Positions 1-56,547 of a DNA stretch of 56,547 nucleotides are shown in pieces (position 1 is the stretch's first letter; each line of letters opens with the position of its first letter). Position numbers and translations under genes: made by a program. The notes under the pieces were generated by a model. The model was not told where the DNA came from. It ran no database searches and worked only from the letters and a program-made list of their open reading frames with translations. The stretch lies in IMG/VR virus record IMGVR_UViG_3300037067_004615. One strand, 5' to 3'. The DNA is from an uncultured virus (IMG/VR IMGVR_UViG_3300037067_004615). Its lineage: Duplodnaviria > Heunggongvirae > Uroviricota > Caudoviricetes.

Positions 1-684
1 ACAACTACTACAACTTCAATTGCACATACAGGGGTTGCAGGGTGGGAATGGTTAGAAATTACACAAACCATAAATGATGGGGCAACTCATGTTTATTTAG
101 GTTGTCAGGTTAAAACAGGTGATACAACTGCTTATTTTGATCGTGCTTTTTGTATAGAGGGGACTGTAATTCCGGCAGAAGGAACATTGGTCTATTCTAG
201 CTCGGATAGTACATATTCTCATACAGGATTAACACTAGGTGTTACGTATTACTACGCACTTGTTGGTCAAAGTGGTGATTTATTCAGTGATACATATGCT
301 ACTATATTAATGACTACTACTGCTAGTGGGTTAACACCTACAGGGTTTGATTCATTTACTCAACCTGGTGGTAGCGATTATGATATATCTAACCCGAATA
401 TTGCAGTATTAGAAAATTTAGGGCCTTTTTATGGTTTGATAAATGGTTTTATAGATAGTTGGGGTATGGCAAGGGGTAACGCATGGGCCGGTATTGCAGC
501 ATTTTTAATTGTAATAATCGCATTGGTCGTGTATATTCGTTCGGGTAGTATTTCTGGTTCACTAGTGGTAGTATTAATATGTTTGATTATTACTTATTTC
601 TTGAAAATTACGTCCGGTTGGTGGATTTTCTTTGCACTAGCTGGTGTGTTGGGTTCGTTTGCATTACCCAAAAGGGAGGTATAG
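1..684 (+). CDS. 5'-truncated membrane-anchored protein: beta-rich ectodomain plus about 3 C-terminal TM helices
   Basis: Frame 1 is open from base 1 (TTTTTSIAHTGVAGWEWLEIT...) into ORF 187..684; hydrophobic C-terminal helices. Confidence 0.75.
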   Translation, partial: TTTTTSIAHTGVAGWEWLEITQTINDGATHVYLGCQVKTGDTTAYFDRAFCIEGTVIPAEGTLVYSSSDSTYSHTGLTLGVTYYYALVGQSGDLFSDTYATILMTTTASGLTPTGFDSFTQPGGSDYDISNPNIAVLENLGPFYGLINGFIDSWGMARGNAWAGIAAFLIVIIALVVYIRSGSISGSLVVVLICLIITYFLKITSGWWIFFALAGVLGSFALPKREV

Positions 685-688
685 TCGT

Positions 689-1027
689 ATGCGAATGTCG
701 CTCGTCATCGCTTTGACCATGCTATATATTTGTGGCATGATGATATCAAATACTTGTGAACAGCAGACTTTATTAGGGACAGGTGACTTAACTTTAGTCC
801 AACAATTGATAACGCCACCTGTATCTGATTGGTCTAATCCTGCGGCGGCCATAGGTTCATTAATTGCTATCCCCATATATTACATTATACTCATAGTAAG
901 GATAGGTACTTTTGATTTTGCTTTCTTTTATGGTACGTGGGAAGTTTTACGACTTGTATTCTGTGCAATTGGGGTAGGTATGACTGTTGGTTGGATAACT
1001 ATTTTACGTGGTGTCCATTCCCAATAA
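689..1027 (+). CDS. small multi-pass membrane protein, putative virion component
   Basis: GGGAGGT SD before ATG 689 (track start 644 overlaps the upstream gene); 3 hydrophobic segments. Confidence 0.7.
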   Translation: MRMSLVIALTMLYICGMMISNTCEQQTLLGTGDLTLVQQLITPPVSDWSNPAAAIGSLIAIPIYYIILIVRIGTFDFAFFYGTWEVLRLVFCAIGVGMTVGWITILRGVHSQ

Positions 1028-1043
1028 TTTAAGGAAGTGACTT

Positions 1044-1247
1044 ATGTATCGAAGTGCGATGGTGCTTGGTGCAATTATAATTGGTGGTGTAATATTTCTT
1101 GCGATGTTTCCATCTATGAGAACTGGGATGTCGATTGATACTACAGGTTGGATACCGTTGTTTGCTACGATGGTTAGATTCCTACCCTATGTTCTAATTG
1201 TATTTATTGTGCTGTGGTTTTTAGCTAAATCTCGAAGGGGGAATTAA
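1044..1247 (+). CDS. 67-aa two-helix hydrophobic protein with basic C-terminus; candidate coat protein
   Basis: AAGGAAGTG SD; two hydrophobic helices, second ATMVRFLPYVLIVFIVLWFL, ends KSRRGN. Confidence 0.65.
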   Translation: MYRSAMVLGAIIIGGVIFLAMFPSMRTGMSIDTTGWIPLFATMVRFLPYVLIVFIVLWFLAKSRRGN

Positions 1248-1250
1248 TAA

Positions 1251-4200
1251 ATGGTAATTTCTGGCAGACCTAGTGCATCTACTACAAAAACAGTATCATC
1301 TAAACAAGCAGGTGTAATTTCAGGTGTACCATCAAGTGATGTTGACACATCGAAGTACGTTTTGTTAGCAGATGGAACTTATGTTGATAAGTCAGCGTTT
1401 GAACAGTTACCTGAAGATGTGCAAAGAAAAGGTTTAACCGATGGATTAGATGCTTTACAAACGACTTTGCAATCAAAGCAGTCAGACTATAAAGACGCTA
1501 TGAAAATGCTTGAACCGTGGACTGATAAAGACGGTAAAGTTGACTTAGTAAAAGCGGTAAAAGAAGGTGTCGATACTGGAAGATTAAAAGATGTGGGTAT
1601 TGTTGATGAAGCATCTTTGAATAAAGTACAAAAATATCTAAGTGCAGTCGAAAAAGTAAAAGTTGAAATGCATCATGGTCAAGGATGGGGCGGTGGTTGG
1701 GAAGGTGGTTCTGTTAGTGGGATTATAAATGTCTTAGATAAAAATGGGAATATATCAGGTAGTTCTATTATATCGTATTATAGCCAAACTAAAGATGATG
1801 AAACCGTCAAGGATTTAGGGTATGATCTTGAACAAATAAAAAAGATTGTTAAGCGCATAGAAAGACGTAAAGAAGAAAGGCGTGAAGCAAAAGATGTTGG
1901 TGCAACCGCAGAAGAAATTGCGACTGTAGTTTATGATCCTGTTACCAATGCACCTATTGTACCTCCGAAACTTCCGAAAGCGGTGGCTGTTCCTGTTACT
2001 GTTGGTGGAATGGTTGTCGCTCCACCGTCTCAGATAACAGTAGTGCCTGAAGGTAGTGGCATTATCGAAACAATAAAACCAAAAGAATCACCATCTGAAG
2101 TTTATGACACTATTACCAATGCACCGATTATTCCGCCTGGGACAGAACCTATTACAGAATGGAAACCCGGTGCAGATGATGAAACGGCTTATGTTGGTGT
2201 GACAAAGGACTATATCGATAAAGTCAATGCAAGTTTTGTCCCTACACTTGAAAATCCATTACCACCTTATGTTGGTCAGGTTGTGGATACAGAGAATAAC
2301 TTAGTATTAGATGATAAGGGAAATCCCGTTACTGTTGATGAATTTAATGCTAAACTACCTGAAATTGATATCAAAGTAAAGGGCATAACAGAAGGTATAC
2401 TTAGTAAAACAAGCACTAAATTATCAGATGGACAGTGGGTTAATACTGAATATCTGAATAGTTTACCAACGACACTTCAAGAAATTGCAAAGGTTAAAGG
2501 GATTGATGCACTCAATAATGAGATAAAAAGCGTAAAAGACAAACTTAACCAATACAGGAATGTAATCCCCGCAACAGTAGTTGGTGGTATTATCGTTACG
2601 CCTCCATCTGTAGAAAAGGTTGATGGTGAAGATTCATATAATACACAGTCTATATATGATGCTTTAAGAGAGAATAAGATATCAGAAAATGATTTATCGG
2701 TGAAGTTTGGTAAAGAGAATGCAAAATTTATAGTTGAATCTAAACTGGTTCAAGATAAACTACGTAATGATGTTGCGTGGGTAGCTGAAGGCGCTGGCAT
2801 AAAAATTGCAGATAAAAATAATTTAACCGTAAACGAAATTCAAAACCTAATTGAGTCAAATGATAAATGGGCATTAGCATTAGGTACTGCCGGATATGAT
2901 GTTAATAAAATAAATCAAGCAATAGATAATATAGAACAAAAGAGAATTGAAGCACAATCTAAATTACAACCCTATTCGATTGATGCTGGTGAAGGGCCGT
3001 GGGATTACACAGTTGGCATAGAAAAACCAGAACCTATACAGACGCTTGAAACACTGGCTAAATTCCAAAGAGACAATCCCAACGACACTACTACCTTAAA
3101 GGTACTCTATGGTGAAGATGGGAGTAAACTTTATGATGAAGTCAAAAAATACAATAGTAATATTATAGAATATGTCAACTATCTGGATAAACAGGTTACA
3201 CCAACTGGTGAATTTGGGACATTTGAGGATGTCGCATTAAGAAACGCAGTCGATAGGGCTACAAACCAATTAGGTTTTCCTATTACTAAAGGTGGGTATG
3301 TAAACACATATTTAAACCTTAATCAAGAAGATAAAATAAAAGTTGCCAGATTGGTTTTACAAGACCCTGCGAGATCATCTTGGTTAGGGACAATAGGTGC
3401 CGATATCGACGTTGCCGCTTCTGAGAATTTAGTTTCTGGATTGGTATTAGGTGGTATACAACCCATTACGCATGTAGTTGGGAAACAAGTAACTATTGAT
3501 GAAGCAAGATCACTACTTAATGATACTTATGAATCAGAGTTAAACTCTACTAAGGAATTTAAACTTGAAAATGGGACAATCGATATTGAGCGTCTAAAAA
3601 ATAAGATGTTTGTCGATGATAAGTATAAAGAGAATATCTTAAAAGAAACAGGTTACTCTAATAAGCAAGACTTAATTGATAATCTGAATTATTACAACAA
3701 CGGCGTAAAGATCACAGGCGAAGAATGGGCAACCGCAGGTGCTACTGCGGCGTTGGATTTATTGTCGCTTATTCCTGCCGTTGGTGCTGGTAGAGTGTTT
3801 ACTACTGTGGGCGGAAAGATTGCTTCAGTCGGTATTCCCGTTGCTTCTGCTGGTGTATTTTTGCCATCTTCTATGAGAACTATTGTAAGTCCTACTTCAA
3901 CCACAGGCGAAAAGATATTAGCTGGTTCTATGCCGTTAATTTTAATTGCGGGTGGTGCAGTCGGATTAAAAGGTATTGGCAAAACTGCAAAACCCGAAGA
4001 TGTTGCTAATGCTACGTTGGGTGTTAAAGAAAAACCTGTTAATACAATGTTGGATAAAGCGGTTAAAGATGTTTCAGTTGCGGGGACTACTACTAGGACT
4101 ATAGCTAATGTAAAAGCTGTTCTACCAGAAACAATTAAAACTATTAATGATGCCGGATATAAAACCGAAGTTAACCTTGAAAAAATATTCCAAAGATTAG

Positions 4201-7200
4201 ATGATGCAGTTGTAAGAGTAAGAGATTACAAAGGTAATTTAATTAAACTTAAAGAAGCTGCGTCGAATTTAGGTGGGGATGTAAGAGTAAAGTTCGATAA
4301 CGCTCTATATAAGATAGAATTGAACGGCGAAAAAATGGCGCAGTCTTTTCAGGATTTAGTAACATTATCGACTGATTATAAAAGATTATGGAAACAGGTT
4401 GGTGACGCATTAAATGGACGTGTTAAAGTTGGTATTGCAACGCTAGAAGATATGCAATATCGTTTGGGTTTAACAGGCGAACAGCTTGCACAAAAATTCG
4501 ATGATATTACAAGTAAATTAACTGACTATCGTGGTAATTGGCAAGAACTCAAGTCAACTTTGGGCGAGATTGGCGGTGATATTAGTGCTAAAGTTGGGGA
4601 TATTTTATATAAAGGTGAATTAAATACTGAACAATTTGCCCAACAGATAGATGATATAATCAATCAAGTAAAAGAATATAAGGGAAATTGGCCTGCGCTG
4701 AAGAATAGTGTCCAGAATACGGTTAAAAAAGTTACAGATGTGGCTTTGAATACCTTATATAAAATGGATGTTAATTTAGAGAAATTAGCACAAAGAATTG
4801 AAGATGGTATGCCTAGAATATCAGATGTTAAGTCTGGTATTAATGAGATTAAACAATTAACTAAAGATTTAGATACTAAAATAAGAGATGGTATCAATGA
4901 GACTGCTTATAAACTAGATTTAAACAGTGAACGAATAGTACAACAATTAGATGATTATAAATCTAAACTGTTAGACTACAATACTAACTGGAAAGAGTTT
5001 AAGTCTAAAGTAAAAGATGTTGCGAAATTAACTAAAGAAGAATGGGATAACGTATTATATAAGTTAGATGTTTCAGGTGAGAAATTAAGTCAATCATTCG
5101 ATAATTTAGTATCTACAATAACTGACTACAAACGTAATTTGAATACTCTAAAATCTACGATAAGTGAAGTTAAGGGCGATGTTGGGGATTCTTTGTATAA
5201 AGCTGGTCTTAAATTTGAAGAATATGCACAGAAGTTAGATGATTTAATCGAACAGTCAAAAACTAAAAGAGAATTAGTTCACTTAGATTATCTAAAGAAG
5301 TCTGCTAAAAATCTTAAAGAGGATTTTAGCGTTGAATTGAGAATTGCAGAACTCGAAAGGACGATTAAGTCAAAACTATCCAATATCAAGAGTAGATTAG
5401 ATGCTGGTGTATTAGATGAATTACAGGCCGAAGCTGAAATAAAAAAACTAAGGGATACGACTGAATGGGTAGAACATACTCGATTAGTATCCGAATTAGC
5501 GAAAGAATTTAACGAACGTACTAAAATTGATGTAGGGTATAAAGTAAGTCGATTAGATAAAGGGTTAGAAAATCTTTCAAGATCGATATTGGGTGAAGAT
5601 ATTGCTAAACAACGTCTACCATTTGATGTGGTTGATTCGTTAAAACGTGGTGATATTACTAAATTTGAACAATATGTTGAAGAACTTAAAAAAGACGCTG
5701 AAAAGTTGCCAGAAGAACAAAAAGTTGAGGCAATAAAAGAACTTACTGAAACCCAAAAGATGTACAACGATTTAGTGCAAGAATTTAAAGAGGGGAAACT
5801 TAGTGGATTAAAAGTAGACGAGATTAGCATTACATTACCAGAGTCAATAGTTAAAGAACCAGTAATCGAAGGTATAACTTATGGTGAAACATTTGTTAAT
5901 CCCGAAGGTAAACAGTTAGTTAACGTTGACATCGATATGCGATATAATATCGGACAACGATTGGTAGATGATATCGCAAGACAGTATGGATTAAAAACCA
6001 AAAAAATAGTAGAAATGACTGAATTAGAAAAACAGACATTTGAGGGAACTTATGATACTCTTAATGATGTTATAAAATTAAAAACTAATGATATAAAAGT
6101 TATTCTACATGAATTAAGTCACGCTGAAGGTGTAAAGGACGCTAATATATCCGATGGATTTATACAAATATTTAGGGCTAATCCTGATTTAATGGAAAGT
6201 TTAAAAAAGATAAACGAAAAAACTGGTACTAATCCAGCTAATGAAATTCAGAGTGCATATTATGAATTAGTTAATGATGAATACGTAAGAAGAATAAGCG
6301 GGTTTGATGACGTACATCATAAAATGATGCAACTAGATGAATTAAACATGATTGGGGGGCAATTAGGGGTACAAAATTTAGGTAACAAGATTTTAGATGT
6401 TGCGGTTAAGAGTGTAGATAAATCAAATCCTAAGTTAATTAAACCGTTATCAGATGTAACAATTGGTGTGAAATATTTAATGCCAGAATATAAGTACGGT
6501 ATGGGTGCAACTGAAATAATTTCAAAAGCTGAAACAGTTTCAGATATTGAAGCACAATTAAAAAAGCAATCATTAGATATCGAAAGGCAAGTTAGAGAAA
6601 CACAAAAAGATATTGAGACCTATTTAGGTAGTATCCAACAAAGAACTAAAAATATTGCAGAGTTAGACGTACAACAACGTCGTGCTTTAATAGATGACTT
6701 AAAGAAATATCTGGATAGTTATAACGAACTACAAAAACGCCAAACAATTTTATCAGAGTCACAATTAAAGTCCATTCAAGATTTGATTGGTAGTCTCGAA
6801 GATTATCTTAAAAATCCGAACAAAGAATTAGACTTTGATAACCTTTTTAACCCTGAATCTTTACAAGATGTTGTGGCAAAATTAAAAGAAGAAACGTCTA
6901 AACCATCAACTTTAACACCTGAAGAAATTGCGTTATATGATGAACTAAATCGTAACACACAACAGTTAAATGAGTCTATGAACTTATTAGAGCAAGGACA
7001 AACACCTGAATCTTATAGAGAACGTGTACAACGTGAAAGTGCAGAAGGTATTTCTGGCGGTCGAACAATGGGACAAGGTAAGGGTGGTGAAGGTGTAGGT
7101 GAGTCTGCTGATTTTAGAATTAGCGAACTTACTACTCGTAATCAAGAGATCGCCAAACGATTAAGCGAAATTTCAGCACAAAAAGAAAAGATATTAACTG

Positions 7201-10200
7201 AAAGATTTGAAGTAGCATTAAATAAACGTCTTAAAGAATTAGGTTATAGTGATGATTATATTACCGCATTAGGCCAATCACGTAAATTAGATATTGTTGG
7301 CGGTAATAAACCGTACATATCTAAATTAGCAGGTGATATCGAACGTGGTTTTGAAATTATCGAAGAACGTAAAGTTGTTGAACCTGTTAAAGAACCTTGG
7401 CAAATGACAAAGGATGAATATAAGAAAAATAATCCGCATTCAGGCGGTGCTTTGACTGGTGATGCAGAAGCATTTGATAAATTATCAGATGATGCGATAG
7501 TGACTGTATTCCATGCAACATCACAGAATAATGCTAATAAGTTACTAACAGGTAAGGGTTTAAGGGAATATCAAGGTAAAGGTATTTTGGGCGAATCAGA
7601 TAAACTTTATGTTGGTTCTGACCCAGTATCGGTAGAGGGTTATGGAGAAGTTATTTTAGCGCTTAAAGTTAAAAAAGGTCAGTTATTAATGTCACCCGAA
7701 GCAAGGTGGAAAAACAGTGTGGGTGAGTCAATTATTGATGCAGGGACAGGTGCATTGTTAGATGGAGACCCTATATCAGTATCGATTGTTGAAAATGCGA
7801 GATACATCAGAGGTCATGAAGCATTAGTCAAACAAGCCATTTCGGAAGGGAAAGATGTATCGCCAGATGTATTAAAGGATTATCCTGATTTAGTTATTAA
7901 AAATCCGTGGGAAATGACTAAAGATGAAGCTATTATGGATTCACGTATAAAATTAGGTGGTAAAATGGATGATACCATCGCAAGGGCAGAACCAGATGGG
8001 AAGATAACTTTATCAGATGATTACTTTGAACACTCAACCGGAGATAAAAAAAATATCTGGTTACATGAGGTTGCCCATTATAAATCAGACATAATATTAA
8101 AAGATAGCGATGTGTTTTGGAGTATTACTGATAGTAACCTATTTGGTAAATATAATGAAGTAGCGATGAAGTGGAAACCGAATAAAGGGTTTTATGGGCG
8201 TAATGTAGATGAAGCGATAACTCAAGCATTAGTCGATTATGAATTAGACCCAGTAGCGTTTTTAGAAAAACATCCCGAACAATTTGAAATAATTAAAGTT
8301 ATATCCAAAGAAAAAGATTTATCAAAATTAAAAACTAAGATAGACGATATTTTAAAAGGTAAACAAAAACTAGAAGGTGGTGAAGGTGGTGTAGGATTAC
8401 CAGAAGAAAAACCCACAGAACCGAAAGAAGGTGGTGGTGGAGTTGCAGTAAAAGAAAGGGTTGAAACGAAACCTGAAATAAAAACAGAAGTTAAACCTGA
8501 AACTAAGAAAAATGTAATGACACCTACGGAACTTGAAGAACTGATGAAGAAAAAGACAGAGACACCTTCCAAGTTTTTTGAAGTACCTAAAACCGAAACG
8601 GAAATTGAACCGTTTGTTATACCTGATGTTCCGGGCGAATCATATTATACTATCGTTTGGGAAGATGGGAAACTATATACAAAATTAATGACTCCTGAAA
8701 TTATGCGTAGGGGTTACGTAGAAATCGAAACTGACACTGGTAGAGTATTGGCAAGTCGTGATGATTTATTACGAATGACAGTCGAACAATCAAGAAAACT
8801 ATTAGGTGATACAGATATAAGTAAGTATATTAGTGGAAGCCCTTATGTTATTTCTTATCCATCTCAAAAAGTGTTTGATAAACCTAAAGATGACACAAAG
8901 ACTAAACCTGTAGATGCTACGGAACCTAGAACTATAGAACAACCGGAACCGATTACTGGTAAACAACCAATCCCTATTAAGGGCATATCGCCTTTTGATG
9001 AACCAGTGGTTGAAACTCCACCATCAGTAAAGGATGAACTTAAATATGAGTTTAAACCTGCTACTTTATTATTGTCAAAAACAGCGGATGGTATTAGAAG
9101 AACAGTGTTGCCTACACCGGTTGATGATAAGTCTAAAGATGGTGGTATAAAAAAGTTTTCAGATGTTGTACCGAAAGAGGGTGTCATAACTTGGAGACAG
9201 GGTGCAATCTGGCATTACGTTGAACCACCTTATACCAAAGATGACTTCCATACAACAAGTAAACCTTTGGCAGGAACATATAAATTTTTTACGGGGACGG
9301 GAAGTGCTTATAAAACACTTCAAGTTTTGCCGATGAATTACAGGCTTGAAAAAGACGTAGTAGTAGACTTAGGTTGGGCAAAAATTCATATTGTGCCGAA
9401 AGGACGTGGTAATAACTTAGAGATAAAATACTTAGAGGGTGAAAAAGCTAACGTAGATAAAAGATTACCTGAAGGCGGTACAGTCCGTGACTCATACGTA
9501 GATAACCCTGAAGAAATTAAACATCGTGGAACTTATGCGGATTTACGTGATGCGTATGACTACTCTGATATTGGATTAAGACCGTCAGATGTTCCTGATA
9601 CTTTAACTGAAAGAATACCGAAAGGATTATCTATTAAACAATATATCCCTAATGAATTGCGTAAAACAGAATTGCCTCAATATAAGGCCGGTCGATTGAA
9701 AGTATATAATGTTGACGCTGAATGGTTGCGTAATCAAAACGTACCCATGTCAGGCGATAAAACAAGTATTGATTTCCAATCTGGAGGTCACTATTATTTG
9801 TATCCAGACTTAATTCCGAAAAATGAAATATGGTTGGATAGAAGATTAGGTATTCTGGATGCAAAGGCTGAACTGTTACATCAATTAAGGGAATATGGCG
9901 TAATGTCTAATAAAGTACCTTATGATATCGCTCATTCAGAATATGCTAATCCATTAGAAGCTGAAGGCCGTAGTAATATAAATGCACTTGACACAATGAT
10001 AAAACACGAGTTGGATAGATTTACACAAGGGAAGTTGAAACCTCAAAAAATGAAACAGATCAAGGAAGAATCGACTGATGAAGAAGTCGTCGTAAAACAG
10101 AGAAATGAATCTATAAGAGAACGTTCAACATTTAAGAAACCGAAGCAGCAGCAGAATATTGTGTTTGGCGAACCTATGTATCTAGGTCATAAGTTGTTAG

Positions 10201-10220
10201 TTCCGAGGGTTAACCTTTAA
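1251..10220 (+). CDS. giant 2989-aa polyvalent-like protein: hydrophobic hairpin, 50-aa helical repeats, two HExxH zincin motifs, ADP-ribosyltransferase-like segment
   Basis: Uninterrupted 9-kb ORF; HELSH 6108-6122, HEVAH 8064-8078, VTVFHAT...LYV...YGE ~7490-7690, PW(Q/E)MTKDE twice. Confidence 0.8.
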   Translation: MVISGRPSASTTKTVSSKQAGVISGVPSSDVDTSKYVLLADGTYVDKSAFEQLPEDVQRKGLTDGLDALQTTLQSKQSDYKDAMKMLEPWTDKDGKVDLVKAVKEGVDTGRLKDVGIVDEASLNKVQKYLSAVEKVKVEMHHGQGWGGGWEGGSVSGIINVLDKNGNISGSSIISYYSQTKDDETVKDLGYDLEQIKKIVKRIERRKEERREAKDVGATAEEIATVVYDPVTNAPIVPPKLPKAVAVPVTVGGMVVAPPSQITVVPEGSGIIETIKPKESPSEVYDTITNAPIIPPGTEPITEWKPGADDETAYVGVTKDYIDKVNASFVPTLENPLPPYVGQVVDTENNLVLDDKGNPVTVDEFNAKLPEIDIKVKGITEGILSKTSTKLSDGQWVNTEYLNSLPTTLQEIAKVKGIDALNNEIKSVKDKLNQYRNVIPATVVGGIIVTPPSVEKVDGEDSYNTQSIYDALRENKISENDLSVKFGKENAKFIVESKLVQDKLRNDVAWVAEGAGIKIADKNNLTVNEIQNLIESNDKWALALGTAGYDVNKINQAIDNIEQKRIEAQSKLQPYSIDAGEGPWDYTVGIEKPEPIQTLETLAKFQRDNPNDTTTLKVLYGEDGSKLYDEVKKYNSNIIEYVNYLDKQVTPTGEFGTFEDVALRNAVDRATNQLGFPITKGGYVNTYLNLNQEDKIKVARLVLQDPARSSWLGTIGADIDVAASENLVSGLVLGGIQPITHVVGKQVTIDEARSLLNDTYESELNSTKEFKLENGTIDIERLKNKMFVDDKYKENILKETGYSNKQDLIDNLNYYNNGVKITGEEWATAGATAALDLLSLIPAVGAGRVFTTVGGKIASVGIPVASAGVFLPSSMRTIVSPTSTTGEKILAGSMPLILIAGGAVGLKGIGKTAKPEDVANATLGVKEKPVNTMLDKAVKDVSVAGTTTRTIANVKAVLPETIKTINDAGYKTEVNLEKIFQRLDDAVVRVRDYKGNLIKLKEAASNLGGDVRVKFDNALYKIELNGEKMAQSFQDLVTLSTDYKRLWKQVGDALNGRVKVGIATLEDMQYRLGLTGEQLAQKFDDITSKLTDYRGNWQELKSTLGEIGGDISAKVGDILYKGELNTEQFAQQIDDIINQVKEYKGNWPALKNSVQNTVKKVTDVALNTLYKMDVNLEKLAQRIEDGMPRISDVKSGINEIKQLTKDLDTKIRDGINETAYKLDLNSERIVQQLDDYKSKLLDYNTNWKEFKSKVKDVAKLTKEEWDNVLYKLDVSGEKLSQSFDNLVSTITDYKRNLNTLKSTISEVKGDVGDSLYKAGLKFEEYAQKLDDLIEQSKTKRELVHLDYLKKSAKNLKEDFSVELRIAELERTIKSKLSNIKSRLDAGVLDELQAEAEIKKLRDTTEWVEHTRLVSELAKEFNERTKIDVGYKVSRLDKGLENLSRSILGEDIAKQRLPFDVVDSLKRGDITKFEQYVEELKKDAEKLPEEQKVEAIKELTETQKMYNDLVQEFKEGKLSGLKVDEISITLPESIVKEPVIEGITYGETFVNPEGKQLVNVDIDMRYNIGQRLVDDIARQYGLKTKKIVEMTELEKQTFEGTYDTLNDVIKLKTNDIKVILHELSHAEGVKDANISDGFIQIFRANPDLMESLKKINEKTGTNPANEIQSAYYELVNDEYVRRISGFDDVHHKMMQLDELNMIGGQLGVQNLGNKILDVAVKSVDKSNPKLIKPLSDVTIGVKYLMPEYKYGMGATEIISKAETVSDIEAQLKKQSLDIERQVRETQKDIETYLGSIQQRTKNIAELDVQQRRALIDDLKKYLDSYNELQKRQTILSESQLKSIQDLIGSLEDYLKNPNKELDFDNLFNPESLQDVVAKLKEETSKPSTLTPEEIALYDELNRNTQQLNESMNLLEQGQTPESYRERVQRESAEGISGGRTMGQGKGGEGVGESADFRISELTTRNQEIAKRLSEISAQKEKILTERFEVALNKRLKELGYSDDYITALGQSRKLDIVGGNKPYISKLAGDIERGFEIIEERKVVEPVKEPWQMTKDEYKKNNPHSGGALTGDAEAFDKLSDDAIVTVFHATSQNNANKLLTGKGLREYQGKGILGESDKLYVGSDPVSVEGYGEVILALKVKKGQLLMSPEARWKNSVGESIIDAGTGALLDGDPISVSIVENARYIRGHEALVKQAISEGKDVSPDVLKDYPDLVIKNPWEMTKDEAIMDSRIKLGGKMDDTIARAEPDGKITLSDDYFEHSTGDKKNIWLHEVAHYKSDIILKDSDVFWSITDSNLFGKYNEVAMKWKPNKGFYGRNVDEAITQALVDYELDPVAFLEKHPEQFEIIKVISKEKDLSKLKTKIDDILKGKQKLEGGEGGVGLPEEKPTEPKEGGGGVAVKERVETKPEIKTEVKPETKKNVMTPTELEELMKKKTETPSKFFEVPKTETEIEPFVIPDVPGESYYTIVWEDGKLYTKLMTPEIMRRGYVEIETDTGRVLASRDDLLRMTVEQSRKLLGDTDISKYISGSPYVISYPSQKVFDKPKDDTKTKPVDATEPRTIEQPEPITGKQPIPIKGISPFDEPVVETPPSVKDELKYEFKPATLLLSKTADGIRRTVLPTPVDDKSKDGGIKKFSDVVPKEGVITWRQGAIWHYVEPPYTKDDFHTTSKPLAGTYKFFTGTGSAYKTLQVLPMNYRLEKDVVVDLGWAKIHIVPKGRGNNLEIKYLEGEKANVDKRLPEGGTVRDSYVDNPEEIKHRGTYADLRDAYDYSDIGLRPSDVPDTLTERIPKGLSIKQYIPNELRKTELPQYKAGRLKVYNVDAEWLRNQNVPMSGDKTSIDFQSGGHYYLYPDLIPKNEIWLDRRLGILDAKAELLHQLREYGVMSNKVPYDIAHSEYANPLEAEGRSNINALDTMIKHELDRFTQGKLKPQKMKQIKEESTDEEVVVKQRNESIRERSTFKKPKQQQNIVFGEPMYLGHKLLVPRVNL
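4158..5260 (+). repeat. about 7.5 degenerate tandem 50-aa (150-nt) repeats inside the giant protein
   Basis: Units start Y(K/R) at 4158, 4308, 4458, 4608, 4758, 4908, 5058 and 5196; consensus YKxxLxxEKxAQxxDDxxxxxxDYKxNW. Confidence 0.85.
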
Positions 10221-10228
10221 TTGATATA

Positions 10229-10257
10229 TTGATTTATTGCGAAAAGTGTGGTAGAAT
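10229..10257 (+). promoter_or_regulatory. sigma70-type promoter with extended -10
   Basis: TTGATT-17 nt-TAGAAT with TG at -15/-14, intergenic. Confidence 0.7.
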
Positions 10258-10290
10258 AACAATAGATATATCAAGTCGGAGGTTTTCTGT

Positions 10291-10833
10291 TTGGATACTA
10301 AAACTTTGTTGATGATAATTCCGTGGTTTCTAATTATATATACTTGGTATTCGTATTACAACTTACAAGGTAAAATCCACTGTCAATTCCATAGAAAAGA
10401 CGATACAGTTATAGACCGACGTATTAAAATGACTGATAACGAAGTCCGATTTATGAAAGGGACATACAAGGTCAATCCAAAGAGATTCAGCATAAAATGG
10501 TTTAAACTATGGGGCATATTTTCTTATCCAATGATTTTCCAAGAATGGAAATGGGATTCCGAAGACCCCATAGACCCCAAGACTTTCAAGAATACTGCCG
10601 ATTCCCCAGAAGCTGCTTACGCTTCAGATGCAGGGAAAAGTTGGAAACAATTTAACGATAATTTTGATGAACAAGGTGCTAAAAAGGCAAGCGGTTTAGA
10701 AAAATATTTACCGTGGATTACGTTAGGTGCGTTAGTCTTAGGGTTAGTGTTTATTTACATGACGTTCAACGGTAAATTGGGTATTATCGAAGCTCAGATT
10801 CAGTCATTAGGTGGAATGATTAAAGGCAAATAG
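10291..10833 (+). CDS. membrane protein with N- and C-terminal TM helices, upstream of the ATPase
   Basis: GGAGG SD, TTG start; two hydrophobic segments. Confidence 0.7.
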   Translation: MDTKTLLMIIPWFLIIYTWYSYYNLQGKIHCQFHRKDDTVIDRRIKMTDNEVRFMKGTYKVNPKRFSIKWFKLWGIFSYPMIFQEWKWDSEDPIDPKTFKNTADSPEAAYASDAGKSWKQFNDNFDEQGAKKASGLEKYLPWITLGALVLGLVFIYMTFNGKLGIIEAQIQSLGGMIKGK

Positions 10834-10841
10834 GAGTATCT

Positions 10842-11288
10842 ATGGCAGAAAAATCAGGCGAAGATATTTTCAATCAACTTGCAAAAGAAGAACCATTGAG
10901 AACAGATGAAATTGATGAATCATCTTATAATGGTGGGGGTGGTGATAGAACACTAGACGACTATGAAAGGGAAAGTCCTAATCTTACTGACTTACAATCT
11001 TTAATTAAGACATTATCGCCTGATTTTCAGGATGATTTATATAATGTGTTAGCGATGGCTAAATTAGCACCTGAAAAGGCTAGACCGTTGTTGAAACTGT
11101 TGGTTAATGACGAAATGAGGCGTAATCGTGGTAAGAGTAGAAGCATAGTGAGAATAGCTACGAATATTTACGTTGCAATTACATTAGCGATTGATGGCAA
11201 ACATACAGTCGATATACTTGAAGCCTATGGCAGTCGATCAAGTGGGAATGAAATAGATACTTTAAGTGCTATGAATTTAGGTGGTTAG
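10842..11288 (+). CDS. hypothetical protein
   Basis: AGGAG SD; tightly packed in operon. Confidence 0.7.
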   Translation: MAEKSGEDIFNQLAKEEPLRTDEIDESSYNGGGGDRTLDDYERESPNLTDLQSLIKTLSPDFQDDLYNVLAMAKLAPEKARPLLKLLVNDEMRRNRGKSRSIVRIATNIYVAITLAIDGKHTVDILEAYGSRSSGNEIDTLSAMNLGG

Positions 11289-11292
11289 TTAG

Positions 11293-11949
11293 ATGATAAT
11301 GAGGAATAATAAAAATGTTCAAAGTAAGTCAGAACTTTGCGTTATTTCAGGTGCCCCCGGCGAGGGCAAGACGACTACTGGTGTAAAAATGTTAATCGAT
11401 AGTTCCGGCATAAACTCGCCACCACATTTTAAACAAGACTCTAGAATACACTTATTTGCGAACACTTACTTACGTGGTGTTAAATTTATGTACTTGCCAC
11501 TTGAAAAACTGATCGAGTATATAAAAGTTACTACCAATAATTTACCGATTGACCATCCCGATGCGGTACCACTAATAGGTAATGGTGTGTACTTGTATGA
11601 TGAAGGTTCGCAAGGTGCTAATGCTAGAGAAAGTACAAGCTCTGATACAATGGTAATTCAGAACCTAGTTACTCAAAGTCGTAAAAGAAAACTAAAGATT
11701 ATATTTATTACACAGGATGTTCGTTTATTAACTTGGGAAATTCGTAAACTAGCAAATGAGTGGATTGAGTGTGAACGACGTAATAAGAACTCATCGATTA
11801 TTACGCTGACAGTTAAAAAAGATGGCAAACCAGTTCATTCATTTAACTATGATGGTTCAAGAACGTGGCCGTATTTCCATTCTAATCAATTACACGCATT
11901 ATCAGATGCACGTTTAGCTAAAGCATATGCTCGTGCGAGGACAAGTTAA
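11293..11949 (+). CDS. Zot/pI-like P-loop ATPase (FtsK-HerA superfamily), putative genome packaging or extrusion motor
   Basis: Walker A GAPGEGKT, Walker B YLYDEG, SRKR...IFITQ...IRKL. Confidence 0.8.
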   Translation: MIMRNNKNVQSKSELCVISGAPGEGKTTTGVKMLIDSSGINSPPHFKQDSRIHLFANTYLRGVKFMYLPLEKLIEYIKVTTNNLPIDHPDAVPLIGNGVYLYDEGSQGANARESTSSDTMVIQNLVTQSRKRKLKIIFITQDVRLLTWEIRKLANEWIECERRNKNSSIITLTVKKDGKPVHSFNYDGSRTWPYFHSNQLHALSDARLAKAYARARTS

Positions 11950-11951
11950 GT

Positions 11952-12209
11952 ATGGAAATGTATTCTTTAACACCGAAAGGACAAATTATAGCAAAAAACC
12001 CGAATGGAGTTAGCGACCCACGACATCCTGATTTTGCGAAATGGAGCATCTTATATAAATTAAAATTTCTCCATTATGCAGATAGAAATACGCTCGCAAC
12101 GAATTGTGGGATTTCACCTGAAGCGTGTTCTTTAGCGTTAGCAAGTCTTGTACAACGTAATATGGTAGTGAGTGATTCTAAAAGGGATAATGCGAGTGAT
12201 TTCATTTAG
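11952..12209 (+). CDS. small protein, possible winged HTH
   Basis: LATNCGISPEACSLALASLVQRNMV pattern. Confidence 0.5.
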   Translation: MEMYSLTPKGQIIAKNPNGVSDPRHPDFAKWSILYKLKFLHYADRNTLATNCGISPEACSLALASLVQRNMVVSDSKRDNASDFI

Positions 12210-12221
12210 TGAGGTAACAAT

Positions 12222-12440
12222 ATGGAATTATTTAAAAGGGATAAGACACTTGAAGAATTAGAGAACGAAAATGAAAAACTCGAAAAGGATGTTTCAAACT
12301 GGAAATATAAAGCAGAAATTGCACGACTAAAAAAACAGATAGATGCACAGGGTGGGAAAGGGTTGTGGTCTAAAATAGTAGGGGATTCTAAAGGTGGTAG
12401 TGCAGTTTCTAAGGCGCTTAAATGGATACGAGGTCGTTAA
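12222..12440 (+). CDS. coiled-coil protein with amphipathic C-terminus
   Basis: GAGGT SD; E/K heptads. Confidence 0.6.
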   Translation: MELFKRDKTLEELENENEKLEKDVSNWKYKAEIARLKKQIDAQGGKGLWSKIVGDSKGGSAVSKALKWIRGR

Positions 12441-12443
12441 ATA

Positions 12444-12695
12444 TTGCTTCAATTATCTCGTTATACTGCTAAATATAAAGGGAACTTCTGGAAGTTTTGT
12501 GTTGTCGGTTTGAGTGGCGCTGTTATTCAGATCGGACTCACAAGACTTCTATTTTTTATATTAACTAACTACTTACATATAGATGGTGGTAACGCTAATA
12601 CGATCTCTGTAATTGTAGTAATTCCTATAACGACTATCTGGAACTTTGCATGGAACGCTTTGTGGACTTTTAAGAGGGACGATGTTAAAAAATAA
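12444..12695 (+). CDS. gtrA: GtrA-family lipid-linked sugar flippase
   Basis: FWKFCVVGLSGAVI...ANTIS...WNFAWNALWTF GtrA pattern. Confidence 0.8.
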   Translation: MLQLSRYTAKYKGNFWKFCVVGLSGAVIQIGLTRLLFFILTNYLHIDGGNANTISVIVVIPITTIWNFAWNALWTFKRDDVKK

Positions 12696-13797
12696 TTCTA
12701 GATTATTGGGTTGTGTGTTACCTCTAGCTGTATTTGTTGTAATTTTAGTCATGTGGAATTTCCAAACCCCAATGATTACAGACGAATATTGTTTTTATAA
12801 ATTATCTTTAAACTTCCCCAATTATTCAAGCACATCAGATTGGTTCTTAAAAGATAGACCTTCTATGTTAAATAATTCAGTTGATTGGGATAAAGAACAA
12901 CAAGAGAAAGCGTTCAGAGAAGTATATGATTCACAGTTATATCCACATAGTCCATTAATGCCGATTGTATTTTCGCCTATTGTTAAAGGTTTGAATTGGT
13001 GTGCGGATAAAGGTATAATCCTACACATAGAAGATGAAGATGGATATGATTCAACTGGTAAATATCGTGCAGAATTAATAACTAAAATACTTAGAATGTT
13101 TTCGATCATTACAGTCGTTGCGTCTATGTGGTTAATATATGAGTTACTTTATAAAAAGGTCGGTAAAAATGCTTATTTATTTGCAGTGCCATTAGCGGCA
13201 TCTTATCAATTATTATTCGGTGCGTTTTTATTTTATTGGGACGTTTTTATGATGTTCTTTTTTGTGTTGACTTTGTATCTTATGGAACGTAAATCGAAGT
13301 GGGCCTATGTTACTGCGTGTTTTATGTTGAATACTAAGATGTTCATTCCATTTGTAATAATGTTACCTCTAGTTGTAAAGAATTGGAAAATGATATTTAC
13401 AGGGTTTGCTATTTTGCCGTGGTTTATTGTGGCATGGATTGTAACAGGCGACCCGATATATTTTTTCACGCATTATTTCGGTGTGACTGGGACGCATAAC
13501 TTTGTTTATCACTTATATAGCGTTAAAGAATGGGTATTAATCTTTGTTGGATTGGGTATACCGTTGTTCGCTATAATGACGTTACCTATTATATGGTATG
13601 CAAAAAAATATCCAGAATATGTAGCATTATTAGTGGTAGCTTGCTTGTATGCGTTTACTTCTGGTCTAGCATTAACTCATTTATCCACGTTACTTTATGC
13701 AGGATGTTTAATATTCCCGATTGTGGTTTACGAGTATAAACTAACTGAAAAAATAAATCGTTGGTTTAGAAATAAAAAAGATGTTGTCGATAAATAA
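12682..13797 (+). CDS. GT-C fold (PMT/ArnT-like) membrane glycosyltransferase, paralog 1
   Basis: DE motif after TM1 (ITDEY), HSPL, many TMs; ATG 12682 follows GAGGGA. Confidence 0.7.
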   Translation: MLKNNSRLLGCVLPLAVFVVILVMWNFQTPMITDEYCFYKLSLNFPNYSSTSDWFLKDRPSMLNNSVDWDKEQQEKAFREVYDSQLYPHSPLMPIVFSPIVKGLNWCADKGIILHIEDEDGYDSTGKYRAELITKILRMFSIITVVASMWLIYELLYKKVGKNAYLFAVPLAASYQLLFGAFLFYWDVFMMFFFVLTLYLMERKSKWAYVTACFMLNTKMFIPFVIMLPLVVKNWKMIFTGFAILPWFIVAWIVTGDPIYFFTHYFGVTGTHNFVYHLYSVKEWVLIFVGLGIPLFAIMTLPIIWYAKKYPEYVALLVVACLYAFTSGLALTHLSTLLYAGCLIFPIVVYEYKLTEKINRWFRNKKDVVDK

Positions 13798-14509
13798 TGT
13801 TTAAAATAAATAGTAAAATAAAAATTTTATGGGTATTGCCAGTAGCTATGTTTGTGGTAGTTATGTTGGTATTTAGTAAAAATACGCCGATGTGGATGGA
13901 TGAATATATATTCTATCGGTTATCAAGTGGTCTACCAAATTATTCGACATCTTCAGACTGGTTATTTGTGGATAGACCATCAACGATTAATCCAATGGAT
14001 ACGTGGAACGATAAAACAGATTTGCCATTTGATAGGGATTATTCGTTAAAATGGATTTACGATAATAAAGTATATTCTCATACACCTTTAGCACCAATAT
14101 TAGTTTATCCGACTGTTAAAGTCCTTAACTGTTTAGCGGATATGAATGTGATATCACATATAGAAGATGAGGCCGGTTATCCTAAGTTATACGATGAAAA
14201 TGGTGAAACGATTGTGCCTAGTCCTTATATGGAAGCTGAAAACATGACTATTGTTTTAAGGTTGATACCAATTAGTTTGTTTGTGGTTTCTATGTGGTTA
14301 ATATTTAAACTTCTATACAAAAGGGTTGGAAAGTGTGCTTATACATTCGCAATCCCAATAGTAATTATGATTCAAATACTATCCGGCGTATTGATGTTTT
14401 ATTGGGACGTTTTTATGATATTCTTTTTTGTTCTTACGCTATACCTGATGGATAAAAAATCGAAGTGGGCCTATGTTACTGCGTGTTTTATGTTGAATAC
14501 TAAGATGTT
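13291..14509 (+). repeat. 53-nt exact direct repeat (13291-13343 and 14457-14509) shared by the two GT-C paralogs
   Basis: aaatcgaagtgggcctatgttactgcgtgttttatgttgaatactaagatgtt at both sites. Confidence 0.9.
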
Positions 14510-14978
14510 TATAGGGTTATTGTTCTTGTTACCGTTAATAGTTAAAAATTGGCGTATGATTTTTTGTGGGTTGTCTTTAGTCCCATTTTACTTAGTAATA
14601 GCAATCTCAAATGGCGATATACTTTCCCCTATTCTACATTACATTTCAGGTCAAGGTGGTATTATCCACAGTTATGTTTATCATTTATATGATTTAAAAG
14701 GATACGGTCTGTTGTTTATCTCATTGGGCATACCATTCTTTGTCGCTATGTGTTTACCAATATTGTGGAAGTTTAAAAAATATCCAGAATACGTTGTGTT
14801 GTTCGTGGTTTCTAATGTATATGCATGGGGTAGCGGTTTGGGGATGGCTCATATTTCATGTTTAATATATGTAGGTGCTATTATTTTCCCACTTGTAGTA
14901 TATGAATATAATCTTATTGATAAAGTAGTTAAGTTTTTTAAAAAGATAGAAGGTAGTCAAAAAATTGAAGTTAAATAA
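13797..14978 (+). CDS. GT-C fold membrane glycosyltransferase, paralog 2
   Basis: WMDEY, HTPL; colinear with paralog 1. Confidence 0.7.
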   Translation: MFKINSKIKILWVLPVAMFVVVMLVFSKNTPMWMDEYIFYRLSSGLPNYSTSSDWLFVDRPSTINPMDTWNDKTDLPFDRDYSLKWIYDNKVYSHTPLAPILVYPTVKVLNCLADMNVISHIEDEAGYPKLYDENGETIVPSPYMEAENMTIVLRLIPISLFVVSMWLIFKLLYKRVGKCAYTFAIPIVIMIQILSGVLMFYWDVFMIFFFVLTLYLMDKKSKWAYVTACFMLNTKMFIGLLFLLPLIVKNWRMIFCGLSLVPFYLVIAISNGDILSPILHYISGQGGIIHSYVYHLYDLKGYGLLFISLGIPFFVAMCLPILWKFKKYPEYVVLFVVSNVYAWGSGLGMAHISCLIYVGAIIFPLVVYEYNLIDKVVKFFKKIEGSQKIEVK

Positions 14979-16404
14979 TAAAATTCTAGCGTATATTTGG
15001 ATTATTGTTATTACGACTACTGTAGTCTATTGGTTCGCATTTTCGCAGATTCTTAAAAGCGAAACGTATTTTTTCTTTTGGCGTACTCAAATTATCGATA
15101 ATATTCAATGGTATCAATTCTTTTTGTCACCGAGTGGGTACGCACCTGGTGATACAATGCTATTCCGTCCGTTTACATATTTAATTGATTCGCTCAGACA
15201 ACTTTGGTTTGGGACTAACTATACGCTGTGGCACATTATGAGTGTTTTTATCCACATATTATCAGGTCTGGCTTTATTTAGATTGCTGTGGAGAATTAAA
15301 CCCAACCTTTTAGCTTTGTTTGGTTCATTATTATTTGTTACTACACCTGTTTTAGCTGGTGCAGTTTTATATGAGAACATTAATGGTTATCAACTTTTTA
15401 CAACCTTAATGCTAACCGGAATATACTATGCTTATAACTTTGTAAAAGATAGAAAAACTAAAGACTTAGTTTGGTGTGGCGTGTCAGTTTTTGTATCTGG
15501 ATTTTTCTATGAAATGGGTGTTGTAGTTGCGTTTATGTTGCTAGTCTATATGGTTTGGGAAACTAGGGATAAAAGATTGTGGTTTTATTCATCCACAATC
15601 ATAGTCTATACAGTTATGTTTGTAATAAGTGTATTTAATAATCCATTAGCTAATTTAGAAGGTTCAAGGTTATTAGACCCACAAAATTTATTGAATGGCT
15701 TGAACAATTCGTATGTTATTGCTATAAGATGGTTCTGCGAAATATGCTTACCGATGGCATTTTATTTTATTCCATTACCTCAAGTCATGTATCAACCTCT
15801 AGCCACTGGTGATAGATTTACAATATGGATTGTAGCAGTGAATCTCGTATTCTTAGCTATTTTGGTTTATGCTATTATGTCGGATAAAACAAGGAAACAA
15901 AAATTGGTTTATATTCTAAGTGCATTGTCTGTAATATACATATTGATCATATCTTTAGTCAGGTCTGGAATATTGGGCGAAGGTTACATTACATCTACTA
16001 ATTTTGATACTTATATGCTTATGGCGTGGATTGTCCCCATAGTCTATATGCTGTTGTGTAATACTTCCAAATTGGGTTATAAATTAGCGTTGGTAGGTAT
16101 GGCATGTTTTATTATCATCGGTGGGTATAGAGTATTTACAGCTAATCATCAATTAAGTGAACTAGAAAAACCACAAAAAAGTTACTTAGCACAAATTGAT
16201 CGTTTTGTGAGCGAACATCAAACTGAAAAAGGTTTCTCATTTAGGTGTAATGCCAATGAATTGGATGATTATCTAACTATGAAGTTCTTATATAAAGATG
16301 AATTAAAAGAATTTTCAGTCCCACAAATAATCTATTATAACTATTGGTCTGATAATCCAATGTATAACCTCGAATGGGTTGATGGTGAATTGATAGAAAA
16401 GTAG
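14965..16404 (+). CDS. GT-C fold membrane glycosyltransferase of a different subfamily (TMTC-like)
   Basis: FRPF...WFGTNYTLWH...IH motif, about 11-12 TMs, soluble C-terminal domain. Confidence 0.65.
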   Translation: MKLNNKILAYIWIIVITTTVVYWFAFSQILKSETYFFFWRTQIIDNIQWYQFFLSPSGYAPGDTMLFRPFTYLIDSLRQLWFGTNYTLWHIMSVFIHILSGLALFRLLWRIKPNLLALFGSLLFVTTPVLAGAVLYENINGYQLFTTLMLTGIYYAYNFVKDRKTKDLVWCGVSVFVSGFFYEMGVVVAFMLLVYMVWETRDKRLWFYSSTIIVYTVMFVISVFNNPLANLEGSRLLDPQNLLNGLNNSYVIAIRWFCEICLPMAFYFIPLPQVMYQPLATGDRFTIWIVAVNLVFLAILVYAIMSDKTRKQKLVYILSALSVIYILIISLVRSGILGEGYITSTNFDTYMLMAWIVPIVYMLLCNTSKLGYKLALVGMACFIIIGGYRVFTANHQLSELEKPQKSYLAQIDRFVSEHQTEKGFSFRCNANELDDYLTMKFLYKDELKEFSVPQIIYYNYWSDNPMYNLEWVDGELIEK

Positions 16405-16433
16405 TTGATTTATTGATTGATAAGTGGTATAAT
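16405..16433 (+). promoter_or_regulatory. sigma70-type promoter
   Basis: TTGATT-17-TATAAT with TG; begins TTGATTTATTGATT. Confidence 0.8.
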
Positions 16434-16461
16434 TAAGGTATAAGACTACGGAGGGATTAAT

Positions 16462-17934
16462 TTGGCAGAGATTGTTTTATGTTTTCCCAAGGGTGGAATG
16501 GATATTGCATCTACGATTGCACCCCCACATTCTTTATTGTGTGTAGCTGCACCACTTGACCATGCTGGTTATGATGTAAAAATTATAGATCAACGTGTAA
16601 ATGCCAACTGGAAACAAGATTTACTCAATGAGTTAGAAACCCAACCTATTTACGTAGGTATTACTTGTATGGTCGGAACGTCTGTTAAATTTGCGATAGA
16701 AATTGCTCGAATAGTGCGTGAATTTAGTCATATACCTATCGTATGGGGTGGGCCACTTCCTACAATTATTCCGCAACAATTTATCGATAGCGGGTTAGCT
16801 GATTATGTTCTAATGAGGGAAGTGGATGAAACTATTGTTGATTTAACACAAAAAATAGCAAATAAAACATGTGAAAGAATTGTGGATAGTCCATTACCTG
16901 ATATGGAAAAACTTTTACCCGAACCTTACCATCTAGTTGACGTTGAAAGTTATATACACAAGGATATGTATGTAAAAAACGGTGTTAGGACTATGGATAT
17001 TTCTCAGTCCAGTCGCAGGTGCCCGATGAATTGCGGATTCTGCGCTAGTCGTGCGATTGGTTTAGGTAAATGGCGTGCTATGTCGGCTGATAAAGCTATA
17101 GATATGATTACAAATGTTGTTAAAAAATATAACCTTACTGGTTTCTGGTTGCGTGATGATGAGTTTTATATTAATAGGGAACGTGCGTCAAAAATTACGG
17201 AAGCGATGATACCCTTAAATATGCGGTGGTACACATCGGGAACTCGTGCTGATATCTTTGTCAAAACACCCGAAGAACAGATTGCATTATACAAACGTGC
17301 TGGTGCTCATACACTTAAATTTGGAGCAGAGTCAGGAAATCAAACCATACTTAATCTAATGAACAAAGGAATTACTGTCGAACAAACACTAGAAGCGAAT
17401 AGACTTTGCAAAAAACATGGTATTACACCAGCGTTTGCGTTGATGTGTGGTTTCCCGACTGAAACATGGGAACAAGTTAATGACACTATCCGATTAGCAA
17501 AACAATTACGTAAAGAAAATCCGAACGCACAGTTTGAAACGATGGCAATCTATACCGCTCATCCTGGTACACCGATGCTTTCACTTGCTGAAGCACATGG
17601 GCTTGTGTTACCTACTAAACTAGAAGAATGGGCAACATGGAACGCTGACGAATATGACCTTGAAGGAAAACGTACACCGTGGTTAACTAAATCAGAACGG
17701 ATTGCACTAGGTAACTTATGCTATCTATCAATGTTAAGTAATGCAGTCCCCAACGTTTTAGACGCTCTTGAAAATCCAACAGAAGCAAAACTTTTGAAAA
17801 TATTGTATGCAATTCCTCACGAGTATTTTAAATGGTCGTTCTTTAATGCTCATTATAAGTTCCATCCTGAAATGCTATTAATTCGGGCGGCGAGAAAGTT
17901 TGTGTTCTATTCTGGACATAAGGTATTGAAATAA
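16462..17934 (+). CDS. B12-binding radical SAM enzyme (class B methyltransferase-like)
   Basis: N-terminal B12 domain (PPHSLL, WGGPLPT), CPMNCGFC, GAESG, GFPTET. Confidence 0.9.
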   Translation: MAEIVLCFPKGGMDIASTIAPPHSLLCVAAPLDHAGYDVKIIDQRVNANWKQDLLNELETQPIYVGITCMVGTSVKFAIEIARIVREFSHIPIVWGGPLPTIIPQQFIDSGLADYVLMREVDETIVDLTQKIANKTCERIVDSPLPDMEKLLPEPYHLVDVESYIHKDMYVKNGVRTMDISQSSRRCPMNCGFCASRAIGLGKWRAMSADKAIDMITNVVKKYNLTGFWLRDDEFYINRERASKITEAMIPLNMRWYTSGTRADIFVKTPEEQIALYKRAGAHTLKFGAESGNQTILNLMNKGITVEQTLEANRLCKKHGITPAFALMCGFPTETWEQVNDTIRLAKQLRKENPNAQFETMAIYTAHPGTPMLSLAEAHGLVLPTKLEEWATWNADEYDLEGKRTPWLTKSERIALGNLCYLSMLSNAVPNVLDALENPTEAKLLKILYAIPHEYFKWSFFNAHYKFHPEMLLIRAARKFVFYSGHKVLK

Positions 17935-17949
17935 ATAGGCGGTGACAAT

Positions 17950-18231
17950 ATGCACGAATATAAGTACATGACCTTATTTGATATTGCAACATATGAAAAA
18001 GAAATGGCATTATGTGGTGTCAGTGAAATTGCAAGATCGCCACAAGGTTTCCTTTCTTACTACAAAAAGATCGGCGGAAATCCGGCAAGAGTCAATCATT
18101 TCTGGCGTAATAAAAGACATAGTTTCATATCGAGGACATTAGGTGCCTATAGACTCCATAAAGATAAAGGCCACAACGTTGAAAGAATGAGGCTATCTTT
18201 AATTGCATGGGCCTACTATCCGAACGAATAA
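17950..18231 (+). CDS. hypothetical protein
   Basis: GGCGGTGA SD; ends RLSLIAWAYYP. Confidence 0.65.
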   Translation: MHEYKYMTLFDIATYEKEMALCGVSEIARSPQGFLSYYKKIGGNPARVNHFWRNKRHSFISRTLGAYRLHKDKGHNVERMRLSLIAWAYYPNE

Positions 18232-18241
18232 TAAAAAGTAG

Positions 18242-18270
18242 TTGATTTATTGATTTATATGTGGTATAAT
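18242..18270 (+). promoter_or_regulatory. sigma70-type promoter
   Basis: TTGATT-17-TATAAT with TG; begins TTGATTTATTGATT. Confidence 0.8.
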
Positions 18271-18298
18271 TGTGTTAGATTTTAAATGAAGGTGTGGG

Positions 18299-18688
18299 AT
18301 GATTAAGATAAATACTAAAATAATTCAAGTTAAAAGGCCATTAAGTAATGAGGCAAAAGACGATTTACTTAAACAAATGTCTGAAATTCGCAAGCGTAAG
18401 TATGACTTATCCGTAGAATTAGACGACCTTAAAGAAAAAAGTAAAGAACTAAAAGACCAGATCGAACAGTTAATTGATGACAGTGATTCGCTTATTTTAC
18501 AGTATGATAGTGGGTTTACACCTGAAAATGTTGACTGCGAAATAAAATATAATGATGGTAAAACTCAATATGTCAATGTAAATACAGGGGAAATCGAACA
18601 AGAATATGATACTACGGATAAGGAACAACTTATTTTAAACAATAATGCAGTGGATGCAGAAGACATAATTCGTGCTGATAACCAATAA
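18299..18688 (+). CDS. coiled-coil hypothetical protein
   Basis: GAAGGTG SD; first gene after promoter. Confidence 0.65.
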   Translation: MIKINTKIIQVKRPLSNEAKDDLLKQMSEIRKRKYDLSVELDDLKEKSKELKDQIEQLIDDSDSLILQYDSGFTPENVDCEIKYNDGKTQYVNVNTGEIEQEYDTTDKEQLILNNNAVDAEDIIRADNQ

Positions 18689-18706
18689 GATTAGCAAGGA
18701 TACTAG

Positions 18707-18850
18707 ATGGAAGAAGAGTTAATCTGTAAAAAATGTAAATCAGTAAATGTGGTAAAGTTTGGTAGTGTACCGACTGTCTACGCTGGCAAAAAACAAAGAC
18801 TACGTTGTCAGGATTGTGGTCGGACGTTCTATCGTGAGATTAAGGAGTAA
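18707..18850 (+). CDS. 47-aa IS1 InsA-like zinc-ribbon miniprotein (not in ORF track)
   Basis: MEEELICKKCKSVNVVKFGSVPTVYAGKKQRLRCQDCGRTFYREIKE; AAGGA SD. Confidence 0.75.
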   Translation: MEEELICKKCKSVNVVKFGSVPTVYAGKKQRLRCQDCGRTFYREIKE

Positions 18851-18855
18851 ATTTA

Positions 18856-19233
18856 ATGCAAGCAAAACGACTTTCAATCAAATTTAAACGTGTCGCAATC
18901 AATGGCGAAAAGTTCTGTCAGATATTAGATGTTCAATGTTATGATATAAGGGAACTACCTGAGACGTACTTCGTTAAATATCCGTATTGTTATATGATGG
19001 TTGATGATTTTCACATTGAAACAAACGATAAAGATTTTGAACTAGATACCATATATAATGTAGGTGATGTGGTATGTGAACATCACTTTAACAAAATAGT
19101 CCGTATAATGCAAGTTTGTGGGGAAAAACTTCACAACATTAACGAAATGGAAAGAGTAAAACGGTTGGAACTTAAACAGAAAAACGATGAACTTTCAAAA
19201 GTCTGGCACGGCGAAGAAGAAATTGTAATTTAA
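18856..19233 (+). CDS. hypothetical protein
   Basis: AAGGAG SD. Confidence 0.65.
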   Translation: MQAKRLSIKFKRVAINGEKFCQILDVQCYDIRELPETYFVKYPYCYMMVDDFHIETNDKDFELDTIYNVGDVVCEHHFNKIVRIMQVCGEKLHNINEMERVKRLELKQKNDELSKVWHGEEEIVI

Positions 19234-19248
19234 AGGAGTTGAATTGTA

Positions 19249-19425
19249 ATGAATGAAATAAAGAAACATCATCCTAGTAAAATGTACTCAAGTGGTAATT
19301 CACCTAATATTCCAAGTGCAAAATGTAAGCAACATTTAAGTGTTGACGAACTCGAACAAAGAACTCAAGCTAACCGAGTTTTGCGCCATAAGAAAATGAT
19401 AGATCATAAAGAGGTAAATGTATAA
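19249..19425 (+). CDS. 58-aa hypothetical protein (not in ORF track)
   Basis: AAGGAG SD; stop overlaps next start (TAATG). Confidence 0.55.
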   Translation: MNEIKKHHPSKMYSSGNSPNIPSAKCKQHLSVDELEQRTQANRVLRHKKMIDHKEVNV

Positions 19426-19664
19426 TGGGCATTTGTGTACTTTGCAATAATCTAGAAGGTAGGAAACTGGTTTTAGATGGAAAGGTAATTGACACATGTC
19501 GTTGCTCTAAGAATAAATATGATAGGGACAACTTGCAAGCATTTTATTCGTTAAATACCGTGGTCAAAAATTCAAAAGATATTGGTAAATTCGGTAAAGA
19601 ATGTCCGCAATTTGATGATAGAATTATGAAAGATAAGGTCGATAATGGAATCGCACAAAAATAA
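19425..19664 (+). CDS. Cys-containing hypothetical protein
   Basis: GAGGT SD; CxxC...CxC...C. Confidence 0.55.
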   Translation: MGICVLCNNLEGRKLVLDGKVIDTCRCSKNKYDRDNLQAFYSLNTVVKNSKDIGKFGKECPQFDDRIMKDKVDNGIAQK

Positions 19665-19946
19665 AAATTAAAGGAGGACAAGAACTTAACCTACGGATTT
19701 GGAAAATAAAACAGTTCATAATAATTATACTGATTGTGAGTCAAAAGATTAAAAATTAAAATTGATTATTGGTTGTGTGTTAAGGTTTCTTCTATCGTAG
19801 CGATAATGGTTCGGTTGTTGCTACAAAAAAATCTAGTTAAACAGGGGAATGTAAATATTGAGCGAATTAAACATAAATCTCTCGCTGAGAAGTGGATTTG
19901 CGGTGATAATAGATACATTCCCTTTGTTTAATATTAGTAGGTGTAA

Positions 19947-20657
19947 ATGCTTCATTCGATAACATTATTAGTGCCAACGTTAAATGAGTTAAACGGTCTT
20001 AAAACTATTATGCCACAAGTCAAAAAAGAATGGGTCGATCAGATTCTTATACTTGATGGCGGTTCAACAGATGGTTCAATCGAATATTGTAAACAACAAG
20101 AATACGATATTTACGTTCAGAAAAAAAGTGGAATGTGGAACGCATATCGTGAAGTCTACTTGTCTGGCAAAGTTAAGGGCGATGTTATTGTAACTTTTAG
20201 CCCTGATGGGAATTCAGTACCAGAATCCATACCATCACTCGCTCGTAAGATAATTGGTGGGTATGATATGGTAATAGGGTCACGTTATTTACATGGTCAT
20301 ATTAGTCCAGATGATACTAAACTAACTAAAATTGGGAACAGAATACTCACATGGTTGTGCAACTTATCGGGTGGGTATGAATATACAGATGCGCTTGTAA
20401 TGTTAAGAGCGTATAATAAATCAGTTGTTCAAGACTTGGGTTTCTTAGATAAACCGAATTGGTTACAACAATGTTTAATCCATATGAGTCCTCTTTATGG
20501 GTGGGAAAGTTCAATGTCTATTCGTGCTAATAAAGCACACTTATTGGTAGGCGAAGAATATTTTATAGAACCGAAGGCTTTCCGTAAAAGAAGGCAGAAT
20601 ACTTTTGTACATGGATTTGTAGTTTTGACGCAAATTTTACACGAATTAGTTCGATAA
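19947..20657 (+). CDS. GT2 glycosyltransferase, polyprenol-phosphate sugar synthase (DPM1/GtrB-like)
   Basis: VPTLNE, ILDGGSTDGS, FSPDGNS, YDMVIGSRY. Confidence 0.85.
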   Translation: MLHSITLLVPTLNELNGLKTIMPQVKKEWVDQILILDGGSTDGSIEYCKQQEYDIYVQKKSGMWNAYREVYLSGKVKGDVIVTFSPDGNSVPESIPSLARKIIGGYDMVIGSRYLHGHISPDDTKLTKIGNRILTWLCNLSGGYEYTDALVMLRAYNKSVVQDLGFLDKPNWLQQCLIHMSPLYGWESSMSIRANKAHLLVGEEYFIEPKAFRKRRQNTFVHGFVVLTQILHELVR

Positions 20658-20669
20658 GGTGGTGATATT

Positions 20670-22523
20670 TTGAAATTAGCTGACTATTTACTTGAACGGT
20701 TAAAAGATCATGGCATAACTCAGGTTTTTCAGGTTTATGGAGCCGCAACTGGCGATATTGTTGATGCATTTAGCAGGGTCAAGGATATACAATACATTTG
20801 CCCCATTCACGAGCAAGCCGGTAGTTTTATGGTTGAAACAATCGCTAAAGTTACTGGTAGAATCCAATGTTTTATGGCAACATCAGGGCCTGGTGGAATT
20901 AATACGCTTGATGGTATTGCCAACTGTTATTATGATTCGACACCAGCATTATTCATTACTGGTCAAATAAACTCACGATTTATGCGAAAAACTGAAGGTC
21001 AAAGACAGATTGGGTTTCAGGAAAACGACATTGTAAACATGGCGAAACCCGTAACAAAGTACGCAGTAATGATAAAAGACCCACTTAAAATTAAGTACGA
21101 AATTGATAAAGCGATTTACATTGCTACACATGGTAGACAAGGTCCTGTATTATTGGATATTCCCACTGATTTACAAAAAATGGACATTGACATCGATAAG
21201 TTAGAATCGTACGAACCAACTGATGTTAAAGTTGAACCTAATTGGTATAAAAAAGAATCTATACAATTAACCGTGCAAGCCTTAAAAGAGTCAAAACGTC
21301 CTGTTTTGTTAATCGGTGGTGGGATTCATTGGGCAAATGCACAGGAATTAGCAAGGCAATTAGGTATCAGGTTGGGTATTCCATGTATTCCAACATGGAA
21401 CGCAACTGATATATTTACATCCGACTATCCATTGTACGCAGGAAGAATAGGAACTTTTGCAGGGCCGGGAAGAAACTTCTGTGTGCAAAATTCAGACTTA
21501 CTTTTAGCAATCGGAACTAGAATTTCAGGTAGAATTACTGGCGGGCAAGTTGCTTTATTCGCACGAGAAGCAAAAAAAATCATCGTTGACATTGATGCCG
21601 ATATGCTTGACAAGGAAACGCAAGAAGTTAAAGGCGATATGAATGTATGTATGAACGGTCATGTGTTCATTAAAGAACTACTTAATGCTTTACGTGAAGT
21701 TGAGCTACCCGATTGGAGTAAATGGTTAGAACAATCAATCGAATGGCGTAATAAATACCAACCCGTTTTGCCTGAATATTATAGTTATGAACATGTCCAT
21801 CCGTATGCTTTTATACGTGAACTTTCCAAACAATGCCAATCAGGTGACGTTATCGTAACAGATTCGGGTGGGAATTGTGTAGTAACTTTCCAATGCTTTG
21901 AAACAAAATACGGACAGAGGTTATTATCATCAAATGGGAACTCTACTATGGGTTATTCCTTTGCTGGTGCTATGGGACTTTGTTTTTTGCCAGAGTATCT
22001 TGAAGAAAAGAAAGGGCGAGTAATTTGTATCATCGGTGACGGTGGTATGCAGATGAACATTCAAGAACTTCAAACACTTAAACACTACGGATTAAAGTTA
22101 AAGACGTTTGTTCTTAATAACCATTGTTATTCGATAACTACGCAATTTCAAAGGACTAACTATGGTGGAAGATTGTTAGCGAGTGGTCATGGTGATGTCT
22201 ATCAATCTGGTTATAGCGTGCCAGATTTTTACAAGGTCGCTAATGCATATGGGATTGAAGCAAAACGGATTAGCAATATGCAATATATTCAAAGAAAAAT
22301 ACAAGATGTGTTAGAGTATCCAGATGCGGTTGTTTGTGATGTTGATTGTGGCGATTATGCAATTTACGAACCTCGTATTTTCGGGTGGAAAACTCCAATC
22401 GAAGATTCAACGCCGTATCTCCTAAGAGATGAGTTTAAATCTAATATGATTATTAAACCTTATGTTGGTTGGGAAAATCCAGCTATGCCTGGAAACGGCG
22501 AAGTAGGGATGGGGTTAAGTTAA
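20670..22523 (+). CDS. ThDP-dependent enzyme, acetolactate synthase-like, probably sugar-tailoring
   Basis: HEQAG, TSGPG, ITGQ, GPVLLDIP, GDGGMQMNIQEL...NN. Confidence 0.9.
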   Translation: MKLADYLLERLKDHGITQVFQVYGAATGDIVDAFSRVKDIQYICPIHEQAGSFMVETIAKVTGRIQCFMATSGPGGINTLDGIANCYYDSTPALFITGQINSRFMRKTEGQRQIGFQENDIVNMAKPVTKYAVMIKDPLKIKYEIDKAIYIATHGRQGPVLLDIPTDLQKMDIDIDKLESYEPTDVKVEPNWYKKESIQLTVQALKESKRPVLLIGGGIHWANAQELARQLGIRLGIPCIPTWNATDIFTSDYPLYAGRIGTFAGPGRNFCVQNSDLLLAIGTRISGRITGGQVALFAREAKKIIVDIDADMLDKETQEVKGDMNVCMNGHVFIKELLNALREVELPDWSKWLEQSIEWRNKYQPVLPEYYSYEHVHPYAFIRELSKQCQSGDVIVTDSGGNCVVTFQCFETKYGQRLLSSNGNSTMGYSFAGAMGLCFLPEYLEEKKGRVICIIGDGGMQMNIQELQTLKHYGLKLKTFVLNNHCYSITTQFQRTNYGGRLLASGHGDVYQSGYSVPDFYKVANAYGIEAKRISNMQYIQRKIQDVLEYPDAVVCDVDCGDYAIYEPRIFGWKTPIEDSTPYLLRDEFKSNMIIKPYVGWENPAMPGNGEVGMGLS

Positions 22524-22563
22524 ATGTGGTACGTTTTTGTGATTAAAGATGAAGGATAATTAA

Positions 22564-23715
22564 TTGAAACATCTATCAGATATGTCTAAGTTACTCAATG
22601 GTCAAGTTATGTTCCAGTTACTTTCAAAAGCACAAGAAAAAGAAGCACAAGGCAAAAAGGTTTATCACCTAGAGATTGGCGAACCGTACTTTGATGCACC
22701 GAAAGAAGTTCGGAGTGCTGCGTGTCGGGCATTAAATGATGGTCATACTCATTATACAAACTCAATGGGAATACCTGAATTAAGAGATGTAATCACACAA
22801 TCAACTGAAACTAGTTTGGGTTTTAAACCTTATCGGGAACAAGTTGTAGTTTTGCCTGCTCATGCAATTATACTGTTCGCTATCCAATGCTTAGTTAATC
22901 AAGGTGAAGAAGTTATCTATCCAGACCCTTCATTCCCGTCATACTTATCATCCATTAAATTAGTAGGCGCAAAACCAGTTCCAGTTCAATTAAAAGAAGA
23001 AAATGGTTTTAAGTTGCAAGCGGATGATGTCGAAAAATTAATCACTGATAAAACACGCTTAATAATTATAAACTCACCGTCTAATCCGACAGGTGCAGTG
23101 ATGGACTTTCATAATGTTTTCAAGATTGCAGAATTAGCATGGCGAAAAGATATCTATGTATTAACGGACGAAACCCATTCAAAAATAATGTATAGTGGTA
23201 TGCACTATTCTGTATCAACAGTGGATAAATGCTTAGATCGGTCAATCATATTAAATAGTTTATCAAAGACTTACGCTATGACCGGATTTAGATTGGGTTA
23301 CGCTGTCGCACCTATCGATGTTGCAGAAAAACTTGGTCTTATGGTTCAATCAACTATATCGTGTGTTCCACACTTTATTCAAGACGCTGGCGTAGTTGCC
23401 TTACAAAAGTGTAGTGACTATAATCGAAGTATTGTAGAACGGTTACGAGTTCAAAGGGATTGGGTAGTCAAAGAATTAAATGATATAGGATTAACATGTA
23501 AAGTTCCAGATGGTTCATTCTTTGTTATGCCGAACATATCTAAAACTGGAATGACAAGCCAACAATTTGCAGACTTTATGTTAGATAAAGGTGTAGTTTT
23601 AATTGCAGGGACAGAGTTCGGTCAATACGGTGAAGGATATGTGCGAATTAGTTATGCATCAAAGCATGAGAATTTAAAAGGGGCTTTAAATATAATGAAA
23701 GAGGTTTTGAAATGA
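22564..23715 (+). CDS. PLP-dependent class I/II aminotransferase
   Basis: NSPSNPTG, DETH, SLSKTYAMTGFRLGY, YVRISYA. Confidence 0.9.
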   Translation: MKHLSDMSKLLNGQVMFQLLSKAQEKEAQGKKVYHLEIGEPYFDAPKEVRSAACRALNDGHTHYTNSMGIPELRDVITQSTETSLGFKPYREQVVVLPAHAIILFAIQCLVNQGEEVIYPDPSFPSYLSSIKLVGAKPVPVQLKEENGFKLQADDVEKLITDKTRLIIINSPSNPTGAVMDFHNVFKIAELAWRKDIYVLTDETHSKIMYSGMHYSVSTVDKCLDRSIILNSLSKTYAMTGFRLGYAVAPIDVAEKLGLMVQSTISCVPHFIQDAGVVALQKCSDYNRSIVERLRVQRDWVVKELNDIGLTCKVPDGSFFVMPNISKTGMTSQQFADFMLDKGVVLIAGTEFGQYGEGYVRISYASKHENLKGALNIMKEVLK

Positions 23716-23993
23716 AAATCGAATTAACAGACAAAGAGATTCAACGGATTGGTAGTGGACGATATCTAACCCCCAGTAGAAGTAATATAGTCTCAGTTAT
23801 ATTAATTGTTTTATGTTTATTGGGTGTTGGTAGTGTGTTCGTTATTAAAGATATGGGTCGCATTATTAATGATATAGTTTTTGTGTCGTTTGTACTTGTT
23901 GGATTTTTACAGTTCTTCTACGTTGCCTTCTATAAGGCCGAAAAAGAAGGTAAAAAGTTCTTAGAACAATGTAAGAAAGAGAGGGAGATTTAA
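23712..23993 (+). CDS. two-TM membrane protein
   Basis: ATGA overlap; two hydrophobic helices. Confidence 0.6.
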   Translation: MKIELTDKEIQRIGSGRYLTPSRSNIVSVILIVLCLLGVGSVFVIKDMGRIINDIVFVSFVLVGFLQFFYVAFYKAEKEGKKFLEQCKKEREI

Positions 23994-23995
23994 CC

Positions 23996-25126
23996 TTGTC
24001 TGAGCTTCAAGAGTGGAAACCCGAAAACCAATTCTCAAGTTTTAATAGTTGGAAAGGGATGGCGTACCATCATCAATATCAACAAATTATGGATTGGATG
24101 GATGGTAAGTCTAATTATCTCCCACCACCTAGGGAATGTAATCTTGACCCTTACGCTGAATGTAACGCTCGATGCTCGTTCTGTAACTCACAAAGATATT
24201 TGCGTAATCATCGGCAAGAAGTTGGCGAAATGCGTAAACTCCCAACTGATTATTGTCTTAAACTCGTGGACTTTTTAGCGGATTGGGGGACAAGTTTGTG
24301 CATTTCTGGCGGGGGCGACCCAAGTTTACATGATGGTATACCTAAAGTATTAAATTATGCGAAAGAAAAAGGCGTACAAACATCTTTTGTAACTAATGCG
24401 ATAAAAATATCGATGGAATTGGGTGAAAGTTTAATGTCTTGTCAGTGGGTTGCTATGTCGGTAGATGCTTCTAATATTAAAGACTATCGCAAAATAAAAG
24501 GTGTAGATAAATTTGCAGATGTTTGTAATAATATTTTGAACCTTACGAGATTAAGAGATGCAGTTCATTCTAAAGTAGACCTCGCATTTAAAATGTTAGT
24601 TCTTGAAGATAATTATACTACAATATTTGATGCTTGTAAGTTAGCTAAAGAATTAGGTGTCGGAACAATGCAAATTAGACCTTGTAACTATGAGCGTGAA
24701 GATATTGAAGGACACAAACCATTAAAGATAGATATAGATGTAGTTAAAGAACAATTTATAAAATGCCACGAGATTGAAACGCCGGAATTTAAAGTCTTTA
24801 CAACAGTCCATAAATACTCAGACGATTTTCATGTGGTTCAGAATTTTAAAAGGTGCTTATCTACTCCGCTTCTTTTACCTCTATTAACCGATGGTTGGGT
24901 CTATTGTTGCGTAGATCACAAATTAAAGTCAAGATTTAAAATGTTTAACGCTTATCCCGATGTAAATAAGATAAAGGAATTTTGGGGTAGTAACGAGCAT
25001 AGGGATTTTCTTAAAACGATTAACCCGAAAACACTTTGCCATGATGTACGTTGCACAACACAAAAATATAATGAGCAAATTGAGCATACCGTAATAAATG
25101 ATGAGTGCTATTTAAGTTTTCCTTAA
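23996..25126 (+). CDS. radical SAM protein with SPASM/twitch-like C-terminus
   Basis: CNARCSFC, ISGGGDP, C...DGWVYCC...C...C. Confidence 0.85.
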   Translation: MSELQEWKPENQFSSFNSWKGMAYHHQYQQIMDWMDGKSNYLPPPRECNLDPYAECNARCSFCNSQRYLRNHRQEVGEMRKLPTDYCLKLVDFLADWGTSLCISGGGDPSLHDGIPKVLNYAKEKGVQTSFVTNAIKISMELGESLMSCQWVAMSVDASNIKDYRKIKGVDKFADVCNNILNLTRLRDAVHSKVDLAFKMLVLEDNYTTIFDACKLAKELGVGTMQIRPCNYEREDIEGHKPLKIDIDVVKEQFIKCHEIETPEFKVFTTVHKYSDDFHVVQNFKRCLSTPLLLPLLTDGWVYCCVDHKLKSRFKMFNAYPDVNKIKEFWGSNEHRDFLKTINPKTLCHDVRCTTQKYNEQIEHTVINDECYLSFP

Positions 25127-25134
25127 AACAGGTG

Positions 25135-25163
25135 TTGATTTATTGATTGGCGTATGGTATAAT
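25135..25163 (+). promoter_or_regulatory. sigma70-type promoter
   Basis: TTGATT-17-TATAAT with TG; begins TTGATTTATTGATT. Confidence 0.8.
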
Positions 25164-25187
25164 TAATGTAACTTAATATAGTGAGGT

Positions 25188-26183
25188 GTGGTACTGATTA
25201 TATCTAAAACAGCAGTACGTATAGGTATCGCAGGTGGTGGGTCGGATTATCCTGAATTTTATATCCAAAATTCAGGTGCAGTTATCACTTCAACAATCAA
25301 TAAATATAGTTATATATTCCTCAGGTATCTTCCCCCATTTTTTGAACATAAAAACCGCATTGTCTACTCTAAAATAGAACTTCCTCAAACATTTGATGAA
25401 ATAAATCATCCTTCTGCCAGAGAATGTCTTAAGTTCCTCAATATTGATAGGGGAGTTGAAATTCACCACGCTGGCGACTTGCCTGCACGTTCTGGCATAG
25501 GTTCATCATCTGCATTTACAGTAGGGCTTCTACACGCATTACACACACTTAAGGGGCAACATATTGATAAGTACGAACTTGCGTTAGAGGCTATCCATGT
25601 AGAACAAGACCTTATAAAAGAGCACGTTGGTTGTCAAGACCAACTGAGTACAAGTATTGGCGGCTTTAATTACATTAAATTGGGCAATCACGCACCAATA
25701 GTTAAGACATTAAATATATCAGAAGATAGAATTAAGTTATTAGAGTCTTGTCTTATGCTTGTATTTACGGGCTTCCCTCATATGGCCTCAGAAATAGCTA
25801 AAACCTACAATTTCAAAGAGCGTGAGGCTGAAATTAAAGAGATTATGGGCTATACCAAAGATGTTTACGATATCTTAACGTGTGGCAATATCTTGGATTA
25901 TGGAAAGATTTTGCATCAAACATGGACACTTAAAAAGAGAGTTTCTACTAAAATATCTACTCCGTACATAGACTTTATATATAATGAAGCTCTTAGACTA
26001 GGTGCAATCGGTGGTAGACAGTTGGGTGCTGGCGGTGGCGGATTCTTTGTATTATTCTGTGAACCAGACAAACAGATTATGTTGCGGAATAGTGATACCT
26101 TTAAGAATATGCTATTTGTACCTTTCTCATTTGAGCGAAATGATAAGTGTGGTAGTAGAATAGTAAGCTCTAACGGAGAATAG
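25188..26183 (+). CDS. hddA: GHMP sugar kinase, D-glycero-D-manno-heptose-7-phosphate kinase-like
   Basis: RIGIAGGGSD, DLPARSGIGSSS, VGCQDQ, LGAGGGGF. Confidence 0.8.
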   Translation: MVLIISKTAVRIGIAGGGSDYPEFYIQNSGAVITSTINKYSYIFLRYLPPFFEHKNRIVYSKIELPQTFDEINHPSARECLKFLNIDRGVEIHHAGDLPARSGIGSSSAFTVGLLHALHTLKGQHIDKYELALEAIHVEQDLIKEHVGCQDQLSTSIGGFNYIKLGNHAPIVKTLNISEDRIKLLESCLMLVFTGFPHMASEIAKTYNFKEREAEIKEIMGYTKDVYDILTCGNILDYGKILHQTWTLKKRVSTKISTPYIDFIYNEALRLGAIGGRQLGAGGGGFFVLFCEPDKQIMLRNSDTFKNMLFVPFSFERNDKCGSRIVSSNGE

Positions 26184-26184
26184 A

Positions 26185-26970
26185 TTGGAAACATATTGGG
26201 TAGATATCGATAAAACCATCTTCCGTACAATCGGGACTGATTATGAACATTCTATTCCTATTAGTGAGGCAATAGAAGAAGTAAATAGGCTCTATGATGA
26301 AGGGAATACTATTGTTATATGGACAGGGCGTGGCTCTAGAAGCGGTAAGGGCTGTTTTGATTTGACTAAAAGACAGTTATACTCTAACGGTGTGAAATAT
26401 TCAGAACTGAGGTTTGATAAAAAGCCGGATGTTATTATAGACGATATCGCAGTATCTATGGAAGATTGGTTATTCAAAAAAGATAATAAAGTTCGATTAC
26501 TAGCTGGTGTTATTTCAGATGCTTGTAAATATAAGTCAAAAGTATTGGTTGCGGGAAACGGCGGTTTGTGTGCTGAGGCGAGTCATTTTGCGGCGGAATT
26601 AGTCGGGAAGTACGCCTTTGACTTGTATATTCCTTGCGTATCTTTAGGTGATTGTGCACCATTAGTTACAGCGATTGCTAATGATTTTACGTATAATGAT
26701 ATATTCTCACATCAAGTAAATGTACTTGGAAATCTGAATGACGTATTTATTGGTATGACGACATCCCGTTCACCCAACATAGTTAAAGCGTTAGAGGCCG
26801 CACGTAAAAAAGGTTTAATCACAGTTGTTATTTGTTCGACTAAATATACAGAGTTTATTGCGGATTATGTATTTCCAATGTGCGGAAACGATACGGCTGA
26901 AGTTCAAGAGAATACATTGAAATTCTTACATAGGGTTGCTTATAAATCTAAGGAGATGTTGGTAAAATGA
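26185..26970 (+). CDS. gmhA: fusion of a HAD phosphatase domain and a SIS phosphoheptose isomerase (GmhA-like) domain
   Basis: VDIDKTI, IWTGRG, KPDVIIDD; then AGNGG, HFAAEL, TAIAND, TTSRSPNI, VQE. Confidence 0.75.
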   Translation: METYWVDIDKTIFRTIGTDYEHSIPISEAIEEVNRLYDEGNTIVIWTGRGSRSGKGCFDLTKRQLYSNGVKYSELRFDKKPDVIIDDIAVSMEDWLFKKDNKVRLLAGVISDACKYKSKVLVAGNGGLCAEASHFAAELVGKYAFDLYIPCVSLGDCAPLVTAIANDFTYNDIFSHQVNVLGNLNDVFIGMTTSRSPNIVKALEAARKKGLITVVICSTKYTEFIADYVFPMCGNDTAEVQENTLKFLHRVAYKSKEMLVK

Positions 26971-27236
26971 GAGAGTTGCTATTATTAAAAATGGCAGTCC
27001 CCCATATGACACAGATTCAAAAGGATGGGTTAAAAGAAAAAACACTAGAGTCTATCAATGTTGAGTCTATTAAGTGCCATAAAAGGGGAATGACACTCGA
27101 ACAAATTCTTGCACCATCTTATAAAAATAAAGACTTCATGTTTATTCTGAACGAATTAGGGATTGACAAAGATAAATTAAGCGAAATAGTCAAGCAGTTT
27201 ATCAGCGAATACGAACATGCAAATCGTTCAAATTAG
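26967..27236 (+). CDS. hypothetical protein
   Basis: ATGA overlap; AAGGAG upstream. Confidence 0.6.
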   Translation: MRELLLLKMAVPHMTQIQKDGLKEKTLESINVESIKCHKRGMTLEQILAPSYKNKDFMFILNELGIDKDKLSEIVKQFISEYEHANRSN

Positions 27237-27248
27237 GAGTGAATTTAA

Positions 27249-27542
27249 ATGTTAAAAGAGATTAAAGATTCATTTTTAAAAAGTTTACCATTCGGTAGTA
27301 AAGAACAAATGTGGGAACGATATAACGACTACATTAATAGTTTAAGTCAAGAGGACTTTGATTTTAAAATTAACGATATTATTAAAATGATGAACTATGG
27401 TGGAAAATCTGCAAGGCAATATGCTAATTCTCAAGAACATTTAGAAGTTGCTTTAAAAAGGTGGCCGAGACTTGCAACTCATAAAGATGAACTATTATTA
27501 TGGATTAAAGAATGTAGGTCAAACGCTGGATTAGAGATGTAA
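27249..27542 (+). CDS. hypothetical protein
   Basis: AGGAGTG SD. Confidence 0.6.
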   Translation: MLKEIKDSFLKSLPFGSKEQMWERYNDYINSLSQEDFDFKINDIIKMMNYGGKSARQYANSQEHLEVALKRWPRLATHKDELLLWIKECRSNAGLEM

Positions 27543-27543
27543 A

Positions 27544-27690
27544 ATGGATGATGGTTTAAACCATGAACGATTAGTTATCCATCGTGAGTTGCAATTGTTA
27601 AGAGCATATTCAACTCGTAATCGGAAATACGTTCTTGAAAGATTGAATAAATTAAATGATGTAACTGGTAAAAAGAGGTTAAATAAATAA
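27544..27690 (+). CDS. 48-aa hypothetical protein (not in ORF track)
   Basis: MDDGLNHERL...KKRLNK; fills the gap between neighbours exactly. Confidence 0.45.
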   Translation: MDDGLNHERLVIHRELQLLRAYSTRNRKYVLERLNKLNDVTGKKRLNK

Positions 27691-28944
27691 ATGTCAGTTG
27701 ATTATCTTCTTGTAAATCCGAATAATAAAATATTGTCACCTTATAGTGGGTCGGAACAACCGATCTTTGCGTCACTCTATGCTACTCAATTAAGAAATCA
27801 AGGTAAAGATGTAAAGATACTTGATGCGGAAGTGCTTGACTTATCAGTGAAAGAAACAGTCGAGGCTGTACGTAAAGAAAACCCGCAGCATTTAATTCTA
27901 TTTATGTTTGGGAATAATCCATCGGTTAGCAGCACTCCAAAGTTTAAAGTCACAAAAGAAGTTGTTGATTATTTAATTGGCGATTTAGATATTAAAGTAA
28001 CAGGTCTTCACACTACTGCGCTACCACAAAAATCGAAAGATGAGTTAGGCGTTGAAGTATTACGTGGGAAAATATTCGATGGTACACCCGATATGGCGTA
28101 TGATTTATTCCCGATGGATAAATACATTGCGCATAATTGGCATTGTCTTTCTGGTGATGCAAGACAACCTTACGCTGTAACATATTCGAGCCTTGGATGT
28201 GTTGGACAGTGTACATATTGCAATGTTAGTGCAATTTATGGATATCAACGTAAAGTATGGCACAGAGATATAGATAAATTCTTATCTGAAATTGACTTGC
28301 TTGTAAATAAATATCATGTCCGAAATATTAAATTGTGGGACGAACATTTCACAGTCAATCGGAAACGTGTAATAGAAATTTGTGACAAACTGATTGAACG
28401 TAAATATGACTTAAACATATGGGCGTATGCACGAGTGGATACAGTCGAACCAATTATGTTATATAAAATGTGCAAAGCTGGTATTAAATGGTTGGGCGTA
28501 GGGTTTGAAAGTGGTGACGATGAAGTCTTATCAGTTGTAAATAAAAGAGCGGATACTTTGCAAGCAAAAGAAGTTGTTGATATAATCCATAATGCTGGAA
28601 TAAGTGTTATGGGGAACTTTATATTATTCGATGGACAAACAAAAGAATCAATGCAAAAAACTATGGACTTTGCAAAAAGTTTAAATATTGAGTTCATTAA
28701 CCTATATGTCGGAGAAAACTTACCCGGAAGTGAACTATTTAAAGGTCAAACTAAATCATGGGAACAATACGGTCAATTTAGTCCGAACTTACCCAAAACA
28801 GAAGTGCGAGAATTTAGAGACAAGGCGTTCAATGATTACTTCTTAGACCCAAAGTATTTAGACAATATCAAACTAAAATTCGGGCAACAATCAGTCGATC
28901 AAGTTAAAGCGATGATTGCTTATGGTAAACCTCATACTAGGTAA
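27691..28944 (+). CDS. second B12-binding radical SAM enzyme
   Basis: B12-like N-terminus, SLGCVGQCTYC, WDEHF, WAYARVD, GFESG. Confidence 0.88.
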   Translation: MSVDYLLVNPNNKILSPYSGSEQPIFASLYATQLRNQGKDVKILDAEVLDLSVKETVEAVRKENPQHLILFMFGNNPSVSSTPKFKVTKEVVDYLIGDLDIKVTGLHTTALPQKSKDELGVEVLRGKIFDGTPDMAYDLFPMDKYIAHNWHCLSGDARQPYAVTYSSLGCVGQCTYCNVSAIYGYQRKVWHRDIDKFLSEIDLLVNKYHVRNIKLWDEHFTVNRKRVIEICDKLIERKYDLNIWAYARVDTVEPIMLYKMCKAGIKWLGVGFESGDDEVLSVVNKRADTLQAKEVVDIIHNAGISVMGNFILFDGQTKESMQKTMDFAKSLNIEFINLYVGENLPGSELFKGQTKSWEQYGQFSPNLPKTEVREFRDKAFNDYFLDPKYLDNIKLKFGQQSVDQVKAMIAYGKPHTR

Positions 28945-28948
28945 AGTT

Positions 28949-29167
28949 ATGAACGAAGAAGAATACCGTCAAAATTTAAGGTCGGAAATTAATCGTCGCA
29001 AAATTTTACATCAACATTACTCTGCGAATGATATCGCTAAGATAAAATTGAAGCGTAGACAAGAACTAGAAGGGAAAATCGCAGAGTCGAAAGAGGAACT
29101 CGACCAGATAAAACCTCAAGGAATTGTTAAGGGTTTAATAAATAGAATATGGCCTAGAAGGAGTTAG
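28949..29167 (+). CDS. coiled-coil hypothetical protein
   Basis: ATG 28949 just after upstream stop. Confidence 0.55.
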   Translation: MNEEEYRQNLRSEINRRKILHQHYSANDIAKIKLKRRQELEGKIAESKEELDQIKPQGIVKGLINRIWPRRS

Positions 29168-29285
29168 AGTATGCAACAAAAAAACATCAAGCAGAAACCC
29201 CTTTTCATCAAACGAAAACGTGATAGTGGGTGGGCGAACTGGATTAAAACAAGACATCATATTCGTAGGGACATGGTAAAGTAAC

Positions 29286-29702
29286 ATGAGAAAAACTAAA
29301 ATTTGGTTTGAAATAAAGTATAAAGTGAATAATAATGTAAATAGACTTCTGAAAGATCAGGATAGATATTCAGGGTCGCCATTACCATCTGAAAAGGATG
29401 TGTTTAAAACAGCACATTACTTAGCAATAAGTAAAGAATGCGCCGAACGGTGGGGTTGTAAAAAGTTCGGGAAAATTTATGGAGTAGAAAAAGTATCAAT
29501 TGACGACCTTTATAAAGATAAAGAAAACGAATACAACCGTATGATTTCAAAACAACAACCTTTAGGTTTAAAAATTGCAAAAGGTGTATATGAATCCGAT
29601 ATTGATTTGACAGAGATGCTATTGGGTAAACCGAAACGTGATACTCATGTAGTAAAAGTTGAAAAGAAAAATAAGTGGGATTTGATATCTGAAACGGAAT
29701 AG
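29286..29702 (+). CDS. hypothetical protein
   Basis: 138-aa ORF in operon context. Confidence 0.6.
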   Translation: MRKTKIWFEIKYKVNNNVNRLLKDQDRYSGSPLPSEKDVFKTAHYLAISKECAERWGCKKFGKIYGVEKVSIDDLYKDKENEYNRMISKQQPLGLKIAKGVYESDIDLTEMLLGKPKRDTHVVKVEKKNKWDLISETE

Positions 29703-29731
29703 TTGATATATGTATTGTTTTGTGGTAAAAT
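29703..29731 (+). promoter_or_regulatory. sigma70-type promoter
   Basis: TTGATA-17-TAAAAT with TG. Confidence 0.65.
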
Positions 29732-29758
29732 AAGTTTAAAGAAGTTTGGAGGATAGTT

Positions 29759-30868
29759 ATGTCACAAGACCCTAACCAAAGAAGAAGAAATTTAGAGGAT
29801 GAGAATAGCGAAATGGAACCTACAAAATCACGATTTAATGTTGGTATGATTGCACCTGTGCTGATTTCGGTAGTACTTTCACTTGTGTTAGTGTATTTAT
29901 TGTTTAATCCTACTCAAAAAATGGCATCAAAAGATGTTGAAGCGAGACTTACTACTGCACAAACTGAAATGACAAAAAAAGTTACTGACTTAGTTGCACC
30001 TTATGCGAATTTAAAGGATGAAATAACAACCGCCAATAAGAAACAGATCGAGGTCGCTTTATCTAATGTACCTAGTTCTGCCGACGTTATTAATGCGAAA
30101 AGTCTAGCGGATAATGCAATAAAAGTTGCCGATAATGCAAAAAATCAAGCAGATTCATCTTTAAATATGGCGAATAGTGCTTTGTCAGAAACGAATAACT
30201 TGAAACAGTCAGTATCGGCATTGCAACAATCTGTAAAAACCACGACCGACAATACGGCTGTTATTAGTAGTTTACAAAGTGATCTCGTAACATTAAAAAC
30301 GACAGTAACTACACAGGAATCAAAAATAAAAGCGTTGCAAACTGTTGTTGATGAATTGGGTGGTGACTCTACTACTATTACAGATGATGGTGATACCGTA
30401 ACAACTAATGATATATCAATTAAAGTAACTAGCGGTTCACGAGTAATTCTTGGTAATGTAGGGAATACTTTTGCCGCACCCTATAATACAGATGCAAACT
30501 ATACATCATTAAAATTTAGACTGACTAATAAATCCAATGTGGATGTTACGATATATGAATTAAAATTAAACCTTTCACGTTATAAGTATAATGGTTCATC
30601 AAACCTTGAAGATTATGACTTTGAAATTTCGCCCAATGCAACATTCGCTGCTGGTAAAACGTGTTTCTATACAGATAGTTCAAGTTCTAGTAAAGCGGTC
30701 TTAATATCTTCAACTACTTATGATATAGGTGCTAATGACTACCTTGATGTGACTGTTTATATCAGGGCAAAATTCAACTCAGGTTACGATGACTTTGACT
30801 CGAATACAACTTATTATCTAAGATTAACACCTTCAATGTCAATTACTGATTGGGATACAAACGATTAG
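29759..30868 (+). CDS. membrane-anchored protein with coiled-coil stalk and beta-rich head (spike-like)
   Basis: GGAGG SD; one N-terminal TM, long heptad region, beta-strand C-terminal domain. Confidence 0.7.
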   Translation: MSQDPNQRRRNLEDENSEMEPTKSRFNVGMIAPVLISVVLSLVLVYLLFNPTQKMASKDVEARLTTAQTEMTKKVTDLVAPYANLKDEITTANKKQIEVALSNVPSSADVINAKSLADNAIKVADNAKNQADSSLNMANSALSETNNLKQSVSALQQSVKTTTDNTAVISSLQSDLVTLKTTVTTQESKIKALQTVVDELGGDSTTITDDGDTVTTNDISIKVTSGSRVILGNVGNTFAAPYNTDANYTSLKFRLTNKSNVDVTIYELKLNLSRYKYNGSSNLEDYDFEISPNATFAAGKTCFYTDSSSSSKAVLISSTTYDIGANDYLDVTVYIRAKFNSGYDDFDSNTTYYLRLTPSMSITDWDTND

Positions 30869-30905
30869 TAGTTCCTTACGGTGGTATTGGATAACCGTCA
30901 TGGAT

Positions 30906-30954
30906 GGGGACGCAGACGATAATTTAGTTAGTCTGTTAGTCCCCTTTCAATTTT
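30906..30954 (+). terminator. long hairpin followed by T-rich tract
   Basis: ggggac-gcagac...gtctgt-ta-gtcccc then tttcaatttt. Confidence 0.55.
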
Positions 30955-30959
30955 AAAAG

Positions 30960-31088
30960 ATGTTTAACTTTGATTTTAAACTTAATATATTCGATATCCT
31001 CATGAAACAGTTCCACGGTTGGGGCGTTTTCTTCATCATCATTTTATGCATTATTGTCATCGTTGCGTTCCTGAAAAGAAAAACTTGA
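30960..31088 (+). CDS. 42-aa single-TM peptide (not in ORF track)
   Basis: MFNFDFKLNIFDILMKQFHGWGVFFIIILCIIVIVAFLKRKT; no clear SD. Confidence 0.45.
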   Translation: MFNFDFKLNIFDILMKQFHGWGVFFIIILCIIVIVAFLKRKT

Positions 31089-31113
31089 CAAACTAGCAAA
31101 AATAGTATATAGT
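31085..31113 (+). promoter_or_regulatory. sigma70-type promoter
   Basis: TTGACA-17-TATAGT. Confidence 0.7.
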
Positions 31114-31141
31114 ACGTATAATACTTTTGAGGGTGATGAAA

Positions 31142-31267
31142 ATGAAATGCCCATTTTGCAGTTCAACTAAATTAATAAAACACGGTGTTGCGTACAATAA
31201 GAACGGTAAAACACAGAGGTACTTTTGTAAAAAATGTCGTAGGGATACGATTAACCCAGTTAAATAA
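31142..31267 (+). CDS. 41-aa IS1 InsA-like zinc-ribbon miniprotein (not in ORF track)
   Basis: MKCPFCSSTKLIKHGVAYNKNGKTQRYFCKKCRRDTINPVK; GAGGGTG SD. Confidence 0.75.
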   Translation: MKCPFCSSTKLIKHGVAYNKNGKTQRYFCKKCRRDTINPVK

Positions 31268-31297
31268 TAAGTGTCATGGTGGGAAGGTGATTTGCGG

Positions 31298-33571
31298 ATG
31301 AAAAAGTGTTCTAATAAAGTATATCATGGGTTATTAAGGGTATTACTTGTTGCTGTTATGCTTTGTATAATTGGTTTTAACCCAGTTATACTAGTTTTTG
31401 CAGATGGCCCCCATACTGTTGATACTTCGCTTGGTTCAGATTATGATTCAAATAACATACAGCACTTAAATTTTTATGCAAAGAATTTACATTGGGTTTT
31501 TTATATTAACGCAGATTATTCGTTTGTAGTTTACAAAACGAGTGAAGATGCAACAACGTGGTCAGATGCTATTACAGTTACAAATTTGGAAGTTGCATAT
31601 TTTGATTTTGACGTGTATTCAAATGGGAATGATGTTGTCTACGCTATATCAAAAGTAACTGGCTCAACTTATAGTATTTACACCAGGAAAGGAACTTTAA
31701 GTATTGACGGTACTATAACTTGGGCGGATGACGAACAATTAGTTTATAATACGGTTGGTGGTAACAAAGAAGTTTCAGTTGCTCTCGATACAGATGGATA
31801 CACTTGGGTTTCGTGGGAAAGAACAGTAGCTACTGTTTATACCTCTAAAACTTCAACTAATGATGGGACTTGGACTACAGCCGATGGTTTTCCTTATGAA
31901 ACTATATCGACATCTGATTCATACGGAACATTTACTATTCCATTAACTTCTGGAAAGATGGCAATTGTTGGCTCTACGGGTTATACTTCTCAGAAAAAAA
32001 TGAGAATAAGAACATGGAATGGCGCATCATGGAATAATATGGTAGAAACAACAAATACGAGCCACGACTGGGATCATTGTGGGGCGACTGCTGTAGGTGA
32101 TGATGTTTACTTTGTTTTTGGTCATTTAGCTACAACAATGGAAGCATATTTTGCTATTTATACTTATGCTTCAAATTCTATCACTACTGAATCTAAGATA
32201 TTTACATGGACTGGTACTACTTCATCTCATCCTAAAAGTCTTTGTATGGGTAGAGACAATATCACAAATGATTTTTATTTATTTTGGAATAACGACCCCG
32301 ACAATAACCATATTTATTACTTAAAATACACTTTTGCGACTTCAACATGGGATGCCAATGCGACTGATTTAGTGACTGAAAACGCAGTTTATTATGTAAC
32401 CGCCAGTCAACCAATTTCCGACGTTGTAGGTATTAAATATCGTATTAATGGTAGTACTGGTTATGATCAAATATATTATTATTTAGGTGGTACTCCAACT
32501 TCTCCACCTGACCCACCGACAAATGTATCGGCAACATCTAACTTAACTGATAGAGTCACTATTACATGGACTAAAAGTGTAGGTGCGACTAACTATCATG
32601 TGTGGCGAGGCACGACAGACTTAGGTGATGCGGGTGATGTTGCAACATTTGACGATACGCCCGCATTAGGATGTGCAACTCCAACAATAACAGTAGGAAC
32701 TGCTACAGCTTCTAACGGTTCATCAACTAGCGAAGTAACCTTAGTCTTAAATTCTAGTTCGGTATCAGATGGTACTCAATATACTTATACAGTAGTGGCT
32801 TCAAATGAAGTTGGCAGTTCATCAGCGAGTGCAGGTGACATTGGTTGGATAACTTTTGGGGCCGTATCATATCAGTGGTATCGATCAAGTGGCACATCGG
32901 ATAGCGATTTTTCAGAATTGTCAGGTGCAACTGATTATAGTGATACGGATACTACAGCGTCAGTACCTACAATTACGGCAGGTGCAACTTCTGCAAGCGA
33001 TGGGACTTATAACGTTGTAAGATTAACACTAAATGGAACGGCATTTAATAATGGGGTTTTAAAATCTTACTATTGCACAGTATCGGCAGTCGGTGCTTCA
33101 TCGGTAAGTTCCAATCACGATGCTGGTTGGATTGGCATTGGAACTCCAACGTATCAATGGCAAAAATCAGATGCAGATAGCGATGCAGATTATAACACAG
33201 ATATATCAGGTGCTACTACATCGACCTATGATTATTCAGGTGTAGCAAACTTAGCAAAGTTTTATTACAGATGTAAATTAACTGCAACAGGTGTAGCGTC
33301 TGCATCATATAGCTCTGGTAATGAGGGTTGGTTAGACTCAGATTCGCCATCACCAATATCTAGTTCAACATCGCAATTAGCGTGGTTAATCCCACTTATC
33401 ATGGTTGTATTCGTGGTTGGAGTTGTATTAAAAATGGCGAATGATAAGGGTGATACGCTAGACCAGTCCGATGGGAATAGGTCTATCGTCGTAATTGTCG
33501 TTATTGCTGTGATAATAATAATTGCAGTAGCGTTAGTTGTTGCTTCTAGTGGTGGATTAACAGGGTTATAA
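31298..33571 (+). CDS. secreted, membrane-anchored surface protein: signal peptide, propeller-like domain, FN3/Ig-like domains, C-terminal TM hairpin
   Basis: GAAGGTGA SD before ATG 31298; TSEDATTWS Asp-box-like motif; PTNVSAT...TITW; two C-terminal TMs. Confidence 0.75.
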   Translation: MKKCSNKVYHGLLRVLLVAVMLCIIGFNPVILVFADGPHTVDTSLGSDYDSNNIQHLNFYAKNLHWVFYINADYSFVVYKTSEDATTWSDAITVTNLEVAYFDFDVYSNGNDVVYAISKVTGSTYSIYTRKGTLSIDGTITWADDEQLVYNTVGGNKEVSVALDTDGYTWVSWERTVATVYTSKTSTNDGTWTTADGFPYETISTSDSYGTFTIPLTSGKMAIVGSTGYTSQKKMRIRTWNGASWNNMVETTNTSHDWDHCGATAVGDDVYFVFGHLATTMEAYFAIYTYASNSITTESKIFTWTGTTSSHPKSLCMGRDNITNDFYLFWNNDPDNNHIYYLKYTFATSTWDANATDLVTENAVYYVTASQPISDVVGIKYRINGSTGYDQIYYYLGGTPTSPPDPPTNVSATSNLTDRVTITWTKSVGATNYHVWRGTTDLGDAGDVATFDDTPALGCATPTITVGTATASNGSSTSEVTLVLNSSSVSDGTQYTYTVVASNEVGSSSASAGDIGWITFGAVSYQWYRSSGTSDSDFSELSGATDYSDTDTTASVPTITAGATSASDGTYNVVRLTLNGTAFNNGVLKSYYCTVSAVGASSVSSNHDAGWIGIGTPTYQWQKSDADSDADYNTDISGATTSTYDYSGVANLAKFYYRCKLTATGVASASYSSGNEGWLDSDSPSPISSSTSQLAWLIPLIMVVFVVGVVLKMANDKGDTLDQSDGNRSIVVIVVIAVIIIIAVALVVASSGGLTGL

Positions 33572-33599
33572 TTTAAAACTTTCAATAGTGAGGTTAAGT

Positions 33600-36131
33600 A
33601 TGAAAAAGTATTTAGTTAAATTAGGGTGGTCGTGTCTGGCATTGGTGCTGATTTTGGGGTTGGTTTTCGGTGGTTTTCAGATTGGTACGAAAACTGTAAA
33701 ATCTCCTGAAATAGCAAAACAGGTTATTGGCGATACTATGCAAGTACCTGTATTCAGAATTGGTAATCCTGTATATGGGTCAACCGCAGTCGATTACACC
33801 ATAGATGGTACAGACGATAATGTACAGTTTCAAGCGGCTATCGATGCGCTACCTTCTACAGGCGGTTTAATTCAAGTTGTTTCGAGCGGAACAATTAGCT
33901 TCTCTGCAACGGTTAGTCGGGCAATTAATAATGTCTCAATTATAGGTACTGGTTTCGGGACTTACTTTACGTACAATGCTTCTGACCCAATATTTAATGC
34001 TACCGGATTAACTGGATGGTCATTTGAAGATTTAAGAACCGATGCTGGTAGTATTACAACTGCGGCGGATACTATCTTTTCAAACGTTCAATGCGGTGCA
34101 ACAAAATATGTCTTAGCAGTCGATAAAGTAGATTATTCTGGAACATCGACCTTATCAGGATTAGTCATTGACGCCGACAAGGACATGAATGGCAAAGACC
34201 TAACCAATCTGGATGCGGTAGAATCGGCTAGTTTAAAAGCATCCTCTCTCACATCCGGTCGAGTACCTATCGCTGGTACAGGCGGTCTACTTGGGGATGA
34301 TGCAGACCTGACCTTCAGCGGGGCAACCTTGACAGCCACCAATGCCACGGTAACAACCTTATTAACTGCTAAAACTGGCCGCACTGCAACCCTGGTTGTC
34401 GCCGCCTCAAATGCAACTGCCTTGGAGAAAGCGCAGGCCGATTATGTGTGCGACGGAACGGCGGATGAGGTAGAGATCAATGCTGCGATTGCGGCTCTGC
34501 CTACTGATGGTGGGCGAATATGTCTAACCAGTGGTACTTTTTATATAGCTAATCCTTTGGTATTAAACAGAACATCATGTTGGTTGTGTGGGAGTGGGAT
34601 ATACGCTACGAATTTGAGAGCTGGGACAAACTCGATAAACGTTATTGAGATAACAGGTTGGTATAATCATGTATCTGATTTGAGGATTTATGCGGGTGTA
34701 ACAAAAACAGGTGGCGCTGGTATATACATAGCTAGTAATGCTCATACAAACATACAAAATATTTTAATGAATGGACAGTATTATGGAATCAACTGCCAAT
34801 CTAGTATACTCACAACAATGAGTGATATATCTATACGAGACTGCGTAGCCACAAATGGCATAGCGGTCTTAATTGGTGGTGCTGGGTCAGCATCTCAGGT
34901 TTTGTATAATGTATTGGCCGATCATTCTACGGTTCCGGCTGCGGGATTAAAACTAACTGAAACAGGTGATATTATTGCAATTGGTTGTGAGTTTATACAC
35001 GCATTAGACAATCTGTTGATTGCCCCTGGCAACGGAGAGGCCGTTCAACATGGTGAATTTACAGCCTGCAAATTTGATACTGCTGATGGCAACTCCATTG
35101 ACTTTAGTCCGACAGGCACAGGATATGTCAGAGGCCTAGTATTCACTAACTGTTGGTCATGTTCGGCTACCAATGAAGGAATATTAATGGGTACTGGCAC
35201 TATTGACGATATCAACTTCATCGGCCAGCGTGTGTTTTTTAATGGTAAAGAAGGTATCAAACTCAACGGTGGGATCAATATTAAATTTAACGGATTCTCT
35301 GTAGCCGGAAACTCTGCATCATCCAGCGGTACATACGATGGTATTTATGTCGCCGCAAACGTTACTAAATTTAGTTTTGTAAATGGTTCCAGTACGCAAT
35401 CAGATCAGGCTAACAACACTCAAAAATATGGCATCCTTGTAGCCGCTGGGACATCTGACTATTACAACATTTCTAACAATGATCTACACACTAACGTTAC
35501 CGGGGCATTGTCAGATGGTGGAACAGGAACACATAAGGAAATTCACGATAATGTAGGTGCTTTAGTATCTTATACTTCGCAAACATCGTTGTCATCTGCG
35601 GGTACCTATGCCTTGAAGTTATCCGGGGATACCGACGACTATTTCACTTTTGCAATAGAGTCAAACGTGCCTACCATCTATGGTACCGGGGCATACTTGA
35701 GAGTTGGAGATGCCGCCGCTACCTCTCACAGTTTAGCTTCCGAAGATGATCTGATGGTATCTGGCAAACTTGAGGTTGATGGGGGTGCATCCTTCGACAG
35801 TAATCTCAACTGTACTGCTTTTTTACAGTTGAGAAATTGGGCAGCGTTAACCCTATCGGGTGGTACAGTTACAGTAACATGTTCTGTCCATACTATAGCT
35901 GGTGAAGATGCTAGTGCAGATGCCCTTGATACTATCAATGGCGGTGTAGATGGAGCTATTCTTATAATTAGCCCATCTAGTGATACCGTTGATATTACAG
36001 TCACAGATGTCGGTAACATCGTGCTAACTGGTGCAGCGGACTTTGTTATGAGCAAAAATACAGATACTATGATGCTGATCTATTCCGGCCCGCTAACCAA
36101 GTGGTTGGAAATTTCACGATCGAATAAATAA
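33600..36131 (+). CDS. N-anchored beta-helix (pectin lyase-like) receptor-binding or depolymerase protein
   Basis: N-terminal TM; ADYVCDGTADEVEINAAIAALPTDGG cap followed by Asn/Gly-rich parallel beta repeats. Confidence 0.75.
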   Translation: MKKYLVKLGWSCLALVLILGLVFGGFQIGTKTVKSPEIAKQVIGDTMQVPVFRIGNPVYGSTAVDYTIDGTDDNVQFQAAIDALPSTGGLIQVVSSGTISFSATVSRAINNVSIIGTGFGTYFTYNASDPIFNATGLTGWSFEDLRTDAGSITTAADTIFSNVQCGATKYVLAVDKVDYSGTSTLSGLVIDADKDMNGKDLTNLDAVESASLKASSLTSGRVPIAGTGGLLGDDADLTFSGATLTATNATVTTLLTAKTGRTATLVVAASNATALEKAQADYVCDGTADEVEINAAIAALPTDGGRICLTSGTFYIANPLVLNRTSCWLCGSGIYATNLRAGTNSINVIEITGWYNHVSDLRIYAGVTKTGGAGIYIASNAHTNIQNILMNGQYYGINCQSSILTTMSDISIRDCVATNGIAVLIGGAGSASQVLYNVLADHSTVPAAGLKLTETGDIIAIGCEFIHALDNLLIAPGNGEAVQHGEFTACKFDTADGNSIDFSPTGTGYVRGLVFTNCWSCSATNEGILMGTGTIDDINFIGQRVFFNGKEGIKLNGGINIKFNGFSVAGNSASSSGTYDGIYVAANVTKFSFVNGSSTQSDQANNTQKYGILVAAGTSDYYNISNNDLHTNVTGALSDGGTGTHKEIHDNVGALVSYTSQTSLSSAGTYALKLSGDTDDYFTFAIESNVPTIYGTGAYLRVGDAAATSHSLASEDDLMVSGKLEVDGGASFDSNLNCTAFLQLRNWAALTLSGGTVTVTCSVHTIAGEDASADALDTINGGVDGAILIISPSSDTVDITVTDVGNIVLTGAADFVMSKNTDTMMLIYSGPLTKWLEISRSNK

Positions 36132-36225
36132 CCAGACTAAATCTCTCTCCCCGGCCTCAACAACCGGGAGATGAAGGAAATGGAATACACTTAAATAGAT
36201 ATTCAGTAGGGAACTAAGGAACAAT

Positions 36226-37485
36226 ATGAAAAATAAAATAAAGAAGTTACGACTATGGATATTACCAATCGTTATGATATCTGTTATTCTGATTCCTAGT
36301 TTTCTACTATACGCTGCCGATTGGAGTGGACTAACTGCTAGAAAATCACTAGGTAATCCAACAAGTTATGCATGGAATACAGTAGGGTTTGGAACTTCAA
36401 ATGCACTAGTCGTAAGTTCGGATGCAACTATAGCACCTGACGCTCCAACAAATGTTGTGGCAACAGTAAATCTAACCGATAAAGTAACTATTACATGGGA
36501 TGATTCAGCCGGTGCCACTGACTATCATGTATGGCGTGGTGCAACCGACCTTGGAAGTGCTGGTGATGTAAATACATTCGATGATACAGGTGGAGTAGGG
36601 CCGTCAATCGGAATCAATTCATCAAGTGTAAGTCAAGGAACAAATACAAGTCAAGTCGTTTTAGCCGTTGATGCGACTGGTGTAGCAGGAACAATGTATA
36701 CCTACTATGTCGTTGCCTCAAATATGGCAGGGTCATCAAGCCCTAGTGCTGGTGCAATCGGTTATCGTGCAAGCGGTTCGCTTAGTTATCAATGGTATCG
36801 TTCAAGCGGAACTGGCAACTCAGACTTCTCAGAATTAGCAGGGGCAACTACTGCAAACTATAACGATGCTACGGCAAGTGCGCCGACTATTACGGCAGGT
36901 GCAACTTCTGCAACGGATGGTACTTATAATGTAGTCCAGTTATCATTAGTCGGGACTTCTGCAAATGCAGGTGCGAATAAATATTACTACTGTTCAGTAT
37001 CAGCGTCGGACGCAACTACAGTTACGTCAACTCATTATTCTGGTTGGGTTGGGGTTGGAAGTTTAACCTATCAGTGGCAACGGTCTGCTGCCGATGCGGA
37101 TGCGGATTATTCAAATATTGGTGGTGCAACATTAGCAACTTATAGTGATGGAAGTCTTGCTTCGTTAGACAAGAGATACTTCAAATGTGTACTCAATGCG
37201 ACTGGTGCGACGGAACAAACTTCAACTGCCGATGAAGGATGGTTGGATTCAAGTTCGCCGTCACCTATCGGAAGTTCGACTAACTCGCAACTAGCATGGT
37301 TAATCCCACTTATTATGTTAGTCTTTGTGATTGGAATTGCTTTAAAACTTTCACAGGATAAGGGTGATACCTTAGACCAGTTAGATAATAACAGACAGTT
37401 GATAATTATTGTAATAATCGCTATAATAATAGTTATAGGTGTAGCATTCGTCATTAGTATGAGAGGCGGTTTAACAGGATTATAA
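36226..37485 (+). CDS. paralog of the C-terminal half of 31298..33571 (signal peptide, FN3/Ig-like domains, TM hairpin)
   Basis: Shared YHVWRG, YQWYRSSGT, EGWLDS, SQLAWLIPLI, DKGDTLDQ, GGLTGL. Confidence 0.8.
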   Translation: MKNKIKKLRLWILPIVMISVILIPSFLLYAADWSGLTARKSLGNPTSYAWNTVGFGTSNALVVSSDATIAPDAPTNVVATVNLTDKVTITWDDSAGATDYHVWRGATDLGSAGDVNTFDDTGGVGPSIGINSSSVSQGTNTSQVVLAVDATGVAGTMYTYYVVASNMAGSSSPSAGAIGYRASGSLSYQWYRSSGTGNSDFSELAGATTANYNDATASAPTITAGATSATDGTYNVVQLSLVGTSANAGANKYYYCSVSASDATTVTSTHYSGWVGVGSLTYQWQRSAADADADYSNIGGATLATYSDGSLASLDKRYFKCVLNATGATEQTSTADEGWLDSSSPSPIGSSTNSQLAWLIPLIMLVFVIGIALKLSQDKGDTLDQLDNNRQLIIIVIIAIIIVIGVAFVISMRGGLTGL

Positions 37486-37512
37486 AAAAATAAAAGTAGG
37501 ATGGTGTTTAAA

Positions 37513-37659
37513 ATGGCTAAAATTACAGCGTATTGTGTGAAGGACAAAAAGAAGGTAGAAATGAAAAACCCGGTCAAGGTTACTCTAAAAAATGGTAGGT
37601 CAGCTTACAAAGGTACTTGTCCATTCTGTAAGGGTAAAGTATTTAGAATCGGTGGATAA
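37513..37659 (+). CDS. 48-aa DUF5679-like basic zinc-ribbon protein (not in ORF track)
   Basis: MAKITAYCVKDKKKVEMKNPVKVTLKNGRSAYKGTCPFCKGKVFRIGG; AGGATGGTG SD. Confidence 0.8.
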   Translation: MAKITAYCVKDKKKVEMKNPVKVTLKNGRSAYKGTCPFCKGKVFRIGG

Positions 37660-37679
37660 AGTAAAATAGGTTGGTCAAT

Positions 37680-37709
37680 GTAGCTACGCTTAAAAACCGT
37701 GGCTACTTT
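37680..37709 (+). terminator. possible intrinsic terminator
   Basis: gtagctacg/cgtggctac 9-bp stem with one G-U pair, then ttt. Confidence 0.5.
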
Positions 37710-37733
37710 GTCAATTAAAATTAAAAAGGTAAA

Positions 37734-39482
37734 TTGATGACTAAAAAGTTTCTAAAATTTGGTTTGCCGACTTTAGCAGTCATGCTAGTCGTTTCGCTAT
37801 TGTTTGTCTGGTCGTCTTTCAGTGTTTCTGTATCTGCTAGAAGTGAACTTGTCTCTGTCTCACTAGGTCAGAGGTCTTTTGCCGCAACTTCACCTGTTAC
37901 TCAATTAATCATAGGGGGATGTGATGACGCACTATCTACTACCGATGAGTACAATACTTTGCAGGGTGGATTATTATGGACTGCAACCGCAAACCAAATG
38001 TATCAATTAGTTTCAACAGCAGGAACGATCAATAAATTTTACCTTGAGCTTTCAACCGCACCTAATTCTGGTAGTTATACTATCACCCTGATGCTAAATG
38101 GTTCGGCTACCGATTTAGCGGTCACGATTTCGGCAGGTGGTAACGCTTATGGTTCTGATACCGTCCATTCTGTTACCGTTGCCGCTGGGGATTACATTTA
38201 TCTAAGATGTACCGATTTGTCAGCAAGTGGAACACCCACAGCTAGATGGTCGTGTGAGTTTACGGGAGATAATAACGGCGAGAGCCTAATTTTGGCGCAT
38301 TCATTGGCTTACAATAATGGGACAAATTATGCACCCATTAGTCATTCCTTTAGAAGTTCGTCAATCAATAGTGCACAACATTATCAGATAATCCCAACAT
38401 CCGGTTCAATAAAAAATCTTTATGTTCTACTTAGTACAGACCCCGGCGATTCTCCATCAGATTACAAATTTACCCTCTATGTCAATGGTTCAACCTCAAC
38501 TCTGACCTGTACTATAGTGGCCGATGCTACTATAGGAAACGATACTGCTCATTCAGTTTCAGTTGTCGCTGGTGATTATGTATATTTAGCGATAATCCCT
38601 GAGAATACTCCTTCAGCAAATTTAGTTGACGTATCGTATGGTTTTACGTTTTTAGCCAGCACCGATGGTGAATCAATAATATTAGGTCAATCATCTGACA
38701 CGCCTACAAATACACAAACAGAGTACAATTACCTAAATTCCACACTATATTCAAATAAATGGTCAACAACCGAAAAGTTCCAATCTGCCCACTCTGGATT
38801 TACCTTAAAGGATTTCTACGTTAAACAATCTGACACTTCAGGTTCCGGTAAACAATGGGATTACACAATCAGGGGTGGTGGCGGTTCAACCGCTTTAACC
38901 GTTTCAATCGCAGGTGCATCGGATACCACTGGAAACGATACTGCCCACACCTATGATTTAGTTGACTATGACGACCTCGCGATTATGGCTGTACCAACTT
39001 CAACACCAACTGCGAGGCGAGTCTATTGGGGTGTAGTGTGTTATAAAGCACCTGCCGCAACTTTCGATATCTCTAATGACCCATCATCTAAAGCGTTCGG
39101 GGTGGTTAATCCTAGTTCAACTTACTATGCAAAAGGTTCCGCACCTGCAAATCCTGTTGAGTCAGGAGATTGTACTTTTACAGTTACTAATGCAGGTACA
39201 GCGTGTGACTTAGATATGAAAGTTTCGGACTTTACAGGTGGAGTAGGATGGAACATAACATCCTCAGCACCTAGTACAGACGAAGCTAGAATTACAGCGT
39301 ATTATGAAGGTCAAGACCCTGCCAGTGGGTTAGTCTTAGCTAATACCGATGCTGAATTTTATGACGGTCTAGCAGTGAGTGCGACATTAAATTGGGATTT
39401 TAAGCAGGAGACGGCATCATCGTTTTCAGATGGTGTCGGAAAAACTGCAACGATTACAATAACGGCTGTCGCTGAGGATTAA
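37734..39482 (+). CDS. secreted surface protein with three beta-sandwich repeats and a C-terminal domain paralogous to 40749..41354
   Basis: Signal peptide; G(S/N)DT(V/A)H repeated 3 times; TYY...C.FTVTN...SDF.GG...TIT.T. Confidence 0.75.
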   Translation: MMTKKFLKFGLPTLAVMLVVSLLFVWSSFSVSVSARSELVSVSLGQRSFAATSPVTQLIIGGCDDALSTTDEYNTLQGGLLWTATANQMYQLVSTAGTINKFYLELSTAPNSGSYTITLMLNGSATDLAVTISAGGNAYGSDTVHSVTVAAGDYIYLRCTDLSASGTPTARWSCEFTGDNNGESLILAHSLAYNNGTNYAPISHSFRSSSINSAQHYQIIPTSGSIKNLYVLLSTDPGDSPSDYKFTLYVNGSTSTLTCTIVADATIGNDTAHSVSVVAGDYVYLAIIPENTPSANLVDVSYGFTFLASTDGESIILGQSSDTPTNTQTEYNYLNSTLYSNKWSTTEKFQSAHSGFTLKDFYVKQSDTSGSGKQWDYTIRGGGGSTALTVSIAGASDTTGNDTAHTYDLVDYDDLAIMAVPTSTPTARRVYWGVVCYKAPAATFDISNDPSSKAFGVVNPSSTYYAKGSAPANPVESGDCTFTVTNAGTACDLDMKVSDFTGGVGWNITSSAPSTDEARITAYYEGQDPASGLVLANTDAEFYDGLAVSATLNWDFKQETASSFSDGVGKTATITITAVAED

Positions 39483-39485
39483 AAA

Positions 39486-39514
39486 TTGACATTAGGCTTT
39501 GTTTGATGTATAAT
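39486..39514 (+). promoter_or_regulatory. consensus sigma70 promoter giving a leaderless transcript
   Basis: TTGACA-17-TATAAT; ATG at 39521 is 6 nt after the -10. Confidence 0.8.
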
Positions 39515-39520
39515 TATAAC

Positions 39521-39691
39521 ATGCGAACAAAGATTAATATAGAGCAGTTGAAATTAGAAATAAGGTCAATGAACCGTCAAAGTTTATTATATCGTACTTT
39601 AAGAGATGAATTAACAGAAATGGGATTTTGGAAAGCTAGGGAAAGAGGTAACTCAAAGTTGGGTTATCAGAGGATGCGTGAGAAAATATAA
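39521..39691 (+). CDS. 56-aa basic hypothetical protein
   Basis: Start revised from 39503, which lies inside the promoter. Confidence 0.6.
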   Translation: MRTKINIEQLKLEIRSMNRQSLLYRTLRDELTEMGFWKARERGNSKLGYQRMREKI

Positions 39692-39694
39692 AGT

Positions 39695-40765
39695 ATGTTA
39701 GAAAAAGTTACTTGTGAAGTTTGTAAGAAAGAATATTACACTATCGCACCTTTACATTTAAAAACACATGGTTTAACAATGAAAGAATATCGTTCGTTGT
39801 ATCCCAACGCCATTATACATTCAGATACAATTAAATTACATATTGGATTAAAAAGTCTAGGCAATAAGGTTAGTACCGGTATTCCTAGCTATAAAAAGGG
39901 TATAAAATTAGTTGATTTAGTTGGGGTCGAAAGAGCTAAAGAGATTGGTTCAAAGATATCAAAGAATAATAAAGGTCGTCCTAAAAAATTTAGTTTGAGT
40001 AGGTTAATTAAACAACGAAGTCCTGATTTTAAATTGATGATGTCTGAATTAAAAAGGAAGCAATTTAAAGAAAATCCTGATATTATTAAAAAGCATAGTG
40101 AATCATTAAAGCAGGGTTTTAAAAGTGGTAAAATAAAACTATGGAATAAGGGGTTAAAGTATGAGGATGATGAACGAGTTAGAACATATGTTGATAAAGG
40201 TGCTAAAATAAAAGGTGATGGAAGATTTAAAGGCGAAAATAATGCCTTATATGGTAAAACTTTTGAAGAAATATACGGTGAAGAAAAGGCTAACGAATTG
40301 AAGAAAGGAATGGTCATCAGAGGTGAAATATTATTTAGGTCTGAACGTTTAAATCAAATTAGAAAGTCGCCTGAATATTTAAGAAATAAGTATAACGCGG
40401 CACACAGAAAACCAAATAATAAAGAGATTATGCTAATGGGTATTCTGGATGAATTATGTCCCAACGAATATAAATATAATGGCGATTACAGTTTAGGTGT
40501 ATCGTTTGATGGTTTAGTACCAGATTTTTGGAATGTGAATGGACAAAAGAAAGTTATCGAACATTTAGGTGATTATTATCATGGTGAGTTAATACAGAAG
40601 CATCCTAAAGATGTTGAAGAAAAAGAAAAAATAGACAGATATGGTTCGTGTGGTGTAAAATGTTTAGTAATATGGGAACACGAATTAGTGAAAAGTAATA
40701 GGATGGTATTAATTGAAAAGATAAAGAAGTTTAATATGGAGGAATCGCATGAGAAGGTGGTTTAA
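39695..40765 (+). CDS. free-standing homing endonuclease: zinc finger, NUMOD3-like motif, Vsr/EDxHD-like nuclease domain
   Basis: CEVC...HLKTHGLTMKEYR; KGENNALYGK; PDF...VIEHLGDYYHG...LVIWEHEL. Confidence 0.75.
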   Translation: MLEKVTCEVCKKEYYTIAPLHLKTHGLTMKEYRSLYPNAIIHSDTIKLHIGLKSLGNKVSTGIPSYKKGIKLVDLVGVERAKEIGSKISKNNKGRPKKFSLSRLIKQRSPDFKLMMSELKRKQFKENPDIIKKHSESLKQGFKSGKIKLWNKGLKYEDDERVRTYVDKGAKIKGDGRFKGENNALYGKTFEEIYGEEKANELKKGMVIRGEILFRSERLNQIRKSPEYLRNKYNAAHRKPNNKEIMLMGILDELCPNEYKYNGDYSLGVSFDGLVPDFWNVNGQKKVIEHLGDYYHGELIQKHPKDVEEKEKIDRYGSCGVKCLVIWEHELVKSNRMVLIEKIKKFNMEESHEKVV

Positions 40766-41354
40766 AGTTAGGTTATTAACAAGTATTATGGTAGCTTTAT
40801 TAGTAGTATTAGTTGTTTCAGTACCTATTTCAAGTGCCACGACCGCAAGCATAGTTGTGACTGCAACCCCAAGTTTTGTTGGTATAACCATCTCGCAGAA
40901 CACATGGACAATCAACGGAATAGATGGTAGTGGTAAAATTGCGCCGAACACAACGTACTATTCCAATGGAACAGGTGCGACAGGCGATGTAACTGCACCT
41001 TCAGCTACAGTAGTCGATGGTGAATGTTATTTTACGGTAACTAATGCGGCAACAATTGTTACAGACCTTACTACTAATATGTCTGACTTTTCAGGTGGGG
41101 ACGCTTCTACTAATAGTAACTCAGGTTATGCGTCTAATGGTGCAACTACTTATGGTGCATCAACTTATATTAGTGGTTCAACTTGGCCTGACAATGCCGT
41201 AATCTTAAAAAGTAGTGCTAGTGATGCGATGAAATCAAGTCTAGCGGCAACTACCGATCTTAAATTCGGTGTGGCAATTAAAACTCAAAGTGATGCATGG
41301 ACTTCCGGTTCTGCGATGACGAGCACAATTACTGTGACATCCACAGCACATTAA
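40749..41354 (+). CDS. secreted Ser/Thr-rich beta protein, possible fibre or structural subunit
   Basis: GGAGG SD; signal peptide; homologous to C-terminus of 37734..39482. Confidence 0.75.
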   Translation: MRRWFKVRLLTSIMVALLVVLVVSVPISSATTASIVVTATPSFVGITISQNTWTINGIDGSGKIAPNTTYYSNGTGATGDVTAPSATVVDGECYFTVTNAATIVTDLTTNMSDFSGGDASTNSNSGYASNGATTYGASTYISGSTWPDNAVILKSSASDAMKSSLAATTDLKFGVAIKTQSDAWTSGSAMTSTITVTSTAH

Positions 41355-41376
41355 GTAGTTTAAGTAAAGGAATAAA

Positions 41377-42219
41377 ATGTTTAAGAAGTTTTTAATTGTA
41401 GCTAGTTTAGTTCTAGTGGTGGTTTTAATGTTGGTTGGTTGTTCGACTACTTATACTCCACCACCTATGCCTACTTATAATGTAGATGAACTGTACAATA
41501 AGATTACTGATTTACAAGCGCAACTTAATGAAGCAAAACTTGTAGCAGACGAACAACATTTAACTGATACTGAAAAGATTGATAAACTGACAGGCAAGAT
41601 AAATGAGTACCAATCACAAATAGATAAACAAACGAAACTTGACAATATGGATTGGGTCTATCCTGCAAAAATAGAATACAAAGGTTATCGGGCGGGCGTA
41701 GTTTGTCTGTATACGATTAAAGTCCATAACGGTAGCGATGAATCTAAAACATATAAGATGCAAACAGAGCAGGTCGTTTCAGATGATGTTACGTTTGCAA
41801 AAGTACCAAAGAATATAAGCGATTGGGTATCCTATGATGGATTTAATGAGTTTATCTTTTCGCTCGATGGTAAAATGTCTAAAGATATTTCAGTTCAATT
41901 CCTTATGCCGATTGAAGAAAGATTCTACTCTGTAACTAAGTTAAGTGATATCGGATTAGATAATAATACAATGGCAAACTTATCGCAAACACAACGAGAT
42001 ATAATGGTGCGTTTTATTAAGGATAGGACGGTAACTAAGTCAGCGATTGAAAATAATTTGTGGCAAGACGATGTGAAGTTATTGGTTGATAAAGGTTTAG
42101 TTATGCCCGATAAAAAATATCAGTTCATGGCGGTGTGTGGCGAAAATAAACCACAAGGGAATATCGTCACTCGTAATGCAATTAAATGGGTTGTAACCAT
42201 GAGCGAATTTAGTAAATAA
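41377..42219 (+). CDS. lipoprotein with coiled coil and beta domain
   Basis: Lipobox LVGC after hydrophobic core. Confidence 0.7.
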   Translation: MFKKFLIVASLVLVVVLMLVGCSTTYTPPPMPTYNVDELYNKITDLQAQLNEAKLVADEQHLTDTEKIDKLTGKINEYQSQIDKQTKLDNMDWVYPAKIEYKGYRAGVVCLYTIKVHNGSDESKTYKMQTEQVVSDDVTFAKVPKNISDWVSYDGFNEFIFSLDGKMSKDISVQFLMPIEERFYSVTKLSDIGLDNNTMANLSQTQRDIMVRFIKDRTVTKSAIENNLWQDDVKLLVDKGLVMPDKKYQFMAVCGENKPQGNIVTRNAIKWVVTMSEFSK

Positions 42220-42232
42220 AGAAGGTTCCGAT

Positions 42233-43051
42233 TTGCTCAATAAAATACTAAGAGTTTGTTTCGTAATCGTGATTGTGTTATTAAATGCCGTTCCTATCTA
42301 CGGTGATGATACAGTTACGATTACTGTTACAGGCGAACCGGATGTATCTTTACATGCACCAACTAATTTCTATACGACTTTAAGTGGGGCCGATTTAACA
42401 TTACATTGGACAGAAGAACCATCGGCAACTAGCACGATTATTGTAAGAAGTTTTTTAAGGTTTCCGCAATCAGTTACAGATGGTGCGGTCATTTATAACG
42501 GTACTGACGAAAGTATGGTTGTAGCACCTATTAATGAGCAAAGTCCACAGTATTTTTTTAGTGCGTTTAGTCAAAAAGGTGCTACGTATTCCACTACTTA
42601 TTCAGTAGCAACTAATGGAGGTATGACTATGTATCTAGCAATTTTTCTATCGGCAGGGGCGGTTTTCGCATTTCTGGCTTGGCGGTTCCGTGGTTTCGTG
42701 ATGGGAATTTTTGCAGGAGCCTTAATTATTTTCGCCGCATATTACACACGGAGTACGCCAATACCGAATATCGTTGTGGGTAGTGGTTTGGATACCGGAA
42801 TTTACTTAGTCATATTATCGTTCGGTATTTTTACAGCCTTAATTTCACTAGGTAAATTTATGGATAGTAGCGATGGTCGGTCATGGTTAGAAAGAGCGTT
42901 CGGTGGTGGTTCTGAAAGCACTCACGTGGTCAGTCATAACGGCGATTTGAAAAGATACAAACCCAATACTAGCACAATGGAAGGTCGTGCCGCCGCTTAT
43001 AGAGCTTCAATCCATCCGAAACTTAATCAACCGATCAGAAGGAAGCGTTAA
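42233..43051 (+). CDS. signal peptide, FN3-like domain and 3 TM helices
   Basis: APTNF...LTLHW...FPQSVTDGAVIYNGT; hydrophobic C-terminal half; basic tail. Confidence 0.7.
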   Translation: MLNKILRVCFVIVIVLLNAVPIYGDDTVTITVTGEPDVSLHAPTNFYTTLSGADLTLHWTEEPSATSTIIVRSFLRFPQSVTDGAVIYNGTDESMVVAPINEQSPQYFFSAFSQKGATYSTTYSVATNGGMTMYLAIFLSAGAVFAFLAWRFRGFVMGIFAGALIIFAAYYTRSTPIPNIVVGSGLDTGIYLVILSFGIFTALISLGKFMDSSDGRSWLERAFGGGSESTHVVSHNGDLKRYKPNTSTMEGRAAAYRASIHPKLNQPIRRKR

Positions 43052-43052
43052 T

Positions 43053-44021
43053 ATGCTGAAAAGAATTGCTTTATTAATAGTCAGCGTTATAGCGATACTC
43101 TTACTAAGTGTAGGTTGTTATCCTCAAGATAAAGTAGTCATACAAGATACACCAGCAGTTAATGTTAATGTGACAGGCGGAACTATTACAGCCACCGTTC
43201 CTACACCTTTACCAGTTGATATTGAGGGTGTTGATAATGTCAGCAATATGCTTCGTGTTTCATCACAAGACTACCTATACAGTATTGCAGAAGGTTCAAT
43301 ATCAGGGCATACTCCATTCGCAAAACTAGGGTTTAACGGCGATGTCGGTACAAACGAAGAAGATATTTGGATTAACGGTGGAATTTATGTTTTCCCTGAT
43401 ACACCAATGCAAATGGAACTTTTATCTTCAAGTGTTGAGGACGACCCCACAAAGGCAGATACAAGTGCCGGAACTGGTGTATGGTCAGTCAGAGTTTCAT
43501 ATCTTGACAATACTTATGCCGAACAAACTGAAGTAGTTGCATTGAATGGAACGGGCGTAGTTACTACAGTAGCAACTAATATTCTTAGAGTCAATGCCTT
43601 ACGTGCTGTAACAGTAGGGTCAACGTATAAAGCGGTCGGGACTATTACAATCCGTAACCTTGCTGATACACCTATCTACCGTCAAATTGGTGTAGGTTAT
43701 ACTCGTGGACGTGAAGCAATTTACACAGTCCCATTAGGTAAAACACTCTATATTACAAGTGTCGCTGTATCATCAGGTTATTCAACTGTGGGCAAAAATG
43801 TTAGATGGACTGCCAGAGCTAACTTGGACGATGTGGGCGGAACTATATTACCAGTTAATTTTTTCATGCCATACTTTGAAATTCAAACACAAGACTCAAC
43901 GTTTATCAGAGAATTTGAATTACCTATGAAGATACCTGCAACTGTAGATATTAAAATGTCTGCTATTAGCGATAGTGCTAACTCAGTATGTACCGTCGCT
44001 ATTCGGGGTTGGTTGGAATAA
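43053..44021 (+). CDS. putative lipoprotein with beta-sandwich structural domain
   Basis: MLKRIALL...SVGC lipobox from ATG 43053. Confidence 0.65.
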   Translation: MLKRIALLIVSVIAILLLSVGCYPQDKVVIQDTPAVNVNVTGGTITATVPTPLPVDIEGVDNVSNMLRVSSQDYLYSIAEGSISGHTPFAKLGFNGDVGTNEEDIWINGGIYVFPDTPMQMELLSSSVEDDPTKADTSAGTGVWSVRVSYLDNTYAEQTEVVALNGTGVVTTVATNILRVNALRAVTVGSTYKAVGTITIRNLADTPIYRQIGVGYTRGREAIYTVPLGKTLYITSVAVSSGYSTVGKNVRWTARANLDDVGGTILPVNFFMPYFEIQTQDSTFIREFELPMKIPATVDIKMSAISDSANSVCTVAIRGWLE

Positions 44022-44028
44022 TTCCCTA

Positions 44029-44057
44029 TTGACAAGTACTATTTTCGGGTGTATAAT
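44029..44057 (+). promoter_or_regulatory. consensus sigma70 promoter
   Basis: TTGACA-17-TATAAT, intergenic. Confidence 0.8.
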
Positions 44058-44104
44058 ATAGGAAAAATTACAATACGATAATACCAATAATATAGGCGGT
44101 TAAT

Positions 44105-44233
44105 ATGGGTACTAATATAAAGTGTCCTCATTGTCATAAGTCAGATAGAGTAAATAAATATGGTAAAACTGGTTGGAAAACTATTAAACAACGATATGCG
44201 TGTTTACGTTGTCGTAAAACTTTCTATAAGTAG
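44105..44233 (+). CDS. 42-aa IS1 InsA-like zinc-ribbon miniprotein (not in ORF track)
   Basis: MGTNIKCPHCHKSDRVNKYGKTGWKTIKQRYACLRCRKTFYK; AGGCGGT SD. Confidence 0.75.
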   Translation: MGTNIKCPHCHKSDRVNKYGKTGWKTIKQRYACLRCRKTFYK

Positions 44234-44242
44234 GTGGATAAA

Positions 44243-44452
44243 ATGAAAAAGAAACAAGTACGAAAGTCTATTGGAATAGACCCTTGCAAAGAAGCAAAGG
44301 AAACTCTTAAACGATTCAATGCAGACACAAAGGCTGGTCATAAAGGTGCAGATGAATATTGGTTAGGTCAATCAACCGCTTATGGTACGATGTGTACGCA
44401 AAAAGGTTTAAAGAATAAAACTAAAACTAAAGGACGTAAGACTAGAAAATAA
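44243..44452 (+). CDS. small Lys-rich protein
   Basis: AGGTGG SD before ATG 44243; basic termini. Confidence 0.6.
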   Translation: MKKKQVRKSIGIDPCKEAKETLKRFNADTKAGHKGADEYWLGQSTAYGTMCTQKGLKNKTKTKGRKTRK

Positions 44453-44481
44453 ATAGCGGTGCCTGAATAAGGGGGGGTAAA

Positions 44482-45078
44482 ATGGCAAGTTTAAATGTTG
44501 TTCAAACTGGAGTAGAAAAAGCAAGTAAGGTTTCTCATAGGTCGGGTAAATGGGCCACACCAAAAGAGATTGACCTTAAAACTAATCCCAAGCAAACACC
44601 TTTACAACAATTACTTACTCAATTAGTTAAAGATTCACGCATTGAGAAAAAATCAGGGATGCTTCTATACCGTCCTCAAAAGGGCGCAGGGCCAGGTGGT
44701 CAGGGCGAAGGAATCCCAGATAGGGGTAAACCTGACCGTGGTGATAGATGGAAACCACGTAGACCTGACGGAAAGAAACCGGGCCGTAGAGATGATGGTA
44801 AGAAACCTGACAGACCAGATAGACGTGATAAACCACATAAACCAGATAGAGATGATGCGGCGGAAAGAGAACGTAGACGTAAGCGTGATGAAATCGAAAG
44901 ACGTAGACGTGAAGCCGCTAAAGCTAAGAAGAAATTTGTTCATCCAAAAGATAGAAAGTCCAAAGGTAGAAGGGATGTTAGTCGAACAATAGCAAGAGGT
45001 GTAGCTACTCGTGCAGTTGCATCAGGTATCAGTCAAGGGATTGCACCTAGAGCTATTCAAACTGCAATTCTAGGATAA
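44482..45078 (+). CDS. Arg/Lys/Asp-rich low-complexity protein, putative DNA-condensing core protein
   Basis: KPDR/RRD repeats and ERERRRKR tract. Confidence 0.65.
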   Translation: MASLNVVQTGVEKASKVSHRSGKWATPKEIDLKTNPKQTPLQQLLTQLVKDSRIEKKSGMLLYRPQKGAGPGGQGEGIPDRGKPDRGDRWKPRRPDGKKPGRRDDGKKPDRPDRRDKPHKPDRDDAAERERRRKRDEIERRRREAAKAKKKFVHPKDRKSKGRRDVSRTIARGVATRAVASGISQGIAPRAIQTAILG

Positions 45079-45099
45079 TATAATAAGGAAGGTGTAAAG

Positions 45100-45290
45100 A
45101 TGGTAGTAAAAAGAAAGACCTTAAAAAGGCTGTAACTAAATCACGTAAGTCTAAGGGCAAGTGGTTTGGTGGGTTGACTGGTAACGTTGGTGGTAAGCGT
45201 CCCAAGAGTCAATTCTCAATGCCTAAAGTAACTCGTAAAGAGTTTAAATCAAAAGTTAAGCATATAGAGAAAAAACTTGGATATAGATAA
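45100..45290 (+). pseudogene. frameshifted small basic protein (or single-base assembly error)
   Basis: SD+ATG 45100 gives 11 aa then TAA; the -1 frame continues KAVTKSRKSK...KKLGYR to 45290 with no start of its own. Confidence 0.5.
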
Positions 45291-45304
45291 AGGAAGTGAT
45301 AAAA

Positions 45305-45451
45305 ATGAAAGTCAGTAAGAAAACAAAGAAGATGTTTAAGGGTGGTTTTGCCGGTGGTGTAAAAGGTAAGGTATTTAAAATTGGTGGTATGAGGCAAGCA
45401 GGTGAACGTCTTTATAAAAAGAAAAATTGGAAACCGGATATCAGTATCTAA
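45305..45451 (+). CDS. 48-aa Lys/Gly-rich protein (not in ORF track)
   Basis: MKVSKKTKKMFKGGFAGGVKGKVFKIGG...; AGGAAGTGA SD. Confidence 0.6.
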   Translation: MKVSKKTKKMFKGGFAGGVKGKVFKIGGMRQAGERLYKKKNWKPDISI

Positions 45452-45476
45452 AAGTAAATAATAGGATGGTGTTACA

Positions 45477-45683
45477 ATGACCGCTTCAGAAGAGATGATT
45501 GGGATTATTCCGCCTTTAATTGTAGCAGGGGCAGTAACTAAAATGGCTGGGTCTATGTTTGATAATGGCAAAAAAGAAAAAGTTAGAACACGCACTATCA
45601 TTAAAAAAGTCTATGTCAAACGTAAAAAAGCTCATGCTAAAAGAGTACAGAAAATTAAAAAGACTGTAAAGAGATATTTATAG
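45477..45683 (+). CDS. small protein with hydrophobic N-terminus and very basic C-terminus
   Basis: AGGATGGTG SD; IGIIPPLIVAGAV then K/R-rich. Confidence 0.65.
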   Translation: MTASEEMIGIIPPLIVAGAVTKMAGSMFDNGKKEKVRTRTIIKKVYVKRKKAHAKRVQKIKKTVKRYL

Positions 45684-45692
45684 GAATTTTGA

Positions 45693-46028
45693 ATGAAAGA
45701 TAACTTAGACTCTCGTTTGAAGTATCTAAAACAACAAGCTAAAAAACGTGGGTTAAAAGTCTCTGTCGATAAAAGACTAGATAAAACTCCGTATCGTGCG
45801 GCTCATCCATTATCGAATAAATACGTCGATGATATTGTTGTTAAGAAAAAGTCTATTACAGTTGCACCATTCGTAGCACGAAATAAAAAGAAAATGGTCA
45901 TGGACGTAAACCATGAGTTGATCGAATATAAGTTAGCTTGTAATGGTGTTGGATATAAAAAGGCCCACACTATCGCCAATCGGAAACAGCGTGGGATTTT
46001 TAGGTCAGACTATAAAGATCGTTGTTAA
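45693..46028 (+). CDS. basic protein with HELxE...YxxAH motif
   Basis: NHELIEYKL...GYKKAHTIA. Confidence 0.6.
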   Translation: MKDNLDSRLKYLKQQAKKRGLKVSVDKRLDKTPYRAAHPLSNKYVDDIVVKKKSITVAPFVARNKKKMVMDVNHELIEYKLACNGVGYKKAHTIANRKQRGIFRSDYKDRC

Positions 46029-46030
46029 AA

Positions 46031-46061
46031 ACAGAGCGTGGATTTAAAACCCACACTCTGT
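46031..46061 (-). terminator. intrinsic terminator at the junction of the convergent arms
   Basis: Minus strand acagagtgtgggttt-t-aaatccacgctctgt pairs with G-U wobbles and is followed by tttt. Confidence 0.75.
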
Positions 46062-46066
46062 ATGTC

Positions 46067-46621
46067 TTAAAAGGTTATTAGTGAATTTATTGGACAGTCA
46101 AGTTTCAACCGTCCTTTAAGTGCTGTAATTTCACCAAGAAAAGCACAACCGATTACATTACCATGCATCCTTCTAACAAGGTCTACGATAGCTTTTGATG
46201 TTCCACCTGTCGCTAATACGTCGTCTACAATTAAGATTTTCTGATCGGGATGAATAGCATCGGCATGAATTTCAAGGGAGTCTGTCCCATATTCTTTTTC
46301 ATATTCAGTCCGGATAACAGAATAAGGCAATTTACCTGATTTTCTGACAGGGATTAAACCACAACAAAGATTAAAGGCCATCGCACTTCCAATTAAAAAT
46401 CCCCTTGCTTCTATGCATACTATGGAGTCAATTTTCCCATAAAACGGTTGGCACATTTTTAAAATTGATTGTCTAAACGCTCGGTTGTCAGCGAGTAAAG
46501 GGGTAATATCTTTGAAAGAAATGTTGTCTTTAGGAAAATTTTCTATTGTTCGACAATATTGTCCGAAATCCTCACTGAAACCTTGTAATGGAAAACCTGC
46601 GTGTCTGTTACCGTTCCACAT
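46067..46621 (-). CDS. apt: adenine phosphoribosyltransferase
   Basis: FPK...FKDITPLL, IEARGF, VRKSGKLP, YEKEYG, IVDDVLATGGT. Confidence 0.92.
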   Translation of the reverse strand: MWNGNRHAGFPLQGFSEDFGQYCRTIENFPKDNISFKDITPLLADNRAFRQSILKMCQPFYGKIDSIVCIEARGFLIGSAMAFNLCCGLIPVRKSGKLPYSVIRTEYEKEYGTDSLEIHADAIHPDQKILIVDDVLATGGTSKAIVDLVRRMHGNVIGCAFLGEITALKGRLKLDCPINSLITF

Positions 46622-46634
46622 TTTCTAAGTCTCC

Positions 46635-46790
46635 TTAATCCTCTCTTTGTTTTTTCACCCTATATTTTAAGTAGTTTGTAGTTTCTGTGATTTTATAAGG
46701 TGGTCGCTTTCCAACTACCTTATCAATTAAAATGTTCATCGCCTCCGAAGTCTTTATTGCCCGATGTGTGTGCCTTTCATGTTTGTTCAT
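46635..46790 (-). CDS. 51-aa hypothetical protein (not in ORF track)
   Basis: ATGA overlap with upstream gene; MNKHERHTHR...KQRED. Confidence 0.5.
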   Translation of the reverse strand: MNKHERHTHRAIKTSEAMNILIDKVVGKRPPYKITETTNYLKYRVKKQRED

Positions 46791-46990
46791 TTTATATGGT
46801 TCATGCACTTATCATTATCATAAATACATAAATCTTCAAAATCATTATCTTGTTTCCAACATTGAGGTTGTCTGATGCATCCACGACAAATAGGTTCGAG
46901 ATTCTGTAACATAATATTGCGCATTGTTCTTTCAGTCGATTCAATTGATCGATAGTATATTATAAAATCATTAAGATTAAAATCTAACAT
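46787..46990 (-). CDS. Cys-containing hypothetical protein
   Basis: GAAGGAAG SD. Confidence 0.55.
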   Translation of the reverse strand: MLDFNLNDFIIYYRSIESTERTMRNIMLQNLEPICRGCIRQPQCWKQDNDFEDLCIYDNDKCMNHIK

Positions 46991-47011
46991 GTTTAACTTC
47001 CTTCGTATTAT

Positions 47012-49231
47012 TTATCCGCACTTAGTATGTCCACATGAATGACATATGTAACAACCTTCTTGGTATACCAGTAAGTTTGAACAATCGGGACATTGACCAG
47101 CGATATTTTTTGATTGTACTATTGGTTGTGCTATCGGTTTTTTCTCTATAGGATTTTCAGAAAACTTTGATAATACACTTGCAATCGCATCTGCACAAGA
47201 TAATATAGAAGTCCCTTCTTCCCATGATATAGACGGGCAGCGGATACCCTTTAGTTGTTTTACGATTGCATCAACACTTACCCCTGACCTTAACGATAAC
47301 GATATCATCCTACAAGTAGCTTCTGCTTGTGCGACTGCACATCCACCGGCTTTGCCTAAGTGCGAAAATACTTCACAAGTCCCTTGTTCATCTGAATTTA
47401 CAGTAACATAAATGTTCCCACATCCTGTAGTGACTTTTTCTGTAATCCCACGAGTTAGTTTAGCTCGTGATCGAGGCATTTTATTTAACAGTTTGGTTTT
47501 TAAATCTTTTTGCGTAGTGCCTATTTGTAGCACTTGATTTTCTCTGCTATCGTTGCGATAAACCGTTATACCTTTTAAACCTTCTTCAAATGCCATCATA
47601 TAAACCTTTGCAACATCTTCTTTTGTTGCACTATTGGGAAAGTTGACAGTCTTGGATACTGCGTTGTCGGTATGTTTCTGAAAAGTCGATTGCATCTTTA
47701 CGTGGTATTCGGGCGATATGTCATGGGCGGTGACAAAGACTTTCTTTATATCATCTGGTACATCTTTAATGTCGTGCAATGGTGTTCCATTAGCGATTTT
47801 ATCCATTAATTCCTTTGAATAAAATCCTCGCTGTCTTGAAACTTCTTCAAAATATTTGTTGACTTCGGTTAAGTGCGACCCTTCTAGTACGTTCTTGGTA
47901 TAACTTAATGCGAATAATGGTTCTATACCGCCGGAACATTCTGCAATAATACTTAATGTCCCTGTTGGGGCTATAGTTGTTCGGGTGGCATTACGGACAT
48001 CTACATCTTTATTGTAACCACCCCTAATTTCTGCTAGTTTACGAGATTGGTTTAAAGCCTCACTATTAATATGGCGCATGATTTCTTCTGCGCATTCTAA
48101 CCCTTCATCTGAATTGTAGGGGATACCAAGTTGTATAAGTAAATCTGCAAACCCCATAACGCCTAGTCCGACCTTTCTAGTTCTTAAAGTTGTTTCTTTA
48201 ATCTGTGGTAATGGGAATACGTTTTCGTCAATTACATTGTCTAAGAAATGAACCGCTAAATTAGTAGTAGCTGAAAGTTTGTCCCAATCTATAAAGTATT
48301 TATCGTTTTCTTTTTTTACCATTTTTGATAAGTTTATAGACCCAAGATTACATGACTCATAAGGGAGTAACGGTTGTTCTCCACATGGGTTAGTGGTTTC
48401 AATATCTCCAAGTTCGGGGGTCGGATTATGTTCGTTGATCTGGTCAATAAATATTATACCAGGTTCACCTGTTTCCCATGCGTTTGAGACTATTTTATTA
48501 AATACTTCTGTCGCATTTAATTTCCCACAAACTTGACCATCGTGAGGATTAATTAATGGGTAGTCTGAATTTGTTTTAACAGCGTTCATAAAATCATTGG
48601 TAATTGCCACTGATAAGTTAAAATTATTAAATGCTGACTTATCTTTTTTTGCATCTATAAATTCCATAATGTCAGGGTGGTCAACTCGTAACATACCTAA
48701 GTTTGCCCCTCGTCTTTTCCCGCCTTGTTTGATAACATCGGTAGCTACATCAAAGGCTTTCATAAATGATACAGGCCCACTTGCCACCCCACCAGTTGAA
48801 CCTACCCTATCTTGATTGGGGCGCAATCTTGAAAAGGAAAACCCAGTTCCGCCACCACTTTTCTGGATTATAGCAGTGTATTTGACAGCATCGAATATTT
48901 CTTCAATAGAGTCACCGACTGGTAATACAAAACATGCCGATAATTGGCCTATCCCGCTTCCAGCGTTCATTAATGTGGGTGAATTGGGTAAAAATTCCAA
49001 GTTCGCCATCATATTATAGAATAAGTTTTCAAGAGTAGCGATATCACAATTCGGGTCGTATTTTAAATCGGCCTTTGCGATAGATTTTGCCACACGTAAA
49101 AATAATTCACTAGGTGTTTCAACTACTTTACCTTCACTATTTTTAAGAAGGTACCTTTTATTTAATACTTGTAATGCATTAACTGATAATTGTGGTTTAA
49201 TCAGGTTTTGTTCGTTGGTTTTTTTAGTCAC
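47012..49231 (-). CDS. nrdJ: class II (adenosylcobalamin-dependent) ribonucleotide reductase with TSCPD domain and Zn ribbon
   Basis: [56 protein letters not shown]...CHSCG. Confidence 0.93.
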
Positions 49232-49587
49232 TAAATATTCTCCTTTTTAGTTTGCACAATTTGAAGTAACATTCGTTGGATAGCTTCTACAAGTGTAGGA
49301 TAGGTAACTTGTGAACAATGTACTTGACCATCTTTATCTACTACTCGATCTATTAAATAGTTGCCGTTCTTTACAATAGTGTAAGACTTGTAATCATCTA
49401 GCAATCCGAATAAAGAGGTTAAATCTTCAGTCCAAAATTCTGAGTGGTGGAAAGTATCATATGGATAAAGAGTGTCAGGATTTTCAGTTTGCTTACGTGT
49501 ATATAATTCACATATGGGGTCATTACAATCGCATTTCTTATAACTATGTCCGTTTAATATTTCAATCCACTCGTTGTCTGTTAGCAT
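49231..49587 (-). CDS. hypothetical protein
   Basis: Start overlaps a junction repeat. Confidence 0.65.
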   Translation of the reverse strand: MLTDNEWIEILNGHSYKKCDCNDPICELYTRKQTENPDTLYPYDTFHHSEFWTEDLTSLFGLLDDYKSYTIVKNGNYLIDRVVDKDGQVHCSQVTYPTLVEAIQRMLLQIVQTKKENI

Positions 49588-49706
49588 TACTTACCATCCT
49601 TATTATGGTTTCTATCCTTTCTATCATAGTGTAGTTTAACAATAACTACAGGAATTAGAATAGCAATCGCAATCCCACAAGATAAAAGTGCCATCGTAGT
49701 AGTCAT
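49587..49706 (-). CDS. 39-aa single-TM peptide ending KDGK (not in ORF track)
   Basis: MTTTMALLSCGIAIAILIPVVIVKLHYDRKDRNHNKDGK; bounded by two junction repeats. Confidence 0.65.
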   Translation of the reverse strand: MTTTMALLSCGIAIAILIPVVIVKLHYDRKDRNHNKDGK

Positions 49707-49708
49707 CT

Positions 49709-49990
49709 TTACTTACCATCCTTAAACTCTATTAGTCCGTTTTTTGTAAGTCTTAAAATACTATCGTTTATAATAAAAGATTCTAATCTTGTTACACGAA
49801 TCAATTCTTCTTTATCTGACGTACCTTTATATATTTCTCTTAAAATAATACCGTCAAAGAAAGAGTCAAACTTGTGGTATAATTTAATTTTTAGTCTATT
49901 AGGTATAAACCATTTTAAACACCATCCGATACTTTCCCCGATTAAACCTAGTATCTTAATAAACATAGATTGTATAAATTTTAGGCTCAT
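49709..49990 (-). CDS. hypothetical protein ending KDGK, possible wHTH C-terminal half
   Basis: Bounded by junction repeats. Confidence 0.6.
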   Translation of the reverse strand: MSLKFIQSMFIKILGLIGESIGWCLKWFIPNRLKIKLYHKFDSFFDGIILREIYKGTSDKEELIRVTRLESFIINDSILRLTKNGLIEFKDGK

Positions 49991-50202
49991 TACTTACCAT
50001 CCTTAGTTTTAGCATACTCGTTATCAAGTACTTTACACATTTCGGGTGTTAGTAGTATGTTGCCGCAACTATCACATCTATAATAAGGCACTCCTGTTAT
50101 TTTTACGATTCTAAAACCGCATAAGAATTTATACTCATCAGTTCTTAAAGTATGCCAATTACCGCACTCTTTGCATCTTATTCGGTAGGGGTTTTCTGAC
50201 AT
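49990..50202 (-). CDS. YgiT/MqsA-type zinc-finger protein ending KDGK
   Basis: CKECG...ITGVPYYRCDSCGNILLTPE. Confidence 0.7.
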   Translation of the reverse strand: MSENPYRIRCKECGNWHTLRTDEYKFLCGFRIVKITGVPYYRCDSCGNILLTPEMCKVLDNEYAKTKDGK

Positions 50203-50459
50203 TATTTCCCGTCCTTGTACTGTTTAAGTCTATTGCTCAAATCCCCTTTAGGACGTTTAACCTGATAACCAGTCCGTTCATCGATTAGTGCATCAAGTCC
50301 TACTTTTGCATGAGCGATTAAATCTTCCATTGACATATTATCTGCTAATTCCGTTGCGCAATCCACACATATTGAAGTGAAATCTTTAGGGGTATTTTCT
50401 TGCATTATTTTCCCACATTTTATACAAGTCACTTTAAACATTTTTAGTATTGTCCTCAT
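50202..50459 (-). CDS. zinc-finger hypothetical protein ending KDGK
   Basis: CIKC...CVDC; ALIDERTGYQ. Confidence 0.6.
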   Translation of the reverse strand: MRTILKMFKVTCIKCGKIMQENTPKDFTSICVDCATELADNMSMEDLIAHAKVGLDALIDERTGYQVKRPKGDLSNRLKQYKDGK

Positions 50460-50763
50460 CTTTATCTATAGTTGCTTTAATTTGGTTCGACACTTCTGGA
50501 AGTCCTACTTTATTAAGCAATTCAACCAAATCTTCAAGTTGTATTTGTTCGCCCTTTAATTGTTTAAAAATCTGATAGTTCAACATCATCATCATTCCAA
50601 CTTCAAATGAATGTTTCGCTTGTGATTTAAATAATTCAGTTAAGGGCAAATGTAAGTCAAAGTCTAATTTACCATCGTCTGTATTTTTTAAAACATGTTT
50701 CCACGTTATGTTCTTACTTTTTAATAGTGTACTTTCCCACGTTACTGTTCCATTCAGTTCCAT
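50434..50763 (-). CDS. hypothetical protein
   Basis: Start overlaps a junction repeat. Confidence 0.6.
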   Translation of the reverse strand: MELNGTVTWESTLLKSKNITWKHVLKNTDDGKLDFDLHLPLTELFKSQAKHSFEVGMMMMLNYQIFKQLKGEQIQLEDLVELLNKVGLPEVSNQIKATIDKDEDNTKNV

Positions 50764-50918
50764 TATTTACCATCCTTATTTAACCATTCATTGAGTTCCA
50801 CTTCAAATTGGTTTCTATCTCTATTATAAAGTTCCATCATGTAGATGGCAAATTTGTTACCCTCTATTGCACAAGTAGCAAACGACATAACCCATATCCG
50901 TGTTCTATCACTGACCAT
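50763..50918 (-). CDS. 51-aa hypothetical protein ending KDGK (not in ORF track)
   Basis: MVSDRTRIWVMSFATCAIEGNKF...EWLNKDGK. Confidence 0.55.
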   Translation of the reverse strand: MVSDRTRIWVMSFATCAIEGNKFAIYMMELYNRDRNQFEVELNEWLNKDGK

Positions 50919-51264
50919 CTTTTAATTTCACTTTTAGTGGTGGAATTTCAAACCAATAGTGTCCACCTCTTTGACTTTTGTGCCAATACATCATCCAGAA
51001 TATAAGGTTCTTTTCTAATGCACAGATTATTTCTTCATTACCTGACCAACCACCTGTTGACATATAGATTGTACGAATTTTTCTATCTTTAAATAGTCTG
51101 TCTTTGTGGAGTTTACCGACACGAAATCGATCTTCATAATTCCATAGTTCCTTAACGTAGTCGATCAATTCGTAAAGTTTTTTGTAAGTCCCTTTATCAC
51201 ACTCGATTAAGTCCCACTTTTCGATTGTATTTAATTCTTCTTCAGTTGGATAAACATCACGCAC
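50908..51264 (-). CDS. phage-type hypothetical protein ending KDGQ
   Basis: YPTEEEL...STGGWSGNEEII...RGGHYWF; GTG 51264 follows GGGGAG. Confidence 0.65.
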   Translation of the reverse strand: MRDVYPTEEELNTIEKWDLIECDKGTYKKLYELIDYVKELWNYEDRFRVGKLHKDRLFKDRKIRTIYMSTGGWSGNEEIICALEKNLIFWMMYWHKSQRGGHYWFEIPPLKVKLKDGQ

Positions 51265-51265
51265 T

Positions 51266-51538
51266 TTATTTAACTCCCCATTCTTTAAGTTTAGATTCCC
51301 AATCATTTTTATTAAAACAAATTTGGGTTATATATTCTTGACAACTCGAATCAGAGTTATTAATCCAATCGACTACTTCTTTAATACCTGCTTTAAACGA
51401 TTGTTCGGTCTGTTTATTTAATAATGATATCACCCAATGTGGCACATCATCTCGAAAATTATTGGTCATAATTCCATCACCAACATTGGCAAACTTTACT
51501 CTATCCTGCGGATTTAAAATTGTATCCTTTGCGTCCAT
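51266..51538 (-). CDS. hypothetical protein
   Basis: SFKAGIKEVVDWI; abuts neighbours. Confidence 0.6.
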   Translation of the reverse strand: MDAKDTILNPQDRVKFANVGDGIMTNNFRDDVPHWVISLLNKQTEQSFKAGIKEVVDWINNSDSSCQEYITQICFNKNDWESKLKEWGVK

Positions 51539-51787
51539 TTATTTAATCGTATCTTCGTTTAATATTTTAGCATTACTATTAGGTTGATCTGCGAAACCAT
51601 CTAATTGTGACAATGATGCACCATTAAAAATCTTCTGGTATACGATATGATCAGCAACTTCTTGTGGTGACATTCGATAACCCATTACTTCATAAAAGTC
51701 GTCGCTTGCACCAGCTTTAATAACTTCATCGTCTAATTCAATAGTTGCCATTGTGTGAAGTTCAACTTCAAAGATTTGTTTACCCAT
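51539..51787 (-). CDS. acidic hypothetical protein
   Basis: Preceded by a junction repeat. Confidence 0.6.
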   Translation of the reverse strand: MGKQIFEVELHTMATIELDDEVIKAGASDDFYEVMGYRMSPQEVADHIVYQKIFNGASLSQLDGFADQPNSNAKILNEDTIK

Positions 51788-51789
51788 TT

Positions 51790-51972
51790 TTATTTACCAT
51801 CCTTTTGAGGTCTCCAATTATCGAATTCTTCTGCCGGTCTACCATTAATATAGTTAGTCCTTATTGGCCCAGTTTGTTTTAGCGGTTTTATCGGATATGG
51901 TTTAGATGTACGTACCATCGCCTTTATAGACTTTGTTAATTGCCTCAATTGTTTTCTGTCTATGGTATTCAT
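51790..51972 (-). CDS. basic hypothetical protein ending KDGK
   Basis: Bounded by junction repeats. Confidence 0.6.
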   Translation of the reverse strand: MNTIDRKQLRQLTKSIKAMVRTSKPYPIKPLKQTGPIRTNYINGRPAEEFDNWRPQKDGK

Positions 51973-52066
51973 TATTTACCATCCTTTTAACTTAATTTCC
52001 AACTAGCCCACATATAACCCAATGTAATCAATATACTTACAACCACCATTATTAAAAGTACCATTA

Positions 52067-52507
52067 TTATTTACCATCCTCTTGAAGTTTATTACCACAT
52101 TCAGGACAATATACCCATTGTTTAGGTACGCTTGTTACATATCCACATTTTTTGCACGTTTTAAAGACATTATTTTTATTTTTAGAATCGAGGATATCTT
52201 TAATACGAGTTTCCCATTCATTAACAGATCGTAAGTTATAAGGTTGGTTAAGAAATTTAGACAATTCTTTCGTACATGCTAAAGATGTAAATATGCTAGG
52301 CCCACCACCTTCTTGTATCGCTCTGTGGTTTGCCCAATGTGGTTCTTCTTTCCATTCATCAGAGGTATCTTTAGCAGTTAATCTTTTAGGCGATAGATCG
52401 TATTCAGGGAATGATGGATAGACTATCATGTGAACTGTCCCATCACCTTGCGAGTGACTGATTATATAATACGGCCCACATCCCTTAACAAACTTATTTG
52501 CCTTCAT
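52067..52507 (-). CDS. hypothetical protein with C-terminal Zn ribbon, ending EDGK
   Basis: CKKCG...YCPECG; bounded by junction repeats. Confidence 0.65.
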   Translation of the reverse strand: MKANKFVKGCGPYYIISHSQGDGTVHMIVYPSFPEYDLSPKRLTAKDTSDEWKEEPHWANHRAIQEGGGPSIFTSLACTKELSKFLNQPYNLRSVNEWETRIKDILDSKNKNNVFKTCKKCGYVTSVPKQWVYCPECGNKLQEDGK

Positions 52508-52553
52508 GGTTTATTTACCATCCTTATCAACCGTATGTTGTTTTTCGTTCTGG

Positions 52554-52787
52554 TTATTTAAGTTTCCCCCAATCAGTCCATGTAATTATCAATAGTGTGC
52601 TAATCAAACTCATAAGCGACATAAAACCTTTTGATATAGGATGATATATTGCTATAGTAATCCAATGCGGGTAAAATTCATTAGGTGGTTTATATTGCCA
52701 GATAAGTACATTCATACCGATGGTAAATAAAATGACGACAATACTCACCCATTTGTTTAATTTGTTAGGTTCAACAATAGTGGTCAT
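52554..52787 (-). CDS. two-TM membrane protein
   Basis: Start overlaps a junction repeat; two hydrophobic helices. Confidence 0.6.
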   Translation of the reverse strand: MTTIVEPNKLNKWVSIVVILFTIGMNVLIWQYKPPNEFYPHWITIAIYHPISKGFMSLMSLISTLLIITWTDWGKLK

Positions 52788-52922
52788 TATTTGCCATCCT
52801 TTAAAATTAAAGTCTATGTATTAGAGGTATAATGACGTATTTTATCAAAGTAACAATATCGTATACAATGAATATCCCGATAATAGTATAGAACTCTAAT
52901 TTAAGTATATAGTTGATCAATC

Positions 52923-53105
52923 TCATTTTATATCCTTACATTCTCCACAAATATAACCACCATCAATTCCTTCTTTATAAACCCAACCTTTAGGTGATGG
53001 TACATCTGAAATCATTTCACACTTTGAACATTGAGGTCTAAAAGAAGCTATCCGACCGTTCACTTGAATGATTGGAGTTTTTGGTAAATCAATATTACGT
53101 TTCAT
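52923..53105 (-). CDS. small zinc-finger protein
   Basis: CSKC...ICGEC. Confidence 0.55.
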   Translation of the reverse strand: MKRNIDLPKTPIIQVNGRIASFRPQCSKCEMISDVPSPKGWVYKEGIDGGYICGECKDIK

Positions 53106-53124
53106 TCAGTGCCCCTTATTATTG

Positions 53125-53331
53125 TTAATCAAACGCAGGATGTTTCCTATCTAAGCATCTTTTACAAAGTTCAGGGTGAGGTACCCCTGCGATTACCATT
53201 GCACCACAATCAGGACAGTGGTACATGCCTAATGGTTGCCCATTCAAATTCTCTGGATGTTCATTACAATTAGCAGTAAATAGTTCATCAACTTCATCAT
53301 AACATCTACCACACATTTTCATATCTTCCAT
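53125..53331 (-). CDS. Cys-rich zinc-finger protein
   Basis: CGRC, HCPDCG, CKRC. Confidence 0.65.
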   Translation of the reverse strand: MEDMKMCGRCYDEVDELFTANCNEHPENLNGQPLGMYHCPDCGAMVIAGVPHPELCKRCLDRKHPAFD

Positions 53332-53498
53332 TCGATATCCTTCAATTTTTGCAAATTATTTTCAGCGAGAGGACTAGGTTTAAATATTCCCAATTCCCAT
53401 CTACTAACAGTCGCTATTCCTACACCTAGTTTAGTAGCAAACGCCTGTTGCGACATCTTTAACCTCAGTCTTAGTTCTTTGATTTCTTCTTTATTCAT
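53319..53498 (-). CDS. XRE/Cro-family HTH regulator, near-leaderless
   Basis: IKELRLRLKMSQQAFATKLGVGIATVSRWELG; track start 53519 lies within the promoter. Confidence 0.88.
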   Translation of the reverse strand: MNKEEIKELRLRLKMSQQAFATKLGVGIATVSRWELGIFKPSPLAENNLQKLKDIEWKI

Positions 53499-53507
53499 TC
53501 TATCCTC

Positions 53508-53536
53508 ATTATACCACACGATTAATCGTTAGTCAA
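53508..53536 (-). promoter_or_regulatory. sigma70 promoter with a 12-bp palindromic operator in the spacer
   Basis: TTGACT-17-TATAAT with TG; ACGATTAATCGT at 53518-53529. Confidence 0.85.
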
Positions 53537-53543
53537 CTAGGAT

Positions 53544-53768
53544 TTATTTCTTATCACTTTCTACGATTGTTATTCGTGCTTTTAAGTCTGCCTTAGATAA
53601 TGCGTTTAAATACACTAAACATCCCTGTGCTATAAGACCACTAATCGCTGTGAGTTCAGAAAAGTCGCGCATAATTTTCTGGCTTAAATCGTAGGCTTTT
53701 AATAATCGTGCCATTTTTAAAGTTTCATCTTCTTGGGGTATGTTCGTAGCTTTATTATCTTCAACCAT
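53544..53768 (-). CDS. hypothetical protein
   Basis: ATG 53768 follows GGGTGAGG and the upstream stop. Confidence 0.55.
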   Translation of the reverse strand: MVEDNKATNIPQEDETLKMARLLKAYDLSQKIMRDFSELTAISGLIAQGCLVYLNALSKADLKARITIVESDKK

Positions 53769-53769
53769 T

Positions 53770-53907
53770 TTATTTATCCTCACCCTCAATTAAATTAGCG
53801 ATTAATTCAACTACTTCATGTTCATTATCCAATTGAATAAAAGCACCATCATACTGAGCTTGATTCAATCCTTCAACTATAGCTTCAATAAGTTCTGTCC
53901 TATTCAT
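53770..53907 (-). CDS. 45-aa acidic protein (not in ORF track)
   Basis: GAGGT SD; MNRTELIEAIVEGLNQAQYDGAFIQLDNEHEVVELIANLIEGEDK; first gene after a promoter. Confidence 0.6.
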   Translation of the reverse strand: MNRTELIEAIVEGLNQAQYDGAFIQLDNEHEVVELIANLIEGEDK

Positions 53908-53938
53908 TTCAATCAACCTCTTTACTTACTCTATTTAT

Positions 53939-53968
53939 ATTATACCATACGATTAATCACGTAGTCAA
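53939..53968 (-). promoter_or_regulatory. sigma70 promoter with a second copy of the operator
   Basis: TTGACT-18-TATAAT with TG; spacer contains TGATTAATCGT. Confidence 0.8.
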
Positions 53969-53976
53969 CAAATATT

Positions 53977-54381
53977 TTATAAATCAACGCATGGTTTGTA
54001 GATTACTTTACCAGAATCTTTTAAAACTTCTAACATTTTAGGGACTGCATATTCGTTTAAGGTATGCACGATACAAAGGTCAAATTTAATTTTGTGTTCT
54101 CTAATAAATTTTGCTACTTGATATCCAGTGTTCGGATTTTCCGGTTTAACATAGACTTGTCCGTCTAAATCATGGTCGAGCATTATCACGTTAAATTCTT
54201 TAAGCCGTTCAAGTTCGTCCATAGCGTCTTTAGCAGTTGTGACCACTATTAACTTATTCATATAAGGGAAAGTGATCGAAAATAATTGTTCGATCAAGTA
54301 ACTATAACGTGCTGGATTATCTTCAAGTATTAAACAAGGTTTGCCACTACTACGTTCTAATTTAAAATCATTTTCGTTCAA
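53977..54381 (-). CDS. cyclic-phosphate-processing receiver (CheY-like) domain protein
   Basis: LILEDNPAR...MLDHDL...TGYQVAKFI...IVHTLN. Confidence 0.75.
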   Translation of the reverse strand: MNENDFKLERSSGKPCLILEDNPARYSYLIEQLFSITFPYMNKLIVVTTAKDAMDELERLKEFNVIMLDHDLDGQVYVKPENPNTGYQVAKFIREHKIKFDLCIVHTLNEYAVPKMLEVLKDSGKVIYKPCVDL

Positions 54382-54421
54382 TTTCTAGTCCTACCTATAG
54401 TACCGTATTTATTGCAGTATC

Positions 54422-54739
54422 TTATTGTTTAAAAATGTCATACCATCTACCGTGACCATGCCACCAATCGATTGCACGTTCTTTAGTTTTTGGATTGGGT
54501 TTGTCAACCTTATCATGAATAACGACTAGTGCTATGAGTACGACACCGATTATCATGTAAGTCTCCCTGAAAAATGCGTAAATTAAAATTGCAAGAATAA
54601 GTGCTACTAAAATTAATCCGACCACATAACCCCAAAATATTTTAAGACGTTTTGGGTCAGGGTCATATGGACAATCAAAGTAGTTTAGAATTTTTTCTTC
54701 GATGGTATCCCAAATCGTGTGAAACATTTTATTTTTCAT
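54422..54739 (-). CDS. two-TM membrane protein (true start may be 54727)
   Basis: Two hydrophobic helices. Confidence 0.6.
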   Translation of the reverse strand: MKNKMFHTIWDTIEEKILNYFDCPYDPDPKRLKIFWGYVVGLILVALILAILIYAFFRETYMIIGVVLIALVVIHDKVDKPNPKTKERAIDWWHGHGRWYDIFKQ

Positions 54740-54905
54740 CCTTATGATCGATTACTCTTGACCATTTTCCGAACTTCCAGTGTCGGACTTCCGAATGACC
54801 GTTAATAAACCGAAACTCGTCTTTGATTAATACGAAAGTTAAAACTAATCCTACTAATACTGCACCGAAAACTATAAGTGCTAGTGCTAAATGGGTTGTG
54901 TTCAT
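54729..54905 (-). CDS. 58-aa single-TM protein ending KDEK (not in ORF track)
   Basis: MNTTHLALALIVFGAVLVGLVLTFVLIK...DHKDEK; AAGGT SD. Confidence 0.55.
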   Translation of the reverse strand: MNTTHLALALIVFGAVLVGLVLTFVLIKDEFRFINGHSEVRHWKFGKWSRVIDHKDEK

Positions 54906-54914
54906 ATGTGTACC

Positions 54915-56387
54915 TTACTCTTGAACTTCTATTGATTTACTTTCATATACTTTAGTTAATAAATCTTGTCCGTTGCTAGGGAACTCATCGAATTGTCGGT
55001 TCGTAGTATGCAATTCTTTAGATAAAATTACGTCGTTAAACGATGATAGCTTAGGGTTGCTCTGTATTGCTAACATCATGTCCTCAAACGAATGATTTTC
55101 GGGATGTTTGCTACCAGTGTATGCATGTCCGATTGAAAGTGTTAAACTATTTACTAATTCACTTTTCCAACTACCTATTTTACCATCATCATCTAATGTA
55201 AATTGATTAGTTGAAAGAAACCCATCAACAATAATCGAAATGATACTGTCCCATATTCCTAAATCGTCAATCTTTTTTGCAACTTTTAAAGAGCAAAGAC
55301 TTGTTGCCATGACAGAATACGCCGGATTAAAATGTTCGCCATACTTTTCGCCATAAATTTGTCCGAACATACCGATCAAACCGTTTGCGATTGACTTACT
55401 TATGTCAGATATTAAGCTATTACCTTGCAACCTTTGCTGATATAGGTCGTCCATAATTTTTTGAAAGGGTTTGAAGTCTGAATTATACTTTAACATCCAA
55501 CCATCAATCGGTTCAAAGGTTCCTTTGTTAGAAGTTTTTAAGTAGGCCCATTGGTGAGTCGTAAGAAAATCGAGTTTACGACCTTTATATGGTTGTTTGT
55601 TTTCGTCAACGATAGGACTTTTATCGGAAGAAACCGTAACGTATCCTTTAAATACTCCAAAGTCACAAGGTTGATAGGTTTTAGAGTGCCATATCTTACA
55701 ATCGCTTAAATCACCGAAATTTCTAACTAATGATGGATAAGCTGCCCGAATATCGCAGTCAGTTGCTTTATGGTCGCCTTGCCAGCAACCAACTTTATAG
55801 ACGACACGTAGCTCTCGTGCAAGTAATGGCATAAGATACTCTGTCATATCAATCAATGCATCGGGGCAATCACGTATACCAGGGATGAACTCATCTTTTA
55901 GTTTGCTCTTATTGAAAATATTAATTGCACTTGCTAAGGTATCAGTATCACCCATACCCATAGTGTCTAATGCTTTTAAAAGCTCAACGCCTTTATTATA
56001 AATGTCAATTGCATCTTTCGGTTTATAGTTCGGGAAATATCTGTTAAGATTAAATACATCTGACTCTATCTTTGATGATACGCCGTTTAATTTAGTTTCT
56101 TTACCAATGCAAAGTCGTTTACCTTGTGAACTGAATAATTTATAACGTGTTCCTTTGCCACACCACACTTTATCAGTTTCAATTAAGGACTTATATTCCT
56201 GTTCGTTAATTAATTTGCGGATTACATCTAATAGGGCGAAAAGGTTCCATACGGTTACTAATTGTTCGTTCGGTTTATTAGTTATGCAAAAATCTAATAC
56301 ATGTTCTAGTGAATCACATGGCGTACTTTGGCCTAGATTATTTATAAGATAATCGTCTTTTATATCGATTGCAATTATATCTCTCAT
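54915..56387 (-). CDS. divergent family B DNA polymerase
   Basis: Motif A DCDIRAAYPS, motif B KSIANGLIGMFG, motif C-like SIIVDGF; degenerate exonuclease region. Confidence 0.7.
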   Translation of the reverse strand: MRDIIAIDIKDDYLINNLGQSTPCDSLEHVLDFCITNKPNEQLVTVWNLFALLDVIRKLINEQEYKSLIETDKVWCGKGTRYKLFSSQGKRLCIGKETKLNGVSSKIESDVFNLNRYFPNYKPKDAIDIYNKGVELLKALDTMGMGDTDTLASAINIFNKSKLKDEFIPGIRDCPDALIDMTEYLMPLLARELRVVYKVGCWQGDHKATDCDIRAAYPSLVRNFGDLSDCKIWHSKTYQPCDFGVFKGYVTVSSDKSPIVDENKQPYKGRKLDFLTTHQWAYLKTSNKGTFEPIDGWMLKYNSDFKPFQKIMDDLYQQRLQGNSLISDISKSIANGLIGMFGQIYGEKYGEHFNPAYSVMATSLCSLKVAKKIDDLGIWDSIISIIVDGFLSTNQFTLDDDGKIGSWKSELVNSLTLSIGHAYTGSKHPENHSFEDMMLAIQSNPKLSSFNDVILSKELHTTNRQFDEFPSNGQDLLTKVYESKSIEVQE

Positions 56388-56547
56388 TTATTCCCCTACT
56401 TGTTGTTGTCTTGCGAGTTTTGCTTTTTGTCTTGACTTTAAACTACTAGCTCGTCCGGTTGGTGTTTTCTTCCATTCGGCACTTTTCTTCCGTTCTTTGG
56501 CAACATTCCACGGATTTTTTGAGTGGTGCGATTTTTTATCCTTATAC

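Follow-up and report, generated by a model that had tools for sequence, protein, structure and literature searches.

The window analyzed here, that is, the whole stretch of 56,547 nt, represents about half of a 118,547-base contig that continues at least 1,401 bases to the left of the window; of this contig, the searches covered the window, with 62 kb lying beyond it. Near-identical pieces of the contig occur in a second study. The features of the window are collected in table 1. By hydropathy and sequence reading, 19 ORFs in 1..46028 carried a signal peptide, lipobox, or membrane helix (lipoboxes in the proteins at 41377 and 42987), where the first-pass annotation had estimated about 15 such genes. 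The absence of terminase, portal, HK97 capsid, and endolysin noted in that annotation held for the 71 ORFs of the window, this being part of the 118,547-base contig, as none of these families was matched in Pfam or PHROGs. The same was true of integrase, relaxase, and T4SS families, and thus of the conjugation genes that had been named as a sign against a virus; a NCBIfam scan of 46 of the 71 ORFs likewise returned none of these hallmark or mobility families. Partition genes found no match in the window (Pfam, PHROGs, and NCBIfam), nor did pleolipovirus families among its ORFs (PHROGs and Pfam), and neither tRNA genes, Rfam families, nor terminal repeats were found within it. Pfam matches to a scaffold (E 0.003) and a holin (E 0.008) were weak and under the cut-off.

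Table 1. Features of the 56,547-nt window
Position	Strand	Feature	Basis
1..684	+	3′ part of gene; beta-sandwich protein with a three-helix anchor; probable adaptor or spike of the tail (SSV19 B210/VP4 type)	Profile ranks
689..1027	+	Membrane protein of 112 aa with three helices; probable nozzle of the tail (SSV1 C166/SSV19 C131 type)	Profile rank
1044..1247	+	67-aa hydrophobic helical hairpin like spindle-virus capsid proteins	HMM rank, hairpin model
1251..10220	+	Giant protein, 2,989 aa; possible internal or entry protein	Hydrophobic stretch 888-906, coiled coil, two HExxH motifs
10291..10833	+	Membrane protein of 180 aa, corresponding to His1 ORF20/WyrdV1 gene 25	Positional set first, HHalign 37%
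10842..11288	+	A154-like protein immediately 5′ of ATPase	HMM rank and position
11293..11949	+	Morphogenesis ATPase of pI/Zot-like type, soluble and lacking a membrane anchor	Family HMM, HHalign
11952..12440	+	B115-like winged-helix protein; coiled-coil protein of 72 aa resembling the B277 N-terminus	HHalign
12444..16404	+	GtrA-like flippase; three GT-C/PMT-like glycosyltransferases, all multi-pass	Pfam GtrA, PMT_2
16405..16433, also 10229, 18242, 25135	+	Repeated sigma-70-type promoter	Motif scan
16462..28944	+	Sugar synthesis/modification cluster	Pfam, NCBIfam
29759..44021	+	Surface proteins (Fn3, beta-helix, Ser/Thr-rich) that are exported, anchored in the membrane, or lipoproteins	Hydropathy, Pfam, PHROGs
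39486 and 44029	+	Perfect-consensus sigma-70 sites	Motif scan
44234..46028	+	Five small proteins rich in Lys and Arg; candidate core proteins for DNA condensation	K+R 26-31%
46067..49231	-	APRT and class II ribonucleotide reductase NrdJ, beyond 1..46028; host marker	NCBIfam above cut-off
54915..56387	-	Family B DNA polymerase, DNA_pol_B_2 (protein-primed-like) type, beyond 1..46028	Atlas structure

The Zot/pI-like ATPase of the first-pass annotation was recovered at 11293..11949, which matched Zot in Pfam (E 5.8e-4, under the curated cut-off) and the Zot/pI families of PHROGs (E 3e-5 to 8e-4), and in which hydropathy revealed no membrane helix. This ATPase defines a family not previously described, found in at least 79 metagenome loci on contigs of up to 102 kb and sharing one conserved gene block. 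In the literature covered, which left most subscription journals outside, no description of the large family was found, and the nearest was a preprint on IME1 (bioRxiv 10.64898/2026.09.15.751708). We queried a reference panel of 159 archaeal spindle-virus proteins with family HMMs and compared the family profiles by HHalign with 10 reference sets of our own grouping. The ATPase HMM matched WyrdV1 (E 3e-14), Muninn virus (E 3e-12), and SSV1 B251 (E 0.002), and HHalign assigned 99.3% to its spindle-virus counterpart set; in the phage collection, the single match of a family member was WyrdV1. In a quick tree, the family stood apart from WyrdV1, L001, and L081 (SH-aLRT 96, long branches). Among the loci with room for them, the winged-helix gene was present in 14 of 16 and the coiled-coil gene in 15 of 15, with HHalign probabilities of 14.9% and 40.7%, respectively.

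Upstream of the ATPase, the A154-like gene was present in 52 of 55 loci with room and the gene for the 180-aa membrane protein in 34 of 39. For the A154-like family, the top six of the 159 panel proteins were the genes preceding the ATPase in WyrdV1, Muninn virus, SSV1, L081, ASV1, and SMF1 (best E 0.006; HHalign only 6.5%), and fold searches with its model returned generic helical matches only. The family of 1..684 had members in 32 loci; its best HMM match was ASV1 B208 (E 0.07), the orthologue of SSV19 B210, and its C-terminal profile placed the B210/B78/VP4-anchor set first (HHalign 23.8%). The protein at 689..1027, which had been suggested to be a coat protein, instead bore the closest resemblance to the tail nozzle of fuselloviruses (C166/C131): its family, with members in 28 loci, placed the C166 set first over 112 columns at an HHalign probability of only 8.2% (ASV1 B130 being SSV19 C131), and the HMM ranking of the 159-protein panel did not pick C166. 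Gene order and protein architecture also agreed with a spindle-virus tail module. Direct profile searches of solved structures with the adaptor- and nozzle-type families did not retrieve the SSV19 tail chains. Giant ORFs related to 1251..10220, whose HExxH motifs lie at 1620 and 2272, occurred in 10 loci, and the protein matched no family at cut-off. Taken together, nine of nine profile queries, representing eight families, placed their positional counterpart first among the 10 sets in HHalign. By itself, only the ATPase match was strong, the other HHalign probabilities being 0.5-41%, and the adaptor, nozzle, and wHTH families picked their counterparts more weakly than the ATPase, A154-like, and hairpin families. 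These HMM and positional ranks give the spindle-virus-like gene set firmer support than had been possible when it was proposed from the sequence.

The hairpin at 1044..1247 placed SSV1 VP3, HRSV-BLv25 MCP, and His1 MCP as the top three of the 159 panel proteins (E 0.02-0.03), and local shuffles reached the real scores in 12 of 500 cases for His1 and 8 of 500 for VP3. Its predicted structure was a hairpin, the Atlas lead was His1_capsid (0.82), and in relatives (L065:743) a surface domain is inserted into the hairpin, comparable to the shorter insert of VP3. The Pfam His1_capsid model did not match the hairpin, HHalign against the capsid set gave 1.35%, and fold searches with the model returned only generic, non-diagnostic helical matches. 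The hairpin had 19 homologues only and stood at its place in only 4 of the 27 loci holding both neighbors. Judging from these similarities, 1044..1247 is probably a minor (VP3-like) capsid protein. Thus, of the two small hydrophobic proteins that had been read as coat, one proved capsid-like by rank, though probably minor, and the other nozzle-like with three helices, so that no major capsid gene is assigned within the window. When 2,802 ORFs were searched with an archaeal capsid profile, no universal capsid gene emerged. A supposed identity of the 42233 family with A82 was rejected, and members of the families labelled A5, A7, and A8 matched no relevant PHROG or Pfam family.

The lack of a universal spindle-type major capsid in these searches could mean that a non-lytic bacterial virus of this kind builds a pleomorphic, enveloped, or filamentous particle from another major protein and retains the spindle-type tail module as a vertex and extrusion machine only. 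To our knowledge, all known spindle viruses fall below the genome size of >118 kb seen here, and the many large surface proteins and lipoproteins, together with the filaments and vesicles in IME1 fractions, would also fit such a particle. We regard it as unlikely, since nozzle-, adaptor-, A154-, and capsid-like genes co-occur as they do in spindle viruses and the L065:743 hairpin repeats the VP3 arrangement.

Downstream of the block, the expected glycosylation set was borne out by matches to GtrA and PMT_2 and, in 16462..28944, to a GT2, a TPP enzyme, an aminotransferase, an HddA-like kinase, a GmhA-like isomerase, and three radical SAM enzymes, interspersed with small ORFs; homologues of the GtrA/PMT-like genes adjoin the ATPase in relatives. 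Zn-finger and endonuclease-like genes are scattered through the surface cluster, and the relatives encode 21 proteins with lipoboxes. Six small ORFs were strongly basic, in agreement with the core-like proteins of the first-pass annotation; by analogy, those at 44234..46028 may have a VP2-like role, and they had no homologue in the metagenome loci of the family. The many cell-like genes (glycosylation, TPP enzyme, APRT, and FtsH in the relative L052) could also belong to a large plasmid-like or integrative element that forms no true virion and transfers itself by means of a vesicle or surface appendage built with the module. In the viral-collection scans, no match was obtained with the ATPase, polymerase, hairpin, or A154-like sequence as query, a single archaeal-type contig being otherwise recovered, and this near-absence would suit such an element. 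Exact sequence patterns of the contig were likewise absent from the viral and metagenome collections. We nevertheless consider it quite improbable, because relaxase, T4SS, partition, and integrase genes were unmatched in the window, the ATPase had no plasmid match, and the window has a phage-like run of small ORFs, an NrdJ, and a B2-type polymerase.

The polymerase at 54915..56387 reached a TM of 0.79 to an Atlas structure cluster that was 79% PF03175, and had no match in Pfam, PHROGs, PDB sequences, or the phage collection. Its relatives are labelled mostly Uroviricota in the Atlas, which would suit a tailed phage with its head and tail genes in the 62 kb of contig beyond the window and the block as a second module. 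So would the size, usual for tailed phages, the giant protein, which we take to be reminiscent of packaged polyvalent proteins, and the tail-fibre/spike domain matches in the window and relatives, including domain-level PHROG tail matches at 33588 (E 6e-10) and 36226 (E 6e-7). However, both of these proteins, like the surface proteins in general, bear signal peptides, which are N-terminal in these two, and terminase, portal, and HK97 found no match either in the window or in 99 and 75 proteins of relatives (representatives from 501 kb of flanks). In addition, tailed phages are easily called in the viral collection, from which this contig and its relatives are mostly absent, and we judge a tailed phage very improbable.

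Sigma-70-type promoters, reported in the first-pass annotation, were confirmed by 15 strong sites against a mean of 5.9 (maximum 12) in 30 shuffles, five of them 53-57 nt 5′ of a start codon. In 29000..48000, a loose promoter scan did not exceed chance (55 vs. 63). NrdJ, whose use for host assignment had been recommended, was 64-67% identical to Dehalococcoidia/Chloroflexota enzymes, and 18 of 18 taxon-named matches were Chloroflexota/Dehalococcoidia. Together with the lipoboxes, these signals support the bacterial host originally proposed and differ from the archaeal hosts of known spindle-shaped viruses. The host is most likely a peptidoglycan-less member of the Dehalococcoidia, wall-less groundwater bacteria, a class assignment resting mainly on NrdJ, a single gene that can be borrowed. 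Peptidoglycan was lost in Dehalococcoidales (PMC10284905). The species-genome scan contained no family member, its single weak match having been rejected by the full profile, so no provirus or bin links the family to a host. An archaeal spindle-shaped virus that had acquired bacterial genes would accord with the Asgard hosts of the nearest named relatives and with a GT2 nearest to archaeal AglJ models (NCBIfam). We consider it extremely improbable given the sigma-70 promoters 5′ of structural and accessory genes, the Chloroflexota/Dehalococcoidia-type NrdJ, and the separate position of the family in the tree.

Among known systems, the wyrdviruses (WyrdV1) and Muninn virus share with the family a soluble pI-like ATPase preceded by A154-like and membrane genes, an adhesin with a three-helix anchor, and a His1-like hairpin; however, they have genomes of 13-16 kb, archaeal hosts, and a capsid gene before the adhesin, and lack the glycosylation cluster, NrdJ, and giant protein of the window. 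Some wyrdviruses encode B-family polymerases (bioRxiv 10.1101/2021.07.29.453957). The Fuselloviridae (SSV1, ASV1, SSV19) and Halspiviridae (His1) resemble the window in the probable spike-adaptor-nozzle set, the B115 wHTH, A154 directly 5′ of an anchorless B251-type ATPase, the VP3-like hairpin, and basic VP2-like proteins, a resemblance that in sequence, the ATPase excepted, lies at the limit of detection, and the His1 genome encodes a B-family polymerase and a glycosyltransferase, both kinds also being present here. They differ in their 14-24 kb genomes and archaeal hosts, and fuselloviruses integrate. Spindle-shaped viruses have genomes of about 13-25 kb (12.7-24.2 kb in seven references), far below the 118,547-base contig. 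The Inoviridae/Tubulavirales share a pI/Zot-family ATPase, small hydrophobic proteins, and a bacterial host, whereas Inoviridae have ~4-11 kb ssDNA genomes and a pI with the membrane helix that the window ATPase lacks. IME1, compared by description only, has been proposed to comprise non-tailed, membrane-released Dehalococcoides viruses with an SSV1 VP1-like protein (bioRxiv 10.64898/2026.09.15.751708). It shares the Dehalococcoidia host, the absence of tailed-phage hallmarks, the pI-like ATPase, hydrophobic proteins, and proposed non-lytic release; by contrast, it is integrating and 21-28 kb in size (four to five times smaller), with hydrophobic genes 3′ of the ATPase, no described glycosylation cluster, and a tyrosine recombinase, resolvase, and primase-helicase, none of which was matched in the window as part of the 118,547-base contig. 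The suggestion of an undescribed lineage of large extruded viruses is therefore supported in part: the ATPase family itself is undescribed, but non-tailed, membrane-released Dehalococcoidia viruses had already been proposed with IME1.

From the gene content, conserved order, homology ranks, and bacterial signals established directly, we infer a particle, its shape, its release route, and its host class. The explanation that we favor, and hold to be probably correct, is a tailless dsDNA virus of at least 118 kb, assembled at the membrane by the machinery of archaeal spindle-shaped viruses (fusellovirus, halspivirus, and wyrdvirus) and infecting a bacterium, most probably one of the peptidoglycan-less Dehalococcoidia. 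In such a virus, the capsid-type hairpins, nozzle, adaptor, and spikes would enter the cytoplasmic membrane, and a viral lipid-linked sugar pathway would glycosylate the inserted structural proteins outside it. The DNA, replicated with the aid of the B-family polymerase and NrdJ, would be condensed by the basic proteins, and the soluble pI-like ATPase, for which the 180-aa membrane protein and the A154-like protein would serve as a dock, may power extrusion or budding, with exit through the S-layer without lysis.

Spindle-shaped viruses are regarded as exclusive to archaea in two sources (PMC12042106; bioRxiv 10.1101/2021.07.29.453957). At somewhat less than even chances, we proposed that the loci represent a widespread new family of true spindle-shaped bacterial viruses, with genomes of >100 kb, the largest of the morphotype, their own glycosylation pathway, and a full tail of the fusellovirus type. 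In this view, the family would have moved from archaea into Dehalococcoidia after that lineage lost peptidoglycan, the type of envelope and not the domain setting the range of a virion architecture. If true, a bacterial family with genomes five to eight times the size of those of the references would break the archaea-only rule and would allow the idea that spindle-type assembly is permitted by a wall-less S-layer envelope to be tested clearly. With at least 79 metagenome loci and yet a near-absence from the viral collection, the family seems to be missed by current tools, and its likely hosts are abundant subsurface bacteria, including organisms used for the clean-up of chlorinated solvents.

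Against 50,697 phage genomes, an ATPase of the 11293..11949 family matched a single record, the Lokiarchaeota virus WyrdV1. HMMs built solely from members of the new family were compared with a panel of 159 proteins, comprising most of the larger annotated ones of SSV1, ASV1, SMF1, His1, HRSV-BLv25, WyrdV1, Muninn, and two compact relatives, L001 and L081. The top eight panel proteins for the ATPase HMM were all ATPases (WyrdV1, E 3e-14), and for the 10842 family the six highest ranks went to genes directly preceding those ATPases, of which the panel contains nine (best E 0.006), although three of the six were close fusellovirus orthologues and thus not independent. In the same panel, the wHTH, 72-aa, and 1..684 anchor HMMs picked the B115 orthologue of ASV1, B277, and ASV1 B208, respectively; the HMM of the 689 family did not single out C166 there. 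In a profile-profile comparison with 10 reference sets, which we had grouped by position, the positional counterpart came first for 9/9 queries (probabilities 99.3, 40.7, 37.3, 23.8, 14.9, 8.2, 6.5, 1.35, and 0.5%). ASV1 B208 and B130 correspond to the SSV19 adaptor B210, described as a beta-sandwich with three helices, and to the four-helix nozzle C131 (PMC9351363); the products of 1..684 and 689..1027 fit these respective builds. Thus, the case for a link to spindle-shaped viruses rests on one strong match, that of the ATPase, and on weak matches in the right order.

The ATPase had 40 relatives at the 50%-identity level, and a 19-sequence alignment of relatives retrieved 89 stretches of metagenome DNA; the best 80 were retained. 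Among these 80, 79 were of the window's type, with the largest contigs reaching 102, 71, and 64 kb; the remaining one (L081), like L001 from a viral collection, was a compact archaeal-type relative. Both L001 and L081, on spindle-virus contigs, carry, on the opposite strand, a capsid gene that is clearly His1-like. The conserved order was giant protein, anchored surface proteins, 689-like, 10291-like, 10842-like, ATPase, lipoprotein, membrane protein, wHTH, 72-aa protein, and glycosyltransferases. A TMEM260-like protein O-mannosyltransferase family recurred by the block in six relatives (L044, L052, L053, L059, L070, and L074), in one case with an intein; in its place, the window carries GT-C-like genes.

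Features of the window and of related loci (fractions are loci with room for the gene)
Feature	Position	Strand	Observation
1..684-like gene	1..684		17/17
689-like gene	689..1027		14/19
67-aa protein	1044..1247		helical hairpin in predicted model
Giant protein	1251..10220		two HExxH motifs, repeated PW[EQ]MT motif
10291-like gene	10291..10833		34/39
10842-like gene	10842..11288		52/55
wHTH gene			14/16
72-aa gene			15/15
InsA-like zinc-finger mini-genes	18707-18847, 31136-31267, 44105-44233	+	two right behind strong promoters; homologues in L034, L076
Large exported proteins	31271-33571, 36226-37485, L020:3-1538		two-helix anchor at end, halves like spindle capsid helices in reverse order
Hairpin between convergent runs	46030-46065		possible bidirectional terminator, unscored by terminator scan
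Run of small ORFs	49580-52810	-	many have the same short ribosome-binding repeat in front and at their end
Family B polymerase, DNA_pol_B_2 type	54915..56387	-	structure, TM 0.79
Giant-protein relative	L070:3-3761		intein/HINT domain
FtsH, GT4, epimerase, diacylglycerol kinase, cytidylyltransferase, PAPS-reductase-like genes	L052:12769-17833, L030:14460-17885, L076:16669-17496		accessory genes or flanking host DNA
pI-like ATPase gene of Muninn virus	L086, about 8030-8723	-	missing from record's annotation

The genes of the window form a plus-strand run up to 46028 and then a convergent minus-strand run. The first-pass annotation had reported about 15 exported or anchored proteins, a Zot/pI-like ATPase, and no recognisable terminase, portal, HK97 capsid, or endolysin, all of which held: 19 plus-strand ORFs carry a signal peptide, lipobox, or membrane helix, 11293 has a weak Zot/pI match, and Pfam and PHROGs scans of 71 window ORFs (NCBIfam, 46 of these) found none of these hallmark families, nor integrase, relaxase, or T4SS families. 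Tailed-phage-like signals were limited to domain matches in 33588 (E 6e-10) and 36226 (E 6e-7), both exported proteins, and to sub-threshold scaffold and holin matches. Its sigma70-type promoters fared unevenly, with 15 strong sites versus 5.9 in shuffles, whereas a looser scan gave a count no higher than chance. The relatives' flanks (501 kb) yielded 102 cluster representatives with lengths of 140-1,700 aa; Pfam (99 representatives, three reverse-frame ORFs being left out) and PHROGs (75 proteins) found lectin, beta-helix, collagen, glycosylation, nuclease, and tail-fibre domains and two domain-level 'virion structural protein' matches, and no terminase, portal, or HK97 capsid. The run of small ORFs resembles an array of recombining cassettes that carry early or anti-defence genes. 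The polymerase is of the type also used by His1 and Muninn, and its nearest clusters bear automatic Uroviricota labels; any protein priming is putative.

The window's proteins were placed on a 118,547-base contig; the best sequencing run was a groundwater metagenome, and near-identical pieces occurred in a landfill metagenome from another study. From the lengths, we infer that the remaining 62 kb lie left of the window. Since the sequence extends leftward and one ORF runs off the right end, the genome may exceed 118,547 bases.

The capsid is the weak point of the spindle-virus reading. A comparison of the 67-aa protein with SSV1 VP1 and the His1 coat protein had been proposed: SSV1 VP3 and the HRSV-BLv25 and His1 capsid proteins were the panel's top three (E 0.02-0.03) and the Atlas lead was His1_capsid (0.82), but fold searches were non-diagnostic, only 19 homologues were found, with no second copy on the contig among them, and the gene lay between its neighbours in 4/27 loci. 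In one relative, this hairpin contains an insert of 140 aa. Our reading of the 67-aa protein is that of a minor component of the capsid; the gene for the major one probably lies in DNA outside the window. More speculatively, exported proteins with the two-helix anchor may slot into the capsid lattice.

For the host, NrdJ was searched with its C-terminal 180 aa: among the 119 best non-self relatives, 18/18 taxon-named matches came from Chloroflexota, including nine from Dehalococcoidia or Dehalococcoidales, with 64-67% identity over the aligned length versus no more than 46% for the ten top-scoring phage matches. Lipoboxes occurred in 21 relative proteins, and one scan of species genomes returned no family members. 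Archaea have an S-layer. Peptidoglycan synthesis is described as lost in Dehalococcoidales (PMC10284905). Such a loss would leave a membrane and an S-layer, as in the archaeal hosts of spindle viruses.

A preprint proposes IME1, integrating viruses of Dehalococcoides of 21-28 kb that encode SSV1 VP1-like proteins and a pI-like ATPase and are enriched in particle fractions (bioRxiv 10.64898/2026.09.15.751708); hence we make no claim of a first, yet the preprint lends support to both host and mechanism. The lineage of large bacterial membrane viruses suggested earlier is accordingly not the first of its kind, although we found no published description of the large family in the literature. Compared with IME1 as the preprint presents it, the present family is at least 4 times larger and differs in its replication module and in having a tail set of fusellovirus type and a glycosylation pathway of its own. 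Inovirus families have been defined by pI (PMC6813254). The system, known here from its genes, works like that of a fusellovirus or wyrdvirus, but falls outside those families by host and size, and its capsid match is ambiguous. Taken together, we consider the best explanation, with reasonable though far from full confidence, to be a tailless dsDNA virus that assembles at the membrane with archaeal spindle-virus machinery in a bacterial host, most likely a peptidoglycan-less member of Dehalococcoidia. The feature is real and represents a new and large form of the assembly system of spindle viruses, probably one of bacteria.
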